64,000 nt of DNA from an uncultured virus (IMG/VR IMGVR_UViG_3300008113_000157) (Duplodnaviria > Heunggongvirae > Uroviricota > Caudoviricetes): IMG/VR virus record IMGVR_UViG_3300008113_000157; one strand, written 5' to 3'. Under the pieces are notes generated by a model, which ran no database searches, had not been told where the DNA came from, and was given only the letters and a program-made list of their open reading frames with translations. Below, piece after piece: positions 1 through 64,000 of the stretch (position 1 is its first letter; every line of letters starts with the position of its first letter). Made by a program: the position numbers and the translations under genes.

Positions 1-2
1 AT

Positions 3-1412
3 CTGTGCGGCCGTTACATCATCACTAGGTCCGAAGTTGACCTGGCCAAGTTCAGTAGGGCCAGAAAAAGCTGCTGCTGTATAGCCAGTGCCGATGCGAA
101 CTTTGCCAGGGTTAGTGGTAGCACTGCTGTCACCTATGACTTGCAGTCTTGACGCCCCAGCGTTCGAAGACGTGCCAACTAACAACCTGCCGGAGCTGTC
201 GATGCGGGCGCGTTCGGTGCCACCTGTTACTACAGCAAGATTGTCTCCAGATGGTTCATGAATGTAAGTATTAGATCCGTTATCAAAATATATCTTTTTA
301 GTTGCGCTTACCGCTAAATCATCAATAACATAGACCTTGCCATTAACCGTGGAACCATATATGTAATCTTCAAACCTAGAAGTTCCATTGACATGCAGAG
401 TATTGCCCGGCGTCGTAGTGCCAATCCCTACGTTGCCTGTGTTGGATACATGCAGTCGCGTTGTAGTATTAACAACATCAACAATTTGGAAACTTCCGTC
501 GCTTGCGTTATAACGATTATACCATTTGAGAGCATTATCTTCAGCGTAAGCGAGCGTTGTATTTGTACCGGCAGCAGAATTAAGGTGCAATAAAGTTTGT
601 GGGCTACTGGTCCCCAGACCTAAGCGGCCACTGGAGTCCAGGCGCATGCGCTCGGCGCCACCTGCGCCAAACTGCATACTTTCAGAGCCAACTGCAGTGA
701 GCACAAGCCTTCCGGCCGCCGATCCATGTGACTGGCCAAATGCAAGAATGCTTGCACCACTGCCTGCATCATCACCACCAGCAACACGAATATATCCAGT
801 AGCGGAAGTATTAAAAACCTCGCCAGTTGAAACTTTGACATTCCCACTCGCATCAACAAACAACCGCCCAGTGCCACCTGTGCTAATGGCCACTTGATCT
901 GCGCCGGGGGAGTAGATGCCTGTGTTGGGGTCAGAAACAAAACTAATCGATGGATTTGCTGCAGTACCCGCCGCAAATACACCCGATGTAATGGTATGAG
1001 TACCACCACTGATATTAGTGAAGTTACCGCTAGTAAAGTTTGCAGTGGTACCAGTAACAGTAACACCTGAAATTTGAGTACTAAAAACACCGGATACAAA
1101 ATTAGCGGTTGTGCCAGATGTCGTTGTTCCTGTTAATGAGGTAAAACTACCGGTCGTATAAGTTGCTGTTGTTCCCTGAAGAGTAGTACCCGTTAACGAA
1201 ACAAACGTTCCGCTGGTAAACTGCGCGGTTGTTCCAGTAACGGTAACACCTGAAATTGTTTGGCCTCGTACGGTATTACCAGAGATAGTTCCGGTTACTG
1301 TTACGTTTCCTGTAAAAGTAGGATTCTGAACTAACCCAGAAATTGTAACGCTCTTATCAACACCAGCATCGGTGAAAGTAATTGTATCAACTTTAATAGT
1401 GCCGTACGCCAT
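3..1412 (-). CDS. Tail fibre-like protein, 3' end runs off the window start
   Basis: Not in the ORF track; translated by hand from ATG at 1412 (MAYGTIKVDTITF...). Open to the window edge, with G/T-rich repeats and typical fibre motifs (GTAANPSISF, ERMRLDSSGRLGLGTSSP, GNVGIGTTTP, ERARIDSSGRLLVGTS). Confidence 0.8.
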   Translation of the reverse strand, partial: MAYGTIKVDTITFTDAGVDKSVTISGLVQNPTFTGNVTVTGTISGNTVRGQTISGVTVTGTTAQFTSGTFVSLTGTTLQGTTATYTTGSFTSLTGTTTSGTTANFVSGVFSTQISGVTVTGTTANFTSGNFTNISGGTHTITSGVFAAGTAANPSISFVSDPNTGIYSPGADQVAISTGGTGRLFVDASGNVKVSTGEVFNTSATGYIRVAGGDDAGSGASILAFGQSHGSAAGRLVLTAVGSESMQFGAGGAERMRLDSSGRLGLGTSSPQTLLHLNSAAGTNTTLAYAEDNALKWYNRYNASDGSFQIVDVVNTTTRLHVSNTGNVGIGTTTPGNTLHVNGTSRFEDYIYGSTVNGKVYVIDDLAVSATKKIYFDNGSNTYIHEPSGDNLAVVTGGTERARIDSSGRLLVGTSSNAGASRLQVIGDSSATTNPGKVRIGTGYTAAAFSGPTELGQVNFGPSDDVTAAQ

Positions 1413-1448
1413 TTTGTTGTCTCTTTTTGTTTATTTTAGCCGAGAAAA

Positions 1449-3245
1449 TTACGGAAGAATAATTAGTGGGCCTTGGATTACAAACCCACTTGCGCTACCG
1501 GAAACAACGCCAGAACATACGATGGCTGGGGTTGCTCCAGAAGGTGTGGTTACTCTTAACGTCGATCCTGTAATTGACGTAAAAGTACCCGTTGTGCTGC
1601 TAACAGTTACTGCATTAACTGATGTGCCGGTAACCGTAGCGCTTGAAATACTGGTTGCAAAGTTAGCAGTGTTACCTGTAACAGTCGTACCAGAGAGATA
1701 AGTAAATATTCCACTAGGTGAAACAACATTACTTCCACTGATTGTTCCCGAAGAAACAATGCCCCCTGTGGAAAAAATGCCTGTACCTAATACCGATAAG
1801 TTACCGGAAACAACGGTGTTAACAAAAACAATGTTTGTAAAAACACCAGATACGGCCGAAATTAATCCGGCTTGCATAGTGTCGCCGGTAATAACAGCTC
1901 CACTTACAGTCTGGAATCTTCCTGACGTACTTAAAACAGTATTGCCAGTGATTGTGGCACCGGACACACTAGTGGTAAATGTACCGACTTGACCCGTTAA
2001 GTTTGTTGCAAGTACTGTGTTACCGGTAACGGTGGCACCTGAAACACTAGTAGTACCAATGACTGTAACGCCTGTGACATTTGTAAATTGACCTGCGTTA
2101 CCAGTGACCGTTGCGCCAGAAACACTGGTAGTGCCAATGACGGTGGCGCCTGTGACCGTCGTAAATTGTCCGGCATTACCTGTTACTGTCGTACCCGACA
2201 CTCTGCCAAAGTTACCGGTAACCGAAGTGACAGTCCCTGCGTTAACAACGGTACCTGTAACAGTTGCCCCTGATAAGTTTGTAAACGAACCAGAAACTCC
2301 CGTTATTGTTCCAAAGTTACCAGCATCTCCTGTAATTGTTTGACCGGAAATAACCTGGGTAAATACACCAGAAATTCCACTGACATTACCAAAAGCACCC
2401 GTATTGCCGGTTACTGTTGCTCCCGAAACACGTGTAGTGAATGTTCCGGAAACACCAGTAGCGTTAGATACTAAAAGTGTATTGCCCGTAATTGTGGCAC
2501 CTGATACCTGATTAGTAAAAACCCCTGAAACACCAGAGACTGTTGAGAATTGTGCAGTAATTCCAGTGACTGTTGTTCCTGATAAGGTCCCAGTGACACG
2601 TACGCTGCTTGCAAATTGTGCAATACCCGTGACGGTTAGTCCACTTGCAACAGATAAGTTTCCGCTGACGTCAAGAATGGGTGTTCCTAAAACTTGGAAC
2701 GTACCGGTGGTTGCGGCAACGGTTGTTCCTGTGAATGTAGTACCTGTTACGTTGGTAAACGTGCCGTTTGTAAAGAAAGCACTAACACCACTTGTTGTGG
2801 TACCAGTAAGACTTGTAAAGTTTCCCGTTGAGAAAGACGCAGTAGCTCCTGTCGCCAAAGTTGTGAAGGTACCTGTTACTGCATTGACTTGAGTACCTTG
2901 AATAAAGGTGCCTGTTACGGTGTTGCCACTGATCGTACCGCTGACAGTGGCATTGTTTTGAACAACAATTCCACTAAACGTACTAAGGCCAGACGCAGTT
3001 ACCGTATTAAAACTGGAGTTGCCACTTACTGTTAAGTTGCCAGTGATAGTGACGTTACCGCTAATTAAAGCGCCACTGCCAGGGGCGTAATATAAATCGA
3101 GATAATCCCTGAATTGAGAAAAGGTAATTTTTTTGTTGCGCAGTGACGGGTCCACCTCAAAAACGTGGACCAGGGTCATGACATCCTGATCTACAATTTC
3201 GCCTGCTGCAATTGCAGGAAATTCGGTAATACGGCGGTTTGCCAC
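1449..3245 (-). CDS. Gly/Thr/Val-rich repetitive fibre-like structural protein
   Basis: 598 aa with many SGATVTGN-type repeats; N-terminus MANRRITEFPAI; adjacent to the tail fibre gene. Confidence 0.7.
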   Translation of the reverse strand: MANRRITEFPAIAAGEIVDQDVMTLVHVFEVDPSLRNKKITFSQFRDYLDLYYAPGSGALISGNVTITGNLTVSGNSSFNTVTASGLSTFSGIVVQNNATVSGTISGNTVTGTFIQGTQVNAVTGTFTTLATGATASFSTGNFTSLTGTTTSGVSAFFTNGTFTNVTGTTFTGTTVAATTGTFQVLGTPILDVSGNLSVASGLTVTGIAQFASSVRVTGTLSGTTVTGITAQFSTVSGVSGVFTNQVSGATITGNTLLVSNATGVSGTFTTRVSGATVTGNTGAFGNVSGISGVFTQVISGQTITGDAGNFGTITGVSGSFTNLSGATVTGTVVNAGTVTSVTGNFGRVSGTTVTGNAGQFTTVTGATVIGTTSVSGATVTGNAGQFTNVTGVTVIGTTSVSGATVTGNTVLATNLTGQVGTFTTSVSGATITGNTVLSTSGRFQTVSGAVITGDTMQAGLISAVSGVFTNIVFVNTVVSGNLSVLGTGIFSTGGIVSSGTISGSNVVSPSGIFTYLSGTTVTGNTANFATSISSATVTGTSVNAVTVSSTTGTFTSITGSTLRVTTPSGATPAIVCSGVVSGSASGFVIQGPLIILP

Positions 3246-3288
3246 CTATCTACTGCGCAATTCTTTCCTTTATTATAGTGCGGCTTAT

Positions 3289-3591
3289 TTAGCGTACCCT
3301 AATCTCAAGACGTGGCAATAAATTAGTACCTAAGTACCAAAGCCCTTGAATTCCTGTTACAATTCCACAGGAAAGCAGCAGTACCAACAGCAATTCTGCT
3401 ACGGTTAAATTACGCCGCACATACACAACTTGCGGTGGAATATCCATAGGTAATCGCTGGGGTACTGTTTGTTGGATGGCTAGCTCCATGGCACGTGCTT
3501 TCATTTCAGCCAACATCTCAGGAGTAATCTGTCCTTCCAGAGTCTGTTGCATGGGAGGTTGGCTAGGTGGAATTTGCTCTTCCATGATCAC
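3289..3591 (-). CDS. Hypothetical membrane protein
   Basis: 100 aa ORF with a C-terminal hydrophobic segment. Confidence 0.55.
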   Translation of the reverse strand: MIMEEQIPPSQPPMQQTLEGQITPEMLAEMKARAMELAIQQTVPQRLPMDIPPQVVYVRRNLTVAELLLVLLLSCGIVTGIQGLWYLGTNLLPRLEIRVR

Positions 3592-3636
3592 AAAGTTGTT
3601 TACAAAAGACTAGCATTTAATTGATCGGAGTGCAGC

Positions 3637-4047
3637 ATGCCGTACGGACTACGCAAAGGCTTGGAAGACATTGCCTACGAACTAAAAGGAATCAGGAATA
3701 TCCTTGGTTCCATGTGGCATAGTCGGTACTCAAACGCTGAAACCGATATTGCCAATCCCGAAATGTTTGCAGATGAATACATTTCGACAGAAGAATGCGG
3801 CAAGCGTCTAGGTGTCTCCGATCAAACCATCCGCAACTGGATTGCAATCGGTAGAAAAAACCCTGATAAAGGCTGGGTAGAAGGCATTCATTATGTCAAC
3901 GTTTCTCCCGACGTCCACAAAAAAGCAGTCTTGCGTATTCCATGGAATCGCCTCATTCAATCCTTTGCTAAAAACGAAAACATCAATCTTAAAAACCTGC
4001 GTGCGCAGTATCACTTATACCATGCAACCAAAGAGGTTCTTGAGTGA
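3637..4047 (+). CDS. HTH DNA-binding protein (excisionase/MerR-like HTH)
   Basis: ISTEECGKRLGVSDQTIRNWI helix-turn-helix signature. Confidence 0.7.
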   Translation: MPYGLRKGLEDIAYELKGIRNILGSMWHSRYSNAETDIANPEMFADEYISTEECGKRLGVSDQTIRNWIAIGRKNPDKGWVEGIHYVNVSPDVHKKAVLRIPWNRLIQSFAKNENINLKNLRAQYHLYHATKEVLE

Positions 4048-4514
4048 TGGCACATCGTTTCAAGGGAATTGATATCGATGCCATTACTATCGATAACCAT
4101 GAGGAGCTACTGCCCAAATCCCTGGCAGATCAAGTGGAAATGTTCTTGCCACCCTGGGGTTCCTTCGATGATGGTTGCTTGCGTCGCTACCTAGAAAACT
4201 TAAAAAACTATGAAGAAGAGGATGCCAACTCTGGTATGACCTTGGCCAATCGATTACGACTGGCATTCAAAGATCTGAACCCAGACACAATCTGCGGTAA
4301 ATTTCCACAAGCGGAGTTGCCTCTTAAACGTCGGTTGCGATGTGTTGCCGAGTATTTGATCAGGTCCGGAGAATTTGATAAGGTGCGAGATGAGCAAGGA
4401 AAACTCTGCAAAAAACGCGGCGTGCTTGGCAAGTTGGTTGTCTTGTACCAGCCAACTCCAAAGCTGTTAGAATCTCTGCATCGTCAAGGGTTGTTAAAAA
4501 GTGGATCGCCGTGA
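4044..4514 (+). CDS. Hypothetical protein
   Basis: 156 aa ORF overlapping its neighbours' start/stop codons. Confidence 0.6.
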   Translation: MMAHRFKGIDIDAITIDNHEELLPKSLADQVEMFLPPWGSFDDGCLRRYLENLKNYEEEDANSGMTLANRLRLAFKDLNPDTICGKFPQAELPLKRRLRCVAEYLIRSGEFDKVRDEQGKLCKKRGVLGKLVVLYQPTPKLLESLHRQGLLKSGSP

Positions 4515-4890
4515 GAAATTAATTGCGTCAGTCATTGGTCCTGAGCTAGACGAGACCAAGGCAAAAATGCTTGATACCACTGTCAAGCTCATCCTTGGGG
4601 ACATGGGCGCACAGTACGTTAAGTTTTGGGACGCAGAAGGTCCTGGCGTCTTGGTATTCCAGCCTGACAATAAAGAACGTTCTATATTCTTTTGGACGTT
4701 AAAAGAAATTCACGCAGCAGAAGAAGATTGCGAACATAACAATAACGGTGATCTTGCCGAAACCTTACGACGCATCCTTGGGGCAGCACAAAAGATTGAT
4801 CCAATGGAGAAGGCAGGGTATATCATCAATGATGACAAGGGTCTTCGCTATTTGGAAATAGCGTATAACGACATCGTTAACAATGACTGA
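4501..4890 (+). CDS. Hypothetical protein
   Basis: 129 aa ORF in the same operon. Confidence 0.6.
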   Translation: MDRREKLIASVIGPELDETKAKMLDTTVKLILGDMGAQYVKFWDAEGPGVLVFQPDNKERSIFFWTLKEIHAAEEDCEHNNNGDLAETLRRILGAAQKIDPMEKAGYIINDDKGLRYLEIAYNDIVNND

Positions 4891-5482
4891 GAAAGGTATT
4901 CGCGGCGTATCTGCCAGGGTTGAAGGTGCAGAACTTATCACCAACGCAGACTTGGTGCATGCTGCCAACGAACTTTTAGGCGGCATTGACTTGGATGTGG
5001 CTAGCTCCAAAGTTGCCAATGAGTACGTACAAGCGACTGAGTACTACACGCCTGTGGATGATGGGTTAAATAATCAACAATGGTACGGAAGCTGCTATTT
5101 GTTTCCACCAGCGGGATCATACTTCTGGGACCAAAAGAACCAACGGTGGAAGATGACACGCGCTTCGTCGCTGACGTTGACTTCTTCGCATGCCGTATGG
5201 TTCCGTCGAATGTACCATGCATGGCTGGCGGACGAGATTGAGCAAGGGCTTTACTTCAGTAACTGCCCTGACATGATTCGATACGAGCCAAAGATCTTTA
5301 AATTTCCTATGTGCGTTCTACGTACCGTCCCTTACCTGCTCCGTAATCTTGATGGGAATGTAGAGAAAAAACAAACGTGCACGTCTTTCTTGGTCTATCT
5401 GCCTCCCAAAGATCGCTCAGGAGATGCAGTAGAACACTTCTGTAAAATCTACGGCGAACGTGGCCATCTCCTTGTAGACTGA
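4883..5482 (+). CDS. Phage DNA N6-adenine methyltransferase-like protein with a degenerate catalytic motif
   Basis: IDLDVASS SAM-binding-like motif followed by DDGL..QWYG.CYLFPPAG where NPPY is expected. Confidence 0.6.
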   Translation: MTEKGIRGVSARVEGAELITNADLVHAANELLGGIDLDVASSKVANEYVQATEYYTPVDDGLNNQQWYGSCYLFPPAGSYFWDQKNQRWKMTRASSLTLTSSHAVWFRRMYHAWLADEIEQGLYFSNCPDMIRYEPKIFKFPMCVLRTVPYLLRNLDGNVEKKQTCTSFLVYLPPKDRSGDAVEHFCKIYGERGHLLVD

Positions 5483-5500
5483 ACAAGCTATTGAGGTCTT

Positions 5501-6088
5501 ATGAGCGTCCTGGCCGATTGGGAAATCAAAGAGCGTGCCGAGAAAGAACAAATGATCGAACCCTTTGTTGATCGTCTGATCAGCAAAGAAGATGGTCGGC
5601 GTTTGTTAAGTTATGGACTTAGCTCTTACGGATATGACATTCGTTTGTCCCCTAGCCAGTGCCTAATCTTTGGTAAGATTCAAACCGGTGATTGCGATCC
5701 AAAGGCCTTTGACGAAAGTATTTTAAAGCCTGCGGAACTTCTGGAAGATGAACGCGGCAAATACTTTCTTCTTCCTCCGTATGGGTATTGTTTAGGCGTT
5801 GCACAAGAACGTTTGAAGTTGCCTCGTGATGTCACTGTTGTTGCAGTTGGTAAATCGACGTACGCACGCTCAGGAATTCTAGTTAACATCACGCCCGCTG
5901 AAAGTGGGTGGGAAGGTTACCTGACGCTTGAAATCAGTAATTGCACTGGTTTATTCAATCGTGTCTATGCAAACGAAGGTATCACTCAACTGCTTTTCTA
6001 CCGTGGCAATCCTTGTGAAGTCAGCTACCAAGATCGGAAAGGTAAGTATCAAGACCAACCAAATACTGTAGTTTTTCCACAGGTTTAA
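5501..6088 (+). CDS. dcd: dCTP deaminase
   Basis: SYGLSSYGYDIRL, GKSTYARSG, TPAESGWEGYLTLEISN, YANEGITQLLF, YQDRKGKYQ motifs. Confidence 0.95.
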   Translation: MSVLADWEIKERAEKEQMIEPFVDRLISKEDGRRLLSYGLSSYGYDIRLSPSQCLIFGKIQTGDCDPKAFDESILKPAELLEDERGKYFLLPPYGYCLGVAQERLKLPRDVTVVAVGKSTYARSGILVNITPAESGWEGYLTLEISNCTGLFNRVYANEGITQLLFYRGNPCEVSYQDRKGKYQDQPNTVVFPQV

Positions 6089-6408
6089 CTACGTCCAAAC
6101 GATTGTTTGGGTTTGTCTGCATACGCGGTAGATCCTGCACGCCCACCACTGTCACCAGCCGTGGCACTGGTGGGTTCGTTAATCAGTTGGTTCTTTTGAT
6201 ATTTGCCAGCAGCACGTGCACTCTTCATGAAGCGGTCAACGCGTGCCACTGCTCCTTTTGACGCGGAACCAACGACACCTCGTTCTTGCGGTCGCACGTA
6301 CCGCAAATCCACGTTGTAAGCTCTTCCAGGGTTCAGATCCGTTGGTACCCCAGCAGAAGTGCCGGAGTCCTTGGCTGCGTCGTAAGTCTCTGATCTAAAC
6401 TTGCTCAT
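6085..6408 (-). CDS. Hypothetical protein
   Basis: 107 aa ORF with TATAAT (6415-6420, minus strand) just upstream of the ATG. Confidence 0.6.
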   Translation of the reverse strand: MSKFRSETYDAAKDSGTSAGVPTDLNPGRAYNVDLRYVRPQERGVVGSASKGAVARVDRFMKSARAAGKYQKNQLINEPTSATAGDSGGRAGSTAYADKPKQSFGRS

Positions 6409-6445
6409 ACTATCATTATAGAAAGGATATATCGCTAAGAAAACA

Positions 6446-6811
6446 ATGCGGCCCTCAATGTTTTTGCAAGAGTTTGCAGCAAATAATGATCAAGTAAAGT
6501 GCCGTTGTATTGGCTTCGAGGATTTTGGTGCACCCCTTGATACCGTAGCCAACGACGTACCTCTTCAAGATATGTATAACACGGGTTTAGTCGCTCCCAT
6601 GGATGGTATGCAACGTAACCCATTGAATATTGAAGGCCAAGGTTTGTACGGTCAGCGTCCAGGCTTAACGGGTTACATTCCTTCCATGGAAGAAGGCATG
6701 AAATTATATGGTGCCACTCCTAAGCCCCCTAGTATTCAAGGTGATATTGAGGGTGAGCCAGATGAGACAGAACTTCTGCTTTCCGCCAAACGCAAAGGCT
6801 TGCTGCGTTAA
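6446..6811 (+). CDS. Hypothetical protein
   Basis: 121 aa ORF. Confidence 0.55.
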   Translation: MRPSMFLQEFAANNDQVKCRCIGFEDFGAPLDTVANDVPLQDMYNTGLVAPMDGMQRNPLNIEGQGLYGQRPGLTGYIPSMEEGMKLYGATPKPPSIQGDIEGEPDETELLLSAKRKGLLR

Positions 6812-6844
6812 ATTTGCTAGGCTGTCTCAGTCGGCATTTTTACA

Positions 6845-7171
6845 ATGGACATGTTCCCTCCTGTTGACGTAACCAATGGGTGCGTAGATGGCGTTTGTCC
6901 AGTACCCTGGGTTACTATTAAACCACTTGAAACAACGCCCACAATCAAAGAGGATGTCGTAAATCATCCTTCCCATTACACCGATGGGGGCATCGAATGC
7001 ATCGAAGCCATTGAGGCGGCTTTAACCAACGAAGAATTCCGTGGTTACTGCAAGGGAAATAACATAAAGTATATTTGGCGTGAGCGCCACAAAGGCGAGA
7101 CAGAATCACTGAAGAAAGCACAGTGGTACCTAGATCGTCTTATTCAATTGGACGAAAGTCAAAAGGGATGA
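6845..7171 (+). CDS. DUF3310 / SaV-like phage protein
   Basis: DVVNHPSHYT.GGIECIEAI...GYCKGNNIKYIWR..HKG..ESLKKAQWYL. Confidence 0.9.
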   Translation: MDMFPPVDVTNGCVDGVCPVPWVTIKPLETTPTIKEDVVNHPSHYTDGGIECIEAIEAALTNEEFRGYCKGNNIKYIWRERHKGETESLKKAQWYLDRLIQLDESQKG

Positions 7172-7455
7172 GCGTAGTGTAAATCGTCGTCATCGTCCGA
7201 CTCGTCCTGCATACAAGCCAGGGCGAGTTCACTAAGTTCCAACTCACTAGGCAGATCCCACTCGATATCAATCCCTTCAGAACACATGATTTCTTTAACG
7301 GCTGCCCATTCCATCATCCGTTGGAAATACAGGTTTAACAGTGCCGCCTGCAGTTCTTCCCAACACATCTCCTCTGTTTGCAGCTCAGCTTTACGCATGG
7401 CAAACTGAAGTTCTAAAGGTAATTCAAACTCTTTACGTGTGGATTCGTTCTCCAT
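7159..7455 (-). CDS. NblA-like phycobilisome degradation adaptor (candidate)
   Basis: ELPLELQFAMRK...EELQAALLNLYFQRMMEWAAVKEIM follows the NblA two-helix pattern (L-S-L-E-Q-Q-F...L-Y-x-Q-M-M); acidic tail. Confidence 0.55.
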   Translation of the reverse strand: MENESTRKEFELPLELQFAMRKAELQTEEMCWEELQAALLNLYFQRMMEWAAVKEIMCSEGIDIEWDLPSELELSELALACMQDESDDDDDLHYAHPF

Positions 7456-7488
7456 GGAAAGCCTGAGTACTGCATTTATTCTAGGACG

Positions 7489-8118
7489 CTAGTCACTTGA
7501 AAAGGCAGAGGCGTCGTCAAGCTTGAAACGGTTAGCAAATTCTGCAAGCGCATAGGGATTGATTGTCGCTTCCAAGGTTCGGATTGCTTCCGTCTCATGG
7601 GGCTTTGCACCATAGCTTCTGAACGCACGCAGCAGTACGTCTGTGGCAACCCAAGGTTTGGCTTCAACCTCGGCAAGGAATAGGTTGATCTCTTCTCTGC
7701 GTCGTTCCAGGAGGCCACCGATGACTTGGTGATCTGCATCAAAGACCCACCGTGCAATTTCTTCTGTTACGCCAACGTAGTCATCGACTTCAAGACAGTC
7801 AATAATGGAGCTGTACAGAAAACTTTCCCAACCAACCGAATGACAGAACGAAAGTAATGCTTGGTGCATGCACTCGTCCAAGCCTAGGTTCAACTTCAGA
7901 AGTTCGGTGTTTAGAACGGTGAGTTCATCGACAAGATACTCCAGGGCTTTGCGTTGTGTGCAGCACTGGGTTTTCTTTACAACACTGCCGTCAGGATAAT
8001 ACTGTGTACCAAATCCAATCGTGTATGGCTCTGCGCCTGTTTGAGGATCTGGATAAGCAAGTTCATTGAAACCTTCGTAACGACAAATTAAATCAATCGC
8101 TTGCTTGTAATTATCCAT
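7489..8118 (-). CDS. Lysozyme/endolysin (GH24, T4-lysozyme-like)
   Basis: YEGF...AYPDP..G.EPYTIGFG catalytic E/D/T region and GGLLERRREEINLF; likely start MDNYKQAI at 8118. Confidence 0.88.
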   Translation of the reverse strand: MDNYKQAIDLICRYEGFNELAYPDPQTGAEPYTIGFGTQYYPDGSVVKKTQCCTQRKALEYLVDELTVLNTELLKLNLGLDECMHQALLSFCHSVGWESFLYSSIIDCLEVDDYVGVTEEIARWVFDADHQVIGGLLERRREEINLFLAEVEAKPWVATDVLLRAFRSYGAKPHETEAIRTLEATINPYALAEFANRFKLDDASAFSSD

Positions 8119-8155
8119 AGGGGTAACAAGTGTTACCCCCAAGTATACATAATTT

Positions 8156-8278
8156 TTACTTGCCTTGGCCGCGAGACAATTTACGTCCGTGGCTAGGACG
8201 TGAATGTTTGCCGTCGCCTTGACAAGTCTTCTTAGGCTTGGACTCAATCAGGATTGCGGTGGACTTGGGCTTTGCCAT
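8156..8278 (-). CDS. Small basic protein (40 aa)
   Basis: Hand translation: MAKPKSTAILIESKPKKTCQGDGKHSRPSHGRKLSRGQGK. Confidence 0.6.
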   Translation of the reverse strand: MAKPKSTAILIESKPKKTCQGDGKHSRPSHGRKLSRGQGK

Positions 8279-8315
8279 AGCGGTAAAAACTCAACGCGTT
8301 TATCTTAGCCGATCT

Positions 8316-8612
8316 TTACCATTTCGTTTTATGCGACCAGTACCTTGCTGACATCTTGTCAGGGTTGGAATCCTGGGCATTATGTCTGGCGTAATAAGAT
8401 TTCTTACGTGCTTTATCCTTTGCTGTTGTTGGGTTTTTACCAGCGCCTTCTACGCCTTGTTGACCAAACCTAATGATTTTTTCCTCGCCTCCTTCACATG
8501 CTTTGACAACGTGTGACTTAGTTGCATGACCAGGAGTTTTTCTTGGCTTGTTGCATTCCATGGAATCCTTGTGGATCTTGGCGGCACTAGCTGCTTTTTT
8601 GTGCTTACTCAT
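8316..8612 (-). CDS. Basic hypothetical phage protein
   Basis: KIIRFGQQG...RKKSYYARH...SARYWS, a pattern common in phage small basic proteins. Confidence 0.7.
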   Translation of the reverse strand: MSKHKKAASAAKIHKDSMECNKPRKTPGHATKSHVVKACEGGEEKIIRFGQQGVEGAGKNPTTAKDKARKKSYYARHNAQDSNPDKMSARYWSHKTKW

Positions 8613-8614
8613 GA

Positions 8615-11455
8615 TTAGTACTTAGGTGTCAGGCCTTTAAAGGCACTGGTAAAACTGCCAAGAAAACCTTGGCCTGACTTTGATTTTGCAGTTACTGTAT
8701 CTTCGGTATCATCGTCGTCATACAAACTGAAATAAGACTTATCTTCTGAAGAAGAGCTTGTTTTCTTTTTAGTTTCTTTAGGTGCTTTCTCATCGGCAGA
8801 CAACGTTTCAATTGCTCCAAGAGCTTCGAATGGATCGCTGTTACTTAATTTACTAAACACACTACCTTCTTTAAACCCTTTACCAGCTTGTGTTAAAAGT
8901 TCCATGTCTTCTCGGTTTACATCCGGCATAAATTCTTTGTAAAAATCATCCTCTGTTCCAGAAAACCCCGCGTTTTTGAACACGTTATAGAGTTCAGTTT
9001 CATTTGGGTTAGTACGCGCCGCAGTGTCTTCAAGACGTTCAATATAGTCTACGCCAAGTTTTTCTTGTGTTACTTTTTCTTTCTTCTCGTTTAGATATTT
9101 AATTGCCTCACGTATCTTTGTTGCTTCTCCCGTTTGGAATGCTTCCTGAATATACTCCTTGACTTCTTCAATTCCCATTTCTTTGCCAGAAAGACCCATG
9201 GACTCAAGTACCTTTTCCCATTCGGCCTTGTTTTTTGTTGGGTCAATTCCCTCTAGCATTTTGTCCGCATACTCTTTAGGCGTAACAAAGTTTAAAAATG
9301 ACGCGCTACCTAAATTTACTTTTTCATTTGCAATAGCCGGAAGAATGCTGTCGTCAATAAATGACTGTGCCGCATCTAATGATAACTTATCACGCGCTGG
9401 GTCAAAACCTTGGTGCATTCCATATACTTGGTAATGTAGCTTTGCAAATTGTGATTTATCATTCACGTTATAACCATATAAGTATGCTAACTGGTTCCAG
9501 GTGGCTGGAGGATTGCTCCCTGGCACGACCTGTTCACCATTCTTTTTTGCTGTTTCCCAATCTTCATTTACTTTTGCTGCTTGTGCAGTATGCTTTTCAA
9601 TACTTACATCTCCTCCTGAAGGATTAAAATAAAATTCAGAATCAAAACCAGAATCTCCAGATGATTTAACGGTGTTTAACCATTGTTGAGCACGAAGATC
9701 TGCCAGGTTTTTCAAAGAACTTAATGCGCTTTGTGTTTGAAAAATGTTTTCTTCTCCTTGTGTTACATCCATGTAGCTCATAAACTCTGACATGGAACGA
9801 GATGCGTTAAACCGTGGGGTTAAATAGCGTTTAACATAGTCGTCTGCAAATTCCTTGTCTGCTACATATTGTTTAGAAGCATCTTGCCAGTCCGAAAAAG
9901 TAGCGCCTTCTTCGTATCGTTTTGTCAAGGTTTCATCAAACCATTTTTGCCAGTTGTAAATTGTATTTGACCTGGAAGGAATTCCAGTAACAGCAGAGAA
10001 TTGTTTCTCTAAACTCTCTTCTGCTTTTTCTTGGTTTTGTCCTCCTAAAGAAAGAATACCGCCTACGCCTGTGTCTCCCAAGAGCGAATTAGAGAGCTCT
10101 TGGTTCATGTTAAAGATTTCACTAAAACCTGGCAAACCACTATAAAAATCAAACTGTTGCTCCTTGGCACGTTGCTTCTTGTATTCTTTTAACGTCTCAT
10201 TAAATGTATCAACGGTTAAAGATCTAAATTTGTCTGCTGCTTCTTGTTCTTTTGGCCCAAGTACTTTACTCAATTTACCTTCGAGTATCGTATCTCCTCG
10301 TGACATTTTGACTTGGGACCGAATATCTTCTGGCAGTTGTGTAATAGAAGGAATTGCTAAATAGCCACTTGCACGATCTGCAGCATCTGCTGGAGACAAC
10401 GAAGAAATCCATTGCCTCAAAACCTCAGGATCCTGTGCAGCTTCCCATTCTTTTAAATTACTGTAAGAGCCAAGGCCCATGACCTGATCGCGATACAGTT
10501 GATACTGCGCATCAGTCATTGGGGTTTCTTTGTATCCTTCAGCTTGTTCAGCTTTGGTAACTGCATTACCCCGTTCAGTTTTACCGTTTACAACTGCATA
10601 GTTGTACTGTAAAAAAGTATCTTGGTCATACCTCCCAACTAATGAAACATCTTCGTATAGCTGTCCGCCAATGTTAATATTGCCATTAAGCGCTTCATTC
10701 CATTTATTAAACGCTTCTTGTCCTTGACCAGTTGTCATGTAATACGCGGGATCAAACGCACCCATTGGCGGTTGATATGCTTTATTACTTGTGGGGTCCC
10801 ATTTGGAAACTTTTCCGTAATAGGCATTAACAAGATTTTGCGTTACGCCAGTGTTGCTTAAGATACTTGCTTCCGTTCCGCCCAGGTTGTTTAAAGCAGT
10901 TGCAATTGATTTGAAATCAGTTCCGTCGCTCTTGTTGTATCTATTGGCAAAATCAGTAAACGTTTTTCTTGCGGCTTCTCCCACGGCATTAGTGTTTACA
11001 GCGATGCTTCCATCGGGATTAATTTTAAATTGAGCGCCCCCTGGTAGAATCCGATATTCTTTATTTCCGCCACGTTTTTCCCAATGGTCGTAGCCAAAAC
11101 CTTCTTGGGCGGTTTCATTGGTAATGGGTTTTCCACTGCCGTCTTGATATACGGGTAGTGTTGTATATCCGCCACGTCCTCCTGAGCCTGGTGCATCTGG
11201 CAAACCATTTGTGTTTATAACTTTTGGCGTTAAACGTCCTTCGTTTTTACCACTGTTTTGATAATGGTTGTACCCCCAATCCCATTTTGAAATTCCAGTT
11301 CTTCTATTCTCTGCTTGCCAGGCTTGGCTTAGATCTGACGCTGCATCAACATACTGAGACCAATGAATATTGCTTCTGTCATTCAACCAACTATTGTAAT
11401 TCTGTGCAATATCAGAATACGAAGAAACGTACTTATCAAAAACGCCCATTAGCAC
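8615..11455 (-). CDS. Large probable virion protein (946 aa)
   Basis: Long ORF in the structural module with FDPAYY/FDSEFY-like motifs. Confidence 0.65.
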   Translation of the reverse strand: MLMGVFDKYVSSYSDIAQNYNSWLNDRSNIHWSQYVDAASDLSQAWQAENRRTGISKWDWGYNHYQNSGKNEGRLTPKVINTNGLPDAPGSGGRGGYTTLPVYQDGSGKPITNETAQEGFGYDHWEKRGGNKEYRILPGGAQFKINPDGSIAVNTNAVGEAARKTFTDFANRYNKSDGTDFKSIATALNNLGGTEASILSNTGVTQNLVNAYYGKVSKWDPTSNKAYQPPMGAFDPAYYMTTGQGQEAFNKWNEALNGNINIGGQLYEDVSLVGRYDQDTFLQYNYAVVNGKTERGNAVTKAEQAEGYKETPMTDAQYQLYRDQVMGLGSYSNLKEWEAAQDPEVLRQWISSLSPADAADRASGYLAIPSITQLPEDIRSQVKMSRGDTILEGKLSKVLGPKEQEAADKFRSLTVDTFNETLKEYKKQRAKEQQFDFYSGLPGFSEIFNMNQELSNSLLGDTGVGGILSLGGQNQEKAEESLEKQFSAVTGIPSRSNTIYNWQKWFDETLTKRYEEGATFSDWQDASKQYVADKEFADDYVKRYLTPRFNASRSMSEFMSYMDVTQGEENIFQTQSALSSLKNLADLRAQQWLNTVKSSGDSGFDSEFYFNPSGGDVSIEKHTAQAAKVNEDWETAKKNGEQVVPGSNPPATWNQLAYLYGYNVNDKSQFAKLHYQVYGMHQGFDPARDKLSLDAAQSFIDDSILPAIANEKVNLGSASFLNFVTPKEYADKMLEGIDPTKNKAEWEKVLESMGLSGKEMGIEEVKEYIQEAFQTGEATKIREAIKYLNEKKEKVTQEKLGVDYIERLEDTAARTNPNETELYNVFKNAGFSGTEDDFYKEFMPDVNREDMELLTQAGKGFKEGSVFSKLSNSDPFEALGAIETLSADEKAPKETKKKTSSSSEDKSYFSLYDDDDTEDTVTAKSKSGQGFLGSFTSAFKGLTPKY

Positions 11456-11787
11456 TCACCAAAAATAAAAACAGATTGCTGTTGGATCCAGGCTTCAATC
11501 CTAGCAAGAGATGAAGAAGAAAAAAAAGATTGTCTCTCGTACCACTTCTTCATATCCTCTGATCCTTTGTTTGCGTTACAACGTCTGCAACAAGGAATCA
11601 AATTATGTCGATTAGAAGAACCCGACTTAAACCTTGGAATAATGTGATCAAGGCTTGACGCCGAGTCACCACAGTATCCGCATTTGTGATCCCAGGCTTC
11701 ATATATACTTTGTCTAAAACGTTTTTTGGCAAGCTTTGGAGTTAGTTCAACTAGCAGGGCGAGGGGCTCGTGCTCGTTGCAAAACAT
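11449..11787 (-). CDS. HNH endonuclease
   Basis: CGYCG...LDHIIPRFKSG....NLIPCCRRCNANK. Confidence 0.92.
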   Translation of the reverse strand: MFCNEHEPLALLVELTPKLAKKRFRQSIYEAWDHKCGYCGDSASSLDHIIPRFKSGSSNRHNLIPCCRRCNANKGSEDMKKWYERQSFFSSSSLARIEAWIQQQSVFIFGEC

Positions 11788-11822
11788 GCTGTCAATGGCC
11801 GTTAACTTATTCTAAGCTCACC

Positions 11823-13367
11823 TCATGGTTGCGAACGATTGCCATACTGATCAATCATTGTGAAATTTTGTACTTCAATCCGATCTGTTGCAAAGTTAAA
11901 TAAACGCTGCAACATCGGATACACAGATAACGATTGGCAGTTGTAAGGAGGTACATCCATTCTTGACAGTGACTCCCTGGCAAGCTTATCCTTTTTAATT
12001 GCGTCTATTTCACTATCTGTCTTTGCCACTAGTTGTCTTTCCCATTCAGCCATGCTTTCTATGTCTGTTGGAAAATCAGATGGCTCAGGAGGAAATACGC
12101 GATCTGCAAACTTAAGCGAATAGATATGTTTGCAATAACGCAGCTCGTCTAAAACAGGTGACCATCTGTCTTCAAGAGTTACTAGCGTAATCTGTGGAAT
12201 GGAACTGCTATCAAGTGTCTCCGTAACAGACGTATAGTCAGCAAAGGTTGGCATGCCTTCTGCAGAAGAGCCTTGAGTACCGAGGTTATCGGTGCTGCGT
12301 GTATAAGTACCGCCAAAGTCTGCATAAAGTCCTGGGCTGTCCCTCGTCGCATCACGACTGATAACACGATCTGTTGTGACTTGATTCGTCAAATCAAACG
12401 AAGGAGGTGCTGTAATTTCTAATGTGAGATTGATGGAAGGATCTACTTGTGCGGGAGTTTTCAAGATACCATCACGTTTGGTAAGTTCAAAACGACCTGG
12501 TTTAACCGTGGCAATATTAGTGCGTGGAAATAACTTCCTTGGATTCTCCGAGGATACATAGAAGTAGTCTCGCCGTGTAAAGTCTTGGCATGTGCAACTG
12601 TATCGCGCACCAGAGTTTAGATAGCGTCCTGGAGTAAATCCAATAGGTGAAGGAGTTACAAAGTTTTCATCTGGTGTTGCTTGTACGGAACCCGACTTTC
12701 GGAACTTAAGAATACCAGTGGTTTCGTTGATGTCTAGTAACACTGCGGATACATAGCCGTACCGTGTTTGCGTATTGGGATTGATCGTATCAACTTCAAT
12801 TAACTCACCACCGGAAGCAACAATACGATCCTCAAACACTTCCGAGATTAAAGGCTTTTGTCCACCAGGGAAAAAGAATGGTGGTGGCAGTGGGTTTGAT
12901 GAGCTCCAGGTGCCTGTCAATTTTACGTACCAATAGTTCTTGTCTTCTGTTACTGATTCAACAGATAAGTTACTGGTGCTTACGGGGTCGGTGTATAAGT
13001 CAGTTCTGATGGCTCCTGCATAGCGCCACAAGCACCAATGCATACCAAGCTCTCGACTCTTCGTTGGGAAGCCAATAAACGCTCCCTGGATAACAATGGG
13101 AGGACTAGGAGCAAATACAACGTCTGGAATATTGTATTCAAACTCGTATGTAAAGTATTGTCCGTTTGAATAGATTTCGTAACCCCTACGCCAACGTGCC
13201 CATGCTGACTCCCTATCAATCGTCCAAATTGAACCAGGGAGTGATCCTTTGGAAAACTCCCCTTGAATTGGTTTTACTTCCTTGGGATTAATCTGATCTT
13301 TTACCTTGCCAAAGTCACCAAAAGAATTTGTTCTTTGTCCGCCGAAAGAGTTGCCTCTCTTTGACAT
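11823..13367 (-). CDS. Hypothetical protein with a split SWIM-like Zn motif
   Basis: YSCTCQDF and, much further on, YCKHI. Confidence 0.6.
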   Translation of the reverse strand: MSKRGNSFGGQRTNSFGDFGKVKDQINPKEVKPIQGEFSKGSLPGSIWTIDRESAWARWRRGYEIYSNGQYFTYEFEYNIPDVVFAPSPPIVIQGAFIGFPTKSRELGMHWCLWRYAGAIRTDLYTDPVSTSNLSVESVTEDKNYWYVKLTGTWSSSNPLPPPFFFPGGQKPLISEVFEDRIVASGGELIEVDTINPNTQTRYGYVSAVLLDINETTGILKFRKSGSVQATPDENFVTPSPIGFTPGRYLNSGARYSCTCQDFTRRDYFYVSSENPRKLFPRTNIATVKPGRFELTKRDGILKTPAQVDPSINLTLEITAPPSFDLTNQVTTDRVISRDATRDSPGLYADFGGTYTRSTDNLGTQGSSAEGMPTFADYTSVTETLDSSSIPQITLVTLEDRWSPVLDELRYCKHIYSLKFADRVFPPEPSDFPTDIESMAEWERQLVAKTDSEIDAIKKDKLARESLSRMDVPPYNCQSLSVYPMLQRLFNFATDRIEVQNFTMIDQYGNRSQP

Positions 13368-13369
13368 GA

Positions 13370-14158
13370 TTAGAAGAAACCGCCTTCAGCGTAGACGTGT
13401 GCACCTGGGATGTATCCAGATGCGTTAGGACCGTCAGGAAACACGCCTACGTACAAACGGTCGCCACGTTCCAGGTAAATACCACGGTTGCGTAACGGAG
13501 CACCAGCAGAGAGCCCTGAGGCGTTACCAGCGGCTGGGTTGGGTGCCGCAAGTTGAGGCATCACATCCGAACAATCAACTTGTTGTGTGTTGGCAGGAAC
13601 ACGCTTGGCAAGTACAACTTTGTAGTCGCCACTCGCTGGGATAGGCTGCGTGGTACCACGGGTCTGATAGACGACAAATGTTACTTCTGGCTGGTACGGA
13701 CCAACGGTACCGCCGTAAGAAAAACCACTTGCGTCAGGCGTCGCAACACCAGAGTACCGAATGGTTCCCATGGTACCGGTAATTGCCGTCGCACCTGTAT
13801 AGGTGTAGTACCCAAGTCCACTCTCTGCTGCTGGAGTGTTAAGTCCAGTGGCCGTAATAAAAACAGTCTGGCCACTTACCAGTCGGATGCGTGTGCCAGT
13901 GGTTGTGGAATCAAGGGTGTAGTCAGGATTGCGATAGTAGTCATTACGAACAATAGTGATGGAGTCGACAACACCACCACTATTATTGTCTTCTTGAAGT
14001 GCAGCATCCATATCGACAAGGATCGAAGGAGCTTGTCCGCCTTGCACAAAGAGTGTGTTAGCGGATGCGCTACCAACGGTCTGAGTCGTGACTCGTACCG
14101 AATCAAAAAGAGGCCTGTCAACTAACAGGGGCTGCTTATTTGTATTTGTCGAAGCCAA
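13370..14158 (-). CDS. Probable virion structural protein
   Basis: 262 aa, beta-rich G/T/V composition, in the structural module. Confidence 0.6.
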   Translation of the reverse strand: MASTNTNKQPLLVDRPLFDSVRVTTQTVGSASANTLFVQGGQAPSILVDMDAALQEDNNSGGVVDSITIVRNDYYRNPDYTLDSTTTGTRIRLVSGQTVFITATGLNTPAAESGLGYYTYTGATAITGTMGTIRYSGVATPDASGFSYGGTVGPYQPEVTFVVYQTRGTTQPIPASGDYKVVLAKRVPANTQQVDCSDVMPQLAAPNPAAGNASGLSAGAPLRNRGIYLERGDRLYVGVFPDGPNASGYIPGAHVYAEGGFF

Positions 14159-14196
14159 GGGTCTACAGCACTAATATCCACCATTATACCTGAGTT

Positions 14197-14874
14197 TCAA
14201 TAACCAGGTGTAGATAATGGATTGGTTATAACACCTAGATTCTTGCTCATGCTACCTAAGAATTCTGCAAATCGTTGACCTGCATTTTTAGGTTGTGGTG
14301 CACTTTGCATAGCTTGCTGCATCAACTTGATACCCATTGCTTCTTCAAGCGTAGGTCCATACACAGGTGCAGAGCCCGCTACTTGTGGTGCTGGCGCTGC
14401 GACAGAAGGTTGTCCGCCAACGTCAAGAGGATCTCCTAACACACGTTGTGCGTTAGCGTATAGATCGCCTCCTTTTCTAAAACGTGGCAATGCCCCACGG
14501 ACAGATGTACCGAAAGAATCCTTTGCTTCTAGAGAAACATTTGGATTGCCGCCAAGGACCGTGGCATATGCACGATCAATACCCATGCCTGGTTTAAAAC
14601 CTCTGTCTTCAAAATACTTCAAAACAGCAGGCATTTGACCAGCCCTTGTTTGAGGACCAGTAATTCCGTATAGTTTTTGTTCGTTTTGTCCAAACTGAAT
14701 TAAACCTTTGTGCCGTCCTCCTGCGCCCCCTACAATGTTAGGATCCATATTCATCCCTGATTCCAGGGATAAAAATGCGCCAAACTCATATGGATCTAAG
14801 CCAAGGCGCTTAGCTCCTTCAAAGATTGCTTGCCTTTCGTTTGTAGGAAGAATTCCAACTCGTGGTGTGGCCAT
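14197..14874 (-). CDS. Lysozyme-like / lytic transglycosylase-domain virion protein
   Basis: LSLESG (catalytic Glu) ... GLIQF ... AYATVLGGNP. Confidence 0.6.
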   Translation of the reverse strand: MATPRVGILPTNERQAIFEGAKRLGLDPYEFGAFLSLESGMNMDPNIVGGAGGRHKGLIQFGQNEQKLYGITGPQTRAGQMPAVLKYFEDRGFKPGMGIDRAYATVLGGNPNVSLEAKDSFGTSVRGALPRFRKGGDLYANAQRVLGDPLDVGGQPSVAAPAPQVAGSAPVYGPTLEEAMGIKLMQQAMQSAPQPKNAGQRFAEFLGSMSKNLGVITNPLSTPGY

Positions 14875-14887
14875 GGCAATTAGGTCC

Positions 14888-15004
14888 TTATTCTCCTACC
14901 CAATTTGAATCTGCTTTGAGTCCAGGAATAAAAACAGTCTGTACAGCGGCAACAAGACTGATCTTCGTGGCTAAACGCTTAACAAAATTAGGACAGAGAA
15001 TCAT
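14888..15004 (-). CDS. Short leader-type ORF (38 aa)
   Basis: Hand translation: MILCPNFVKRLATKISLVAAVQTVFIPGLKADSNWVGE, directly upstream of the transglycosylase-like gene. Confidence 0.4.
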   Translation of the reverse strand: MILCPNFVKRLATKISLVAAVQTVFIPGLKADSNWVGE

Positions 15005-15214
15005 TGGTTTAAAAGCAACAACACTGGCCCCCATAGATCAAAGATCTGTGTCCAGTAGGTTGGGCTTACATGCTGAGCAATGCCAAAAATCAACGTTTGG
15101 TGTATTGGTTTAAAAGCTCTTGGAACTCTTCTGGACTCATGTTTTTAAAACGAGGATCAGCAAAGTTCACAGGCGGTGCACCTTCTCCACCAATAAAGCC
15201 AGGGCTTGAGGGAT

Positions 15215-16054
15215 TCAACATAGCATCTGCCATTGGTACGGCGGGTGTGGGGCCTTGAGTAGCTTGGTTCCAAGCAGGGATGGAAGTTCTTGGATACCAA
15301 TACCGCGTTGAATTGCATCGTAGCCAACAGCGCCTGGTTTTACTTTGGAAGCAAGGCCACCAGGGGCGCCATACTTTGCTGCCCAAATTGCCATGCCTTG
15401 GTCACGTACCTTAGCACGTTCATCAGCAATTGCTTGCTTCTGCATGTCAGGGTTAGCTTTCACCATCGCCTCAACCCTGGCACGCTCCCGTTCGTACTCA
15501 CGGTTTTGTGCAGCGTACGGATCAATAGGTGCGAAAGAACCTGCACCGGAAAAGCCACCCCCTCCACCTTGTGCTGCTCCTGGAGAACGTGGTGCAGTGT
15601 CTTGAATAAAACGACCTTGCGTTCCAGGGGTGTTAAGAGAGTTTAAAGTAGCACTACTTCCAGTTCCATTCAATAATTGCCAACCGTAATCATCGCCACC
15701 CCAATAGACAGGTTTACCGTTTAATACTGCTTGAGTACCAATAGGACGCTGTTGTTGTCCTGGTGGAGATTTAGTCGCCCTTGGAGCACCTCCACCTGAG
15801 CCAATTACATTTTCAATGCTATTTCCAAGTGCCCCAAGACGTGTGATGATGTTATCTTGTGGGTTGATAACTTGTTGAGTTTGCTCAATAATATCAGGAA
15901 TAGCAAATAACGGGCTTATAAATTTGCCAGCTCCCCTAAGCCCTACGGTTGGTTTTATAGGAATTGCTGCTCGAGCATTTAAACGTTGGCGAGCAATACT
16001 ACCGGCATCTTGGCCTTTAGGATTTGCCTGATTAAGAAAATCAAACCAAGCCAT
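15215..16054 (-). CDS. Hypothetical Gly/Ala/Gln-rich virion protein (C-terminus may continue in another frame to 15090)
   Basis: 279 aa ORF; overlapping frame 15090-15386 has similar composition. Confidence 0.6.
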   Translation of the reverse strand: MAWFDFLNQANPKGQDAGSIARQRLNARAAIPIKPTVGLRGAGKFISPLFAIPDIIEQTQQVINPQDNIITRLGALGNSIENVIGSGGGAPRATKSPPGQQQRPIGTQAVLNGKPVYWGGDDYGWQLLNGTGSSATLNSLNTPGTQGRFIQDTAPRSPGAAQGGGGGFSGAGSFAPIDPYAAQNREYERERARVEAMVKANPDMQKQAIADERAKVRDQGMAIWAAKYGAPGGLASKVKPGAVGYDAIQRGIGIQELPSLLGTKLLKAPHPPYQWQMLC

Positions 16055-16056
16055 AA

Positions 16057-16518
16057 TTACCTCCAGACCTCATGTAAATAAATGCGTGAACCAACAGCAG
16101 TGTCGGCAGGACCAGGTAATGCCTGGATAAATTCAGCACCAGAACGTTCGTAACGATAACGAGCCTGGAACGGATCTTTGTAGTTTGGAACGTAAAGAAT
16201 CTGCGCAAGTCGATTGGTTTCGTAGAGATAAATCTCGTCCCAAACCTTCAAAGATTCCCTGGCATTGCTGGAGCGAATCGTACGATCCACATCACCAACG
16301 ATGTTCTCAATGCGAGTAGAAGGCGAAGTAGCAACTTCGGTTTTCTTCTCGGCAGTATCGCAACGACCAAGTTGAATAATAACTTTGTCGTAGAAGTATG
16401 AATCCGGGATGGTGTTCATAGCTTCTTCCAGACGAGCGTAATCGCCCGCTGGTACGGTGACCGTGAAGTAGCCGAGGTGGTATCGGACTCTACTTTTATC
16501 GAAGTCGCTGAGATGCAC
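16057..16518 (-). CDS. Probable head-completion/adaptor protein
   Basis: 153 aa helical protein (DKSRVRYHLGY) downstream of the capsid genes; function inferred from position. Confidence 0.45.
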   Translation of the reverse strand: MHLSDFDKSRVRYHLGYFTVTVPAGDYARLEEAMNTIPDSYFYDKVIIQLGRCDTAEKKTEVATSPSTRIENIVGDVDRTIRSSNARESLKVWDEIYLYETNRLAQILYVPNYKDPFQARYRYERSGAEFIQALPGPADTAVGSRIYLHEVWR

Positions 16519-16541
16519 AGCTTAGTTCCGTATGTTTTTTA

Positions 16542-17276
16542 TTATAAGCTCATTGGATTTTGTAGAACTCCAAGGCCTCCCATTGCTTGCATCATTTGCT
16601 CCATCGTTGCACGATGATCCGTGCGTTGCGGGGGATTAAGTAATTGTTGCATCATTGTTGTTTGCAGTTGATCTTGCATATAACGTTTCAAAAAATCTTG
16701 TCGTGTTTCTGCAGTATTTGCATCAGCAGTAGCACCTGGACTAACAGCTTGACCAGTGGGAACTAAGACTTCTGTTTCTGCTTCAGGGCGATCAACATTG
16801 CCATGGCCAACGCGGAATACAACCTTACCACTAGGATCTAAAGCCTCAGAAAAATATCCATATCCTCCACCACTACCGCGACGAATCTTGCCGCCTGCAA
16901 TGCCAGGTATGTAAATAGATGCGTCTTCTACAGCACCTTTATCAAACCTGCTTTTACCTTTAAAAGGTACATAGAAATCAAAAGAATCAAATCCAGGACT
17001 TTGACTATGAGCGTGCGCCGCTGCTGCTCTTTCTAGTAAATCAATTTTATCTGATAGATCTGCTGCTGTATTCCACCTCCTTCCAGCCACTGCGTTGTTT
17101 GAGAATTCTATTTCGCGCCCATGAGAACCGTATTGGTTTGCCAATGCATCCATTGCTTTGACTTTCTCAATAGCAGGGAGCGACTTTAACGCTTTCCAAT
17201 CAATGTGATAGGGAGAGCTGCCACCAATTTTATTACTAGGTCCTGTATATCCACTGCGATTAACAGAGTATGCCAT
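16542..17276 (-). CDS. Virion protein with possible M23-peptidase-like domain
   Basis: HIDW, FDFYVP, GGYGYF...RVGHG motifs. Confidence 0.4.
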   Translation of the reverse strand: MAYSVNRSGYTGPSNKIGGSSPYHIDWKALKSLPAIEKVKAMDALANQYGSHGREIEFSNNAVAGRRWNTAADLSDKIDLLERAAAAHAHSQSPGFDSFDFYVPFKGKSRFDKGAVEDASIYIPGIAGGKIRRGSGGGYGYFSEALDPSGKVVFRVGHGNVDRPEAETEVLVPTGQAVSPGATADANTAETRQDFLKRYMQDQLQTTMMQQLLNPPQRTDHRATMEQMMQAMGGLGVLQNPMSL

Positions 17277-17302
17277 GTTGTTTTATTTCTTATTTTACGA
17301 GC

Positions 17303-17326
17303 AAAAAACCCCCGGTTTCCCAGGGG
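17303..17326 (-). terminator. Rho-independent terminator after the capsid operon
   Basis: Minus strand reads CCCCTGG-GAAA-CCGGGGG-TTTTTT. Confidence 0.75.
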
Positions 17327-17344
17327 CTAGATAGGAGATAAGTA

Positions 17345-17776
17345 TCAAACTCTGATCAAGTCTGCTGCTAAAACCGCGTCCCAATCAACCCGTTTAATTT
17401 GCTTTAACTGTTCAAGATTGTTAAACCTTTCACCCGATAAGGACATCTGAAGATCTTTAATTTCTCGAGCTGTTTTCAATCCGATACCCTTAATATGATC
17501 AGCGATCATCTGTGGGGTAGCGCCATTGATGTTAAGGCGTGTGTCCGGGGGGAAAGTGCGTGGTTCTTCCTGCGATGCTTTATCTTTCACGCGAAGAGTT
17601 TTTACTTTCTTCGTGGCTTCTTCGTCAGGTGTGAGTTCAGTTTTGTAAGCGGTGTAAAGGCGACCGTCCTGGTCTTTGACCATGAACCAATCGCCTTGAT
17701 CCCATTCGCTTACAATCTCAACACGTGCACCTGTCTTTTTATGCTGATAAAGCATATCTGCAGTTGGTGTAGACAT
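17345..17776 (-). CDS. Helix-hairpin-helix DNA-binding protein (ComEA-like HhH)
   Basis: RLNINGAT..MI...IKGIGLKTAREI......GERFNNLEQLKQIKRV. Confidence 0.75.
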   Translation of the reverse strand: MSTPTADMLYQHKKTGARVEIVSEWDQGDWFMVKDQDGRLYTAYKTELTPDEEATKKVKTLRVKDKASQEEPRTFPPDTRLNINGATPQMIADHIKGIGLKTAREIKDLQMSLSGERFNNLEQLKQIKRVDWDAVLAADLIRV

Positions 17777-17811
17777 AAGACCAGTTGTTCACTGGTCTTA
17801 GTTTAACCTAA

Positions 17812-18471
17812 TCAGCTAACAACGCGACCAGTGAGGTACATGTCGATATCTTCGTAACCAGGGGCGACATCAGGTTGGATGTAGCACACTTCCACAACCA
17901 GGTAACCAGCGCGGCTGGCGGCACTGTCAGCAGCAGAAATGTAGAAACCACCAGAAGTCGTGGTGCTATTAGCGGTTTCCTTAGCGAACACTTTGAAAGT
18001 GGTCGAGCTATTCAGCGAGTAGTAAGCGTTACCAGGAAGAGGACCAAGTACGCCAGAGCTCAGAATGAAAGGATTGGTGCCGTAACCAGCAGTACCACCA
18101 GCAAAGTAAATCTCGCCAGCTTGGGTACCAGATACGGTAGAGGTGAGGTTGGCTTGTGCCACACCTTCACCAACGCCAGAAGCAGCAGTGGGGCTACCAC
18201 CATTGCTACGACCAAAGGAGATCACCGAAGGAACGATCACATCAGCGTTAGTGGTGACGGCAAGAGAGCCGGTGCCACCAGAAATGCCTACAACGGGCAC
18301 ATAACCACGCTGCTGGAAGTAACGGTAACCAGGGGTAGCCAGCACCGAAGTGGGGCCTGCGTTGGAACCAGTATCAGTACCAGCGGCATTAGGGTCGATA
18401 TTGCGATACCAACCGTTGAGAGCATTATTCCAGTTACCTGGATAAATCTTTTTAGCCGTTAAATAAGTCAT
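17812..18471 (-). CDS. Probable capsid decoration / minor structural protein
   Basis: 219 aa G/S/T-rich ORF immediately after the major capsid gene. Confidence 0.5.
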   Translation of the reverse strand: MTYLTAKKIYPGNWNNALNGWYRNIDPNAAGTDTGSNAGPTSVLATPGYRYFQQRGYVPVVGISGGTGSLAVTTNADVIVPSVISFGRSNGGSPTAASGVGEGVAQANLTSTVSGTQAGEIYFAGGTAGYGTNPFILSSGVLGPLPGNAYYSLNSSTTFKVFAKETANSTTTSGGFYISAADSAASRAGYLVVEVCYIQPDVAPGYEDIDMYLTGRVVS

Positions 18472-18498
18472 TTATCTTTCCAGATATGTTTGTTGTTA

Positions 18499-19665
18499 TC
18501 AGATGTTGCCGTCATCTTGGATGAAGCTGAACGCGGTCGTGATGAAATCGGTGTTAAGGATTTCGAAACCAGCGTAAAGTTGCCAAATCAGAATGATGAA
18601 GCGGCTGAAGTCGTCGTTGTTGTTGATCAGCACCTGAGCATTCGGGCCGCCGATACCAACGCCAACAGCTTGAGGACCGAAGAAGTAACCTTGGGCCACT
18701 TCACGAGAAGCATAAGTACCACCAGTGCCATCGAAGGAAGCACTGATGCTCTTGCTTGGGAAGTTGGTCGACTCGAAGAACTTCACGCCTTCGAACTGAA
18801 CGCCAGTAGGCATTACAGGTTCACCAGCCAGGAAGTAACCTTGACCAGCCTGGGGACCCATGTAGAAGCTGGCGTTGTTAGGCATCATGGGATTACCCAT
18901 GTACATGCCTTGACCAGGGTTACCAGCGTAACGTGCAATCTCACGGAAGTCAGGATCACGACGCAGGTGCATCATGAAGACGGGATCGCAAATGCAACGA
19001 TACAGACCATCAGAGAAGGTCGGCACGTTACGCTTACGCAGGTCCTTAACAACGTTCAGCAGGTCGGTACGAACCTGGAATTGCTGAACATCAGCAGTGT
19101 ACTCAGTGGCGGTGTAAGCAATACGACCAGAAGAATCTTTGGTCTTGCCACCAGCAAAGTAGTAACCACCTTGCGAAGTAGAGGCGGCACCATTGGCTTC
19201 AGCTTTGGCGAGTTCATCAAGGAACACGCGGTCACGCCAACGGCGATAGTCGTCGAGCAGCGTCAAGCTACCGATCGACTGGTGGAACATATTCAGGTTC
19301 CCGCTGTCCAAAAGCAGGCGCTGCGCAGTGATCAGCGTCTCACGCGCAATCTTGAAAGTGCTAGGCTGAGTCGGATCACCCGGATCTGCAGGGCCGGTGT
19401 ACTCTTTGAGTACCACCAACACCTTTTCCTTTGTGATGTTGCGGCTGTTGGCAGTACCGATAGTCTGGTCGGACACACGCTCACGGCTGTCCTTGGTACC
19501 AGGGGTACCCCAGAACTTATAGCGGTCTAACTGAACGGTTTGACCAGGCTGCCGAGTAAAGTCATGAACGACCACAGGCTCGACTGCCATTTCTGCGATG
19601 TACGCAGGATGGGGACGGTAAAGTTCCGCACCCAAGATTTTTGGAAAGTCATTATCAATAAACAC
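18499..19665 (-). CDS. Major capsid protein
   Basis: 388 aa; DFTRQPGQTVQLDRY, CICDPVFMMHLRRDPDF, GVQFEGVKFFES, DDFSRFIILIWQLYAGFEILN; biased codon usage; located after portal and scaffold. Confidence 0.85.
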   Translation of the reverse strand: MFIDNDFPKILGAELYRPHPAYIAEMAVEPVVVHDFTRQPGQTVQLDRYKFWGTPGTKDSRERVSDQTIGTANSRNITKEKVLVVLKEYTGPADPGDPTQPSTFKIARETLITAQRLLLDSGNLNMFHQSIGSLTLLDDYRRWRDRVFLDELAKAEANGAASTSQGGYYFAGGKTKDSSGRIAYTATEYTADVQQFQVRTDLLNVVKDLRKRNVPTFSDGLYRCICDPVFMMHLRRDPDFREIARYAGNPGQGMYMGNPMMPNNASFYMGPQAGQGYFLAGEPVMPTGVQFEGVKFFESTNFPSKSISASFDGTGGTYASREVAQGYFFGPQAVGVGIGGPNAQVLINNNDDFSRFIILIWQLYAGFEILNTDFITTAFSFIQDDGNI

Positions 19666-19775
19666 TTTGTTTCATCCTCCGTGTGATCGTCTAGGAAGTG
19701 TTTGTTATCGGGTAAAAGATTCAGACATTTCCATGTCTTATCTATTAGAAATTTTAGCAGTTAGTAACTTATTAG

Positions 19776-20222
19776 TTACATATACTGCAAAGTAGGTGTG
19801 GCCGTACGTGCCATCAAGGTATTACTGGAGCCATAACGCTCTGGATCCTCACCTTGAACGACGTTCATAACACCACCACCAATCGTGCCACCAAGTGCAC
19901 CTGCACCAAGAACACCAATTCCAGTACCAAGTGCAAACTCAGCTTTAGGACTAGTAGAACCAGCCTTAACAAGTCTGCTCATGTAACCTGGCCCAAGAGT
20001 TGCCCCTACTCCTGCACCTAAAGCACCGGCGCCTAACGCTTCCGCAATTAGACGACCGGGACTTTTTTCTTGTGCTTGGCCGGTAACAACGTTTCCAAGG
20101 GTGGCAAGACCTGCAGCAGCGGCACCTGCACCGAGAGTGGACAATGTAGGGTCCATTGCTGCATTCATTAATGCCGCTTTACCCTTTGCAAGTAACGGAT
20201 TGAATTTACCGGCCAGTTTCAT
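19776..20222 (-). CDS. Gly/Ala-rich hydrophobic hypothetical protein
   Basis: 148 aa with glycine-zipper-like segments. Confidence 0.6.
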   Translation of the reverse strand: MKLAGKFNPLLAKGKAALMNAAMDPTLSTLGAGAAAAGLATLGNVVTGQAQEKSPGRLIAEALGAGALGAGVGATLGPGYMSRLVKAGSTSPKAEFALGTGIGVLGAGALGGTIGGGVMNVVQGEDPERYGSSNTLMARTATPTLQYM

Positions 20223-20226
20223 TGCC

Positions 20227-21273
20227 TCACTCCATCACAAACAATTTGTTTGCAACGACTTGAGGTTGAGCTTGATTCAGTAAACGCCAAGCATTTGTGG
20301 GGTCCACATCCATTTGGCTCTTAAAGCTGCCCCAGAAATTTTCAGGACGTTGAGGAGCAGATGCAGAAGGAGGTGCTGGCATGTACGGATTAATAGCTCC
20401 CACTGGTGCGGTGCGGTAACCAGGAGTCTCAAGTTCAGACTCACTTTCGTACACAGGACACGGACCTTCAGGACCAAAGAACTGCAGTGTGTAATCGCTG
20501 AGAACGTCGGGGTTCGTCAGGATCTCGTTATAAGCAAGATTCTCTTGGTGCTCGTTAACTGCAAAGTTTGCATATTGAGTCAGCAGTTGATTTGCCTGTT
20601 CGTTCTCAACACGCTCGTTAACTGCAAAACTTGCATAATCAGTTAACAGACCTTGTGCTTGTTGGCCCCATGCAACAGCACTATCCAGCATGCCCTCAAG
20701 ATTAAGTGCATATTGGTTAAGGATCGCAGGTGCTTCCCAGCCGTAATTATTGATTACGAACCGGCTTTCGTTGCTTAGATCTAGACGATCCGCCACTGCT
20801 TGGCTCAGCTCCTGACTTACGGCCGGAGACGAGGGAATCGAAGAAGTTTGGGAATAATTGGGCGAGTATGTCTGGTTGGCTTGCCAGGTCTGCGGAGCCG
20901 ATTGATACGTACTTTGGCCGTTCGTTTGTCCGTAATTGGCCGGACTGTAGGTCGTCGGTACTGACGGTTGACCCTGGAACGGGGATTGAACTGGGCTGCT
21001 CAGAAGGCCCACCACCTTGTTGAATGCCGACTCCCATGGATTGCCCGTCGTCTCCGATGGGGATTGGGGGGCGTACTGAGACGGGTTTGATTGGTAATTG
21101 GGGGCCGCCTGTGGTACTGCTTGGGGGTAGCTCGTACCCACCTGATACGGCACTGGTTGTCCCACTGGAGCTGTCGGTGCTGCTTGGTAGCTCGGCACCA
21201 CGTAGCTGCTTGGAGCCACCGCTGCCGGAACTTGGCTCGTCTGTGGGATCGATTGGACGGTAGCGTCCTGCAT
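20227..21273 (-). CDS. Probable scaffolding / head assembly protein
   Basis: P/Q/S-rich N-terminus, helical C-terminus, between portal and capsid. Confidence 0.55.
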   Translation of the reverse strand: MQDATVQSIPQTSQVPAAVAPSSYVVPSYQAAPTAPVGQPVPYQVGTSYPQAVPQAAPNYQSNPSQYAPQSPSETTGNPWESAFNKVVGLLSSPVQSPFQGQPSVPTTYSPANYGQTNGQSTYQSAPQTWQANQTYSPNYSQTSSIPSSPAVSQELSQAVADRLDLSNESRFVINNYGWEAPAILNQYALNLEGMLDSAVAWGQQAQGLLTDYASFAVNERVENEQANQLLTQYANFAVNEHQENLAYNEILTNPDVLSDYTLQFFGPEGPCPVYESESELETPGYRTAPVGAINPYMPAPPSASAPQRPENFWGSFKSQMDVDPTNAWRLLNQAQPQVVANKLFVME

Positions 21274-23029
21274 AGCTCATCTCCTTTTGTAAAGCTTCTA
21301 AAGTTCGATACAGATATGGCGTTAAATCCAATCTTGGATCCGCAGCCATCGGAAGATCCGGTGCTTGCGGGTGAGGAGTCTGCATCATGCCCCCCACTAG
21401 TTTAGAAAATGCAGCGTATGCACCCTGCAATTCGTTCACCATCCTGAACGGAAAGCCGGATAGCATCTCCGCTCTTTCCTCATCTGTTTTAGATGGGAAA
21501 AGATATTTCAGTGCTTCAATGCTATCAACCCCTAACTCTTGAAGGTTTCTTACAACAATTGAGTTGTTAAGAATATCTTGCGTCGAGTCCTCGTAAACAG
21601 GGCCTAGCCAACGCCATAGAACTGTTATGTCTCCGTCTGGAATTAACCCCACCACATTAGGCGGAATCATCTGTGTTTCAATGCATGCCATCATGATTTG
21701 TTTGAGCTTTTGCTCATACATTTGCATGGCTTGCTTGTACATCTCCTGTTGTTCAGGAGGTGCGCTAGGTTCGAGTGCAATTGGCTTTTCGAGTTTTGCA
21801 GCTTGAGCTAGGGTTGTTTTAAAGATCTGTTCTTCTTGGTAAATAATTAATTCAAAACACCGACAAATACCATGTTCATAAATAGCATTTGCTTTTTTCT
21901 TGGTTGTTGCAGCAACACGACCGAACAGTGATTTGTATTCAGTTGCGGTGACGCCAGCAGAAATAGAAAGCTCGTCAACACCACCAAGTGCCGTACGAAT
22001 CTCTTCTCGATACTGTCGACCAAATGCGTTTTGGTCTCCCGTGATTGCGTCGGGAACAATGTAACCAACACGATCGTTTGGCTCCAGGTTCGCAATAACG
22101 CGTGGCACTCTGATCTGAGCTTCCATGCCACGACTGACGGGATCAGCCTTGAACATGGATGCACTCATAGGTGATTGGCTAGCAAACCCTGAGTTAGCGG
22201 CAATCGAAGGACGCTGGATCGCCATGTCACCACCGGACTCCATCAGGTCGGTTTTGGGACGTGATGACAACAGCGTTGGGTTGCCAAAGAACGTGATGTT
22301 CTTACGCATCGTACGCATCAATTCATCGTGCGTACAAATGGCATTGGCTAGTGCATCAAAGTCACCATGTCCTTCTGCAGAGAAGCCCTGAGGATTGTTG
22401 GTGATTTCAACACATGGAATGAAGTTGAGTGTATTCGGGAACTTCTTGGTATCACCCGTTAAGGTGTACGTAGGCATGTCAAAGTTAAGTTCAGATTCAG
22501 AATGAGTCTCTTCAATTGAATCTGCTTTAATTGACAAACGAATGTATCTCTTTGCTCCAGGGCTGTAAGCGTTGTTAACGCCGGGGGTATTGGTAAGACT
22601 CTTCATCTGGATGTCACCAAAGCCATTCATGGCTTTGCGCACCTTATAGCTGTAGATGATTACAACTTCGTCCAGTTCGCCATCAACGTTGTAATAGGAA
22701 CGATATTCGTGTTTACGGAAATAATACAGACGGTAATTGTTTTTAGTAGGACGGATGTAAAAAAGTCCTTGGCCATCACAGATGAAATACTCCCAAATGG
22801 AATCAAGTCTCGTATCAAGCTTGTTGTATTTGCAAACACGATCAAGGAAGTCTTTACGTTGTGAACCGAAGTTATCTTGGGATGGGAAGAATTCAACTCC
22901 TTGGCGAATACCAAAGAGTTTCATCTGTGCAATATGGGACGCGACAATGCCTGTGTCAACGACAACGCCACTATCTCGATCAAGATAAGCGTTGACAATT
23001 TCTTGAAGTCTGGCTTTAGCGTCCGCCAT
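20747..23029 (-). CDS. Portal protein (probable)
   Basis: 760 aa between terminase and capsid; NTLNFIPCVEI.N.P...EGHGDF motif typical of portals; the low-complexity C-terminus overlaps the next gene. Confidence 0.7.
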   Translation of the reverse strand: MADAKARLQEIVNAYLDRDSGVVVDTGIVASHIAQMKLFGIRQGVEFFPSQDNFGSQRKDFLDRVCKYNKLDTRLDSIWEYFICDGQGLFYIRPTKNNYRLYYFRKHEYRSYYNVDGELDEVVIIYSYKVRKAMNGFGDIQMKSLTNTPGVNNAYSPGAKRYIRLSIKADSIEETHSESELNFDMPTYTLTGDTKKFPNTLNFIPCVEITNNPQGFSAEGHGDFDALANAICTHDELMRTMRKNITFFGNPTLLSSRPKTDLMESGGDMAIQRPSIAANSGFASQSPMSASMFKADPVSRGMEAQIRVPRVIANLEPNDRVGYIVPDAITGDQNAFGRQYREEIRTALGGVDELSISAGVTATEYKSLFGRVAATTKKKANAIYEHGICRCFELIIYQEEQIFKTTLAQAAKLEKPIALEPSAPPEQQEMYKQAMQMYEQKLKQIMMACIETQMIPPNVVGLIPDGDITVLWRWLGPVYEDSTQDILNNSIVVRNLQELGVDSIEALKYLFPSKTDEERAEMLSGFPFRMVNELQGAYAAFSKLVGGMMQTPHPQAPDLPMAADPRLDLTPYLYRTLEALQKEMSYAGRYRPIDPTDEPSSGSGGSKQLRGAELPSSTDSSSGTTSAVSGGYELPPSSTTGGPQLPIKPVSVRPPIPIGDDGQSMGVGIQQGGGPSEQPSSIPVPGSTVSTDDLQSGQLRTNERPKYVSIGSADLASQPDILAQLFPNFFDSLVSGRKSGAEPSSGGSSRSKQRKPVRNQ

Positions 23030-23064
23030 TATTTACTTTGGTTATTGAGTAATACTAGCAGGTT

Positions 23065-23475
23065 TTAAGAAACCGTCATATTCGAAAAACCTGCGGGTAA
23101 AGTGCCGCGATAAAACGTTGCGTTTGCTGCGTTTGCACCGTTGGGTAGATAGCTCATCGCCGCACCATTCCCTGGGGCACTTGGGTCATAACGCCCACCC
23201 ATCTGCGCCATAGCGCCGTAAAGATTGCTGGAACCAAACGGACTACCTGCCATTGGAAGCTGAGGGAATCCTGGGGCTCCTGGCATTGGCTGCGGTTGCC
23301 CTGGGCCATAGACGTCATCAATGTTCTTGCGATTCTCACCGGGAAGAATAGGCTTGTCTTTATTCTTTGCACCCGGAATTTGAAAACGAGGATCAAACGG
23401 ACTTGCGGCCATTGCTCCTGAATTGCCTAAACCTGTGCCGTAAAAACCACCGGGCTGCGTGAAATAATTTTGCAC
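23065..23475 (-). CDS. Hypothetical G/P-rich protein
   Basis: 136 aa ORF with TAGAAT upstream. Confidence 0.5.
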   Translation of the reverse strand: MQNYFTQPGGFYGTGLGNSGAMAASPFDPRFQIPGAKNKDKPILPGENRKNIDDVYGPGQPQPMPGAPGFPQLPMAGSPFGSSNLYGAMAQMGGRYDPSAPGNGAAMSYLPNGANAANATFYRGTLPAGFSNMTVS

Positions 23476-23503
23476 TCTAAATACTTCCGCTATTGGAACT
23501 ATT

Positions 23504-23686
23504 CTACTCTTCTATAACTTCGTAGCCAGCGGCATCATTGACTTTGGTGATGATAATGCCAGTGCCACGTACATCCCAATTAAGGACGTCGCCTTCTTGC
23601 CAGCCAAGCTCTTCGACTACTTCGTCGGGAAACGTGATGTACTGGTCTCCGTTCTCATCCTCTTGGACTTCGAGAATGTAACTCAT
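23504..23686 (-). CDS. AbrB/MazE-like small DNA-binding protein
   Basis: ENGDQYITFPDEVVEELGWQEGDVLNW swapped-hairpin pattern. Confidence 0.7.
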   Translation of the reverse strand: MSYILEVQEDENGDQYITFPDEVVEELGWQEGDVLNWDVRGTGIIITKVNDAAGYEVIEE

Positions 23687-23985
23687 TTTGATTCGAGCAA
23701 TTTCTCCATTAGCTTATCAAGCTTATTGTTGATTTGATTGAAGTTGTCGTGCATTTGCTGGATTTCTCTTAGGAAGTCTACCTTAAGAACGTAATCTAAA
23801 GGCATGCGTTTTAAGTCGTCTTCCAAAACGTCAATCCTTCGTTTCTGCGAGCCGATGTAATTGAAAGCTTGTTGGATTTGGTCGTTTTGTCTTCCAAGGA
23901 TTTTACCTGCAACCCAACTGCCACCGGTAATAGCGGATACAACGGCCGTTAAACCGATAGCAATGTATTCAGGCCCCACGACCAA
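23683..23985 (-). CDS. Membrane-anchored coiled-coil protein (possible lysis accessory)
   Basis: N-terminal TM segment, MPLDYVLKVDF, C-terminal coiled coil. Confidence 0.55.
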   Translation of the reverse strand: MVVGPEYIAIGLTAVVSAITGGSWVAGKILGRQNDQIQQAFNYIGSQKRRIDVLEDDLKRMPLDYVLKVDFLREIQQMHDNFNQINNKLDKLMEKLLESK

Positions 23986-24010
23986 ATTCGCTTTTTTCTA
24001 ATTCTAAGGT

Positions 24011-25537
24011 TCAGTAATCGACGTGGAGTTTTCCTTTGCGCATTAATCCGTTAATCATCCAGACTAAAGCATCAACGCAGTCATCATGACTGCTGACACC
24101 AAAGTTTGTCAGCTCTTCAAACATCGCGGTGAAGTTGCGGTAGCGATTGAAGATCAGTTTGCGATCCTCAAACAAACCCATACAGCCACGGAAGCGTGCC
24201 AATTTATCGGCGCGGAATCCTTTGACGGGATGCCAATTCAAGTTGTAAAGGCTTTCATTGGTTAAACACACGCGTTTAAAATCGGCCTCCAAAGAAGCCT
24301 GGTATTGTACCGCTTCTGAATAAATGTCGCACGTTGAATATGTTGGGTAGTAATTGCCATTCTCATCTTGTCCAAGGATATTCCAATCATTGAGGAGTTC
24401 TTTGAGAGCATCAAGTTTCTCAAGGTTTCCCATAACACGTAATCGACGATAGTCGATGACATGAATGCGATCTCCAATGCGACCACCCAATACCATGACG
24501 GTGTAGTCATTCTTCTCTTTGGTGCCCGCAGATAAGTCAACACCTACAGCAAGACAATCAAATTCAGTTGCAATCTCCGCTTTAACAATCAGTTCTGGTG
24601 CCAGAGATAATTCATTCTGCCTGACGACTTGATTCATGTACTGGAACGAGAAGGCAATTGGTGCTTGTCGTTTCTTTTCTTTTAAGTAGTCAAGTGACCA
24701 CATGTCTGGCCAATATGAAACCTCTTCTCCCGTTTTAGGATCAGTAAGGATGGCAGATAACACAATCTGAAGCCAGTTGTTTTGTGTGTTAAATGTCGTT
24801 GCATGGATGTCATCATGTCTGAAGCGAGTACCAAGGCAGATAGCCCTGGCTCCTTCAAACATGGTGGGTGCAATCACAGCATTCCAGTTATCCTGCATCT
24901 GTTTACGAATGTCAGGGTTGGAGATGTCTGCGGCAGATTTAATGGCGTCATCAATGATCACCAGGTGTGAACGCTTGGAGGTCACCGAGCCTTTGAGACC
25001 TGCGGCACAGAGTGTAAATTGTTCCTCACCCGTGGTATCAATGCCAGCAAACTTGTGATCGATTGACCAGTACTCATTACTGGTTACGTTCTTGAGAAGA
25101 CGTACGGTTGGAAAGACTTCTTGGTACCGCTTGCTTTCAATGATGCGTTTAATGGTCGCCGACTTAGAACGTGCAATGTCAACCGTATAGGAGAGATAAA
25201 GAATTTGTAGTGGCTTCTTGGCTTGTGTATGAAGACCAATAGCCCATGCCGTGAACAAACCTAAGATTGTGGACTTAGCAGATCCACGTGGTGCCAGAAG
25301 ATCAACATTGGGTCCTGCAATTTTTAAAAGACACGCACTATCTTCGCCTGTAACAAAATGACGATGCCATTCTTTATGATGCTGTGCAGGAGGTTTATCG
25401 GCTACGTAATCACAAAAGTATCCAAAGTCTTCTCTTGCTTTCTTTAGAGACTCAAGATTACGTGGTACACGAATTTGTTGCCTACGTGCAGCAGCTTGCG
25501 CGTTACGTCGATATGCAAGATGTTGATATGCAGGCAC
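24011..25537 (-). CDS. terL: Terminase large subunit
   Basis: Walker A LAPRGSAKST, Walker B VIIDDAIK, GTRFRHDD coupling motif, nuclease GVDLS and HDDCVDAL. Confidence 0.95.
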   Translation of the reverse strand: MPAYQHLAYRRNAQAAARRQQIRVPRNLESLKKAREDFGYFCDYVADKPPAQHHKEWHRHFVTGEDSACLLKIAGPNVDLLAPRGSAKSTILGLFTAWAIGLHTQAKKPLQILYLSYTVDIARSKSATIKRIIESKRYQEVFPTVRLLKNVTSNEYWSIDHKFAGIDTTGEEQFTLCAAGLKGSVTSKRSHLVIIDDAIKSAADISNPDIRKQMQDNWNAVIAPTMFEGARAICLGTRFRHDDIHATTFNTQNNWLQIVLSAILTDPKTGEEVSYWPDMWSLDYLKEKKRQAPIAFSFQYMNQVVRQNELSLAPELIVKAEIATEFDCLAVGVDLSAGTKEKNDYTVMVLGGRIGDRIHVIDYRRLRVMGNLEKLDALKELLNDWNILGQDENGNYYPTYSTCDIYSEAVQYQASLEADFKRVCLTNESLYNLNWHPVKGFRADKLARFRGCMGLFEDRKLIFNRYRNFTAMFEELTNFGVSSHDDCVDALVWMINGLMRKGKLHVDY

Positions 25538-25564
25538 AATAAGTAATCAGCTAGTAACTGAATA

Positions 25565-25954
25565 CTACTTCATTCGTTGACGTTTTTGTTTTTCCTCTTC
25601 TGTGCTTGGTACTGGCGTGCCTTTTCCAAAGCTGCTTGGTGCTTGTCTTTGTCCGACATTGGGCTGTTGTCCTGGTTGCGTGCTTCCCGTTCTTTGAGGT
25701 GCGCCAGGATTTGGGGAAGCTGTTGGCGGTTGGTTTCCATTCTGTTCATTACGTGTTTCTGCAACAGCGCTCAATACTCTTGCGCCTTCGGCTGCAGGAC
25801 TTTTAGCTTCACCACCAATGGGTGCTCCTTGTAATTCACGACGTCCACCAAACCGATTTCGATTCTCCTGCAATCTTTGCACAGCAGCACCAAGGCTACC
25901 AGCAAGCATTGCGTCGTTCCCTTGGTCGGTAGTTGGTTGTGGTGAATTCATCAT
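25565..25954 (-). CDS. Hypothetical protein
   Basis: 129 aa ORF with TAAAAT just upstream. Confidence 0.5.
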   Translation of the reverse strand: MMNSPQPTTDQGNDAMLAGSLGAAVQRLQENRNRFGGRRELQGAPIGGEAKSPAAEGARVLSAVAETRNEQNGNQPPTASPNPGAPQRTGSTQPGQQPNVGQRQAPSSFGKGTPVPSTEEEKQKRQRMK

Positions 25955-25968
25955 ATGTGTATTTTAAC

Positions 25969-26595
25969 TTAACTGTCTTCGTACTGCATTTTGGCCCAAA
26001 TACTCATGGACGCTTCTTCCAAGGGGATTTCAATTGGGTCATCTTTGAAGATAATTTGTAATTCACGTAGAGCACGATCTGCACCAGCCATTAGCAATCC
26101 TTTGCGATCACGGCTAGATGTGAATAGTTCAATCTGCGCAATAGTGCCACGTAATTCTTTTTGCATGCCAGCAATACGTGCCACGCCAGCATCACGTTTG
26201 ACAACACCGTTATCAACGTCTTCTCGTAACTTACGGATATCTTCCTGCATCTCCTCAATTTCATAGAGGAGTTTCTTGCGATGATCCGGCTTTTTGTAAT
26301 GGGATTTAACCCATAAATCACACGCAGAAATACTACCTCCATAGCCAAGGAATCTGGCATAGAGATAGCATTCAATCACCGAGAAAGTTTCCTCGGCAAA
26401 ACTACAAAACGCATCTTGATCTGAAGACGTTAAGTTGTCGACCCATTGGTCAAACAACTCAATATCGATAGCCTCGTTGCGCCTGGTTGTAGTCTCTGGC
26501 TTCTTCTGTATCTTTGAATTGCTGGCCTTGCTCTGCGGAAGTGCGTTGTTCAGACGCACCTTTGCCGATGGTTTCGCGTTCTTGGGTTCCAGCAT
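25969..26595 (-). CDS. Helical hypothetical protein, terminase small subunit candidate (true start probably nearer 26480)
   Basis: Coiled-coil-rich ORF upstream of terL; the annotated N-terminus overlaps the 26459-26713 ORF. Confidence 0.45.
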   Translation of the reverse strand: MLEPKNAKPSAKVRLNNALPQSKASNSKIQKKPETTTRRNEAIDIELFDQWVDNLTSSDQDAFCSFAEETFSVIECYLYARFLGYGGSISACDLWVKSHYKKPDHRKKLLYEIEEMQEDIRKLREDVDNGVVKRDAGVARIAGMQKELRGTIAQIELFTSSRDRKGLLMAGADRALRELQIIFKDDPIEIPLEEASMSIWAKMQYEDS

Positions 26596-26713
26596 CTTCT
26601 AATTTTTTCTTGGAAAAACTATAAGCCACTTCAGCGGCCTGTCGATATTTGTCAATATCAAACGGGTCGTCCTCAGTTGTTTTATTAACTTGGCCGGGAG
26701 GCAACGTTGTCAT
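26459..26713 (-). CDS. Hypothetical protein
   Basis: 84 aa ORF (DPFDIDKYRQAAE). Confidence 0.6.
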   Translation of the reverse strand: MTTLPPGQVNKTTEDDPFDIDKYRQAAEVAYSFSKKKLEDAGTQERETIGKGASEQRTSAEQGQQFKDTEEARDYNQAQRGYRY

Positions 26714-26733
26714 GGCTTATAACTGCCTCAAGA

Positions 26734-26910
26734 TTAGAAATTAGACATCATGCTAGCGAGACCCTGTTGGAAAATGTCACGACGACCTTCAACAGACTTC
26801 TGACGTTGCTGGCGACCTTTAGATGCTTCAAGGCGGTTAAGAAGAGCCTCAAAATTATTAAGGTCAAAATTAGTGGCGGTATCAGTACCGGTATTTGTAA
26901 GAGCGTTCAT
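26734..26910 (-). CDS. Small protein, tandem paralogue 1 (58 aa)
   Basis: Hand translation: MNALTNTGTDTATNFDLNNFEALLNRLEASKGRQQRQKSVEGRRDIFQQGLASMMSNF. Confidence 0.8.
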   Translation of the reverse strand: MNALTNTGTDTATNFDLNNFEALLNRLEASKGRQQRQKSVEGRRDIFQQGLASMMSNF

Positions 26911-26939
26911 TTTACTCTTTCTTTAATAAAGGTTTAAAA

Positions 26940-27119
26940 TCAGAAGTTGGACATCATGCTGGCAAGACCTTGTTGGAAGATGTCACGACGACCTTCAACA
27001 GACTTCTGACGCTGTTGGCGACCTTTAGATGCTTCGAGACGCTGAAGGAGTTGTTCGAAGTTGTTAAGGTCAAAATTAGTAGCAGAATCGCTACCGGTAT
27101 CAGTGAGAGCGTTAGTCAT
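26940..27119 (-). CDS. Small protein, tandem paralogue 2 (59 aa)
   Basis: Hand translation: MTNALTDTGSDSATNFDLNNFEQLLQRLEASKGRQQRQKSVEGRRDIFQQGLASMMSNF; differences from paralogue 1 are mostly synonymous. Confidence 0.8.
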   Translation of the reverse strand: MTNALTDTGSDSATNFDLNNFEQLLQRLEASKGRQQRQKSVEGRRDIFQQGLASMMSNF

Positions 27120-27162
27120 TTGTTATTAACCAATTGTAGGTCTCTAAGTATTATAAACAGAC

Positions 27163-28146
27163 TTAACCAAAGGCAATACCAAGTAAGTTGTACATCTTCT
27201 GATTAGCATCCATCCTGGCGATGTCTTTATCCGCTTCCGTACGAAGGCCCATGGTTTTGTAATCCCACTCGCCTTTCTTCTCTACGTTCTTAAGTGAGTA
27301 GCTACCTTCAATATCGGCCACGTCTTTCAAGCCAGCGTTAATGATCTCCTGAAGCCTAGCTTTTTTATCCCCTTCGATTGTGGCAACTGCAGTGCGCCAG
27401 CGCTCTTCGGAATCTGTGGCATACTTGGTTCCTTCAAGAGTACGGTCGTAGCCGTAATTGGATGCATCTCTTTGAATCTTTGCAATTTCTTCGGCAGATT
27501 TTGCGCGAATACGATCGCTTTCTAATCCAAAACCTCCTTGAAGATCAGCCTTTTCAAGTTCTGTTTTAGAAATTTGTTCCCAGGCAAATAAGCCGCCTCC
27601 GTTTGCCTCATCGTTATTAGTAACGCCCCCTGCTTCCGCTTCTCCAGTTCCACTTGTTACTTGGTTCAGCGTGTCTTTATTTGTTTGATAGTATTGCTTA
27701 CCGCTGTCAGCTAACTTGATGCCTTTGTCTTCAAGTTTATCTTTTAGATCCGCCAAGGATCTACCACTACCCGTTGCAATAGCTTCAAGCTCTTTGGCGC
27801 CAGCTTTATTGCCTTTTACTTCGTATTTAACACCACCAACCATAATTGTTGTGGTGTTTGATTTATTGTTAGCTTTTGGTTTGTCCTCTTCTTTTTGATT
27901 TTGTTTAGTTGACGGAACAATAGGCTGAAGAATAGGTTTAACAATAGGTTGGATTGTAGGTTTATTTTGCGCAGGCTTATTAGGCTTGTTGTCCTCCTTC
28001 TTGGGTTGGATATTAGGTTTGTTATCAGCAGGCTTATTAGGCTTGTTATCCTCCTTCTTAGGTTGGATATTAGGTTTGTTTTCAGCAGGCTTGTTAGGCT
28101 TGCTCTCCTCTTTCTTAGGTTGGATGTTGGGTTTATTTTTTGACAT
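27163..28146 (-). CDS. Hypothetical virion protein with N-terminal 18-aa K/P/N tandem repeats
   Basis: NKPNIQPKKE(E/D)xKPNKPAx repeated three times. Confidence 0.7.
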   Translation of the reverse strand: MSKNKPNIQPKKEESKPNKPAENKPNIQPKKEDNKPNKPADNKPNIQPKKEDNKPNKPAQNKPTIQPIVKPILQPIVPSTKQNQKEEDKPKANNKSNTTTIMVGGVKYEVKGNKAGAKELEAIATGSGRSLADLKDKLEDKGIKLADSGKQYYQTNKDTLNQVTSGTGEAEAGGVTNNDEANGGGLFAWEQISKTELEKADLQGGFGLESDRIRAKSAEEIAKIQRDASNYGYDRTLEGTKYATDSEERWRTAVATIEGDKKARLQEIINAGLKDVADIEGSYSLKNVEKKGEWDYKTMGLRTEADKDIARMDANQKMYNLLGIAFG

Positions 28147-28156
28147 GAGTTATCTC

Positions 28157-28822
28157 CTATGCGCTAGGTAAGTACTTGCTTTGGAATGTACTTGTTGCAG
28201 CATTCCCATATCTACCTGTTAGTTTACCAGTACTGTCTCTTTCAGGTGTACCAAAAATATCAGCAAGTAGCTGTTGGTTCGGCGTCATTACTTTGCCGCT
28301 GGCAATCATGTCAGCCTTGAGTAAGTTCTCAAAAGCTGCACCGCTTCGAATATTTTCTGCTCTAGCTCGATCAGCAAAACGATCGTAGTCTTCAGGACTG
28401 TATCCAATGCCCTGTTGCCGATATAAATTACTAGCAATATCTTGGAAGTTATCTCGGTAGTAATCAATAGGTTTGTTATAGCTTTTTGCTAAACGCTTTT
28501 GAATAAACTCAGGATTACTAAATGCACCTTCTTGGGCTTCAAGATAAGCTTCGAATGCACCACGATCACCTGCATCTCTTAAACTCTGTGCTTCACGCAG
28601 GATCCTACGTTTTTTAAGAGGAGTAGCACGTACTTGATCAAGGGCGTAATCTTGAAGCTCTTCTTCCCTTGGTGTCAAGCCGTATTCAAGAGGCTCACCG
28701 CCGCCGCCAAATAACCCGCCAAGGCCACCAAGTAGGCCACCTGCAGCCGCACCCCAGGGGCCAAGCGACATGCCTGCTAACGCACCACTAGAGGCACCAC
28801 TTAACCCACCCTGCCAAGACAT
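28157..28822 (-). CDS. Probable internal virion (ejection/pilot-like) protein
   Basis: N-terminal glycine zipper GALAGMSLGPWGAAAGGLLGGLGGLF. Confidence 0.55.
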   Translation of the reverse strand: MSWQGGLSGASSGALAGMSLGPWGAAAGGLLGGLGGLFGGGGEPLEYGLTPREEELQDYALDQVRATPLKKRRILREAQSLRDAGDRGAFEAYLEAQEGAFSNPEFIQKRLAKSYNKPIDYYRDNFQDIASNLYRQQGIGYSPEDYDRFADRARAENIRSGAAFENLLKADMIASGKVMTPNQQLLADIFGTPERDSTGKLTGRYGNAATSTFQSKYLPSA

Positions 28823-28865
28823 AATGAACTACGCTCTCTTTCTTATTATTTTAAAGTGTTAACAC

Positions 28866-29375
28866 TTAGGCGAGGAAACCGGCAAGCTGTCCGTACTGAC
28901 CAATTGACGCAGGTGTGAGTCCACGTGCTCTGTATTCTTGTCGAAGATTTGGATCATTGGCACGAAGCTTGGCAATAGTGCGAGGAACTCTAAGTCGATT
29001 TGTAATATCTAAATTGTTTTCATATAAAGCAGATCCCCAGTCGGCATCCCGTTTGTCTGCCATGAAGTCAAGATAATCTTGACCTGCCTGTGTTCCTTGT
29101 GCATTGCCAAGTTGATTAAGGAGTGTATTGGCAATGCCACCAACAGCTTGCATGCCACCCCAAGAACCTAATCCACCTGCGCCAGGTGCGCTGCCAAACG
29201 CGGCTTGTCCTGCTGCGGACCCATCAATACTGGGGAATGAACCAAATGTACCCGCTGGTATATCAGCATTAAAAGCTGGAAGATTAAGTTGATCGGGTTT
29301 TGGGAAAGAATATTTTCCAGCTAGATCAAAATTACCAAACGTACCGGCTGGAATATTGGTGTGCCAATAAGACAT
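28866..29375 (-). CDS. Hypothetical protein
   Basis: 169 aa with internal IPAGTFG repeat. Confidence 0.6.
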   Translation of the reverse strand: MSYWHTNIPAGTFGNFDLAGKYSFPKPDQLNLPAFNADIPAGTFGSFPSIDGSAAGQAAFGSAPGAGGLGSWGGMQAVGGIANTLLNQLGNAQGTQAGQDYLDFMADKRDADWGSALYENNLDITNRLRVPRTIAKLRANDPNLRQEYRARGLTPASIGQYGQLAGFLA

Positions 29376-29386
29376 TTTATTTTTCC

Positions 29387-29875
29387 TTAGACGTTAAAAT
29401 TAATTCTACTGCTAAAGGGTTTGGAAGCCGTATTGCTATTTTGCATGGCTTGAATAACTGGATTAATAAAGTCAAACTTACGCGCCATTGCTTCACCATA
29501 TCGGTCAGGCATCTTCAGTACATTGGCAAAGATGTGACCCTTCATCGCACGTTCAGATGCTTTATCAGCCAGTTGATTCATAGGATCAACATAGGCTTGT
29601 GCTTGTAATGCAATAACACGTGGATCATTGGCAAGCATTGTTTGTACTTGTTGATCCTTGATTAATTTAGAAAATACAGAGGTTGGATCTTTAGGATCAA
29701 ACGAGTCACCTCCACCGTACTGCGTTTGGTACTCCTTAACAATATCTGCATAGCTACCAGCAAGATTTGGATTGCCTGTTGCTTCTCCTGAAGTAGAACG
29801 CCAATCACCATAAGGCTGGTTCATGAAACCACCTTGGCCTCCTCCACCAAATAACCCACCAAAAAATCCTGCCAT
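29387..29875 (-). CDS. Hypothetical protein
   Basis: 162 aa ORF. Confidence 0.6.
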   Translation of the reverse strand: MAGFFGGLFGGGGQGGFMNQPYGDWRSTSGEATGNPNLAGSYADIVKEYQTQYGGGDSFDPKDPTSVFSKLIKDQQVQTMLANDPRVIALQAQAYVDPMNQLADKASERAMKGHIFANVLKMPDRYGEAMARKFDFINPVIQAMQNSNTASKPFSSRINFNV

Positions 29876-29887
29876 TGTTCGTACCTA

Positions 29888-31111
29888 TCAGAAACTAATA
29901 TTGGGGGCTTGAAGGACTGCGTTGGCGTATGGTGCAGCAGTCATCATTTGACGCAAGTTGGCACCAGCATTGGCCTGTGCTCCAAGAGCAAGCTTGCCTG
30001 TTGTTGCCATGCTACCGAGCATCGCAAAGTTTGCTCCCATGCTGTTCATAATTTGCTGCTGGCGCACAACATCATTATTGCGTTGTTGCTCCAACATCGG
30101 GAACATCGCCTGCATGTGAGTGCGTTCTTGTTCCAAAGCATGGGCCAACATGTCTTTAGCGCCAGAGTTAGCTGCATTCATCAATGCAACATTGCCTTCA
30201 AGGCCTACTTTCTGGAGTTGTTCAATGCGACCTAATTGAGTAGACAGTGCATTAGGATCGCCTTCACCGGTTTCCCGTTGACGTTGTTTTTGTACTGTCT
30301 TACCAACTAACTCTTGCGCACCGATGCCAAGTAATGGAGCTGCTAACTGAAGAGCGGCGCCTTTGCCACCACCTAAAGCACGTCCTGCCGCACGTGTTAA
30401 ATAAGTAGCACCTAAGCCTGCTCCTGCTCCTGCTGCAACTGCTTGTGCGGATTGCCCTTCAGTGTAATCTTGGAAGGCACCAAGTGCAGGTGCTAAGTAA
30501 CCTAAACGGCCAAGATTACGAGTTACAGCTTCTTTGTTAAGTTCACCACCAAACAAATTACCTAAACTATTTAATGCACCGCCGCGTGCATTGGGATTCG
30601 ATGGGTCGTTAGGAGGATTGTTCCCGCCACCACCTCCTCCTCCACCGGGAGGATTAGGGGGATTGCTCCCGCCGCTACCACGGGCACCCATCGCCGGAAT
30701 AGAACTTTGTCCACCACCACGGCGAGTTTGCTCTGCCAACTCTACTTGAGTGCCTGTAATAGGACGCCTTACATCACCAGTCTCGTTACCACGGGCACCC
30801 ATCGCCGGAATAGAACTTTGTCCACCACCGCGACCACCCGACTGTGTAATGCGTGTGTCTTCAGTTGTACCAGTAATACGTGGATCATTCGGAGTATCAC
30901 CGGTAATCAGGATATTGTTTGCAGTCGTATTAGGAGCACCACCTTGAAATAACCCAGCAATGCCTTGGCCTGCTGCGCCAAGAGCTGCCATCACTTGGGC
31001 AATTGCATCTGAAGCAAAATTTTGAGCTTCCTGTTGATTGAAACGAGAAGCGTTGCCACGACGTGAATAATTCTCGTTGTAGTCTCCGCCACTACCTGTT
31101 ATTAATGCCAT
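29888..31111 (-). CDS. Gly/Ala-rich probable internal virion protein
   Basis: 407 aa ORF. Confidence 0.6.
   Translation of the reverse strand: MALITGSGGDYNENYSRRGNASRFNQQEAQNFASDAIAQVMAALGAAGQGIAGLFQGGAPNTTANNILITGDTPNDPRITGTTEDTRITQSGGRGGGQSSIPAMGARGNETGDVRRPITGTQVELAEQTRRGGGQSSIPAMGARGSGGSNPPNPPGGGGGGGGNNPPNDPSNPNARGGALNSLGNLFGGELNKEAVTRNLGRLGYLAPALGAFQDYTEGQSAQAVAAGAGAGLGATYLTRAAGRALGGGKGAALQLAAPLLGIGAQELVGKTVQKQRQRETGEGDPNALSTQLGRIEQLQKVGLEGNVALMNAANSGAKDMLAHALEQERTHMQAMFPMLEQQRNNDVVRQQQIMNSMGANFAMLGSMATTGKLALGAQANAGANLRQMMTAAPYANAVLQAPNISF
30676..30829. repeat. Exact 43-bp intragenic direct repeat (30676-30718 and 30787-30829)
   Basis: Both copies encode GGGQSSIPAMGARG. Confidence 0.85.
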
Positions 31112-31142
31112 GTTTACGACTATCTGTTATCAGCTAATTCTA

Positions 31143-32135
31143 TCACTGCATTTCTTCTGAATATTCAGTGACTGTTGGTAACTTAGGACGATTAGCTTGT
31201 GCAATAGCGGCGTTAACTGCCGCGCCTACTGCAGCGCCAGCAAGTGCACCTGTTGCTCCACCGATCAAACCACGGCGTGTTAATCCGCTGCGCACCGTTT
31301 CAGTTGTATGTGAACGATAGCCTTTACCTGGTACTTGTTTAGACGGTGTGTTGCGAATACCTGCAGCTAAACCAGCAAGACCACCAAGAGCAGTCGTCGC
31401 GGTTGCAATGTTAACTGGATAGCCAAGCATACGAGCTTCTGGAATTCCTTCCAAGTTTTCAGGAGTTACTTTTAAGAGTCCCATGAAGCCGCTATCTTGG
31501 TAGTAATTCTGCATGAAGTTTGCATAACGTTCTGGCGTCAAGCTTGGGATTTCTGCTTTTGCAGTTTCATATTTTAAAGGCGCGCCTTGACGACCAAGGA
31601 AGAAACGATCGAATAATTCTTGGACTGGTTGTTCTGTTTCTCTGCGGTCATCTGCACCTTCAGGTGAATACGTTTGTGCGTACCCAGTGGCACGGAAGGC
31701 TTGGCCTGGGTTAAGAATATTAAAAGCACCACTCATGATTGTGGTTGGGATCGCCACACTTGCAGCCATCAACCCGGTTTTTGTTTTACCTAAATCGCGG
31801 TACGCATCTTTACCAACCACCGCTTTCATTGTGTTTTCAATACCAGTATCCAATATTGCTAATGGGTGGTTGTAACGCCAATACACACCCCTTGTACCGT
31901 CATTAGTTAAATCAGTCGCTAAGCGTGTACCAAAAGCTCCAATGGCTTGGATGGGTGTTTCTTTTAAGCTAACACCTTGAGCACGCAAAGCTTTGTGATA
32001 TTTACCAGCAACATTTAATACGCTTGGATAAACTTCTTCCGCAATACGTGTAGCTTTTTCGCTCTTGCGTGCACCTTCTTTTAATGCTTGAGAAGTATTT
32101 GATAGTAGTTGCTGAAACCGATTTGGATTAGACAC
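31143..32135 (-). CDS. Hypothetical protein, probable virion protein
   Basis: 330 aa with C-terminal glycine zippers. Confidence 0.6.
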   Translation of the reverse strand: MSNPNRFQQLLSNTSQALKEGARKSEKATRIAEEVYPSVLNVAGKYHKALRAQGVSLKETPIQAIGAFGTRLATDLTNDGTRGVYWRYNHPLAILDTGIENTMKAVVGKDAYRDLGKTKTGLMAASVAIPTTIMSGAFNILNPGQAFRATGYAQTYSPEGADDRRETEQPVQELFDRFFLGRQGAPLKYETAKAEIPSLTPERYANFMQNYYQDSGFMGLLKVTPENLEGIPEARMLGYPVNIATATTALGGLAGLAAGIRNTPSKQVPGKGYRSHTTETVRSGLTRRGLIGGATGALAGAAVGAAVNAAIAQANRPKLPTVTEYSEEMQ

Positions 32136-32790
32136 CGGCTATGCTCCCCATCATTTGTTGAATGTCGCCTAAGTTGGCGTTAACTCTTGTGTTAAACATC
32201 TCATCACGCATTGACTGACTGTTGGGCAAGCCATACGATTGGAACATAGTGCCAGGTGCATAACGACCTGCTAAATCATTTGCATGGTTAATGATCTCAC
32301 GTTGTTTATTTTGTTGGAGGATTGTAAGAATTTGTTCGTCAGATAACTGGGCTAACTCCTCGCCCGTCATCTTAGTTAAATCAATATTGTTTGGATCAAT
32401 ATTCTGTTGTGTTCGTTGTGTCTGTTGTTGTGCGTCTTGTCCGGTTGATTGGAAACCATTAAATAAAGACGGACGACCAAGGGCTGCGCTAACTAAATTA
32501 CCTGCACCAATAGCGCCCACAACATTGGCTGGAGTCTCCCACCCACTGCCTTGATATTGTTTAGTTACTTCGCCGGTTTTTAAATCTTTGATTTCTACAT
32601 TTCTACCGGGTTTAAGTGCACGTACTCCAGCTACTGCACCCGCTGATCCCAATACGTCAGCAGCACCATAAAGCAAAGCCGCTGGCAATGAATCACCCGT
32701 CGCTAAACTAAGACCCGCACTAATACCTCCGCTTGCCAAGCCTGGGCGAAGCGCCTCGAGCAATCCTTGGAATAGCTTTCCCTTGGCCAT
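32128..32790 (-). CDS. Hypothetical protein
   Basis: 220 aa ORF. Confidence 0.6.
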   Translation of the reverse strand: MAKGKLFQGLLEALRPGLASGGISAGLSLATGDSLPAALLYGAADVLGSAGAVAGVRALKPGRNVEIKDLKTGEVTKQYQGSGWETPANVVGAIGAGNLVSAALGRPSLFNGFQSTGQDAQQQTQRTQQNIDPNNIDLTKMTGEELAQLSDEQILTILQQNKQREIINHANDLAGRYAPGTMFQSYGLPNSQSMRDEMFNTRVNANLGDIQQMMGSIAGV

Positions 32791-32820
32791 TGGAATATAG
32801 TTTTCTTTTATTATAAAGCG

Positions 32821-33423
32821 TTAGGCCTTGGACTCTTTTTCATCTTTGTCTTCTTTCTTGTTCGCAAGAAGTTGTGCAACTGATTTGTTATCATCTACTT
32901 CGTTCTTTGCTTTGGCTTCTGCTTGTGCCATCAGTCGTCCTTTGGGATCAGGATTTGCAAATGATGGCATTGGGTTCTCACTACGTTCCTCTACCGTAGG
33001 ACTCAACGCATACATTTCTTTCCACATCGGATTGTAATCTGGTTGATCTTCTGGAGTTTGTTTAGTATTAGGACGACCGGTATCAAAGTTATAGTCGCGT
33101 TGGCGATTAAAAGGTTTACCGATACCAGCGAACACTTCATTAGGGATTACACGACCTTCTTCGTCTTGTTTAAATTCAATAAACCCAAGACCTGGGTTTA
33201 ATCGCTGCTTTCGTGCTGAGATATTTTTCCTGATGTCAGTTTCGGTAAAACGACCAGGAGAGAACGGTGTCTCAAAACTATCTGCAGGAATAGTAAAGAG
33301 ATCTGCGTAGCTTAGATTTTTCTTTTTCTCAAAGATATCTTTTGTAAAGTCAATGTAACGCTGGGGTTCATTCTTGGAAAAGTAGTCACTCCCATGCCCA
33401 GCAAGGCGTGAATCTCGTGCCAT
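32821..33423 (-). CDS. Hypothetical protein
   Basis: 200 aa ORF. Confidence 0.6.
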   Translation of the reverse strand: MARDSRLAGHGSDYFSKNEPQRYIDFTKDIFEKKKNLSYADLFTIPADSFETPFSPGRFTETDIRKNISARKQRLNPGLGFIEFKQDEEGRVIPNEVFAGIGKPFNRQRDYNFDTGRPNTKQTPEDQPDYNPMWKEMYALSPTVEERSENPMPSFANPDPKGRLMAQAEAKAKNEVDDNKSVAQLLANKKEDKDEKESKA

Positions 33424-33650
33424 TAATCTTCCTCAGCTTTACGATACTTTTTCTTTTTCAATGATACTAAAGTCTTTCGCAAGTTTGCTTGTTTAACGGT
33501 GGACTTATCGTAATCCTCTGGATTGGCAAGTACGTTTTCTTGTAACTGCGCAGTGGTAATTCCTTTTTTAGCTGCTTTCTTGGTGAACGCACCCTTTTTA
33601 ATTTCAGCCTTGTCAATCCAGTTTTTGTCTTTTTTCTTTTTATCAGCCAT
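33423..33650 (-). CDS. Small Lys-rich phage protein
   Basis: KNWI..A.IKKGAFTKKA...QANLRKTL pattern. Confidence 0.65.
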   Translation of the reverse strand: MADKKKKDKNWIDKAEIKKGAFTKKAAKKGITTAQLQENVLANPEDYDKSTVKQANLRKTLVSLKKKKYRKAEED

Positions 33651-33690
33651 GATTAAACTCCTTCAGATAATTGCCGTAAAAGTGCTAAGA

Positions 33691-36600
33691 TCAGTATCCC
33701 ATAAGCCCCAGACGTGGTTGATTGGGATTTAAACGATTCCGCAGATTGATTTGTTTGATAGTCAAATTAGTAATAGGTCCGGCAACATTTTCCCTTTCAG
33801 GCTCAGGGAAAAAGCCTGGTTGATAAACTTCTGCGTTTAAACGATTTGGACCAACATTCCTAAACTGCGGTTCAGCACGTACTGGGCCTTGCATTTGAGG
33901 TGTTGGTTGACCTGCCGATAAAGCCAGTGGCAACTGATATTCTTCGGTTGCCAGGATATTAGGCTGAATGACTACAGGAGAACTTGCAGGCATTGCACGC
34001 TCTCGTTGCATTCTGGCCATGTAATTTGCAAGGTTAGTTGCGTAGACATCTGCTTCGGTAGTACGTGCACGTGCAATAGGCGGAACAACGTTAGAAGGGA
34101 AAGCAAGCTGTGTCGGTTCCAAGTTGCGTACGGTTGGTTCCGGTGTTGGTGCTACTGGACGATTAGATAACAGAGTTGATGGTCCAGAAGTACGTGCGGA
34201 AGAAGGTAGCTGTTTATTGGCTCTACGTGCTAATTCATTTAATGCTACTCCGGTCATAGCATCGGCAACATCTCGTGGATATTTGGCATACACACCTTGA
34301 ACAGCACGGCTCATATCAATTGCATCTCGTGCTTGTTGTGTCGGTTCTTGTGTGTACTTATAGGCTTGTGGATCTTCGTACGAACTTGGATAAGTAAAGA
34401 ATTTAGTAACAGGATTACCTTGTTCATCAACTTCAACTTTACGTACACGATGCACAGGTAAAGCGGATTCGGTAGCAGTTGGTGGACGGTTAGCTGCTTC
34501 TGTATACTCGCCTTGTTTGGACATTGCAGCAGTACCATACTCGGCAAGTTCAGGCCCATAGATACCAATAGATGCCCTGGTATCTAATCCGGCAACACCA
34601 CCGCGTCCACGTACGTTTACATCCGCACCCATCCGCTTACCTGCCAGTTTCTGAACATTTGTTTCACCTGTATCAACATTGACATTGGGAAGAAGAATAC
34701 GTTCACCGGTATCAGGGTCAATGCCAAGATCACCACCAATATTTACAACAGACTTAGCGCGTCCACCAGAGAGAAGACCACCTGGTACAATTTCGAGTTG
34801 CTCTTGTGAAATGTAATTACCAACCGGACGTCCACGCTCAATATTAGAAAGCTCACCTTCTTCAACGACCATATTGTCAGGTGCCGTGAGAACAGGGCGA
34901 ACGACAATACCTTCTTCAACGCCACCCATCAGTTTCTGAGGAACGGCAGCCCTTCGAATGTTACGTGCGGTTGCTTTCTCTGCACCAGCGAGGCGACGCT
35001 CACTCATCTCGTAATTACGCAACGTTTCGTTAATACGTGCGTCAAGTTCATCTTGAAGATCTAAAGCAACTTCACGTCCACGACTCGCTGTTAAGTAGGC
35101 GTCACGTTCTTGCGGACTAGAGAAAGACCTACGTTGTTCGCCCAGGTCAACAACATCAGCTTGTAAGGCTGCATCACGTGCAACTAAGTTGTCAAGCTCA
35201 GTAGCTAAACCAATTTGATTACGTGTTTCTTGTAAACGAATATTACCAAGCCAATCTTTATAGCCTTCAACTTTATTTGCTAAGTTTTGTGCAGTATCTT
35301 CCATGTACACACCTTCTTTCAAGGATGATACAGGGAATTGTTCTCCAGCAATCGTAACGGTTCCTTCGTTTAAGTTTTCGAAGAACTGCTCGTTACCTGC
35401 TGCGCCAAGTTTAAGTGCGTTACGACGTCTTGTAGCTTTAGGATCTTCTCGCCATGCTTCAGGACCAAACGCCTCGGCTAATTGGGTTTCTAAGCGCCCA
35501 GGGGTACCTGCGTCTGCCATCATCTTCTCGCGTCGTTGCTGGAGAAAACGTGCTGCCGAACTTTGTCCTAGGTCTGCACCAGGGGCTGTTTGTAGTTCGA
35601 TAGTGCCGCCAGGAGCAAGGCCCGTACGTGCAGGGCGTACGCCTCCAAACTTAAAGCGTTCTCCGGTGCGGAGGTCGTAGCCAATACCTTCAGCCTGATC
35701 AATGGGCAGACCATCAGGTAATAATTTGGCGACTGTGTTAATTGCTACGTCACTTTCAACACCAGACCATTCGCTGGGATTAGATCCCATCATTGCCTTA
35801 TAGTCGGCATCAGCTTGTGCATTCAATTGAGCAATTTGGTTTTTATCCAGGTCTTCGTTACGTGAGAGTTGTTGCCACACACGACCTGTTTGTTGTGCAG
35901 CACCAGATTCAACTGCGTCTGTTGCTTGGTTCTGTACTGCAGGATTACCACCAAAAGCACGTTGGAATTGTTCAAAGCGTGCTTCTTCTGCTTGCTCCAA
36001 AGTAAACCCAGTGCTTGCAAGAACTTGCCTTCCAATCTGTTCGTCTTCTAAAGCGGCTTGACGAATTGATTCTTTTGGATGCGACGAAAGCGGATTCTTG
36101 AGATAAAACTCTCTTCCATTATCGTCCATAAGCATAAGTTCATTATCATATGGATTTCCTGTCAATACATAACCTTGATTACCCAAACCCTTGTGGAAGT
36201 CAAGGAATTTACCCTGTGGCTGAGCACGGGTTGTTACTTGAACAGGAGCAGGAGATTGCGACTCTAAAACGTTAAGATCCACAGTTGCCATTGGAATGGC
36301 TGGTCGATCTGATAATGAAGACGCAAATAAACTTCCTTGTGCAGGTGTTGCAGACAATGGGCGAGATGGTGCCTGCATAATAAATTCACCTGTTTCTTCT
36401 GCTAAAGCATTAATAGGCGAACGTAATGCCATCAAAGTTCCTTGTGTGCCAGGGATTTCAAGTTGGTATGTGCCTTTACGATTTTCTGCTGCTTGCAATA
36501 AATTTTTAGTTGCTGCTTGACGGCGTGCATCTGCTACCTTCCTTGATACCATCTCTTTAGGATCCGGGCGATAAGGTACGTATTCTTCTTCAAAACCTAA

Positions 36601-36996
36601 GTCTTTACCAGATGTAAGACGATTGGCAAAATTAGTAGGTGTAGTTGGCGGTACACTCGGAGGAACATTTGAGTATTGCTCCGGTGCATGTGGAGCAACT
36701 GGTCTTGGATTCTCAGTTACACCACGATTGCCCGTAACACGAGCAGAACGTGACGGTGGAATATCAACAAGTCCAAAATCACCGGTACGTCGTGCGCCAA
36801 GATCAGTCATTTGTACACCACGGGGGCGTTCATTGCGTGCAGCACGTGTTAATGCCTCTGCCGCCGCACCTTTTCCCTTGAGGTTACGTAATGCGTAGTA
36901 GCCACCAGCTCCAGTGAGGGCACCTAAGCCAAGAAGGCCGGCCATTCCCAAGAGATTAGGACCTTCATTCCGTGATTCGCCGTAATATTCCGCCAT
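33691..36996 (-). CDS. Large hypothetical protein (1101 aa), probable internal virion protein
   Basis: First gene of the minus-strand arm; N-terminal TM/glycine zipper. Confidence 0.65.
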   Translation of the reverse strand: MAEYYGESRNEGPNLLGMAGLLGLGALTGAGGYYALRNLKGKGAAAEALTRAARNERPRGVQMTDLGARRTGDFGLVDIPPSRSARVTGNRGVTENPRPVAPHAPEQYSNVPPSVPPTTPTNFANRLTSGKDLGFEEEYVPYRPDPKEMVSRKVADARRQAATKNLLQAAENRKGTYQLEIPGTQGTLMALRSPINALAEETGEFIMQAPSRPLSATPAQGSLFASSLSDRPAIPMATVDLNVLESQSPAPVQVTTRAQPQGKFLDFHKGLGNQGYVLTGNPYDNELMLMDDNGREFYLKNPLSSHPKESIRQAALEDEQIGRQVLASTGFTLEQAEEARFEQFQRAFGGNPAVQNQATDAVESGAAQQTGRVWQQLSRNEDLDKNQIAQLNAQADADYKAMMGSNPSEWSGVESDVAINTVAKLLPDGLPIDQAEGIGYDLRTGERFKFGGVRPARTGLAPGGTIELQTAPGADLGQSSAARFLQQRREKMMADAGTPGRLETQLAEAFGPEAWREDPKATRRRNALKLGAAGNEQFFENLNEGTVTIAGEQFPVSSLKEGVYMEDTAQNLANKVEGYKDWLGNIRLQETRNQIGLATELDNLVARDAALQADVVDLGEQRRSFSSPQERDAYLTASRGREVALDLQDELDARINETLRNYEMSERRLAGAEKATARNIRRAAVPQKLMGGVEEGIVVRPVLTAPDNMVVEEGELSNIERGRPVGNYISQEQLEIVPGGLLSGGRAKSVVNIGGDLGIDPDTGERILLPNVNVDTGETNVQKLAGKRMGADVNVRGRGGVAGLDTRASIGIYGPELAEYGTAAMSKQGEYTEAANRPPTATESALPVHRVRKVEVDEQGNPVTKFFTYPSSYEDPQAYKYTQEPTQQARDAIDMSRAVQGVYAKYPRDVADAMTGVALNELARRANKQLPSSARTSGPSTLLSNRPVAPTPEPTVRNLEPTQLAFPSNVVPPIARARTTEADVYATNLANYMARMQRERAMPASSPVVIQPNILATEEYQLPLALSAGQPTPQMQGPVRAEPQFRNVGPNRLNAEVYQPGFFPEPERENVAGPITNLTIKQINLRNRLNPNQPRLGLMGY

Positions 36997-37103
36997 GTGA
37001 GTCCTATCGTCTGATATTTCTATGATATCTGTATTTTAAGGTGCAAAATTCAAGAAATAACAACGTACGTTAGACTATATACAAGAAAAGTACCAAGAAA
37101 TCA

Positions 37104-37340
37104 ATGGATCCGGTAGACAGAATGCAACGTGCCGTAGCAATGCGTGCCATTGCAAGTAAAACGGCGGATTTAGAGAAGGCAGGTGCTGATCCTGTTACGG
37201 TAAAAACGTTTTCTTCGGGTGCATTGCGGGAATTAGCGCGGCAAGTACCAGATTCCGATAAGTATAAAAGCGCATTCATGGCGGCAAGCAACTTTAAAAA
37301 CCAGAATTCCAAAATTCCTAACCCTGATTCCAATTTTTAA
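37104..37340 (+). CDS. Hypothetical protein
   Basis: 78 aa ORF preceded by TAGACT/TATA-like sequence and followed by a terminator. Confidence 0.55.
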   Translation: MDPVDRMQRAVAMRAIASKTADLEKAGADPVTVKTFSSGALRELARQVPDSDKYKSAFMAASNFKNQNSKIPNPDSNF

Positions 37341-37376
37341 TTTTTAATTTTTTAGTAAATAACTAAATCTACGTAA

Positions 37377-37403
37377 AGCCGGGGTAGAATCCCCGGCTAT
37401 TTT
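37377..37403 (+). terminator. Rho-independent terminator-like hairpin
   Basis: AGCCGGGG-TAGAAT-CCCCGGCT-ATTTT. Confidence 0.6.
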
Positions 37404-37613
37404 GTCTAAAAACTTGGGCAAACTCCTTGCAGCGTCTACACTTTTTGTTGATAGTGTACGACTTTTCGTAAAAATGGCCCCTATATACCCAAAATAGGGA
37501 AAATATTTTTCTGACGGTTCTTACAACACCTGTGGGAATGCGAATGTGCATAGAAAAAAAAGAACGGTGGGTGGGTAGAGAATAAGTTGGAGCGAAGCGG
37601 GGGCATGCACGAG

Positions 37614-37634
37614 TTTTCCACAGGTTTTTCCACA
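37614..37634 (+). promoter_or_regulatory. Two tandem DnaA-box-like 9-mers (TTTTCCACA)
   Basis: TTTTCCACA at 37614-37622 and 37626-37634 in the non-coding strand-switch region. Confidence 0.55.
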
Positions 37635-37875
37635 GGCTGCAACACTTTCAGACAGCGTACGAATCCCTGAGATCCCTTCGCGCGCAATGCTTTTCGGCTA
37701 CACGGCACTGCGGGAGATACAGAACAGTTCATCGAGAAGCTCGAGGTAATTGTCACTGTTTCAACACAAGCAAGACAGAAGAGTTAGCAATAGATCCAAG
37801 GGTCATTCGTCAAGCTGGACGTTAAACGCAGCCGTTACTTCTGCGCACGTTAGTCGCAGATCAAGAGGATCAATC

Positions 37876-38064
37876 ATGATCATCTACTTCACCCTGACTA
37901 CAGATGAAGCCATCTATCAGTTCCAGGTGAACAAGGAGGAGAATCTGGTGCGTGTCACCAAGATGATCCTCAAGGCTCAATGCCCAGGAGAGTGGCATCG
38001 CTCCACACTCATGACCGTAGACGCAGGGCGCAAGCTCGTGCGTCAACTACAGAAGACCAGGTGA
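37876..38064 (+). CDS. Small early protein
   Basis: MIIYFTL..., first gene of the plus-strand arm. Confidence 0.55.
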   Translation: MIIYFTLTTDEAIYQFQVNKEENLVRVTKMILKAQCPGEWHRSTLMTVDAGRKLVRQLQKTR

Positions 38065-38140
38065 GTTATAGCTCCCAAGCCAGGTGCAATGCCTGGCTCT
38101 GGTCATTGCCACAATCCAGTGGCATCTACTACCTAACACC

Positions 38141-38332
38141 ATGGGTTTCCGTACATCCCTCGGACGTGCATTCTCTGCAGCTACTCAGGCTGCATCACAA
38201 GAGTGGCACGAGTCTCAGCTTGATCGTCGCATCACTGGCGACGTCATCCGTTACAACGACCGTCGTATCACTGGCGACTACGCGCCAATCAACCAACGCA
38301 ACAACTCCCGCGTTACTTATAGCGGGCGCTGA
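38141..38332 (+). CDS. Small early protein
   Basis: MGFRTSLG...; internal DRRITGD duplication; follows element A1. Confidence 0.6.
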   Translation: MGFRTSLGRAFSAATQAASQEWHESQLDRRITGDVIRYNDRRITGDYAPINQRNNSRVTYSGR

Positions 38333-38407
38333 TCCGTAAGCGGACAGGGAGGTGCAAGTCCTCCCATCAGCATTGCCACAATCAGTGGCATCTACTCCAT
38401 ACCAACC

Positions 38408-38590
38408 ATGACTCAACAACTAGCTGCCGGCATCATCGCCGTTGCTACAACCATGGGTATTACTACCCAAGTCACCATCCATCTCCTGGATGTAGCTACG
38501 GCTAAGCAATGTCGCACTCATGACTGGCCGGCAACACAACACAGCGCACACATGGAATGGTGCGCAACCAACAACTATCCAACCAACTGA
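38408..38590 (+). CDS. Small early protein
   Basis: 60 aa; follows element A2. Confidence 0.65.
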   Translation: MTQQLAAGIIAVATTMGITTQVTIHLLDVATAKQCRTHDWPATQHSAHMEWCATNNYPTN

Positions 38591-38667
38591 TCCGTCTAAG
38601 CGGGTGACCAGGTGCAAACCCTGGTCCAGTTATTGCCACAATCCCGTGGCATCTATCCCATACCAAC

Positions 38668-38868
38668 ATGGCGGACATGCAAATCTTTGCAGTTTACAAA
38701 GACAATAGCGACAGGTATATATCTGCTTGGAGAAATTATTCCGACGCATATGCGGCGGCAGGTGAAATACAAGCTATGGATCCAGAAGCAACTTACTCCG
38801 TTCACACTATTGAAGAGGAAGAGTTTTCTGATTTCTGGTTCCACAATCTACATTTAACACTAGTCTGA
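38668..38868 (+). CDS. Small early protein
   Basis: 66 aa; follows element A3. Confidence 0.65.
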   Translation: MADMQIFAVYKDNSDRYISAWRNYSDAYAAAGEIQAMDPEATYSVHTIEEEEFSDFWFHNLHLTLV

Positions 38869-38939
38869 TGGTGCAGGAGGGGTTCGATTCCCCTCCCAGG
38901 CATTGCCACAATCCCGTGGCATCCACTCAACACAACACT

Positions 38940-39134
38940 ATGTATTACATCATCATTGATGGCGTACAACATGGTTTCTCCCTTCAATGGGAAGAAGCAC
39001 TGATCGAAGCTGCACAACAAGACCACATGCTTAACTCGCCGGAGTTAAACGACGGCATCCAAGGCACGCATGACGTACAAATCATGTCCTTCCAGGAGAT
39101 GATGGAGGCCGACGACGTTGTGATGGTCATCTGA
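38940..39134 (+). CDS. Small early protein
   Basis: MYYIIIDG...; follows element A4. Confidence 0.65.
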   Translation: MYYIIIDGVQHGFSLQWEEALIEAAQQDHMLNSPELNDGIQGTHDVQIMSFQEMMEADDVVMVI

Positions 39135-39208
39135 CCAGGCGTGAGCCGGGGCATCGAATGCCCCATACAACTATTGCCACAATCCCGTGGCATCTACTAC
39201 ACAACACC

Positions 39209-39439
39209 ATGTTGATCTACCAGCCTGAGTTTGACACTCGTCATCGCGTCATCTGGAATGGAGGTGACAGCTCTATGCTTCACTTCCAGAAACTGAAGGA
39301 CGGCGAATGGAAGTACCTTGATAGCGTGACGTTTATGTCCATGCCTACAGGTACCAAAGAACTTCTCTACGAGATGAGAGAGTATTACAACTTCTCTATG
39401 ACCATGCTCCAGGACATCATGTATGCGATAGCATTCTGA
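39209..39439 (+). CDS. Small early protein
   Basis: MLIYQPEF...; follows element A5. Confidence 0.65.
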   Translation: MLIYQPEFDTRHRVIWNGGDSSMLHFQKLKDGEWKYLDSVTFMSMPTGTKELLYEMREYYNFSMTMLQDIMYAIAF

Positions 39440-39535
39440 TCCCTGCACTTAACCCTTCCGTTGTGGTATGCATGTACTACGACGGTGGGTTCTCTGCAGG
39501 ACTCACATCCTGCTCATCAACATCACAGTATTCTT

Positions 39536-39919
39536 ATGTTCAGCTCCACAATCATTGGCTATGTCACCGACCTCAAGGTGCTCAAGTCCAGGGAAGACGA
39601 TAGTTATTTCCTGGCGGTAAGTATTGCAGTCAACGATCCATTTGGTGGTTCGTGCCGCTTGCGGTTTACGAACAGCAATGGGTTACTTGCTGCATACAAC
39701 AAGGGCACCTTGGTGACAGGCCATCAGCTCATTCTCACGCAGTGGAATGTACGCATCAGCACAATCAAGACGCACTACCAGAAGGATGGACAACTAGTGA
39801 CACTCAAGTACCCTGAGATCAAACTCACAGGTGTACGTGCCACTATCGGTGCGGCACCAAGGCCCAAGGCTATTGCTGCACCGTCTCAACCTGAGGAAGA
39901 AGACTACCTGGACTTCTGA
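39536..39919 (+). CDS. Possible OB-fold (SSB-like) protein
   Basis: TIIGYV...FLAVSIAVN beta pattern and acidic C-terminus EEEDYLDF. Confidence 0.45.
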   Translation: MFSSTIIGYVTDLKVLKSREDDSYFLAVSIAVNDPFGGSCRLRFTNSNGLLAAYNKGTLVTGHQLILTQWNVRISTIKTHYQKDGQLVTLKYPEIKLTGVRATIGAAPRPKAIAAPSQPEEEDYLDF

Positions 39920-39947
39920 CACACCATCTAAATCCAACTAACAACTC

Positions 39948-40145
39948 ATGTCCAACTCATTCAAAGACTCCTGTGTTGCTCTTGTCATTGGCATTGGTAG
40001 TGGCTTACTCCTATCTACTGGAGTACAGAAGCTACTCAACCAACACTACGAAGAACACTGCAACGCAAGACCAAACCACAACCTTATACGTACACAAGGA
40101 CTCTTAGGAGACACATACTACTGTATCCACAGTAAGTACCTGTAA
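39948..40145 (+). CDS. Small membrane protein
   Basis: 65 aa with an N-terminal hydrophobic segment. Confidence 0.55.
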   Translation: MSNSFKDSCVALVIGIGSGLLLSTGVQKLLNQHYEEHCNARPNHNLIRTQGLLGDTYYCIHSKYL

Positions 40146-40239
40146 TCTGCACATAACTCTCCCGGTAGTACACATGTATTGCCGGTGAGTTTTCTGCAGG
40201 TCACACCTGCACTACACCACACGACACCAAGCTAGTTCC

Positions 40240-40479
40240 ATGAACTACCAAGCTGTTGAACAACTTCTCACGCAGGATGCTCGCCTGCTTGCCAGAAGAG
40301 ATGCCCCTGTCATTGATCAAGAACTTGAAGAACAGCGTCAAGCTGCTCTCGAGATCTTCTTCCAATGGCAGGATGGCATGCGTGAGTACCAAGACCTTAT
40401 GCCGTTCTGCGTTGTACTTCAACGTAAGGTAGATCTCAACAGGGATCTGCTTCGTTGGGAACGCAGGCATGAGGACTGA
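40240..40479 (+). CDS. Small early protein
   Basis: 79 aa; follows element B2. Confidence 0.6.
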   Translation: MNYQAVEQLLTQDARLLARRDAPVIDQELEEQRQAALEIFFQWQDGMREYQDLMPFCVVLQRKVDLNRDLLRWERRHED

Positions 40480-40551
40480 CTCCTGATTGGAGGGGCTTCG
40501 GCCCTTCCCACCAGGACTCAACATCCTGGATTCCATTCCATTGCATTTAAC

Positions 40552-40827
40552 ATGTCACTAACAGTTGGCAAAGAAGAACTTGACTCTGCAATTGCAGTGT
40601 TCAAGATAGAGCATTACTACCTGGAGTTCGATGACAACATCGTCTATCTCCATTGGGTAGCGACAACATCCCAAGCTCGTGAGTACATTGATGCATTCCT
40701 TGAGTGTCTCGATGTACTAATTGACGAGCGATGGGTAGATACCTACGGTTCGCACGAACAAGGTAACCCTGTTCAGCTACCAGATGAAGACTACATTTGC
40801 TGTCGCTATATCCTGGAGACCGTTTGA
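40552..40827 (+). CDS. Small early protein
   Basis: 91 aa; follows element B3. Confidence 0.6.
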   Translation: MSLTVGKEELDSAIAVFKIEHYYLEFDDNIVYLHWVATTSQAREYIDAFLECLDVLIDERWVDTYGSHEQGNPVQLPDEDYICCRYILETV

Positions 40828-41104
40828 CATGAAGACGATCTATCGCATGCGTAACGGTTTTATCCAGATGGATTCTTATGGTGAGACTCATAAGTCCAAC
40901 CATCTATTGAAAGCTGTGGTGGCTGCACTCATACTTGCCGCTAGCATTAGCACCATCGCAGCACTAGCCAGTAAGTACACGATGCTTGGCCCACAGGGCA
41001 TCAACGCATCCAAACCGTACGTCATGGGCTACTAGCTAGCCATACCCTGGGCCTTCCTCCATGAGGATATAAGTCCCAGTCAACCAACCAACTCATCAAT
41101 CCCC

Positions 41105-41479
41105 ATGCGCAATCGAGTATCTATCGTCAAGGAAGATCGGATCTGGCAACTCAGGTGCCAGGGATATGACTACGACTCAATCGGTAGCATTGTCAACTGC
41201 AATCCTCGTTACATGACAATTGTATTGCGTCGAGTGAGGCGTCGTCCTCCGATCGAGAAAGACCCAATCAAACGTGGTCGTCGCAGTAATTTCCTCAGCG
41301 ATAATCAAGTAGAAGATATTCGTATGCGCAAAGCACAAGGTGAGACTGCACTATCTATTGCCAAGGACTATCACATTGGTGAGTCAGCGATCTGTAAGAT
41401 TGCTAACAACGTAACCTATAAGGAACCTGCATACGACAGCGGCTATAGATATAACTTTACTAATAGGCTCACTCGTTAA
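41105..41479 (+). CDS. Double-HTH DNA-binding protein
   Basis: LRCQGYDYDSIGSIVN and LSDNQVEDIR...GETALSIAKDYHIGESAICKI. Confidence 0.65.
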   Translation: MRNRVSIVKEDRIWQLRCQGYDYDSIGSIVNCNPRYMTIVLRRVRRRPPIEKDPIKRGRRSNFLSDNQVEDIRMRKAQGETALSIAKDYHIGESAICKIANNVTYKEPAYDSGYRYNFTNRLTR

Positions 41480-41548
41480 TAACACTAGGCATCCACACCA
41501 TGTGTGGTGTAAGTCCTAGTCAATTCATTACTCAACTCAACTCAAACC

Positions 41549-41905
41549 ATGACGACACAACTAGCCGAGCACATCCAAGTACTTGAAGCTCGCATCAATT
41601 GCCTCATCGACAAGCTCCTTGCTAGCTACGCTAAGCGCTATGGAGATGGCGGCATTACCTTTGACATTGTTAAAGGTACCAAGTACTACAAACTTATTCA
41701 ACGTGACGTCAAGCGTTCAGCTATTGACGGCAAGACTGGTGCATCAGTCCATGCATTTATTGACCGTCAATCTGGCGCTGTCTACAAACCAGCAAGCTGG
41801 GCGTCACCAGCTAAGCACGTACGCTACAACCTCATGGACGACGTATCGTTTGCCACCTGCATCCAAGATGCTGATTGGGCTGGCTCATATCTGTACATGA
41901 AGTAG
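41549..41905 (+). CDS. Conserved phage hypothetical protein
   Basis: G.KYYKLI...SVHAFID...GAVYKPASW..PAKHVRYNL, a pattern common in large phages. Confidence 0.7.
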   Translation: MTTQLAEHIQVLEARINCLIDKLLASYAKRYGDGGITFDIVKGTKYYKLIQRDVKRSAIDGKTGASVHAFIDRQSGAVYKPASWASPAKHVRYNLMDDVSFATCIQDADWAGSYLYMK

Positions 41906-41989
41906 TCAACACATGGGCATCCACTATTGAGAATTTTAGCAAGAGTTGTGTAAGTCCCATGCTCAACTGTCCACCTACCTCAACTCAAC

Positions 41990-42214
41990 ATGGGCGCACT
42001 CATGGAGCAGACTGAAGACAACAAGCGGTATCACCTCATCATCAACGTTGATGAGAAGTATGCCATCGTCAACGCACTAGCCTTCTATCATGCACACCAC
42101 ACTCTGGGTGCACTGATGGATGAGGATGAGCGTGAACAATACATGCTCGCATTCCAAGAAGATGGTCCAACCTTTGTTGATTCCTTAGCAACAAAGGTGG
42201 CCAATACCTTCTGA
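41990..42214 (+). CDS. Small early protein
   Basis: 74 aa; follows element C3. Confidence 0.6.
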   Translation: MGALMEQTEDNKRYHLIINVDEKYAIVNALAFYHAHHTLGALMDEDEREQYMLAFQEDGPTFVDSLATKVANTF

Positions 42215-42286
42215 TCACTGGGCAGCACCGACGTAAGTACGGTGTGTAAGTCCCAGGCTTTACTGTCTACTTACTTAACTCAAACC

Positions 42287-42478
42287 ATGAGAGACCCTAA
42301 CTTTATTGACGAGCAACGCAACGCTGACTTGCTTGATGCCATGGCTGACATGGCATATGAACAAGAGCAAGCCATGCGTGAATCAGAGGAATTTGAATGG
42401 GACGGCATTGAAGAAATTTCAAGCGCCGAACGAAATGCTTGTGACCATTACAACGAGAGGTACGTAATCAATGACTAA
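42287..42478 (+). CDS. Small acidic early protein
   Basis: MRDPNFIDE...; follows element C4. Confidence 0.6.
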   Translation: MRDPNFIDEQRNADLLDAMADMAYEQEQAMRESEEFEWDGIEEISSAERNACDHYNERYVIND

Positions 42479-42565
42479 GTACACACTGCGTCAAGCATGG
42501 GAGGACGGTGACATCATCGTCATCCTGATCGCAATCATTTCAATCATCATCACGGAGTTTGCATC

Positions 42566-42934
42566 ATGTCTTACATCTCAGCACTCAAGAAGTTCTACCC
42601 CAAGTCCTACAAAGCACGCTTCGCAATCAATGCCTACAACGTGCACAAGTACTTCGAGCACAAAGACCCAACGGTCGTCACGGTCCACGAAACCTACCTC
42701 AGGTACGGTGGACCCGAAGAAGGAGGTTGGTACTACACCCAAGGGGAACCTCTCGTCAGCCACTGCATCTTCTCCAAGAGGCAAGCGGTCCGGGTCTACG
42801 TCAAGTACTTCGAAGAGTACGAGATCGAAGGGCAGCCATCTCTTGGAGATACAACAACTCGATCCAACATCGACATCTGTTTCTCCAACGAACTAGCTAA
42901 GGCTTACCCTGAATCCCGTCCGTACTACTGCTGA
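42566..42934 (+). CDS. Hypothetical phage protein
   Basis: YGGPEEGGWYY and YPESRPYYC motifs. Confidence 0.7.
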   Translation: MSYISALKKFYPKSYKARFAINAYNVHKYFEHKDPTVVTVHETYLRYGGPEEGGWYYTQGEPLVSHCIFSKRQAVRVYVKYFEEYEIEGQPSLGDTTTRSNIDICFSNELAKAYPESRPYYC

Positions 42935-42937
42935 TCA

Positions 42938-43180
42938 ATGCAAGCAACTGCAACACCTGCACTCAGTATCAACCAACGCAATCTCTATGCGTACTACCTA
43001 AATCACAAGAAGAAGTATGGGAACACACCATGCTTCGTACCTAAACTTCCATCGCAAAGCTCAAGGCTTGAGCAATATCTCCAGGCCTTGGTGCGACTGG
43101 AAGAATACGGATTGATACGTGTAGACAGAAGCAGTGCTAACTACACAGCATGGATCATGCTTGCACCCAAGGAGCAATAA
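42938..43180 (+). CDS. Small protein, possible winged-helix
   Basis: YLQALVRLEEYGLIRVDR. Confidence 0.5.
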   Translation: MQATATPALSINQRNLYAYYLNHKKKYGNTPCFVPKLPSQSSRLEQYLQALVRLEEYGLIRVDRSSANYTAWIMLAPKEQ

Positions 43181-43667
43181 GCTACGTCGTATAACACTAG
43201 CGTTATATCATTCGCTATTTGCGAATGGCGAATAGATTATCCCGAGTAATCGAAGTATTGGCATGTATTGGCAATTCTTTGTTGCCAAACAATATTAAGT
43301 ATTAATACCTACCCATCCCTGGTATGTACCTCTAACTAGTGGGTATGTACCAGGGATATCCTTCATTCCTATCTATATCTAGTACACACGTACCAAAAAT
43401 ATCTCCTCTTATACCAAGGGATAGTACACATGTACATGGGGAAGACGGGGGAAACCGTCAATACCATCTTATTCAACAGTGAATACAGTCTTATCTAACC
43501 CTCTATAGGGTTTCATACTCTTCTAGAAAGCTGTATGGATAAGCTGGTATTCATCCCTTAGGTACCAGGTTTAATACACTTTTTTAACAACGTATGAAAC
43601 CCTATATCTAAGATAATAAGACGGTATTCACCCTTCTATAACACGGTATTCATCCTTTTACCCATCC
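43181..43667. other. About 490-bp AT-rich non-coding region with palindromes and short repeats (origin/control region candidate)
   Basis: No ORF in the track; hairpin 43315-43357; GGTATTCA(T)CC at 43546, 43623 and 43645. Confidence 0.45.
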
Positions 43668-43916
43668 TCACCCAACCACAGACCTCACCTCAGGTCCAAA
43701 CCTACGCATCTGATCTAGCATTCTTATCTCTGCTTGTTTGTTTTGCATTGGAATACTTTCATTCCGTATCACAGATGTCAAGAAGTCCATCACCTTTTCA
43801 GGTGGTGGCATGGAACCTTGTGCTTTCATGTACTCTTGCTTCCATCCCTCAAGGAATGGACTACCACCAACCGCATACCTACCAGCAATTAACATAAGTA
43901 CAAACTCAGATCTCAT
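43668..43916 (-). CDS. Hypothetical protein on the opposite strand
   Basis: 82 aa ORF. Confidence 0.45.
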   Translation of the reverse strand: MRSEFVLMLIAGRYAVGGSPFLEGWKQEYMKAQGSMPPPEKVMDFLTSVIRNESIPMQNKQAEIRMLDQMRRFGPEVRSVVG

Positions 43917-43991
43917 CTAAGTTTAAGCCTGGGCATCCACACATTTAGTGTGGTGTAAGTCCCAGGGCATCTCCACTTACTCACAACAACC

Positions 43992-44243
43992 ATGCTTGTT
44001 TCCAAACTGATTGATCAACTACTTAAAGCACAGAACAAATACGGAGACTTTGACATTTGCGTTTGCGATTCTTCCGAAGCAAACAATGTCGAATCGATTA
44101 CTGACGGAGTTGAGTTTAACTTTCGTTTGTTTAACGAGAAAACTTATGAAGAATTACCTGGAATTAGTTTTGAAGAAGAAGAAGAACAAGATGTTGATCA
44201 CCAAAGTGCTAAGTACTTTGGTGTAATCTTCCGTGACTACTAA
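43992..44243 (+). CDS. Small acidic early protein
   Basis: 83 aa between elements C5 and C6. Confidence 0.65.
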   Translation: MLVSKLIDQLLKAQNKYGDFDICVCDSSEANNVESITDGVEFNFRLFNEKTYEELPGISFEEEEEQDVDHQSAKYFGVIFRDY

Positions 44244-44308
44244 TTAATACCTGGGCATCCACATGGTGTAAGTCCCAGAGTTACACCAACCTCACCTTCA
44301 ACTCAACC

Positions 44309-44596
44309 ATGGAACAAACCAAGAAGTATCCTGAACTCACCTGGACCAAGAACGAGTACCACCAATTGCAGCTAGTACTTGATGCACTCAAAGCCATTTG
44401 TGCTCGCGAAGATAAACGTCATCAAATGGACGAGCATCTTGATCCACACATGCGTAACGTTATCGATGAGGTGATCGGAATGCTGGAAGATGAGATCGAC
44501 TACGATCCAACACCTAACGAATCTGGAGAACCACCCATGACTATGGATGAGATGCACACTGCTGCATGGAAAGAACACCTTGCCATGCATTCATAA
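44309..44596 (+). CDS. Small early protein
   Basis: 95 aa; GEPPMTMDEMHTAAW. Confidence 0.65.
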   Translation: MEQTKKYPELTWTKNEYHQLQLVLDALKAICAREDKRHQMDEHLDPHMRNVIDEVIGMLEDEIDYDPTPNESGEPPMTMDEMHTAAWKEHLAMHS

Positions 44597-44604
44597 CACC
44601 AGGT

Positions 44605-44618
44605 AGTACATAAGTACT
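44605..44618. promoter_or_regulatory. Cyanobacterial LexA-box-like site
   Basis: AGTACATAAGTACT fits RGTACNNNDGTWCB. Confidence 0.4.
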
Positions 44619-44653
44619 GGCCGTGTATCAGTATCCCTGATGCACGGCCTTTA
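44619..44653 (+). terminator. Terminator-like hairpin
   Basis: GGCCGTGTATCAG-TATCC-CTGATGCACGGCC-TTTA. Confidence 0.55.
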
Positions 44654-44699
44654 CCTTGACTGCCCTGGTAGACTGACCTAGTTAATCAACTCAATTCAA

Positions 44700-44909
44700 A
44701 TGACATCCTCCAACACTCCTCGCATTCCCGACTCTCTTGACATGCAACGCTTGCAGGCCATGCAGCTTGTAGCGAAGATGAAGGAATCAGCCGAGAGACA
44801 TGGCATTGGTTTCATTGGGGGCTTCATTGCTCCCAATGGAGAGAAATTTGTAATGACAAATATGGATGACGATGATGCCATGGCACTCATGCCGGAGGAT
44901 CTCAAGTGA
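44700..44909 (+). CDS. Hypothetical protein
   Basis: 69 aa; upstream TTGACT-N11-TAGACT-like sequence. Confidence 0.6.
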   Translation: MTSSNTPRIPDSLDMQRLQAMQLVAKMKESAERHGIGFIGGFIAPNGEKFVMTNMDDDDAMALMPEDLK

Positions 44910-45103
44910 CTAAGAAATCTCCCATTAGTTTTGATCGCACCATTCATGGTGTGAACATCACTGAACATGGTATCAAGTCAGTAAGTAAACAGATCAAGCT
45001 TGGTCCATTCCAACTGACTGTCAACGCCAGTCCCAATGGCGTCAAAGGATCAGTCAGTATCCCTGGCACAGGCTTGAGCATTCCAAACATTAAGTTAATC
45101 TAA
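44906..45103 (+). CDS. Small beta-rich protein (DUF4236-like)
   Basis: KQIKLGPFQLTVN.S..GV..SVSIPGTGLS. Confidence 0.5.
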   Translation: MTKKSPISFDRTIHGVNITEHGIKSVSKQIKLGPFQLTVNASPNGVKGSVSIPGTGLSIPNIKLI

Positions 45104-45521
45104 AGATCTGGGCATCCTTACGGTGTAAGTCCCACATCCAACTTCCATCTCAACATAACACCATGCCTAAGAAACAAGCACTCAATCCTCACTTCCCTAC
45201 TGGTCCTAGAACTATTACTCTTGATCTGACTGAAGATCAATGGTGGGCATTGATTAACATGCTCAGAGCACGCACTGATTTCTATAAGAAGTTGCGGTTT
45301 GATCTCATTAGATTAAAGGATGATGGCCTTGAGAAACAAATTGATCAGTACACTGAATCCATGGAAGACATTGTATCTATATTGGAATCAGTACAAGAAC
45401 AAGTAGCACCTTTGTATTACACAAAAGCAAAGCGTGCTGAGTGGCGTAAGCAACGTATTGATACACCTGATTTCCCATAAGTTAATCTAAAGATCTGGGC
45501 ATCCTTACGGTGTAAGTCCCA
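45091..45521 (+). repeat. Exact 44-bp direct repeat (45091-45134 and 45478-45521) flanking one gene
   Basis: TAAGTTAATCTAAAGATCTGGGCATCCTTACGGTGTAAGTCCCA occurs twice. Confidence 0.92.
45163..45480 (+). CDS. Hypothetical cassette gene between the 44-bp repeats
   Basis: 105 aa coiled-coil ORF. Confidence 0.65.
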   Translation: MPKKQALNPHFPTGPRTITLDLTEDQWWALINMLRARTDFYKKLRFDLIRLKDDGLEKQIDQYTESMEDIVSILESVQEQVAPLYYTKAKRAEWRKQRIDTPDFP

Positions 45522-45553
45522 GGTCTTGTCCACCAACTCAATTCAATTCAACC

Positions 45554-45739
45554 ATGGCTACCACAAACACAAACCTCAGCTTGTTTGATCGCATCAATGT
45601 TGCACGCTGCGCAATGGAGCGTGCCCATAATAATCATTTTGATCGCGATCGTTTTGTTAGCGAGTACACAACTGCAAAGATGTGGACTCGTTACAACTGC
45701 TACATCTCAACCACCGTTTCATTCGTGGAGCCTGACTGA
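45554..45739 (+). CDS. Small early protein
   Basis: 61 aa; follows element C8. Confidence 0.6.
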   Translation: MATTNTNLSLFDRINVARCAMERAHNNHFDRDRFVSEYTTAKMWTRYNCYISTTVSFVEPD

Positions 45740-45999
45740 TGACTGTCCTTGCTATCGAACACACATCATTCACTGACACTCATGTCACAGTTACAGCAGT
45801 TGTTGACGACATGCGCCTACTCTATCGGGCGACTCGCTTCGAGCCTGAAGAGTGGGCTCCTGCACTGTGCACAACAACTATTGAGTTGGATCCAGAGGAA
45901 CCGATTCCTCTTGACGAAGATGGCTTCTGCAGCTATCTTGATCAGCTCGATCCTCACTGGCAACTTGTTGACAACTCTGACTACGATCTAGATTCATGA
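45739..45999 (+). CDS. Small acidic protein
   Basis: 86 aa, TGATG coupling with the upstream gene. Confidence 0.6.
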   Translation: MTVLAIEHTSFTDTHVTVTAVVDDMRLLYRATRFEPEEWAPALCTTTIELDPEEPIPLDEDGFCSYLDQLDPHWQLVDNSDYDLDS

Positions 46000-46036
46000 T
46001 TGGTTTCTCAATTGAATTCAAACGCTGGTACTTAAA

Positions 46037-46558
46037 ATGAAACACAAACCTATCCCAGAAGAAATTGTTGAATACTTAAAAGTTGATTTAACAATTCCAC
46101 ATGGATTACGTTGGATCAAGCTAGTACCAAACAATAACAGGTGCAAAGTTGGAGATCCAGCTGGATCAAAATGTTCTAATGGTAAATATAATTTACATTA
46201 CAAACGAATTAAATACTACAATCATCGAATAATTTTTTATCTTCAAAACAATTTAGATCCGGATTATTATCAAGTAGATCATAAGATTCATGATGATAAT
46301 ACAGGAGAACTTCGCTTGGCAACCCATCAGCAAAATCATTTTAATCGTAGATCTTGTATTGGTTCTTCTTCTAAATACAAAGGCGTTTCATGGCATGCAA
46401 AAGACAAACGATGGGAAGCACGAATAGGATTTAACAATGAAATTATTTACATTGGTAAATACATAAATGAAGAAGATGCTGCAATAGCTTATAACCATGA
46501 GGCTATAAAGCTTTTTGGTGATTATGCTTTTATTAACACATTAGCAGAATGTCAATGA
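46037..46558 (+). mobile_element. Free-standing HNH-AP2 homing endonuclease gene
   Basis: HRIIF....QVDH...LRLATHQQNHFN (HNH) plus SSKYKGVSW....RWEARI...IYIG.Y..EEDAAIAYN..A..LFGDYA (AP2); more AT-rich than its neighbours. Confidence 0.88.
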
Positions 46559-46758
46559 TTGGATTTTCCATTGAGTTTAAAAAGTTTTATTTTGTACTGC
46601 GTGGTCCCAAGGGTCGAGTGTATCTGGCAACTGGCTTTGCTAAACGCATGCCAGTCATAATACTGACCGGTGATTACATACTGGAGCAGTGCATCGGCAC
46701 ATGGCCTGGTGATGAGACTGACGAAGAACTTCTTGATCAGTTGAAAGACATCCGCTAA
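46549..46758 (+). CDS. Hypothetical protein (apparent target of the HNH insertion)
   Basis: 69 aa; its N-terminus is duplicated upstream of the endonuclease. Confidence 0.6.
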   Translation: MSMIGFSIEFKKFYFVLRGPKGRVYLATGFAKRMPVIILTGDYILEQCIGTWPGDETDEELLDQLKDIR

Positions 46759-46813
46759 TTAACCGTCCTGGGCATGACGTTAAACTGCCTATTCTACTTA
46801 CTCATTTAACCCA

Positions 46814-47113
46814 ATGGAAATCAATTCTCCAACACCTCCTTTAGATCTTGTCAATGATTGGATGACACATTGGTATGACGATAACCAAACAGATGACACG
46901 CAACCGCTGTATATTGCAACTAAAGCTTCAATGTGGGGCGCAATCTGGGGTGCTACCAATGCTTTGGAAACAGCCATCCAAGACACGGCACCTGTTCATT
47001 GGCGCGTAGCTGGTGGGGCAGAAGATGGCCAACAGGTAGTACGTGTTATTGATTTAATGGAATGGCTTGCACAGTTCCGTAAAGAATACGAAGAAAAGAT
47101 GTCTTGTAATTAA
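46814..47113 (+). CDS. Hypothetical protein
   Basis: 99 aa; TPPLDLVNDW resembles the 50288/50927 paralogues. Confidence 0.6.
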   Translation: MEINSPTPPLDLVNDWMTHWYDDNQTDDTQPLYIATKASMWGAIWGATNALETAIQDTAPVHWRVAGGAEDGQQVVRVIDLMEWLAQFRKEYEEKMSCN

Positions 47114-47168
47114 TCAACCGTCCTGGACATGACGCTAAACTGTCCATTCCACTTACCTACACTACACC

Positions 47169-48908
47169 ATGCAATTCGCTCTGCCTTCCAATCTTCAGAC
47201 TGAACTCTTGGCTTATGATCCAAAGCTCAAGGCTTTGGCTAAGCAAGCCAACAAACCAGAAGCCAAGAAACCGACGTATCCACTTGGCAAGATTCCTTGC
47301 TTGATACCAACACACATTGTGCGTGAAGCCGATCAGCAAGATGCAATTGCTCAGATCAATCAGCGTCCAGCACCACAGCGTTATCAAGTCTTTACTACAC
47401 CTGTAGATGTAGCAACACCACAGGCTAGGCTCAAGGTCATTGCCATCCTGTATCACTACGAACAGGTGTGGTATGCAGCATGGTTACCTTCTAAGCAAGA
47501 GAAGGATCAGTATGTGTACGGTCATGCGTATGCATTCAAGAACACATCAGCTACACAGAAGACTGCACCAAATTGGATATGGAATAGCAAAGATGATTGC
47601 GTTGTCCACGACATTGGTCGTGGCTCACAACTCTTTGTCTACACCAATACAGCAACCATAGAAGATATCCGCGAAAAAGATTACGATAGCTGGCGTAGTT
47701 ATCCATGGCGAGCAGGTAACCTTTACTGCCAGAAGGGTTATACAATTCGTGATACTGTTGTTAATGAATTTGATAACAGCCTGCGGGAAAATCTCCCAAC
47801 ATGGGAAGATTCCCGTGGATTGTTTGATCGCATACGCTGCAAGAATATCTTTGATGCAGCAAACATACCGTCAATGATGTCAAAGCATCTTGATGAAACT
47901 CAAGGCTTGACTGTTGATAACTTCATTGCTGCTTCACTTGCATTCAAAGAAGAACACGGCTATAGCTCATTAACGTATTCTGTTGTCACAAAGATTCAGC
48001 ACATTGTTACTAAACCTGCCATCAAGAAACTATTGCAAGCAGAGTTAAACCGTAGCATTGATGCATATAATGATCCCAATAACAAACACCAGCAACCTAT
48101 TAGGCAAGGCTTTGCAACTTTTGTGCAGATCCTTAACTCAATCGAGTGGATTGATTCCATCTGGCCAGACTGCCCTATTGATTACTATCAGACTTATTTC
48201 AAAGAACTTAAGTATCTTCGCTTGACTGAAGTGCGTCTACGCAGTGGGGCTACACAAGAGCCTTGTTTAATCGACTGGTTACGTGAGCACATGCCTATTG
48301 CATCACTGTTTACAATCATGCGTAAGTACTTGGACAAACAACTTACTGAATACAATGGTCGCTGGGTTGACAGCGATGTTGGGTACCAGCGTCAACGCTT
48401 TGGTGAACTCAACGATACATTCTCCATGATGCTTAAGATCCTTCATGTTGGTAATACATTGGAGCCACCGAAGCGTTGGCGTCTGACCGAGTTCCATGAC
48501 TACGTACAATCCGAAGCATGGAAGATCCAGAATCCAAAGGAGTCCCTACGTCAAGATCTATTTCCTGAACCCATCAAAGTCACACGTCTTGATAGGGTAT
48601 GGACATTCTTTCAGCCTGTTGACACACATCAACTATCCATGTGGGGGCAAGCCGTACGCAACTGCGTTGGCTCTGCATCCCACTATGCGGATGACATCAA
48701 GAAACGTAAGCACTTCATTGTGTTATGTATGATTGATAACAAGCCCACCTTCACAATTCAATTGGTTGTGGACCAGGGTATGATGTCAGTCAAGCAGATT
48801 GCTGGCGTTGGCAATCGCAGTCTTGACTCAATAGAACGCAACGATTACACGGAAGCCTTCCGTGAGGTCTTGCAATTGCGTGAATCTGAGCTAAGCTCTA
48901 AGAGCTGA
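47169..48908 (+). CDS. PcfJ-like domain protein
   Basis: C-terminal LTEFHD...L..WGQAVRNCVGS..Y...TIQL......KQIAGVGN. Confidence 0.7.
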   Translation: MQFALPSNLQTELLAYDPKLKALAKQANKPEAKKPTYPLGKIPCLIPTHIVREADQQDAIAQINQRPAPQRYQVFTTPVDVATPQARLKVIAILYHYEQVWYAAWLPSKQEKDQYVYGHAYAFKNTSATQKTAPNWIWNSKDDCVVHDIGRGSQLFVYTNTATIEDIREKDYDSWRSYPWRAGNLYCQKGYTIRDTVVNEFDNSLRENLPTWEDSRGLFDRIRCKNIFDAANIPSMMSKHLDETQGLTVDNFIAASLAFKEEHGYSSLTYSVVTKIQHIVTKPAIKKLLQAELNRSIDAYNDPNNKHQQPIRQGFATFVQILNSIEWIDSIWPDCPIDYYQTYFKELKYLRLTEVRLRSGATQEPCLIDWLREHMPIASLFTIMRKYLDKQLTEYNGRWVDSDVGYQRQRFGELNDTFSMMLKILHVGNTLEPPKRWRLTEFHDYVQSEAWKIQNPKESLRQDLFPEPIKVTRLDRVWTFFQPVDTHQLSMWGQAVRNCVGSASHYADDIKKRKHFIVLCMIDNKPTFTIQLVVDQGMMSVKQIAGVGNRSLDSIERNDYTEAFREVLQLRESELSSKS

Positions 48909-48957
48909 AGCCACAGCAGGGGCATCCTATCCTCGTAAATGGGATGCCTCTTTACCT

Positions 48958-49167
48958 ATGGACTACACCGATGACCAACTACTTGCCATGGCCATGGCCA
49001 ACATTGGTGAGTACATTACGGACAACTCACCGCAGTACATCTTGATTGAAGAAGATCCTCGCAATGAGGATGACTACGATAGCTGGACTTACGGAATGGA
49101 AGTCCTGCCTCAAGATCACACTTGGCAGTCAGATTCAATTGACGTAAGCCCAAGTGAGGCCGACTAG
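48958..49167 (+). CDS. Small acidic protein
   Basis: 69 aa ORF. Confidence 0.55.
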   Translation: MDYTDDQLLAMAMANIGEYITDNSPQYILIEEDPRNEDDYDSWTYGMEVLPQDHTWQSDSIDVSPSEAD

Positions 49168-49233
49168 CCCAACGGCAGAGGCAAGCGACTTAAAATCGCT
49201 ACAGTCCCGGTTCGAATCCGGGGTCGGCTACCA
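49158..49233 (+). tRNA. trnL: tRNA-Leu(UAA), 76 nt, short variable loop, CCA encoded
   Basis: Acceptor GGCCGAC/GTCGGCT, D-arm GCC/GGC, anticodon arm AGCGA-CTTAAAA-TCGCT, T-arm CCCGG-TTCGAAT-CCGGG, 3' ACCA. Confidence 0.9.
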
Positions 49234-49251
49234 ACTCAACACACTACACCA

Positions 49252-49611
49252 ATGGACATCATTCGTTCGATCAAGTGCCTTATTCCTGAGTTCCATGCCT
49301 TCAGTGCTGAGGACAGGGGCTATCACGTTGGTGCTACCTGGACTGACGACCAGGGGTTGCGTGACTATCACAACGTTGAACTCAAGTACACACGCAACTC
49401 AGAACGTCTAGCGCTCCAAGGCAAGCAGCAGCCTGATGGCAGTTGGCTTTACATTGAACCCAATGGTCGTTGCCATGTCATGTCAGCAGAGCGTGCTGCT
49501 CACTTCATGGCCCAGGCACAGGCACAAGCTCAGATCCTGGAACAAATGTTACAGAACATGAACACAGATGGAGGCGATGGAGTGGTAGACACCACTGCGA
49601 TAACTGTGTAA
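49252..49611 (+). CDS. Hypothetical protein
   Basis: 119 aa ORF. Confidence 0.6.
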   Translation: MDIIRSIKCLIPEFHAFSAEDRGYHVGATWTDDQGLRDYHNVELKYTRNSERLALQGKQQPDGSWLYIEPNGRCHVMSAERAAHFMAQAQAQAQILEQMLQNMNTDGGDGVVDTTAITV

Positions 49612-49663
49612 GATCATCTAGCCAAGGACTACTCAGCCCCTGCGTAAGCGGGGGCCTTCCTTC

Positions 49664-49984
49664 ATGACAAACGATTCTATTGATCTTGACCTTGTTGACC
49701 AAACCATTGCACTGATACCAGAGCAAGCCTGGACTCAAGTGAGACAAGCAATTATTACAGCCTTAGTTGATAACATGCCTGGCTTTGCACTTGAGAAGTT
49801 GACAGGTACTTATGATGGCTTCGATCGTGCAGAAGAGATTCTGTATGACTACTATCAACTTCCTGCTTTAAAACAAGATCTTATTGTTGATGCATTCAGT
49901 ATCATGGGTGCATTCAATTGCCTCGAACTACTTAGCTCATTGAATCTTACTGAAGATGAATTGCAGACAATGCAACAGCAGTAA
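49664..49984 (+). CDS. Hypothetical protein
   Basis: 106 aa ORF. Confidence 0.6.
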   Translation: MTNDSIDLDLVDQTIALIPEQAWTQVRQAIITALVDNMPGFALEKLTGTYDGFDRAEEILYDYYQLPALKQDLIVDAFSIMGAFNCLELLSSLNLTEDELQTMQQQ

Positions 49985-50291
49985 CACACGCGTTACTTGT
50001 ACTGAACATCTGGGACCTGATGTAACCAAACGCTATTGTCGTTGTCTTGATTGTGGTTGCAAGTTCCGTACTGTTGAACGGTACGAAGTTGCTAAACCAA
50101 TTCCATTAAAAGCCTACAAACCTATTGGTACCAGGAATGGAAACTCTTTCTTGACTGACAATGATGTGTTGATGATTCGTCATCTACATCAGAAAGGATT
50201 GAGCAATGGTCAGATAGCAATACGCTATGACACTGCTCGCAGTACAATCTCACGTATTGTCAACTACAAAACTTACACCAACATCAAATGA
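49956..50291 (+). CDS. Zn-ribbon (NrdR/Ogr-like) plus HTH protein
   Basis: MNCRQC....RV......RYCRCLDCGCKFRTVE followed by GLSNGQIAIRYDTARSTISRI. Confidence 0.7.
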   Translation: MNCRQCNSSNTRVTCTEHLGPDVTKRYCRCLDCGCKFRTVERYEVAKPIPLKAYKPIGTRNGNSFLTDNDVLMIRHLHQKGLSNGQIAIRYDTARSTISRIVNYKTYTNIK

Positions 50292-50617
50292 CACAACAAC
50301 ACCCGATCACCCCACTACCGAAGCTATTCCAGAGGTGGTCAGAACAGTTTGAAGCAGGGAGACCACTCTATGCAATGTTTGAAGATATTTACAGAGCAGG
50401 AGCAGACGCTGAGCTGGAGGCGTGCTGTGAGTGGTTACAGGATCCTGATCTCAATGTAGACACTTACAAACTCCGCGCCGCACGCCGTCCTCAGCCGCCG
50501 AGCCTCAAGGAACAGGCGCTTGCTCTTGTCGAGCAGCACGAAGATGGTTGGCGACCGTCGCCCAAAGATTGGGACACCCTTCGTCGTGCCCTTGAACAAC
50601 TTCCCGACAACAACTAA
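50288..50617 (+). CDS. Hypothetical phage protein, paralogue 1
   Basis: HPITP...GADAELEACCEWL...LRAARRP.PPSLKEQAL. Confidence 0.7.
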   Translation: MTQQHPITPLPKLFQRWSEQFEAGRPLYAMFEDIYRAGADAELEACCEWLQDPDLNVDTYKLRAARRPQPPSLKEQALALVEQHEDGWRPSPKDWDTLRRALEQLPDNN

Positions 50618-50625
50618 TTACTACA

Positions 50626-50925
50626 ATGACAACCAAGCGACAATTTGATTACAAGATTGGTGACCGTGTTGCTGAACGTCCCAAACCCCATGGGATCTAC
50701 ACAAACAACCAACAAACAAGAGAACGTATCTCTCAATACAGGAGCCAGCGGTATGGTGAAGTAGTTGGTATCAACTACAAGAACAACTCACGTGGTGCCA
50801 CCCAAAAGTTCTTGCTTGTTCGTTGGGATCATTTACCTAGCCCAACTGAACATGCCACTGCACGCATCTGTCCTGTGTCAGCGCTAGAACGTCTGACCAA
50901 AGAAGTCCTTGTCCCTGGCGAATGA
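50626..50925 (+). CDS. Hypothetical protein (SH3-like pattern)
   Basis: YKIGDRV...YGEVVG...LVRWD. Confidence 0.6.
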   Translation: MTTKRQFDYKIGDRVAERPKPHGIYTNNQQTRERISQYRSQRYGEVVGINYKNNSRGATQKFLLVRWDHLPSPTEHATARICPVSALERLTKEVLVPGE

Positions 50926-50926
50926 C

Positions 50927-51274
50927 ATGACACAAGAACACCCAATCACCCCACCGCCTGAACTGGTGCAGCAGTGGGTAGACGCTTACTTTGGCGGTGG
51001 AATCTCCCATGTAGACCTCGCTGCCCAAGCTGCCCAATGGGGCGCGGACCAGGAGCTGGAGGCGTGCTGTGAGTGGATTGACTCCTTTCAAAACAAATTT
51101 GTTTATGCCCATGATCTTCGTCTTGTCCGCCGCCCCAAGGCGCCGAGCTTGAAGAAACAGGCACTGGAAGCTTTGACATCTGCACCTGGGCCTGACTATC
51201 CCATTGTGATGACAATGCTTAACGCTGATCAACATGCCCTAATCCGCCGCGCCTTAGAGCAACTCGATGACTGA
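50927..51274 (+). CDS. Hypothetical phage protein, paralogue 2
   Basis: HPITPPPELVQQW...GADQELEACCEWI...RRPKAPSLKKQAL. Confidence 0.7.
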   Translation: MTQEHPITPPPELVQQWVDAYFGGGISHVDLAAQAAQWGADQELEACCEWIDSFQNKFVYAHDLRLVRRPKAPSLKKQALEALTSAPGPDYPIVMTMLNADQHALIRRALEQLDD

Positions 51275-51476
51275 AAACCAAATCCACTTTATACGTGGTT
51301 GCTGTACAACAATCCTTGCCTTTGCAGCTACTGGTTTAATCGCTGCAATCTTTTTGTCACCTGATGAACCTAAGAACAACTCTAAGTTTGAAGTCATTGA
51401 TCAGTACGAAGGTTGTTCAGTAATCCGTTACACTGATCCCACATCTCGCTGGCATTACTTCCTTAAGTGCTCATGA
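51267..51476 (+). CDS. Small membrane protein
   Basis: TM segment plus FEVIDQYEGCSVIRY. Confidence 0.6.
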   Translation: MTENQIHFIRGCCTTILAFAATGLIAAIFLSPDEPKNNSKFEVIDQYEGCSVIRYTDPTSRWHYFLKCS

Positions 51477-52114
51477 ACGTACAACTTGTTTGGGCAACGC
51501 CCAATGCAGAGGAAATGATCACGCGCATGGCACGCGTCTCTGCACCAAAGAACCAAGACAACATGGATACCGCACCCAAGTTGTTGCGTTATCTGATTAA
51601 ACATCAGCACTGGTCACCGTACGAGATGGCCAATCTCTGTGTTGAAATCAACACAACACGTGCAATCTCACCGCAGATCCTTAGGCATCGTTCCTTCTCA
51701 TTCCAGGAATTCAGTCAACGTTACGCAGATACCAGTGAACTTGGCTCAGCTATTATTCCTCATCTGCGTCGACAAGACTTTAAGAATCGTCAAAACAGTA
51801 TTGATGATTTGTCTGCTGATGCAATCAGTGGTTATTACCGCCGCATTAGCAAGTTGTATGAAGACGCTGAACATCTCTACCGCGAGATGGTTAGCAGCGG
51901 CGTTGCAAAAGAATGTGCCAGGTCCATCCTGCCACTTTCAACACAGACCCGTCTCTTCATGAATGGCACTATCAGATCTTGGATCCATTATCTACAACTG
52001 AGGACTCATGAATCAACCCAACTCGAACACAGAGAAATTGCAGAAACAATTAAAGGAATCTTCTGCAAAGAATTCCCAATCATCGGAGAGGCTGTGTTCT
52101 CAACAGATCAATGA
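51473..52114 (+). CDS. thyX: Flavin-dependent thymidylate synthase
   Basis: HWSPYE, QILRHRSFSFQEFSQRY ThyX motif, KECARSILP, TQLEHR. Confidence 0.96.
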   Translation: MNVQLVWATPNAEEMITRMARVSAPKNQDNMDTAPKLLRYLIKHQHWSPYEMANLCVEINTTRAISPQILRHRSFSFQEFSQRYADTSELGSAIIPHLRRQDFKNRQNSIDDLSADAISGYYRRISKLYEDAEHLYREMVSSGVAKECARSILPLSTQTRLFMNGTIRSWIHYLQLRTHESTQLEHREIAETIKGIFCKEFPIIGEAVFSTDQ

Positions 52115-52249
52115 TCTGATTGAGAGGTATAAAGAACCAGAGCAAGCACGCCAGTTCCTTATGGGGGCTGGCATCATTGATGAGAATGGAGACCTCATGC
52201 CTCCATATCAAAACACCTCAACCTAATTAACTATTACCACTAATCACCT

Positions 52250-52516
52250 ATGACACGACAACAACTTGTTAATTGTTCCACTGTTACTCAAACAGTATTC
52301 GATGCATTCTGGCCACTTGGTATGTATCCAGATGATATGGATACTAGCAATCTTGCTTTAGCCTTGCGAGCTGTTGCGGATCAAGTCGTGCCGGATCAAC
52401 AAGAGCCAGCAAGCTCGCCGCACATGGGAAGTTTTATCTCTCATGTAAAGTGGAGCCAGTGCCAGACTATTCGCATCCAACTCCTTGCCATTGCTGACGA
52501 GCTTGAAGCCCAGTAG
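52250..52516 (+). CDS. Hypothetical phage protein
   Basis: LRAVADQVVP...LLAIADELE. Confidence 0.6.
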   Translation: MTRQQLVNCSTVTQTVFDAFWPLGMYPDDMDTSNLALALRAVADQVVPDQQEPASSPHMGSFISHVKWSQCQTIRIQLLAIADELEAQ

Positions 52517-52525
52517 TCACCTTTA

Positions 52526-52642
52526 CTAAAAGGTTGCAGCACTTTGCTTCTTCAGTTCTGTGACGGCATGCTTGGACTCCACATCCTTGCGTGCCAGCTT
52601 TTTCTTTTTGTCCACCAGGTAAACGATCAGTGCCTTGTTCAT
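52526..52642 (-). CDS. Small basic protein (38 aa)
   Basis: Hand translation MNKALIVYLVDKKKKLARK...; ATGA coupling with the DUF4278-like gene. Confidence 0.5.
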   Translation of the reverse strand: MNKALIVYLVDKKKKLARKDVESKHAVTELKKQSAATF

Positions 52643-52791
52643 TTGATTTGTCCTCCAGTGACGTAAGGAAAGTAGCAGATGTTACGGTAGGTCAGGCAAA
52701 GCCATGGACGGTGTGCTAAGTTCCACCATGCCTTGTCTGTCTTAGCCTGCTCCTCTTGGTTGTATTTGCAACCACGATACGTTAACGTCAT
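52639..52791 (-). CDS. DUF4278-like small protein
   Basis: MTLTYRGCKY ... LTYRNICY duplicated motif. Confidence 0.7.
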   Translation of the reverse strand: MTLTYRGCKYNQEEQAKTDKAWWNLAHRPWLCLTYRNICYFPYVTGGQIK

Positions 52792-53247
52792 GGCTTTGGT
52801 ATCTATTGATACGGAAAGTATATGACGATTGGTGTATATGATGTTGTTTACCAGGTAACACAACCATGATTTCTATTTCAGAAACCTGCAAAGAGTTCAA
52901 CAAAGCAATGGGTATCAAAGGAAGGTTTTTCCTTTTTGTCCTTGGTTTTGTTGGGTTATTGTTTCCAGGGTGGGTAGCCTACGTTGTTCTCTCTGGTCTT
53001 GCTAAATGTACAGAAGATAAAAATATGTATGTACTTTTAAAACAACTTGCAGACTAACAATGTCTTTTCTTTTGGCTCGTGTCACAGATGAATCTGATCT
53101 TCCAGATGATTACTACTCATTTGTCCAACAGTTTACATACTGGCAAGGAAGCTACGCTTCTCAACTTGATACGGAATCATTGATGATCTTGCTATGGCAA
53201 ATGGACAAACGTATTAAAGAGCTTGAGGCAAAGCAAAGTAATCTGCA

Positions 53248-53544
53248 ATGAAAGGATTTAGCTCCACCAAACAACGCACACGTTCATCTAGTTATTGGGT
53301 TGCTTCCTACACCAAAGACAATCAGGATGAGCCATTTGGCATACACAAAAAAGTTTTGTCTTACAAACCAGGGCAAGACAAAGAACTCTTGATGATTCGT
53401 TATTGTAACTCAATTATGAAGATTAACCAAAACATATGGGAGATCCTGGTCCATCAGGGGCCAGATGATACCCCAGACTCTGGTGACCAAATTGTTTTAA
53501 GATTATCAAGAGAAAAGTTCAAGGGCTCTGCTCAAGTAAACTAA
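53248..53544 (+). CDS. Hypothetical protein
   Basis: 98 aa ORF. Confidence 0.55.
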   Translation: MKGFSSTKQRTRSSSYWVASYTKDNQDEPFGIHKKVLSYKPGQDKELLMIRYCNSIMKINQNIWEILVHQGPDDTPDSGDQIVLRLSREKFKGSAQVN

Positions 53545-53567
53545 CTAGCCATTACCACTAATCCTCC

Positions 53568-53960
53568 ATGAACAAAAGACAAATTGAAATGCTCCGCTTC
53601 ATCGTTAAACAAGAGATTGAAACTGCTGGCATTGATGGCATGGAGCATGGCGCTTGGGGCTGGGCCGAAAAACAGTTAGACAAAAATTGGGAAGAATTCC
53701 AGCAATCTTTCACGGATCCCAACGAAATGGAGTACAAATCTTTTGACTCAATTAAAGAACTTTTTGAGGATCTACATGCGGATGAAAAAATCTATCTAAA
53801 AAGGCTTCTTTTAAAAGAAAAAAAAGAAAAGGTCAGTGAGGATGAAAACGAGCGCCGTTTCAAAGCCTGCCTTGAAGAAATTCGCAAACTTACCCACGCA
53901 GATCTTGTCAATCTAATGGGCAAAGAGTGGTTTGAAGACTATCGCCGCCAGTTCCAATAG
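53568..53960 (+). CDS. Hypothetical protein
   Basis: 130 aa ORF. Confidence 0.55.
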   Translation: MNKRQIEMLRFIVKQEIETAGIDGMEHGAWGWAEKQLDKNWEEFQQSFTDPNEMEYKSFDSIKELFEDLHADEKIYLKRLLLKEKKEKVSEDENERRFKACLEEIRKLTHADLVNLMGKEWFEDYRRQFQ

Positions 53961-54233
53961 TCGCTTCTCCTAATCACCCATGAAATCACTCGACGACTAC
54001 ACAACGCTCGGCGCAATAGTCTTGGTTTTGATTGTCTTTATTGCTCTTGGTATCTGGTGGCTGCCTCAAAAATGGCAGGGCTGCCAGAAACTGTATGACA
54101 AAGTGCCTGCCCAGGTTGTTTGTTTCCTGAGCGAGTAAGCACCTTCACTAATACTCCCGAACGGGAAAATGGACCTGAGCACGTCCTAAAACTACTCATC
54201 AGTTTTCCTTATCATTCAACTCAACTCAACACC

Positions 54234-54968
54234 ATGAAACTCCTCAAGTTTTCCACAGGTAACGGCAAGCTCAAGAATCGTCTGATCTTCAACATCCCAG
54301 CGGGCTATGCATGTCCACACGCTGGTGTCTGTAAGACCATGGCTGATCGTGTCACTGGCAAGATCATGGACCTACCTCAGTTCACTGGCACAGCTGCTAT
54401 GGCAGAGACCAGGCCAACCGTACGTGAAGCTCGTTGGCACAACTGGGATCTGCTGCGTGAGACCATGCATATGAATGGGAATCAAGCCATGCTTTTGCGT
54501 GATCTGATCGACCTATCACTCTCAATGCAGCCATTGAAGAAGCTGCTTCGGATCCATGAGTCAGGCGATTTCTGGACTGAGAACTACATGCGTGCTTGGA
54601 TCATGGTCGCACAAGAGCGTCCTAAGCAAACCTTCTACGCATACACCAAGTCGCTTGGAATGTGGCTGAACCTCAAGGACATCATCCCATCTAACTTTTA
54701 TCTCACTGCGTCGCAAGGTGGAACACTCGACTACCTGATCCCCAAGTACCCTGAAGTGTTCCAGCGCATTGCTCATGTGGTCTACACAGAAGAGGAAGCG
54801 CAAGAGCGTGGGCTAGAGATCGATCATGACGACAGCCATTGCCTTGGTGACAAGCCGTTCGCACTCTTGGTTCATGGTTCCCAGAGGGCTGGATCTGATG
54901 CCATGAAAGCCTTAACGCAACGGAAGAAAGAAGGTAAGTTTGTAGGTTACGGTAAGTCACAAAGGTAG
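54234..54968 (+). CDS. GP88-like phage protein
   Basis: GNGKL...FNIPAGYACP.A..C, RIHESGDF, FYAYTKS; start chosen after the pseudoknot element. Confidence 0.7.
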   Translation: MKLLKFSTGNGKLKNRLIFNIPAGYACPHAGVCKTMADRVTGKIMDLPQFTGTAAMAETRPTVREARWHNWDLLRETMHMNGNQAMLLRDLIDLSLSMQPLKKLLRIHESGDFWTENYMRAWIMVAQERPKQTFYAYTKSLGMWLNLKDIIPSNFYLTASQGGTLDYLIPKYPEVFQRIAHVVYTEEEAQERGLEIDHDDSHCLGDKPFALLVHGSQRAGSDAMKALTQRKKEGKFVGYGKSQR

Positions 54969-55015
54969 TTATCACGATAAGACCTGGTACTATATGCCTG
55001 GTCTTATCCTGTTCA

Positions 55016-55249
55016 ATGGCTTACATCATTAGTACGTTGGTGGATGGTGTGCCACACGCCATCCATGCCAATAGTTCCGACTCCAAGTTTGAACTGTTAG
55101 CTTTGGATTCTGCTAGTTCACTTAGTAGAATTTACTCCCATCCTTACCGGGCTGGTGCTTATCAAGTTCTAAGTTGGATCCTGGACAATGAACCCACACT
55201 CTCCTGTTATGAGCTCCAGGTTTCCGATGAAGCCCGGTTCCAAAAATGA
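55016..55249 (+). CDS. Hypothetical protein
   Basis: 77 aa ORF. Confidence 0.5.
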   Translation: MAYIISTLVDGVPHAIHANSSDSKFELLALDSASSLSRIYSHPYRAGAYQVLSWILDNEPTLSCYELQVSDEARFQK

Positions 55250-57050
55250 ATCTTGGTTAGTCTTTGATATTGAAACCAATGGCCTCTACGATAAAGTCAC
55301 GAAAGTTTTTTGTATCGTTATCTACGATATCAACCGAGAAGAAACTTTTGCTTATGGGCCTGATCGCATTGATGATGCTCTTGCTCATCTGGCAACCGGT
55401 GATGTACTCATTGGTCACAATGTGATCTTCTACGACGTACCGGTTCTGCAAAAACTACATTCATTCAACTGCAAAACACGCATCCTTGACACACTCATCT
55501 GCACACGACTCATTTGGCCCAAAGAAAAACTCTACGACCTTGACGTACAACTCTATCCGGAAGTTCCGAAGAACTACCGCGGGATGGCCGGTCTTAAAGC
55601 CTGGGGTTACCGCCTCTCCGATAACAAGATTGAGTTCAAAGATTTCTCGGAGTACTCAGAAGAAATGCTTGTCTATTGCAAGCAAGACGTCTCGGTTACT
55701 TCAAAACTTTGGAGGCATATCGCCAACCAAGGCTATCCAGAACAAGCTCTCAAACTTGAACACGACTTTGCTCTTGCCATTAATAAACAAATTAGAGCAG
55801 GTGTTTCTTTTGATGTGGATGCAGCTATTGATCTTGTGGATAATCTCCGAGCAAGAGAAGCACAGCTTGAAACGGAACTAAAAGAAATCTTTCCGCCAAT
55901 CGAACATCGTAATTGGTTTACTCCTAAGGTCAACAATAAAAATCGTGGCTATGTCAAAGGAGTACCTTTTGAAAAAATCCATTACGAAGAATTCAATCCT
56001 GGATCTCGTGATCAAATTGCTGATCGACTCAAGGCTAAGTACGGATGGCAACCAGAAAAGACAACTGAAAAAGGAAATCCAATCCTTAATGATGAAGTGT
56101 TAGAGGCATTGCCTTATCCAGAAGCCAAGCCTCTGGCAGAATACATGCTCATCAAGAAACGCCTTGGTCAAATTGCAGATGGCAACAACGCTTGGCTCAA
56201 GCTGGTTAATAATGACAGCAGTCGTATGCACGGTGACGTTGTTACTAACGGCTGCGTCACTGGTCGTTGTGCTCACCGATACCCAAATATGGGTCAGGTT
56301 CCAGCAGGCTATTCGCCATACGGCAAAGAATGTCGGTCATTATTTCATGCACCACAAGGATGGGACATGATTGGTATCGATGCCAAAGCATTGGAGCTAC
56401 GATGTCTTGCTGGTTACCTTGCCATCTATGACGGTGGTGAGTATGCACGTGTGGTCACGGATCCAACAATTGACATTCACGTGTACAACCAAGAGCGTTT
56501 TGGTGTTGCTACCAGGGACATCAGTAAGCGTTTACTGTATGCCGTGTTGTATGGCGCTGGTCACCTTAAGGCTGGCAGCATTGTGGATCCGAATGAAAAA
56601 GATGAAGAAGTTCTGCGTAAACTAGGAAGAACTGCAATTAATTCATTCATGGCTGAGGTGCCAGCCTTGAAAGAACTTAAGGAACGTATTGAATCTCAGA
56701 TTGCAAACAATGATTGTCTCATTGGATTAGATCGCCGTATTCTTTATTGCCGTTCGGCATTCAAAGGATTGAATGTTTTATTACAATCAGCAGGCGCAAT
56801 CCTCATGAAGCAAGTTGTTATTAACATTCATGACAACATTGAGTCTGCCCTCAGTCTGCCCCATGGGGCAGAGTGGGAACAAGTCTTGATGGTTCATGAC
56901 GAAGTGCAACTGGTTTGTAGTCCCAAATACACTGAACAGATCAGAGCCCAAGCATTGGCAGCTTTTCCACAAGCACAGCAATTCTTTGGATTCCTCTGTG
57001 ACATTGAGGGAGATTCTCGTGTAGGATCCAACTGGAGCCAAACGCACTGA
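55227..57050 (+). CDS. polA: DNA polymerase family A (T7-like, 3'-5' exonuclease plus polymerase)
   Basis: ExoI FDIETNG, ExoII GHNVIFYD, ExoIII YCKQDV, motif A DAKALELR, motif B KRLLYAVLYG, motif C VHDEVQ. Confidence 0.96.
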   Translation: MKPGSKNESWLVFDIETNGLYDKVTKVFCIVIYDINREETFAYGPDRIDDALAHLATGDVLIGHNVIFYDVPVLQKLHSFNCKTRILDTLICTRLIWPKEKLYDLDVQLYPEVPKNYRGMAGLKAWGYRLSDNKIEFKDFSEYSEEMLVYCKQDVSVTSKLWRHIANQGYPEQALKLEHDFALAINKQIRAGVSFDVDAAIDLVDNLRAREAQLETELKEIFPPIEHRNWFTPKVNNKNRGYVKGVPFEKIHYEEFNPGSRDQIADRLKAKYGWQPEKTTEKGNPILNDEVLEALPYPEAKPLAEYMLIKKRLGQIADGNNAWLKLVNNDSSRMHGDVVTNGCVTGRCAHRYPNMGQVPAGYSPYGKECRSLFHAPQGWDMIGIDAKALELRCLAGYLAIYDGGEYARVVTDPTIDIHVYNQERFGVATRDISKRLLYAVLYGAGHLKAGSIVDPNEKDEEVLRKLGRTAINSFMAEVPALKELKERIESQIANNDCLIGLDRRILYCRSAFKGLNVLLQSAGAILMKQVVINIHDNIESALSLPHGAEWEQVLMVHDEVQLVCSPKYTEQIRAQALAAFPQAQQFFGFLCDIEGDSRVGSNWSQTH

Positions 57051-57103
57051 GCTCTTCGTCCTAAGTATGACGCTAAACTACTTATCACCTACTGTTTGAA
57101 CAC

Positions 57104-57904
57104 ATGAACTTTGTTACAGTTTGCGCTCAACTCAACGACACACCTCGCGAAGTTTATACTTCTGCCACATCAAGCAACTATGTTGCAGAGGTAATGCTTC
57201 CTCCTGTAGGAAAAAATAAATCTGCAACATCTCTTGCGCTTCATGTTTACGGCAAGGCTGCTGAGAAATTCAGGACCCTTGATCGTGGTGCTCGTTTGTA
57301 TGTACACGGTTCAAAGATCCGTTACGATATTGATGCCAAGGCATACTCACTGCACGGCGGTGTTATTGCAGTTGTTAATGATTCGTTTCCAATTTTTAAC
57401 GATGTGATTCTTACTGGTCGTTGCATTAAAGACATCGATCAAGAAGATGCACGTGCGTTTAAGACAACACCAGATGGTTTGATGATTGCCAATCAAACCA
57501 TCGCAGTTAATACTGGGCGGAACCAAGGAGACTTGTTCAACTTCTATGCAATTAATAGCAAGGATGACAAGTTAAATAACGCTGAGTTGATGGTCAACTT
57601 TACACGGAAAGGAACTGGACTTACCATTCGTGGCCGTCTTGTTACCGATGCATGGACTGATAAAGAAACACAACAACGCCGAACACTGACCAAGATCCAG
57701 CTTGTGCAGATGACCTTGGCGCCAAAGCCTGGCATCAACGAGCCAAAGCCCGTAGCGTCCCAGACGACGGTTGCTTCTTCTGATAATGTTGCTACACTGT
57801 GGGGCGGCAAGACTGCCGAAGATTCCTGGAGCCAAGGTCTGCCTGATCTCCCTGGTCAGTACGGACCAGCTCCTGAGCCTACTCCTGAATTCATTCCGTT
57901 CTGA
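57104..57904 (+). CDS. ssb: Single-stranded DNA-binding protein with tandem OB folds
   Basis: MNFVTV..../NDVILTGR, KGTGLTIRGRLVTDAWTDKETQQRR, C-terminal IPF. Confidence 0.75.
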   Translation: MNFVTVCAQLNDTPREVYTSATSSNYVAEVMLPPVGKNKSATSLALHVYGKAAEKFRTLDRGARLYVHGSKIRYDIDAKAYSLHGGVIAVVNDSFPIFNDVILTGRCIKDIDQEDARAFKTTPDGLMIANQTIAVNTGRNQGDLFNFYAINSKDDKLNNAELMVNFTRKGTGLTIRGRLVTDAWTDKETQQRRTLTKIQLVQMTLAPKPGINEPKPVASQTTVASSDNVATLWGGKTAEDSWSQGLPDLPGQYGPAPEPTPEFIPF

Positions 57905-57907
57905 CTC

Positions 57908-58138
57908 ATGCCTCTTCAACTTGATTTACAAGAACAAGATCTTCTTTCTTTAGAAGACGCCATTGCGTACGAATTTTTTATGGAGAGTGCATACAACATT
58001 ATGCACAGTGCTAATGAAAAGGATTTAGACATTGCTGAACAAGTTTTAAAACTTGCTCAAGCTTCTTATCTGATTGCAAATATTTTTTGCGAAGTACGTT
58101 TAATTAACTCACAACAAACCAATGACACCGACGCATGA
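57908..58138 (+). CDS. Hypothetical protein
   Basis: 76 aa ORF. Confidence 0.5.
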   Translation: MPLQLDLQEQDLLSLEDAIAYEFFMESAYNIMHSANEKDLDIAEQVLKLAQASYLIANIFCEVRLINSQQTNDTDA

Positions 58139-58361
58139 TCAGTTCACTCTCCTCTATGAGGATGAGCACACTAAACTTCTGTATGAATTCAAGGCTCTTG
58201 TTGCTGACGATGTAATCAATCACCTTGTGGATTTTCTCAAGGGTTGTGGCTACATGGAAAGCAGTATCTTTGAATGCATGAAAGAATCTTCTGAGGCATA
58301 TTTCGATTCATTACGTACTCAGCAGTACGTAATGAAATGGGACAAGCCTGAAGCAGAATGA
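58122..58361 (+). CDS. Hypothetical phage protein
   Basis: EF.....DDVI....DFLKGCGY motif. Confidence 0.6.
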   Translation: MTPTHDQFTLLYEDEHTKLLYEFKALVADDVINHLVDFLKGCGYMESSIFECMKESSEAYFDSLRTQQYVMKWDKPEAE

Positions 58362-58414
58362 TGATTCGTCCTGAGCATGACGTTAAACTGCTTACTCCTG
58401 ACTACGAAACAACC

Positions 58415-59431
58415 ATGACTTCTTCGATGACCACCAAGAAAACTTCTGCGCTTGCATCCAGGGGACTTGATTCCTTTAAGCTTTTCCAAGCCAAAGAGTT
58501 TGTTTCTGGCTACCAGAATCTTGTAACAATTCAACCACTAAACAAATCAAAAGTACGTGGTTGGTTTGTCCGCAAGTCTGATCTTGATACCTGCGGATGG
58601 ACTGCTACTGAAGATGAGTTTGCCAATGGTTCCGTCATCTGGAACTATAAGCAGACCTTTGGTATGGCACCTAATACCTCCATTGAAGAGGGACTTAACT
58701 TCACGGAACCTCGCGTCCAGATCTTGTTGCGTTCTCCACTCATGGTGGAAGAGACAACTGGGATGCGTCAAACGATTGGCACCTTTGAAGATCCAGAGGT
58801 CAAAGCCATGTTTGAAAATGACAAGATTGCATCCGACCTTGCTAACAGCAAGGGCGAGATGTACAAGCGTAAGTACAGTGTACGTACAAAGTACCTTGTA
58901 TATATCCTGACCCAGGACAACAAGCGTGCTCATAAGATCCCCATGGTGCTAACACTCAAGGGTCTTAACGGAACCGATGTTTCCGACAAGGTTAAGCTGT
59001 ACGAAAAGGAAATGTCTAAATGCCTGAGCAAGGCACTGGACTCTGAGGTACCGCTGGCATTCAACGAGAAGTTTTACGCCACTACGGTGTTTACTCCCGT
59101 CCTTGCCAACGAGATGCGTGGTGCTAACAACGTAGAGATTTGCGCCATCGAATCTTTTGACATCCCTGACTACAGCTCCCAAGAGGAAGCGGTTGCATCA
59201 TTGGGCCGCCTTTCGATTCCTGATGAAGATCGTGAATCGACTTGGAAGTACCAAGGGATGTTTGAAGACTATATAAATCAACATTCTCGCCAAGATGCGC
59301 AGCGTCTTGGTGGTGCTTACGGAATCAAAGATGGCGTACAGATTCTTCCCGTCTCACGCATCGCAGATGCAGTTGATGTGAAAGCATTGCCTGCACGCAA
59401 TGAACTAACCGGAGAAGATCTTAGCCTTTGA
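58415..59431 (+). CDS. Hypothetical replication/recombination-region protein
   Basis: 338 aa from the ATG after the pseudoknot element; follows SSB. Confidence 0.65.
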   Translation: MTSSMTTKKTSALASRGLDSFKLFQAKEFVSGYQNLVTIQPLNKSKVRGWFVRKSDLDTCGWTATEDEFANGSVIWNYKQTFGMAPNTSIEEGLNFTEPRVQILLRSPLMVEETTGMRQTIGTFEDPEVKAMFENDKIASDLANSKGEMYKRKYSVRTKYLVYILTQDNKRAHKIPMVLTLKGLNGTDVSDKVKLYEKEMSKCLSKALDSEVPLAFNEKFYATTVFTPVLANEMRGANNVEICAIESFDIPDYSSQEEAVASLGRLSIPDEDRESTWKYQGMFEDYINQHSRQDAQRLGGAYGIKDGVQILPVSRIADAVDVKALPARNELTGEDLSL

Positions 59432-59660
59432 GGCGGTTCAAGATGTCATGGTCAACTTGATTACTCATCAAGTCCATGGCATCCTTTACTAATCCTTTAA
59501 TAGCAACTTGACGCATCGTGGCGATCTTCGTTAGTAAGGTCGCCATTTCTTTTAGCTCACTCATTGAACTGCATTCGTTAATGGAACGTATCATCTTCTC
59601 TTGCCAGAAGGCTTCTTCTGGACCCATTTCAAATTGCAACATGGGATTCAATTGTTTCAA
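59421..59660 (-). CDS. Second, more distant NblA-like candidate
   Basis: EMGPEEAFWQEKMIRSINE...ELKEMATLLTKIATMRQVAIKGL two-helix pattern. Confidence 0.35.
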   Translation of the reverse strand: MKQLNPMLQFEMGPEEAFWQEKMIRSINECSSMSELKEMATLLTKIATMRQVAIKGLVKDAMDLMSNQVDHDILNRLKG

Positions 59661-59945
59661 AGTATTCTAACTACAACGTAAACTTAATTAAACCTTTTGT
59701 TTATGTTAGGGATTCAACACATGAAACCAGAAGACAAAGCTGCTCTTACCGTCGGTGCTCAAACTGCATTAGTGACAGCGGCTGCTGCCATCCTTCTGCC
59801 TAACCCAGTCTCCTGGGCGGCTGCTATAGTGGCAACGTACCGCATGGCCAAGCGTGCTCGCATCCAATCTCTGATTGACCAAGGGCAAGCCAAGTACTGG
59901 AGGGGGTAACCACCTGGTACAACACACCAACTCAATTCAAATCAA

Positions 59946-60881
59946 ATGCAAACACAAGTTGAGCTTAATGCAGCGCAAGCTGCAATCTATACACGCACGA
60001 ATCTTTCACGTGCCTTTCAAGACTTTGATGACACCGACATTGGTGGCATCTATTTGCGAGGCGATGATTGTGTTGTGGTGCGTCGCGATGGTAGCGAGCA
60101 AGCTTACAACAGGGAACTAATCAAGACTTCCTTTAACAACTACACCCACCGTCTTAAAGATTTCTTTTCCTATCTTGGTCCCAATTATCGTGGCCCTAGT
60201 GTATGGCACAACAATGCTTACATTCTTTTTAAGGGCTGGAACTACTCACACGCACTCGGACACCTGAGCTCCCATGCAAAACTACAAGCACACTGGGCTG
60301 ACAAATTTATACATGTATCAAACACCGACAAAGTCTTGCACCTCCTCCAGTCCGATCAAACGGATATTGGACATTTGGTTGCGCCAGACGGATTGCGGCT
60401 TCCGAATCGGCCCATTGACATTGACGGTGACATGGAAGCTGACGACTCCGAGCCTGTCATGGGTGAACCTTGGTGTTCGTGTGGGTCGTATCAGCGTCAG
60501 CTCAGCAACGTATCTGACTTTGCGTCCGAGATCCAAGGATTCAAACCCTGGTGCATCCACCTGACTTGGTTCAACAAGTACAGGGAACTGCTGTGCAAGC
60601 GCACCGAAGCACGGAATGCCAGTCCCAGTGGCACACCTGAGAAGTGTGTTGCCTGGTGGTATGCACCACCCGCTGATCACATCAGTGATGGACGCTTTGT
60701 ATTGTTGTATACAAACTCAGGTGCACAAGCTCCGCTCAGTCATTGGCGTACCTACAAGCCCAAGGATATCTTTACCCAGCATGATGCATGGGATCTGTTT
60801 TTCAATATGATGGAGGCTGGCTACGTTCCATTCCCTGGTACTGCATTGCCACAACTCAAGTCTGCTGTCAAAAAACAATGA
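59946..60881 (+). CDS. SWIM zinc-finger protein
   Basis: WCSCGSY-x17-WCIHL. Confidence 0.65.
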   Translation: MQTQVELNAAQAAIYTRTNLSRAFQDFDDTDIGGIYLRGDDCVVVRRDGSEQAYNRELIKTSFNNYTHRLKDFFSYLGPNYRGPSVWHNNAYILFKGWNYSHALGHLSSHAKLQAHWADKFIHVSNTDKVLHLLQSDQTDIGHLVAPDGLRLPNRPIDIDGDMEADDSEPVMGEPWCSCGSYQRQLSNVSDFASEIQGFKPWCIHLTWFNKYRELLCKRTEARNASPSGTPEKCVAWWYAPPADHISDGRFVLLYTNSGAQAPLSHWRTYKPKDIFTQHDAWDLFFNMMEAGYVPFPGTALPQLKSAVKKQ

Positions 60882-61325
60882 CATTTCAAATCGATAATGG
60901 CGTTGTTTACCTAGGTACTCAATGCCCCAGTACAATACTCAAAATTGAGTCAAAAGATTCAATGATTGACCCTGAGCTACGCAAGTATGCAACAGAGTTA
61001 GTCAACAAACCTTTTCCAAAACAAATGATGCTATCCAACGGCAAGTACTCACTACACCTTGAACTTGATGAAGACACTTACTGGGGTCTTGTTAAGCTAG
61101 GTGCAGAAATCAAAACTGATTGTGAAACTTATGCAGAACACATCCTCATTGGGCATATTGAATCCGGACTCGATCAACAAGCTACAGATTGAATGCATTG
61201 AAGAAGAGGATGGTTCCATGACCATTCATATCGAATGGGATGAAACAGATCCCGATCTTCAATGGTGGACAGATCTTGGCGCAGAAGGCCAAGAAACCTT
61301 TATGATTAATGCACTCCAACAAGCT

Positions 61326-61722
61326 TGTGATTGTTATGTCGATTGACACCTACGGCCTTAGCTCTGAGCAGTACACCGAGTTCTTTCATAAGAACATTCG
61401 TGCTGCAGCCAAGCTTTACTTGGATACCTGCAACATTTTGAGCAGCGAAGGGGTCGGCAATGTCGACTTCAAAACTGTCTCAGAGATGTACCAAGAAGCT
61501 GTGTACACTACCAATGATGATTGCCGTCGTTACCAAAAGAGTAACAACCCCGAGGCTCTCAAAGATACTGATCTGCTAGGTATCTATCCTTCTAGAGAAG
61601 AGCTGTTGGCTGAGATCCAGGCTGTCAATGCCAAGGTCGAAGCACTGAACGACTACGTTGCTGAGTTAGTTGCGGTCACCACCAAAGGGCTTACCGGCAT
61701 TGCTGATCGCCTGGTAGACTAA
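61326..61722 (+). CDS. Hypothetical protein (start uncertain, probably MSIDTYG)
   Basis: ORF with a C-terminal coiled coil. Confidence 0.45.
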
Positions 61723-61791
61723 ACCCGCCGCCCTGCAGGGACGCCGTCCTGGTCAAGACGTAAAACTGACCACCCATCTCAACACCACACC

Positions 61792-61905
61792 ATGTTTGAA
61801 TCCTTGTTTACCGCCGTACTTCCGGTGATCAAAGATTTGTTGTGGGCAGCAGCCGGAGCTCTGCTGACCTACGCACTCAACAAATTCCAATTTCAATTCA
61901 ACTGA
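61792..61905 (+). CDS. Small hydrophobic protein (37 aa)
   Basis: MFESLFTAVLPVIKDLLWAAAGALLTYALNKFQFQFN directly after pseudoknot D6. Confidence 0.55.
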   Translation: MFESLFTAVLPVIKDLLWAAAGALLTYALNKFQFQFN

Positions 61906-61908
61906 ACC

Positions 61909-62628
61909 ATGACTCAAGTTACCCAGGCTAAACTCAAGGACTTATCTGTCATCAAACTCTACGAGCATTATGCTGCTCTCGAAAAGTCTTTGCCTCTTCT
62001 CACTCCTGAGTCCCAAGAACTGGCTAAAGCAGAGCTTGAGTCTTGCGCCGACTTACGGTCAGAAAAAGTTGATCGTATCTATTACGCCATGGCGGCGCAT
62101 GAGGATGCCCTTGAACGCATCAAGAAAGAAGGCGATCTCATTACGCAATCCAAGCGTCACCACGAATCCCAGTTGCGGTCGCTGAAAGGCCTGCTAAATT
62201 ACTTACGTCGAGTCCTTCCTTTGGACTCGAATAAAATCACAGGTCGCAATTATCAGTTCACCTTTGTCCGCAAAAAAGAACTTACCGTCGAAGTTACCAC
62301 GGATCCAGAGTTTTGGCACACTCAAGAGCGAACAGATTATTGCATTGAAGAAGAAGTCACAACAACAAAACAAGTTGTTGTACGATCAATGTCAGGAGAA
62401 GTTCTATCCACTAGAACAGAACCTAAAACCGTCACTAAAATCCTCCCTAATCTCGATGCCATACGCAGCGCCTATCAAGAAGGTCGGCAACTTCCAACAG
62501 GAGTCAAGGTCGTCCAAGAGTACTCTGTCCGTTCCAAACGAATCTTCAGTGAACCCCGAATGGAATTGGTTTCATCCGAGTATCCAGACGAGCTTCTACG
62601 AGAAGATCCCAGCACCGACGAATCTTGA
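61909..62628 (+). CDS. Siphovirus Gp157-like protein
   Basis: EKVDRI.......IKKE...L...K.......SLK.LL.YL ... PNLDAIRSAYQEG..LPTGV. Confidence 0.7.
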   Translation: MTQVTQAKLKDLSVIKLYEHYAALEKSLPLLTPESQELAKAELESCADLRSEKVDRIYYAMAAHEDALERIKKEGDLITQSKRHHESQLRSLKGLLNYLRRVLPLDSNKITGRNYQFTFVRKKELTVEVTTDPEFWHTQERTDYCIEEEVTTTKQVVVRSMSGEVLSTRTEPKTVTKILPNLDAIRSAYQEGRQLPTGVKVVQEYSVRSKRIFSEPRMELVSSEYPDELLREDPSTDES

Positions 62629-62903
62629 AGATGCGTGCATCAAGATGGATTGTCATCTACATGCCGTCAAGGATTTTGAATTGCAACTTGAGATGAACAA
62701 GTTGCAGATCGACATGGTTAAAGATGGTGGTGAAGTAGCACCTTATTGTATGGATGAATACGAAGACCTAGAACAAAAGAAGCTCAAGCTTCTTGTTGGC
62801 AAACGGTTTCATCAGAATGCATCCAATGCATACTGGTACTACTTGCAAAAAGAAAAAACAAGTAAGTAAATGCAAGTACAATAGTTAAAGCTGTAGGAGT
62901 TCC

Positions 62904-63167
62904 ATGGGCGGTGATCCAGTCCTTAACAAATTAATTGCTGGGTTTACCCAGGATGGAACTCCTCTTTCCGCAACGATTGGTTCCAAGATGGAGCATGGTG
63001 TTGTCATCTTGACAGCAGCCATGCTTTCTAATGAAAACCTTGCGGCATCAATGGATGCAGAAGAGATGGTAGATGCTGCCATCAATTACTACAACATTAT
63101 TCAAAAACGTCTTGGTTATTACCAAGAGCATCAAGCCCATTCATTAGAACGTCTTTTAGGTAGCTGA
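62904..63167 (+). CDS. Hypothetical protein
   Basis: 87 aa ORF. Confidence 0.55.
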   Translation: MGGDPVLNKLIAGFTQDGTPLSATIGSKMEHGVVILTAAMLSNENLAASMDAEEMVDAAINYYNIIQKRLGYYQEHQAHSLERLLGS

Positions 63168-63168
63168 A

Positions 63169-63540
63169 ATGCCTGACGTATTTGGATTACCCCAAGACAA
63201 AGCAGCTAATACTGCTAGCAGATTGGCTAGTCGTTACGATGCCAATACTGCATGGAGCTCTTTGGATGCAACGCCTACATGGCAACTTGGCGGAGACATG
63301 CGTGAACAATATACCAAACACATTCCACGTCGAGGACGGAATCAAATCTCTGTAGACTTTGACGATATTACTATTGATCGCACTCCATCTACTCCTGTGC
63401 GTTTTAATGTGTCAGAAGGAATGGGACCTATTCAAATTATGGATATGGCTAAAAATCTTCCTCAAGGTGTGCAAAATCTAGTTTTAGCTCCAGTGCAAAA
63501 AATTGCCGGCAAGTTCATGGTTGGCGGTTTTAACTCCTAA
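63169..63540 (+). CDS. Hypothetical protein
   Basis: 123 aa ORF. Confidence 0.5.
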   Translation: MPDVFGLPQDKAANTASRLASRYDANTAWSSLDATPTWQLGGDMREQYTKHIPRRGRNQISVDFDDITIDRTPSTPVRFNVSEGMGPIQIMDMAKNLPQGVQNLVLAPVQKIAGKFMVGGFNS

Positions 63541-63585
63541 TCTGCCAATAAATCTGGTAAGCTAGGACTGTCATACCCCTTATCA

Positions 63586-63780
63586 ATGGAACCTGTCTAC
63601 GTACCTAAGCTCACCGTCTCATACGCGGTTGATGTCGAGGTAGCATACAACGCATTCAATGGCAAAACCATGGATGAAATTGCTGATTTTATTCAAGACG
63701 AAATCCATGACATGTTATTTGACATTGAGCAAGTAACCGGTGTAACCTCTGATAACACTGCTCTTTACTTCAACGACTGA
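63586..63780 (+). CDS. Small acidic protein
   Basis: 64 aa ORF. Confidence 0.55.
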   Translation: MEPVYVPKLTVSYAVDVEVAYNAFNGKTMDEIADFIQDEIHDMLFDIEQVTGVTSDNTALYFND

Positions 63781-64000
63781 TGATGAACACTGATTACCTT
63801 GCTGAGTTTGATCCAAAGGAAGAAGAAAAGACTCAGACTTTTCTTGAACACATGTACAAATGCTCGGGACGCGAAGATCCGAATCATCCCATGCATAGTC
63901 TTTACACTGGGTTGTACCAAGACTTTTGCATAAGGGAAGCTGGTCCTCTTGCTCGTGAGCGTTGGTTTGAAATGCAAGAAGCCATTCGCCTTTACGAAGA

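Follow-up and report, generated by a model that had tools for sequence, protein, structure and literature searches.

Mitochondrial transcripts are punctuated by tRNAs, and tRNA-like elements are cut by RNase P and RNase Z. In phage T7, RNase III processing hairpins lie between the early genes, T4-type phages carry promoter-stem-loop (PeSL) cassettes, and intergenic stem-loops and REP elements bring about selective RNA processing and stabilisation.

The published reports (PMC6546385, PMC10520033, PMC10321173) describe coremin, an exoribonuclease-resistant RNA (xrRNA), in plant and other eukaryotic RNA viruses, and it has been shown experimentally to stall a 5'→3' exoribonuclease. They give a 20-mer with a 3-4 bp stem (GUC/GAC), a loop of 4-8 nt in which a G at position 2 was found necessary and a conserved spacer whose bases A16-A20 are essential; a Watson-Crick pseudoknot form, xrRNA-WCC, is also known. 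Bacterial RNase J1 is blocked in vitro by an xrRNA unrelated to coremin.

Intergenic elements in the arm of an S-EIV1-like phage

The window, the whole 64,000-nucleotide stretch analysed here, comes from an uncultured relative of Synechococcus phage S-EIV1. An initial annotation had described 23 intergenic elements, all in one orientation and grouped in successive zones, and each of these points held. All 23 (five of family A, three of B, eight of C and seven of D) were found in place, far above chance, and on the + strand. Family A occupies 38.05-39.19 kb, B 39.44-40.53 kb, C 41.05-45.52 kb and D 46.76-61.77 kb, with a D variant at 37.81 kb. In the 64-kb window the D core pattern gave 6 matches against 0.20 expected (five true and one stray on the − strand), the C 3' motif 8 against 0.74, and the pattern for the second (guard) hairpin of family A 4 against 0.00, A2 being missed by the last because its loop is one base shorter. 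Modules are present at nearly every gap longer than 45 nt, and structure is absent from short intergenic gaps of 19-28 nt (e.g. 39920-39947, 52227-52249 and 53545-53567). Two hairpins had not been listed previously:

48918..48950, + strand, extra conserved hairpin, recognised by eye
49634-49655, GNRA-type hairpin

The first has a loop, containing CCUCGUAAAU, in common with S-EIV1, and by eye its stem differs there in a compensated manner.

The same families occupy matching intergenic slots in S-EIV1, which has broadly the same order of families, and in 19 IMG/VR relatives. Orthologous elements stay in the same slots although the neighbouring protein is only 65-74% identical between phages. Compensatory base changes are strong, and the earlier statement that stems covary around fixed loops was confirmed on these relatives. 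A further statement, that G-U pairs are tolerated on the + strand, was partly borne out: the excess is clear only in family D (28 G-U versus 8 A-C; C, 9 versus 11; A, 2 versus 2).

Family A and a true tRNA

38055..38124, + strand, A1, tRNA-like three-way junction and guard hairpin GCCAC/GUGGC
38328..38390, + strand, A2, tRNA-like junction (6-bp acceptor-like and 6-bp T-like stems) and guard hairpin
38585..38651, + strand, A3, tRNA-like junction (5 + 7 bp) and guard hairpin
38864..38921, + strand, A4, tRNA-like element with the canonical T-loop sequence UUCGAUU and guard hairpin, lacking the small side hairpin
39124..39192, + strand, A5, variant with T-like hairpin GGGGC/GCCCC, a less clear junction and guard hairpin
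49158..49233, + strand, true tRNA-Leu(UAA) in the same kind of slot, previously unlisted

The family A fold is tRNA-like, a three-way junction whose acceptor/T stack measures 12 bp, and the guard hairpin comes 3 nt further on. Across 14 distinct sequences pairing is 90.4%, versus 68.9% when shuffled, and 14 of the 15 pairs are compensated. Among 128 unique elements the T-like stem has 7 bp in 126, and the acceptor and T stems together have 12 bp in 82, 11 bp in 23 and 13 bp in 13; the module 3 nt 3' of the element varies between hairpin, pseudoknot and D-type knot. An acceptor/T stack with a T-type loop is the part of a tRNA read by RNase P and RNase Z. The earlier label of tRNA mimic is only partly borne out, as neither ARAGORN nor Rfam calls family A a tRNA.

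As in mitochondria, a true tRNA and tRNA-like folds, here the 12-bp stack with its T-type loop, lie between cistrons of a polycistronic transcript. Unlike the mitochondrial case, family A has neither a D arm nor an anticodon arm and draws no tRNA call, the acceptor-like stem encloses the upstream stop codon (in A2, the TGA at 38330-38332), and cleavage here is presumptive. The final 10 nt of ORF 48958-49167 lie within the tRNA-Leu, and the next ATG follows 18 nt downstream of it; a real tRNA in such a slot implies cleavage. Were RNase P to cut at family A, or at the tRNA-Leu, the upstream stop codon would be lost, which counts against a processing reading.

Family B

39437..39515, + strand, B1, long irregular hairpin starting at the stop codon UGA
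40143..40213, + strand, B2, architecture of B1, base CUGCA/UGCAG, alternative hairpin GCAGG/CCUGC
40477..40530, + strand, B3, architecture of B1 in other letters, base CCUG/CAGG, alternative hairpin CCAGGA/UCCUGG

In B1 the 3' strand of the base can alternatively pair with a downstream copy (GCAGGA/UCCUGC). The long-hairpin fold is present in 12 of 13 instances, with differing apical stems. As in T7, hairpins separate early genes of one long transcript, and family B, at ~22-28 bp, is long enough for RNase III. The comparison ends there: T7 uses one fold and this phage four or more unrelated ones, families C and D lack the length that RNase III needs, and the host here is a cyanobacterium.

Family C, and gain and loss of genes

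41047..41079, + strand, C1, hairpin whose 3 x 7 internal loop is conserved (5' CNU, 3' URUAAGU)
41485..41519, + strand, C2, compensated variant, outer stem CUAGG/CCUAG
41913..41960, + strand, C3, outer stem AUGGG/CCCAU
42218..42256, + strand, C4
43929..43965, + strand, C5, left side of contig joint 43965->44281
44251..44278, + strand, C6, right side of the same joint
45108..45135, + strand, C7, within 44-nt direct repeat 45091-45134
45495..45522, + strand, C8, within 44-nt direct repeat 45478-45521

Pairing across 47 sequences is 90.2%, versus 74.4% when shuffled, with nine of 11 pairs compensated. The perfect 44-nt direct repeat around C7 and C8 brackets gene 45163-45480, which has a homolog in one of 15 relatives, and one metagenome contig fuses C5 and C6 (43965->44281) with the intervening gene missing. 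Gene gain and loss at the elements, for which the earlier suggestion took them as homology, thus has some direct support. This is the likeness to PeSL cassettes, in which intergenic elements recur on either side of small, variable early genes and provide homology for shuffling; the elements here differ in lacking an early-promoter consensus and in being conserved as structures at orthologous sites. The initial annotation saw in the zoning perhaps one element class per temporal zone; local spread of copies could equally be its source.

Family D resembles coremin

37808..37834, + strand, D0, coremin-like pseudoknot variant ahead of the arm's first gene (ATG 37876)
46764..46791, + strand, D1, coremin-like pseudoknot, stop codon 5 nt before and ATG 22 nt after
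47119..47146, + strand, D2, precedes the 579-aa PcfJ-like gene
54171..54198, + strand, D3, variant with first stem GGAC/GUCC, precedes the GP88-family gene
57057..57084, + strand, D4, precedes the SSB gene
58367..58394, + strand, D5, precedes the DUF5895 gene (true start ATG 58415)
61745..61772, + strand, D6, precedes a 37-aa ORF

D0 consists of a stem CGUC/GACG, a 6-nt loop, the spacer UUAAAC and a second stem GCUG/CAGC, and its type follows tRNA-like elements in IMG/VR relatives. Across 54 sequences, 93.1% of 535 cells are paired, versus 78.0% when shuffled (0 of 500 shuffles as high) and 22-46% in slid controls. The first stem is 100% paired, its first pair being CG, GC, UA or AU, and eight of ten pairs show double-sided change.

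Among the four families, D is of a kind already described, that of coremin. Its first hairpin has the stem GUC/GAC with a variable closing pair and is followed by the spacer UUAAAC(U), including three essential A's; the loop begins with a pyrimidine and ends A-D, lengths of 6-8 nt being tolerated; and it forms the loop-to-spacer pseudoknot that is proposed for coremin and shown for WCC. Tandem or repeated copies and intergenic positions also occur in both. D differs in its carriers, which are dsDNA phages and bacteria, in the loops of the window (C-U-N4-A-U), which have U rather than G at position 2, and in preceding genes inside operons rather than lying in a 3' UTR. The second hairpin is absent after D and a second stem takes its place, which compared with xrRNA-WCC has 5-6 bp and starts one base later; the putative nuclease would be RNase J, not Xrn1. 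Among the IMG/VR matches, 25 of the 36 six-base loops obey the published YGNNAD rule of coremin, and a hairpin comes after 20 of these 25.

D-like matches occur in 114 phage records, 85 of them Staphylococcus; hosts of the named carriers include Staphylococcus, Streptococcus, Lactobacillus, Mycobacterium and Nostoc. Staphylococcus B166, Lactobacillus phiEF-1.1 and Streptococcus Javan271 carry the knot directly upstream of scaffold and major capsid genes. Bacteria of many phyla hold 79 matches at 77 loci, and their second stem, which the search pattern did not demand, has at least 5 pairs in 66 of the 79 and shows compensated pairs. A Vibrio phage also carries a D-like site and, as Vibrio is not known to have RNase J, this counts against an RNase J reading.

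Within D, the conserved TAAACT is similar to a −10 hexamer, and a DNA-level role is conceivable. The elements might be promoters, single-stranded DNA hairpins or selfish REP/MITE-like repeats in which RNA structure is incidental, as would fit that hexamer, the place of D after terminator-like hairpins in some other phages (where a promoter is expected), a predicted promoter annotated over the knot in Staphylococcus phage records and the gene gain and loss that repeats do mediate. We consider this very unlikely. Compensatory changes in two interleaved stems would be useless in double-stranded DNA; sigma-70-like sites are fewer in the arm than in shuffles (16 versus 31.0) and a conserved −35 element is absent; the retention of orthologous slots at 65-74% neighbour identity is unlike selfish repeats; and D matches an RNA motif whose RNA function has been tested.

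It is also improbable, if somewhat less so, that RNA-binding proteins of phage or host use the elements as operators, with one family per zone giving timed control of translation or stability in the manner of T4 RegA or gene 32 protein sites. Invariant loops on varying stems (URUAAGU in C, UGCAAAC in A, UUAAAC in D), the successive zones and their broadly similar order in S-EIV1 would suit such proteins, and most small arm proteins belong to no known family. However, no RNA-binding protein or domain was recognised among the 60 arm proteins, and the D sequence is conserved across phages and many bacterial phyla with no common neighbouring gene seen, a breadth more easily explained by a self-sufficient fold or a universal partner than by a phage-specific protein.

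Leaders and translation

As first described for nearly all of them, the elements lie between a stop codon and a leader without a Shine-Dalgarno (SD) sequence, the distance to the ATG being 16-35 nt (41 nt for the first element). Leader length is nearly constant within a family (A, 16-18 nt; D, 19-22; C, 23-29), and leader G content is 0-12% (22% in the first leader) versus 21% for the whole region. Leaders in the arm have 11% G and 32% C, versus 19% G and 41% A upstream of late − strand genes, and an SD-like 4-mer at −18 to −5 precedes six of 57 + strand genes of the arm versus nine of 24 late − strand genes.

Fixed leader lengths and scarce SD-like motifs would also fit a role of the folds in translation rather than decay, as ribosome barriers or platforms. 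They might uncouple neighbouring cistrons, halt ribosomes after termination or bring the 30S subunit to the SD-less leader (standby or platform binding). In four of six cases in the window D begins 5-6 nt past the stop codon, close to the end of the mRNA entry channel. Moreover, coremin is reported to block scanning ribosomes and to stimulate −1 frameshifting, which makes it a mechanical ribosome barrier. Knots of Firmicutes phages, however, sit 40-70 nt upstream of genes with a normal SD, the real tRNA in the same slot implies cleavage, and no slippery heptamers before stops were seen by eye. A purely translational role is thus possible but doubtful; roles in translation and in decay are compatible and could both hold.

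Proposed RNA punctuation

We favour, with a probability of about 0.55, the reading that the elements are RNA-level punctuation modules setting processing sites and shielded 5' ends. In the long + strand transcripts made from the replication (early/middle) arm of this S-EIV1-like cyanophage they would act in cis, as interchangeable modules that fix cut sites and decay stops and so leave every cistron, or small group of cistrons, with a shielded 5' end. Each stands just past a stop codon and is followed by an unstructured, G-poor, SD-less leader with the AUG 16-35 nt on. Family D, as a Watson-Crick pseudoknot version of coremin, would halt a 5'→3' exonuclease (cyanobacterial RNase J) a base or two ahead of the first stem. 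Family A, as a tRNA-like minihelix, would be a target for the enzymes that process tRNA ends (RNase Z and/or RNase P), B (~22-28 bp) is a possible RNase III substrate, and the invariant 3 x 7 internal loop of the short C hairpin points to a specific partner; the repeats would double as homology for gain or loss of small genes. The RNA data examined comprise one metatranscriptome run, as low-depth contigs only, and in these neither an RNA end nor a cleavage or a step in coverage was seen. Also weighing against this reading are the U at loop position 2 of D where coremin needs G, the lack of a hairpin after D, the G-U asymmetry that is clear in D alone, and the outcome that no RNase or RNA-binding protein was recognised among the 60 arm proteins. 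The initial annotation had also proposed protected 5' ends, which the resemblance of D to an exoribonuclease-stalling RNA fits; end protection itself, like every enzymatic step of punctuation, we infer.

As in selective processing by stem-loops and REP elements, intergenic structures would give segments of an operon transcript different stabilities, here by sequence-specific modules of several families, one of them an xrRNA-kind pseudoknot. What is new is that family D shares the stem GUC/GAC and the spacer UUAAAC with coremin. Its likeness to a knot that stops exoribonucleases makes it probable that the messages of this phage are cut and shielded one gene at a time.

The replication arm of an S-EIV1-like phage

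The DNA polymerase gene (55188-57050) encodes a protein 66.9% identical to that of Synechococcus phage S-EIV1, every other record reaching 60% at most, and IMG/VR holds both near-identical and related contigs. Structural genes, among them those for terminase, a virion protein and the major head protein, occupy the minus strand of the left 37 kb. The plus-strand arm starting at ~37.8 kb has many small unknown genes followed by those for ThyX, a GP88-family protein, DNA polymerase A, SSB and others. Searches of the encoded proteins against Pfam and PHROGs (60 + 22 + 8 proteins) recognised no RNase, RNA-binding domain or RNA polymerase. Several stretches that flank or interrupt the arm were recorded along the way:

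37104-37340, plus strand: small ORF, closed by a terminator-like hairpin and T run at 37377-37398
37400-37807: gene-free gap of ~400 nt preceding the first family D element, part of it (..CTTGGGCAAA..) common to S-EIV1; probably the promoter region of the arm
43181-43928, plus strand: gap of ~750 nt with a 21-mer in three copies (43539, 43616, 43638), long palindromes at ~43300-43360 and one minus-strand ORF (43668-43916); the gap at the matching place in S-EIV1 is 467 nt; may be an origin or promoter region
52517-52865: the part of the arm with the highest conservation (nucleotide identity of 76-91% in the 10 of 12 relatives with a match here, vs ~70-80% elsewhere), lying between plus-strand genes, with small minus-strand ORFs 52526-52642 and 52639-52863 and, by eye, a strong GGAGG before one ATG; possibly a pair of regulators or a non-coding RNA

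Structured elements fill the slots between genes

The initial annotation had placed 23 intergenic folds of four families in this arm: tRNA-mimics (here A1-A5, each with a guard hairpin), long hairpins (B1-B3), hairpins with a 3 x 7 internal loop (C1-C8) and pseudoknots (D0-D6, of which D0, at 37808, is a variant). Sequence reading and simple scans recovered all 23, every one on the plus strand. The core pattern of D matched six times against 0.20 expected (one match being a minus-strand stray), the 3' motif of C eight times against 0.74, and the second hairpin of A four times against 0.00. Elements begin inside the upstream stop codon or a few bases from it: the A elements and the true tRNA-Leu(UAA) at 49158-49233 overlap the stop, B begins 0-2 nt past it, and D begins 5-6 nt past it in four of six cases. 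From the 3' end of the element to the next ATG the distance is 16-35 nt, the first element apart.

The leaders had been described as A/C-rich and without an obvious Shine-Dalgarno (SD) sequence; they contain 0-12% G (again the first element apart) vs 21% in the region, and an SD-like 4-mer precedes six of the 57 arm genes. Over all 57 genes the 25 nt before the start are 31% A, 32% C, 11% G and 26% T. Sequence upstream of 24 late minus-strand ORFs is 41% A and 15% C and includes an SD-like 4-mer in nine; the start codons here are those of the ORF tool and uncertain. The window is an unusually clear case of SD-less leaders coupled to modular upstream structures.

Stems covary in relatives

S-EIV1 has the same element families in its matching minus-strand arm. 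Nineteen IMG/VR loci encoding the 579-aa protein (65-100% identity) contain the families too, on the coding strand only, a few stray regex matches excepted. We measured covariation by regex scans and pair counts on MAFFT alignments. The alignment of family D comprises 54 sequences, namely the 37808 variant and 53 of the 55 unique regex matches with a second stem of at least 4 pairs (two minus-strand strays are excluded, and five matches with shorter second stems had been removed earlier). In it 93.1% of 535 cells are paired, as compared with 78.0 +/- 0.9% after shuffling (0 of 500 shuffles as high) and 22-46% when partners are slid; the first pair of stem 1 alone occurs as CG 37, GC 13, UA 3 and AU 1 times. 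For C (47 of 51 anchor matches, four off-family ones dropped) the corresponding values are 90.2% and 74.4 +/- 1.2%, and for A (18 sequences, 14 distinct) 90.4% and 68.9 +/- 2.0%. With both-side changes in 8/10 pairs of D and compensated pairs numbering 9/11 in C and 14/15 in A, the claim that stems covary while loops stay fixed is well borne out. The C pattern is present at at least 138 IMG/VR loci (at least 93 unique instances), its inner stems varying freely beside the fixed loop. Twelve of 13 B instances fold as a long hairpin whose base (..CUGCA / UGCAG..) is kept and whose apical stems are wholly different; the 3' strand of the base can pair alternatively with a copy a few bases downstream, and by eye this alternative also covaries.

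A further argument for RNA, tolerance of G-T pairs on the plus strand, holds for D (28 G-U vs 8 A-C) and fails for C (9 vs 11) and A (2 vs 2), so that the wobble-pair argument for strand is confined to D. A role at the level of DNA would leave the two interleaved, compensated stems of D unexplained. The prospect that the families were already described motifs found nothing in Rfam 15, which at gathering score and at E<=1 returned only the tRNA and a chance CRISPR-repeat match at 37680; twenty bacterial D loci likewise gave no relevant Rfam match. Four sequence strings had no match in the six supplementary files searched of a catalogue of 10,006 viral structured RNAs (PMC10690425), which may hold these motifs in three further files outside that search.

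Other structural readings were tried and rejected. A kink-turn or sarcin-ricin motif does not suit the internal loop of C, whose short strand is without G-A. Pairing of the C sequence GUAAGU with a leader ACUUAC is frequent and inconsistent, and the same leader word also follows D elements. A pseudoknot between the T-like loop and the guard hairpin of A is broken by A4 and by S-EIV1.

Family A resembles a tRNA minihelix

Family A folds as a three-way junction of an acceptor-like stem containing the upstream stop, a small hairpin CCG-loop-CGG and a 7-bp hairpin with the T-type loop UGCAAAC. Among 128 unique IMG/VR instances, 126 have a T-like stem of 7 bp. Acceptor-like stems of 5, 4 and 6 bp occur in 82, 23 and 13 of the 128, giving stacks of 12, 11 and 13 bp, respectively, in the same numbers of instances; TGA overlaps the 5' strand in 126. 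The acceptor/T stack of tRNA is 12 bp. Family A thus has the ~12-bp stack and the 7-nt T-type loop with U1 and A5 of a tRNA-like minihelix, the type of substrate cut by RNases P and Z, with the loop in part fixed by our search pattern. The name "tRNA-mimics" fits the minihelix-type stack (12 bp in 82/128) and not a cloverleaf: ARAGORN and Rfam RF00005 call only 49158-49233. That tRNA overlaps the end of ORF 48958-49167, just as A elements overlap theirs, and is followed by an 18-nt leader.

A second module lies 3 nt past the A stack and is a GCCAC/GUGGC hairpin, a longer hairpin, a compact pseudoknot or a coremin-like knot of the D0 type. In relatives (L009:2248, L015:3531, L017:4361, L022:4739 and many others) the guard hairpin is often swapped for the compact pseudoknot, with stem 1 ACCCA/UGGGU or GCCUA/UAGGC, stem 2 GCGG/CCGC or GUGG/CCAC and a loop containing GGAGAUG. 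The annotation in S-EIV1 of the ATG in this loop as a start codon is probably wrong.

Family D is coremin-like

A full-text search with the conserved 10-mer of D led us to coremin (xrRNA-C), defined in PMC10520033 as a 20-nt element with a GUC/GAC stem, a loop YGAD or YGNNAD and a conserved spacer with UUAAAC. As the coremin papers (PMC6546385, PMC10520033, PMC10321173) describe it, the motif stalls Xrn1 one base 5' of the hairpin, stops scanning ribosomes and stimulates frameshifting. Spacer bases A16-A20 are essential, a swapped middle stem pair is tolerated, and a Watson-Crick pseudoknot form (xrRNA-WCC) was obtained by selection.

The 3-4 bp stem of coremin is present in D, where all 54 sequences pair at four positions, 42 with GUC/GAC and 12 with the swapped GAC/GUC. 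The loop departs from the coremin rule: in the window it has 8 nt, C-U-N4-A-U, rather than YGAD or the six-base YGNNAD, with U instead of G at position 2, although it retains Y at its start and A-D at its end. Of the coremin spacer G UUAAAC UAC, D retains UUAAAC, CUAAAC or UAAAAC plus the following U (AAA invariant; T18, C22 and T23 at least 90% conserved), whereas the last spacer bases are replaced by a variable strand of the second stem. The second hairpin that lies directly downstream in coremin is absent after D1-D6, and a 5-6 bp loop-to-tail stem takes its place. Such an antiparallel pairing of the loop with spacer bases 18-20 is what xrRNA-WCC has, and the second stem of D, with its 5-6 pairs, has it in a register one base further 3'. 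Both-side changes affect all 6 pairs of this stem in phages and 3/3 freely varying pairs in bacteria. Judged by sequence, family D is coremin-like.

Six-base loops occur in 36 of 124 unique D-pattern matches among the IMG/VR matches listed. Twenty-five of the 36 fit YGNNAD, and 20 of those 25, again among the matches listed, are followed by a hairpin. By the loop feature these IMG/VR sites, and not those of the window, are coremin members. Some of the loops (CGAAAU, CGCAAU, CGAGAU) are identical to loops that, in the experiments the coremin papers describe, resisted Xrn1. The contigs concerned include short ones that could be RNA viruses as well as others of 18-50 kb; on one of 28.8 kb both forms occur, 1 kb apart.

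We rejected a preQ1-I riboswitch or pistol ribozyme for D, for which there is no Rfam match and no room for further helices; both are presumably like D in topology only. Frameshifting by -1 or readthrough at D was also set aside, as no slippery sites were seen by eye.

Coremin-like knots occur in other phages and in bacteria

The D pattern is found at at least 130 IMG/VR loci, many on contigs unlike S-EIV1. A stricter pattern gave 79 matches at 77 loci in a species-level bacterial genome set, where simple arithmetic predicts ~13 at random; hosts include Bacillota, Omnitrophota, Planctomycetota, Saccharibacteria, Bacteroidota, Cyanobacteria and Desulfobacterota. A second stem of at least 5 pairs, which the pattern does not require, is present in 66 of the 79 matches. 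Its three freely varying pairs are compensated, one of them being GC 31, AU 24, GU 6 and other 2 times in the 63 of 75 unique sites counted (12 with longer loops left out).

Named phage records that match number 114, of which 85 are Staphylococcus aureus siphoviruses. In Staphylococcus B166 (L495) it lies between a head-morphogenesis gene and ORF41 plus the major capsid gene, and in Lactobacillus phiEF-1.1 (L498) and Streptococcus Javan271 (L501) just upstream of the scaffold and major capsid genes. In all three the site is inside the late operon, which would be a sensible place to give the messages for the most needed proteins extra stability. A predicted promoter is annotated across the knot in some Staphylococcus records. 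In Nostoc NMeng1 the knot is just upstream of a pseudo-tRNA; further carriers are Synechococcus S-SM2, Mycobacterium Labelle, Microcystis Mwe-JY13 and an N4-like Vibrio phage.

At ~25 bacterial loci (Omnitrophota, Planctomycetota, Peptococcaceae, Desulfobacterota) a D-type knot overlaps the stop of a tiny conserved ORF (..RYMLRPVAHCKEGCS..SWA) that carries its own SD; the contigs are L165, L167, L176, L180, L184, L192, L200, L204, L207, L211, L212, L217 and others. The peptide matches no NCBIfam family. In Omnitrophota the ORF sits behind a palindromic promoter region and ahead of a putative Rrf2-type regulator, as judged on its first residues.

Genes come and go at the elements

The proposal that the elements serve as homology for gene gain and loss is supported at two places. 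A perfect 44-nt direct repeat (45091-45134 / 45478-45521) includes C7 and C8 and encloses gene 45163-45480, a homolog of which exists in one of 15 relatives, elsewhere in the genome and again with a C element after it; by Blastn the repeat is single copy in relatives. In addition, a contig of sequencing run X18 (depth 179), probably DNA, joins 43965 to 44281 (C5 to C6) with long matching sides and is without gene 43992-44243, for which none of the 15 relatives has a homolog. Genes 41105-41479 and 41549-41905 are in reversed order in two relatives (L008, L009). By tblastn against the 15 relatives the most variable genes lie in the A, B and C zones and the core genes in the D zone, the far-left absences being weak as some relative loci extend only 2-5 kb upstream. 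Synteny breakpoints at elements provide no separate test, because nearly every long gap has an element.

Two further observations concern gene content. An HNH/AP2 homing-endonuclease gene (46037-46558; PHROG 99, E 8e-38; Pfam AP2) is inserted in a small gene (45999-46036, 46556-46758) whose first codons are duplicated on both sides with synonymous changes and which is uninterrupted in several relatives (L008, L010 and L014 among them). Paralogous genes 50288-50617 and 50927-51274, 640 nt apart, begin with a 61-nt direct repeat (74% identity) and match the same loci by tblastn, with copy number differing among relatives.

What the elements may do

Sigma-70 promoters are an unlikely account of the elements: we counted 16 sigma-70 promoter-like sites vs 31.0 in shuffles, none at an element. 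This sets them apart from PeSL cassettes, which carry an early sigma-70 promoter joined to a stem-loop. Our sequencing-run search returned 17 DNA runs and three runs with small shares recorded or guessed as RNA, two of which are probably DNA; the third, a metatranscriptome, yielded 23 short pieces of the window at depth 2-10.

The real tRNA in an element slot, the tRNA-like stack with its guard module and the knot of xrRNA kind together point to elements that would process and shield RNA ends rather than arise by chance; all enzymatic steps are ones that we infer. We give a probability of roughly 0.4, that is somewhat below even, to the reading that coremin-type knots are a widespread stop to 5'->3' mRNA decay in dsDNA phages and bacteria and that S-EIV1-like phages build a whole operon from swappable cut and stop units. 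The knots would set the 5' ends and abundance of chosen cistrons, such as the scaffold and capsid genes of Firmicutes phages. In the S-EIV1-like operon the tRNA-like element and the long hairpin would mean "cut here" and the knot and guard hairpin "stop here", a prokaryotic parallel to the tRNA punctuation of mitochondria, joined with xrRNAs of the flavivirus type.

Bacillus RNase J1 is stopped in vitro by an xrRNA from a flavivirus, so the block need not be specific to Xrn1. RNase J is our candidate exonuclease for D. The D site in a Vibrio phage weakens the idea that D is restricted to hosts with RNase J. Reading the elements as acting in translation is compatible with reading them as acting in decay and processing; the two are not exclusive.

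The coremin papers describe natural xrRNAs from eukaryotic viruses. Within the open literature and the part of the PMC10690425 supplement that it covered, our search found no description of a natural xrRNA from phages or bacteria. The best 20 of 181 papers on xrRNAs, RNase J and phages report none either, as judged on titles and the opening lines of abstracts. Nothing in the literature searched joined "coremin motif" with "phage", and the three coremin papers do not contain the words phage or bacteri-.

The SD-less leader with its upstream module could serve as a test unit for translation and decay in cyanobacteria. If D stops RNase J, it would offer a portable means, 28 nt long, of stabilising mRNA in bacteria with this enzyme, and would raise the question of whether one RNA fold has spread, or arose twice, across bacterial and eukaryotic viruses. 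It would also explain how a phage can tune protein amounts from one long transcript.
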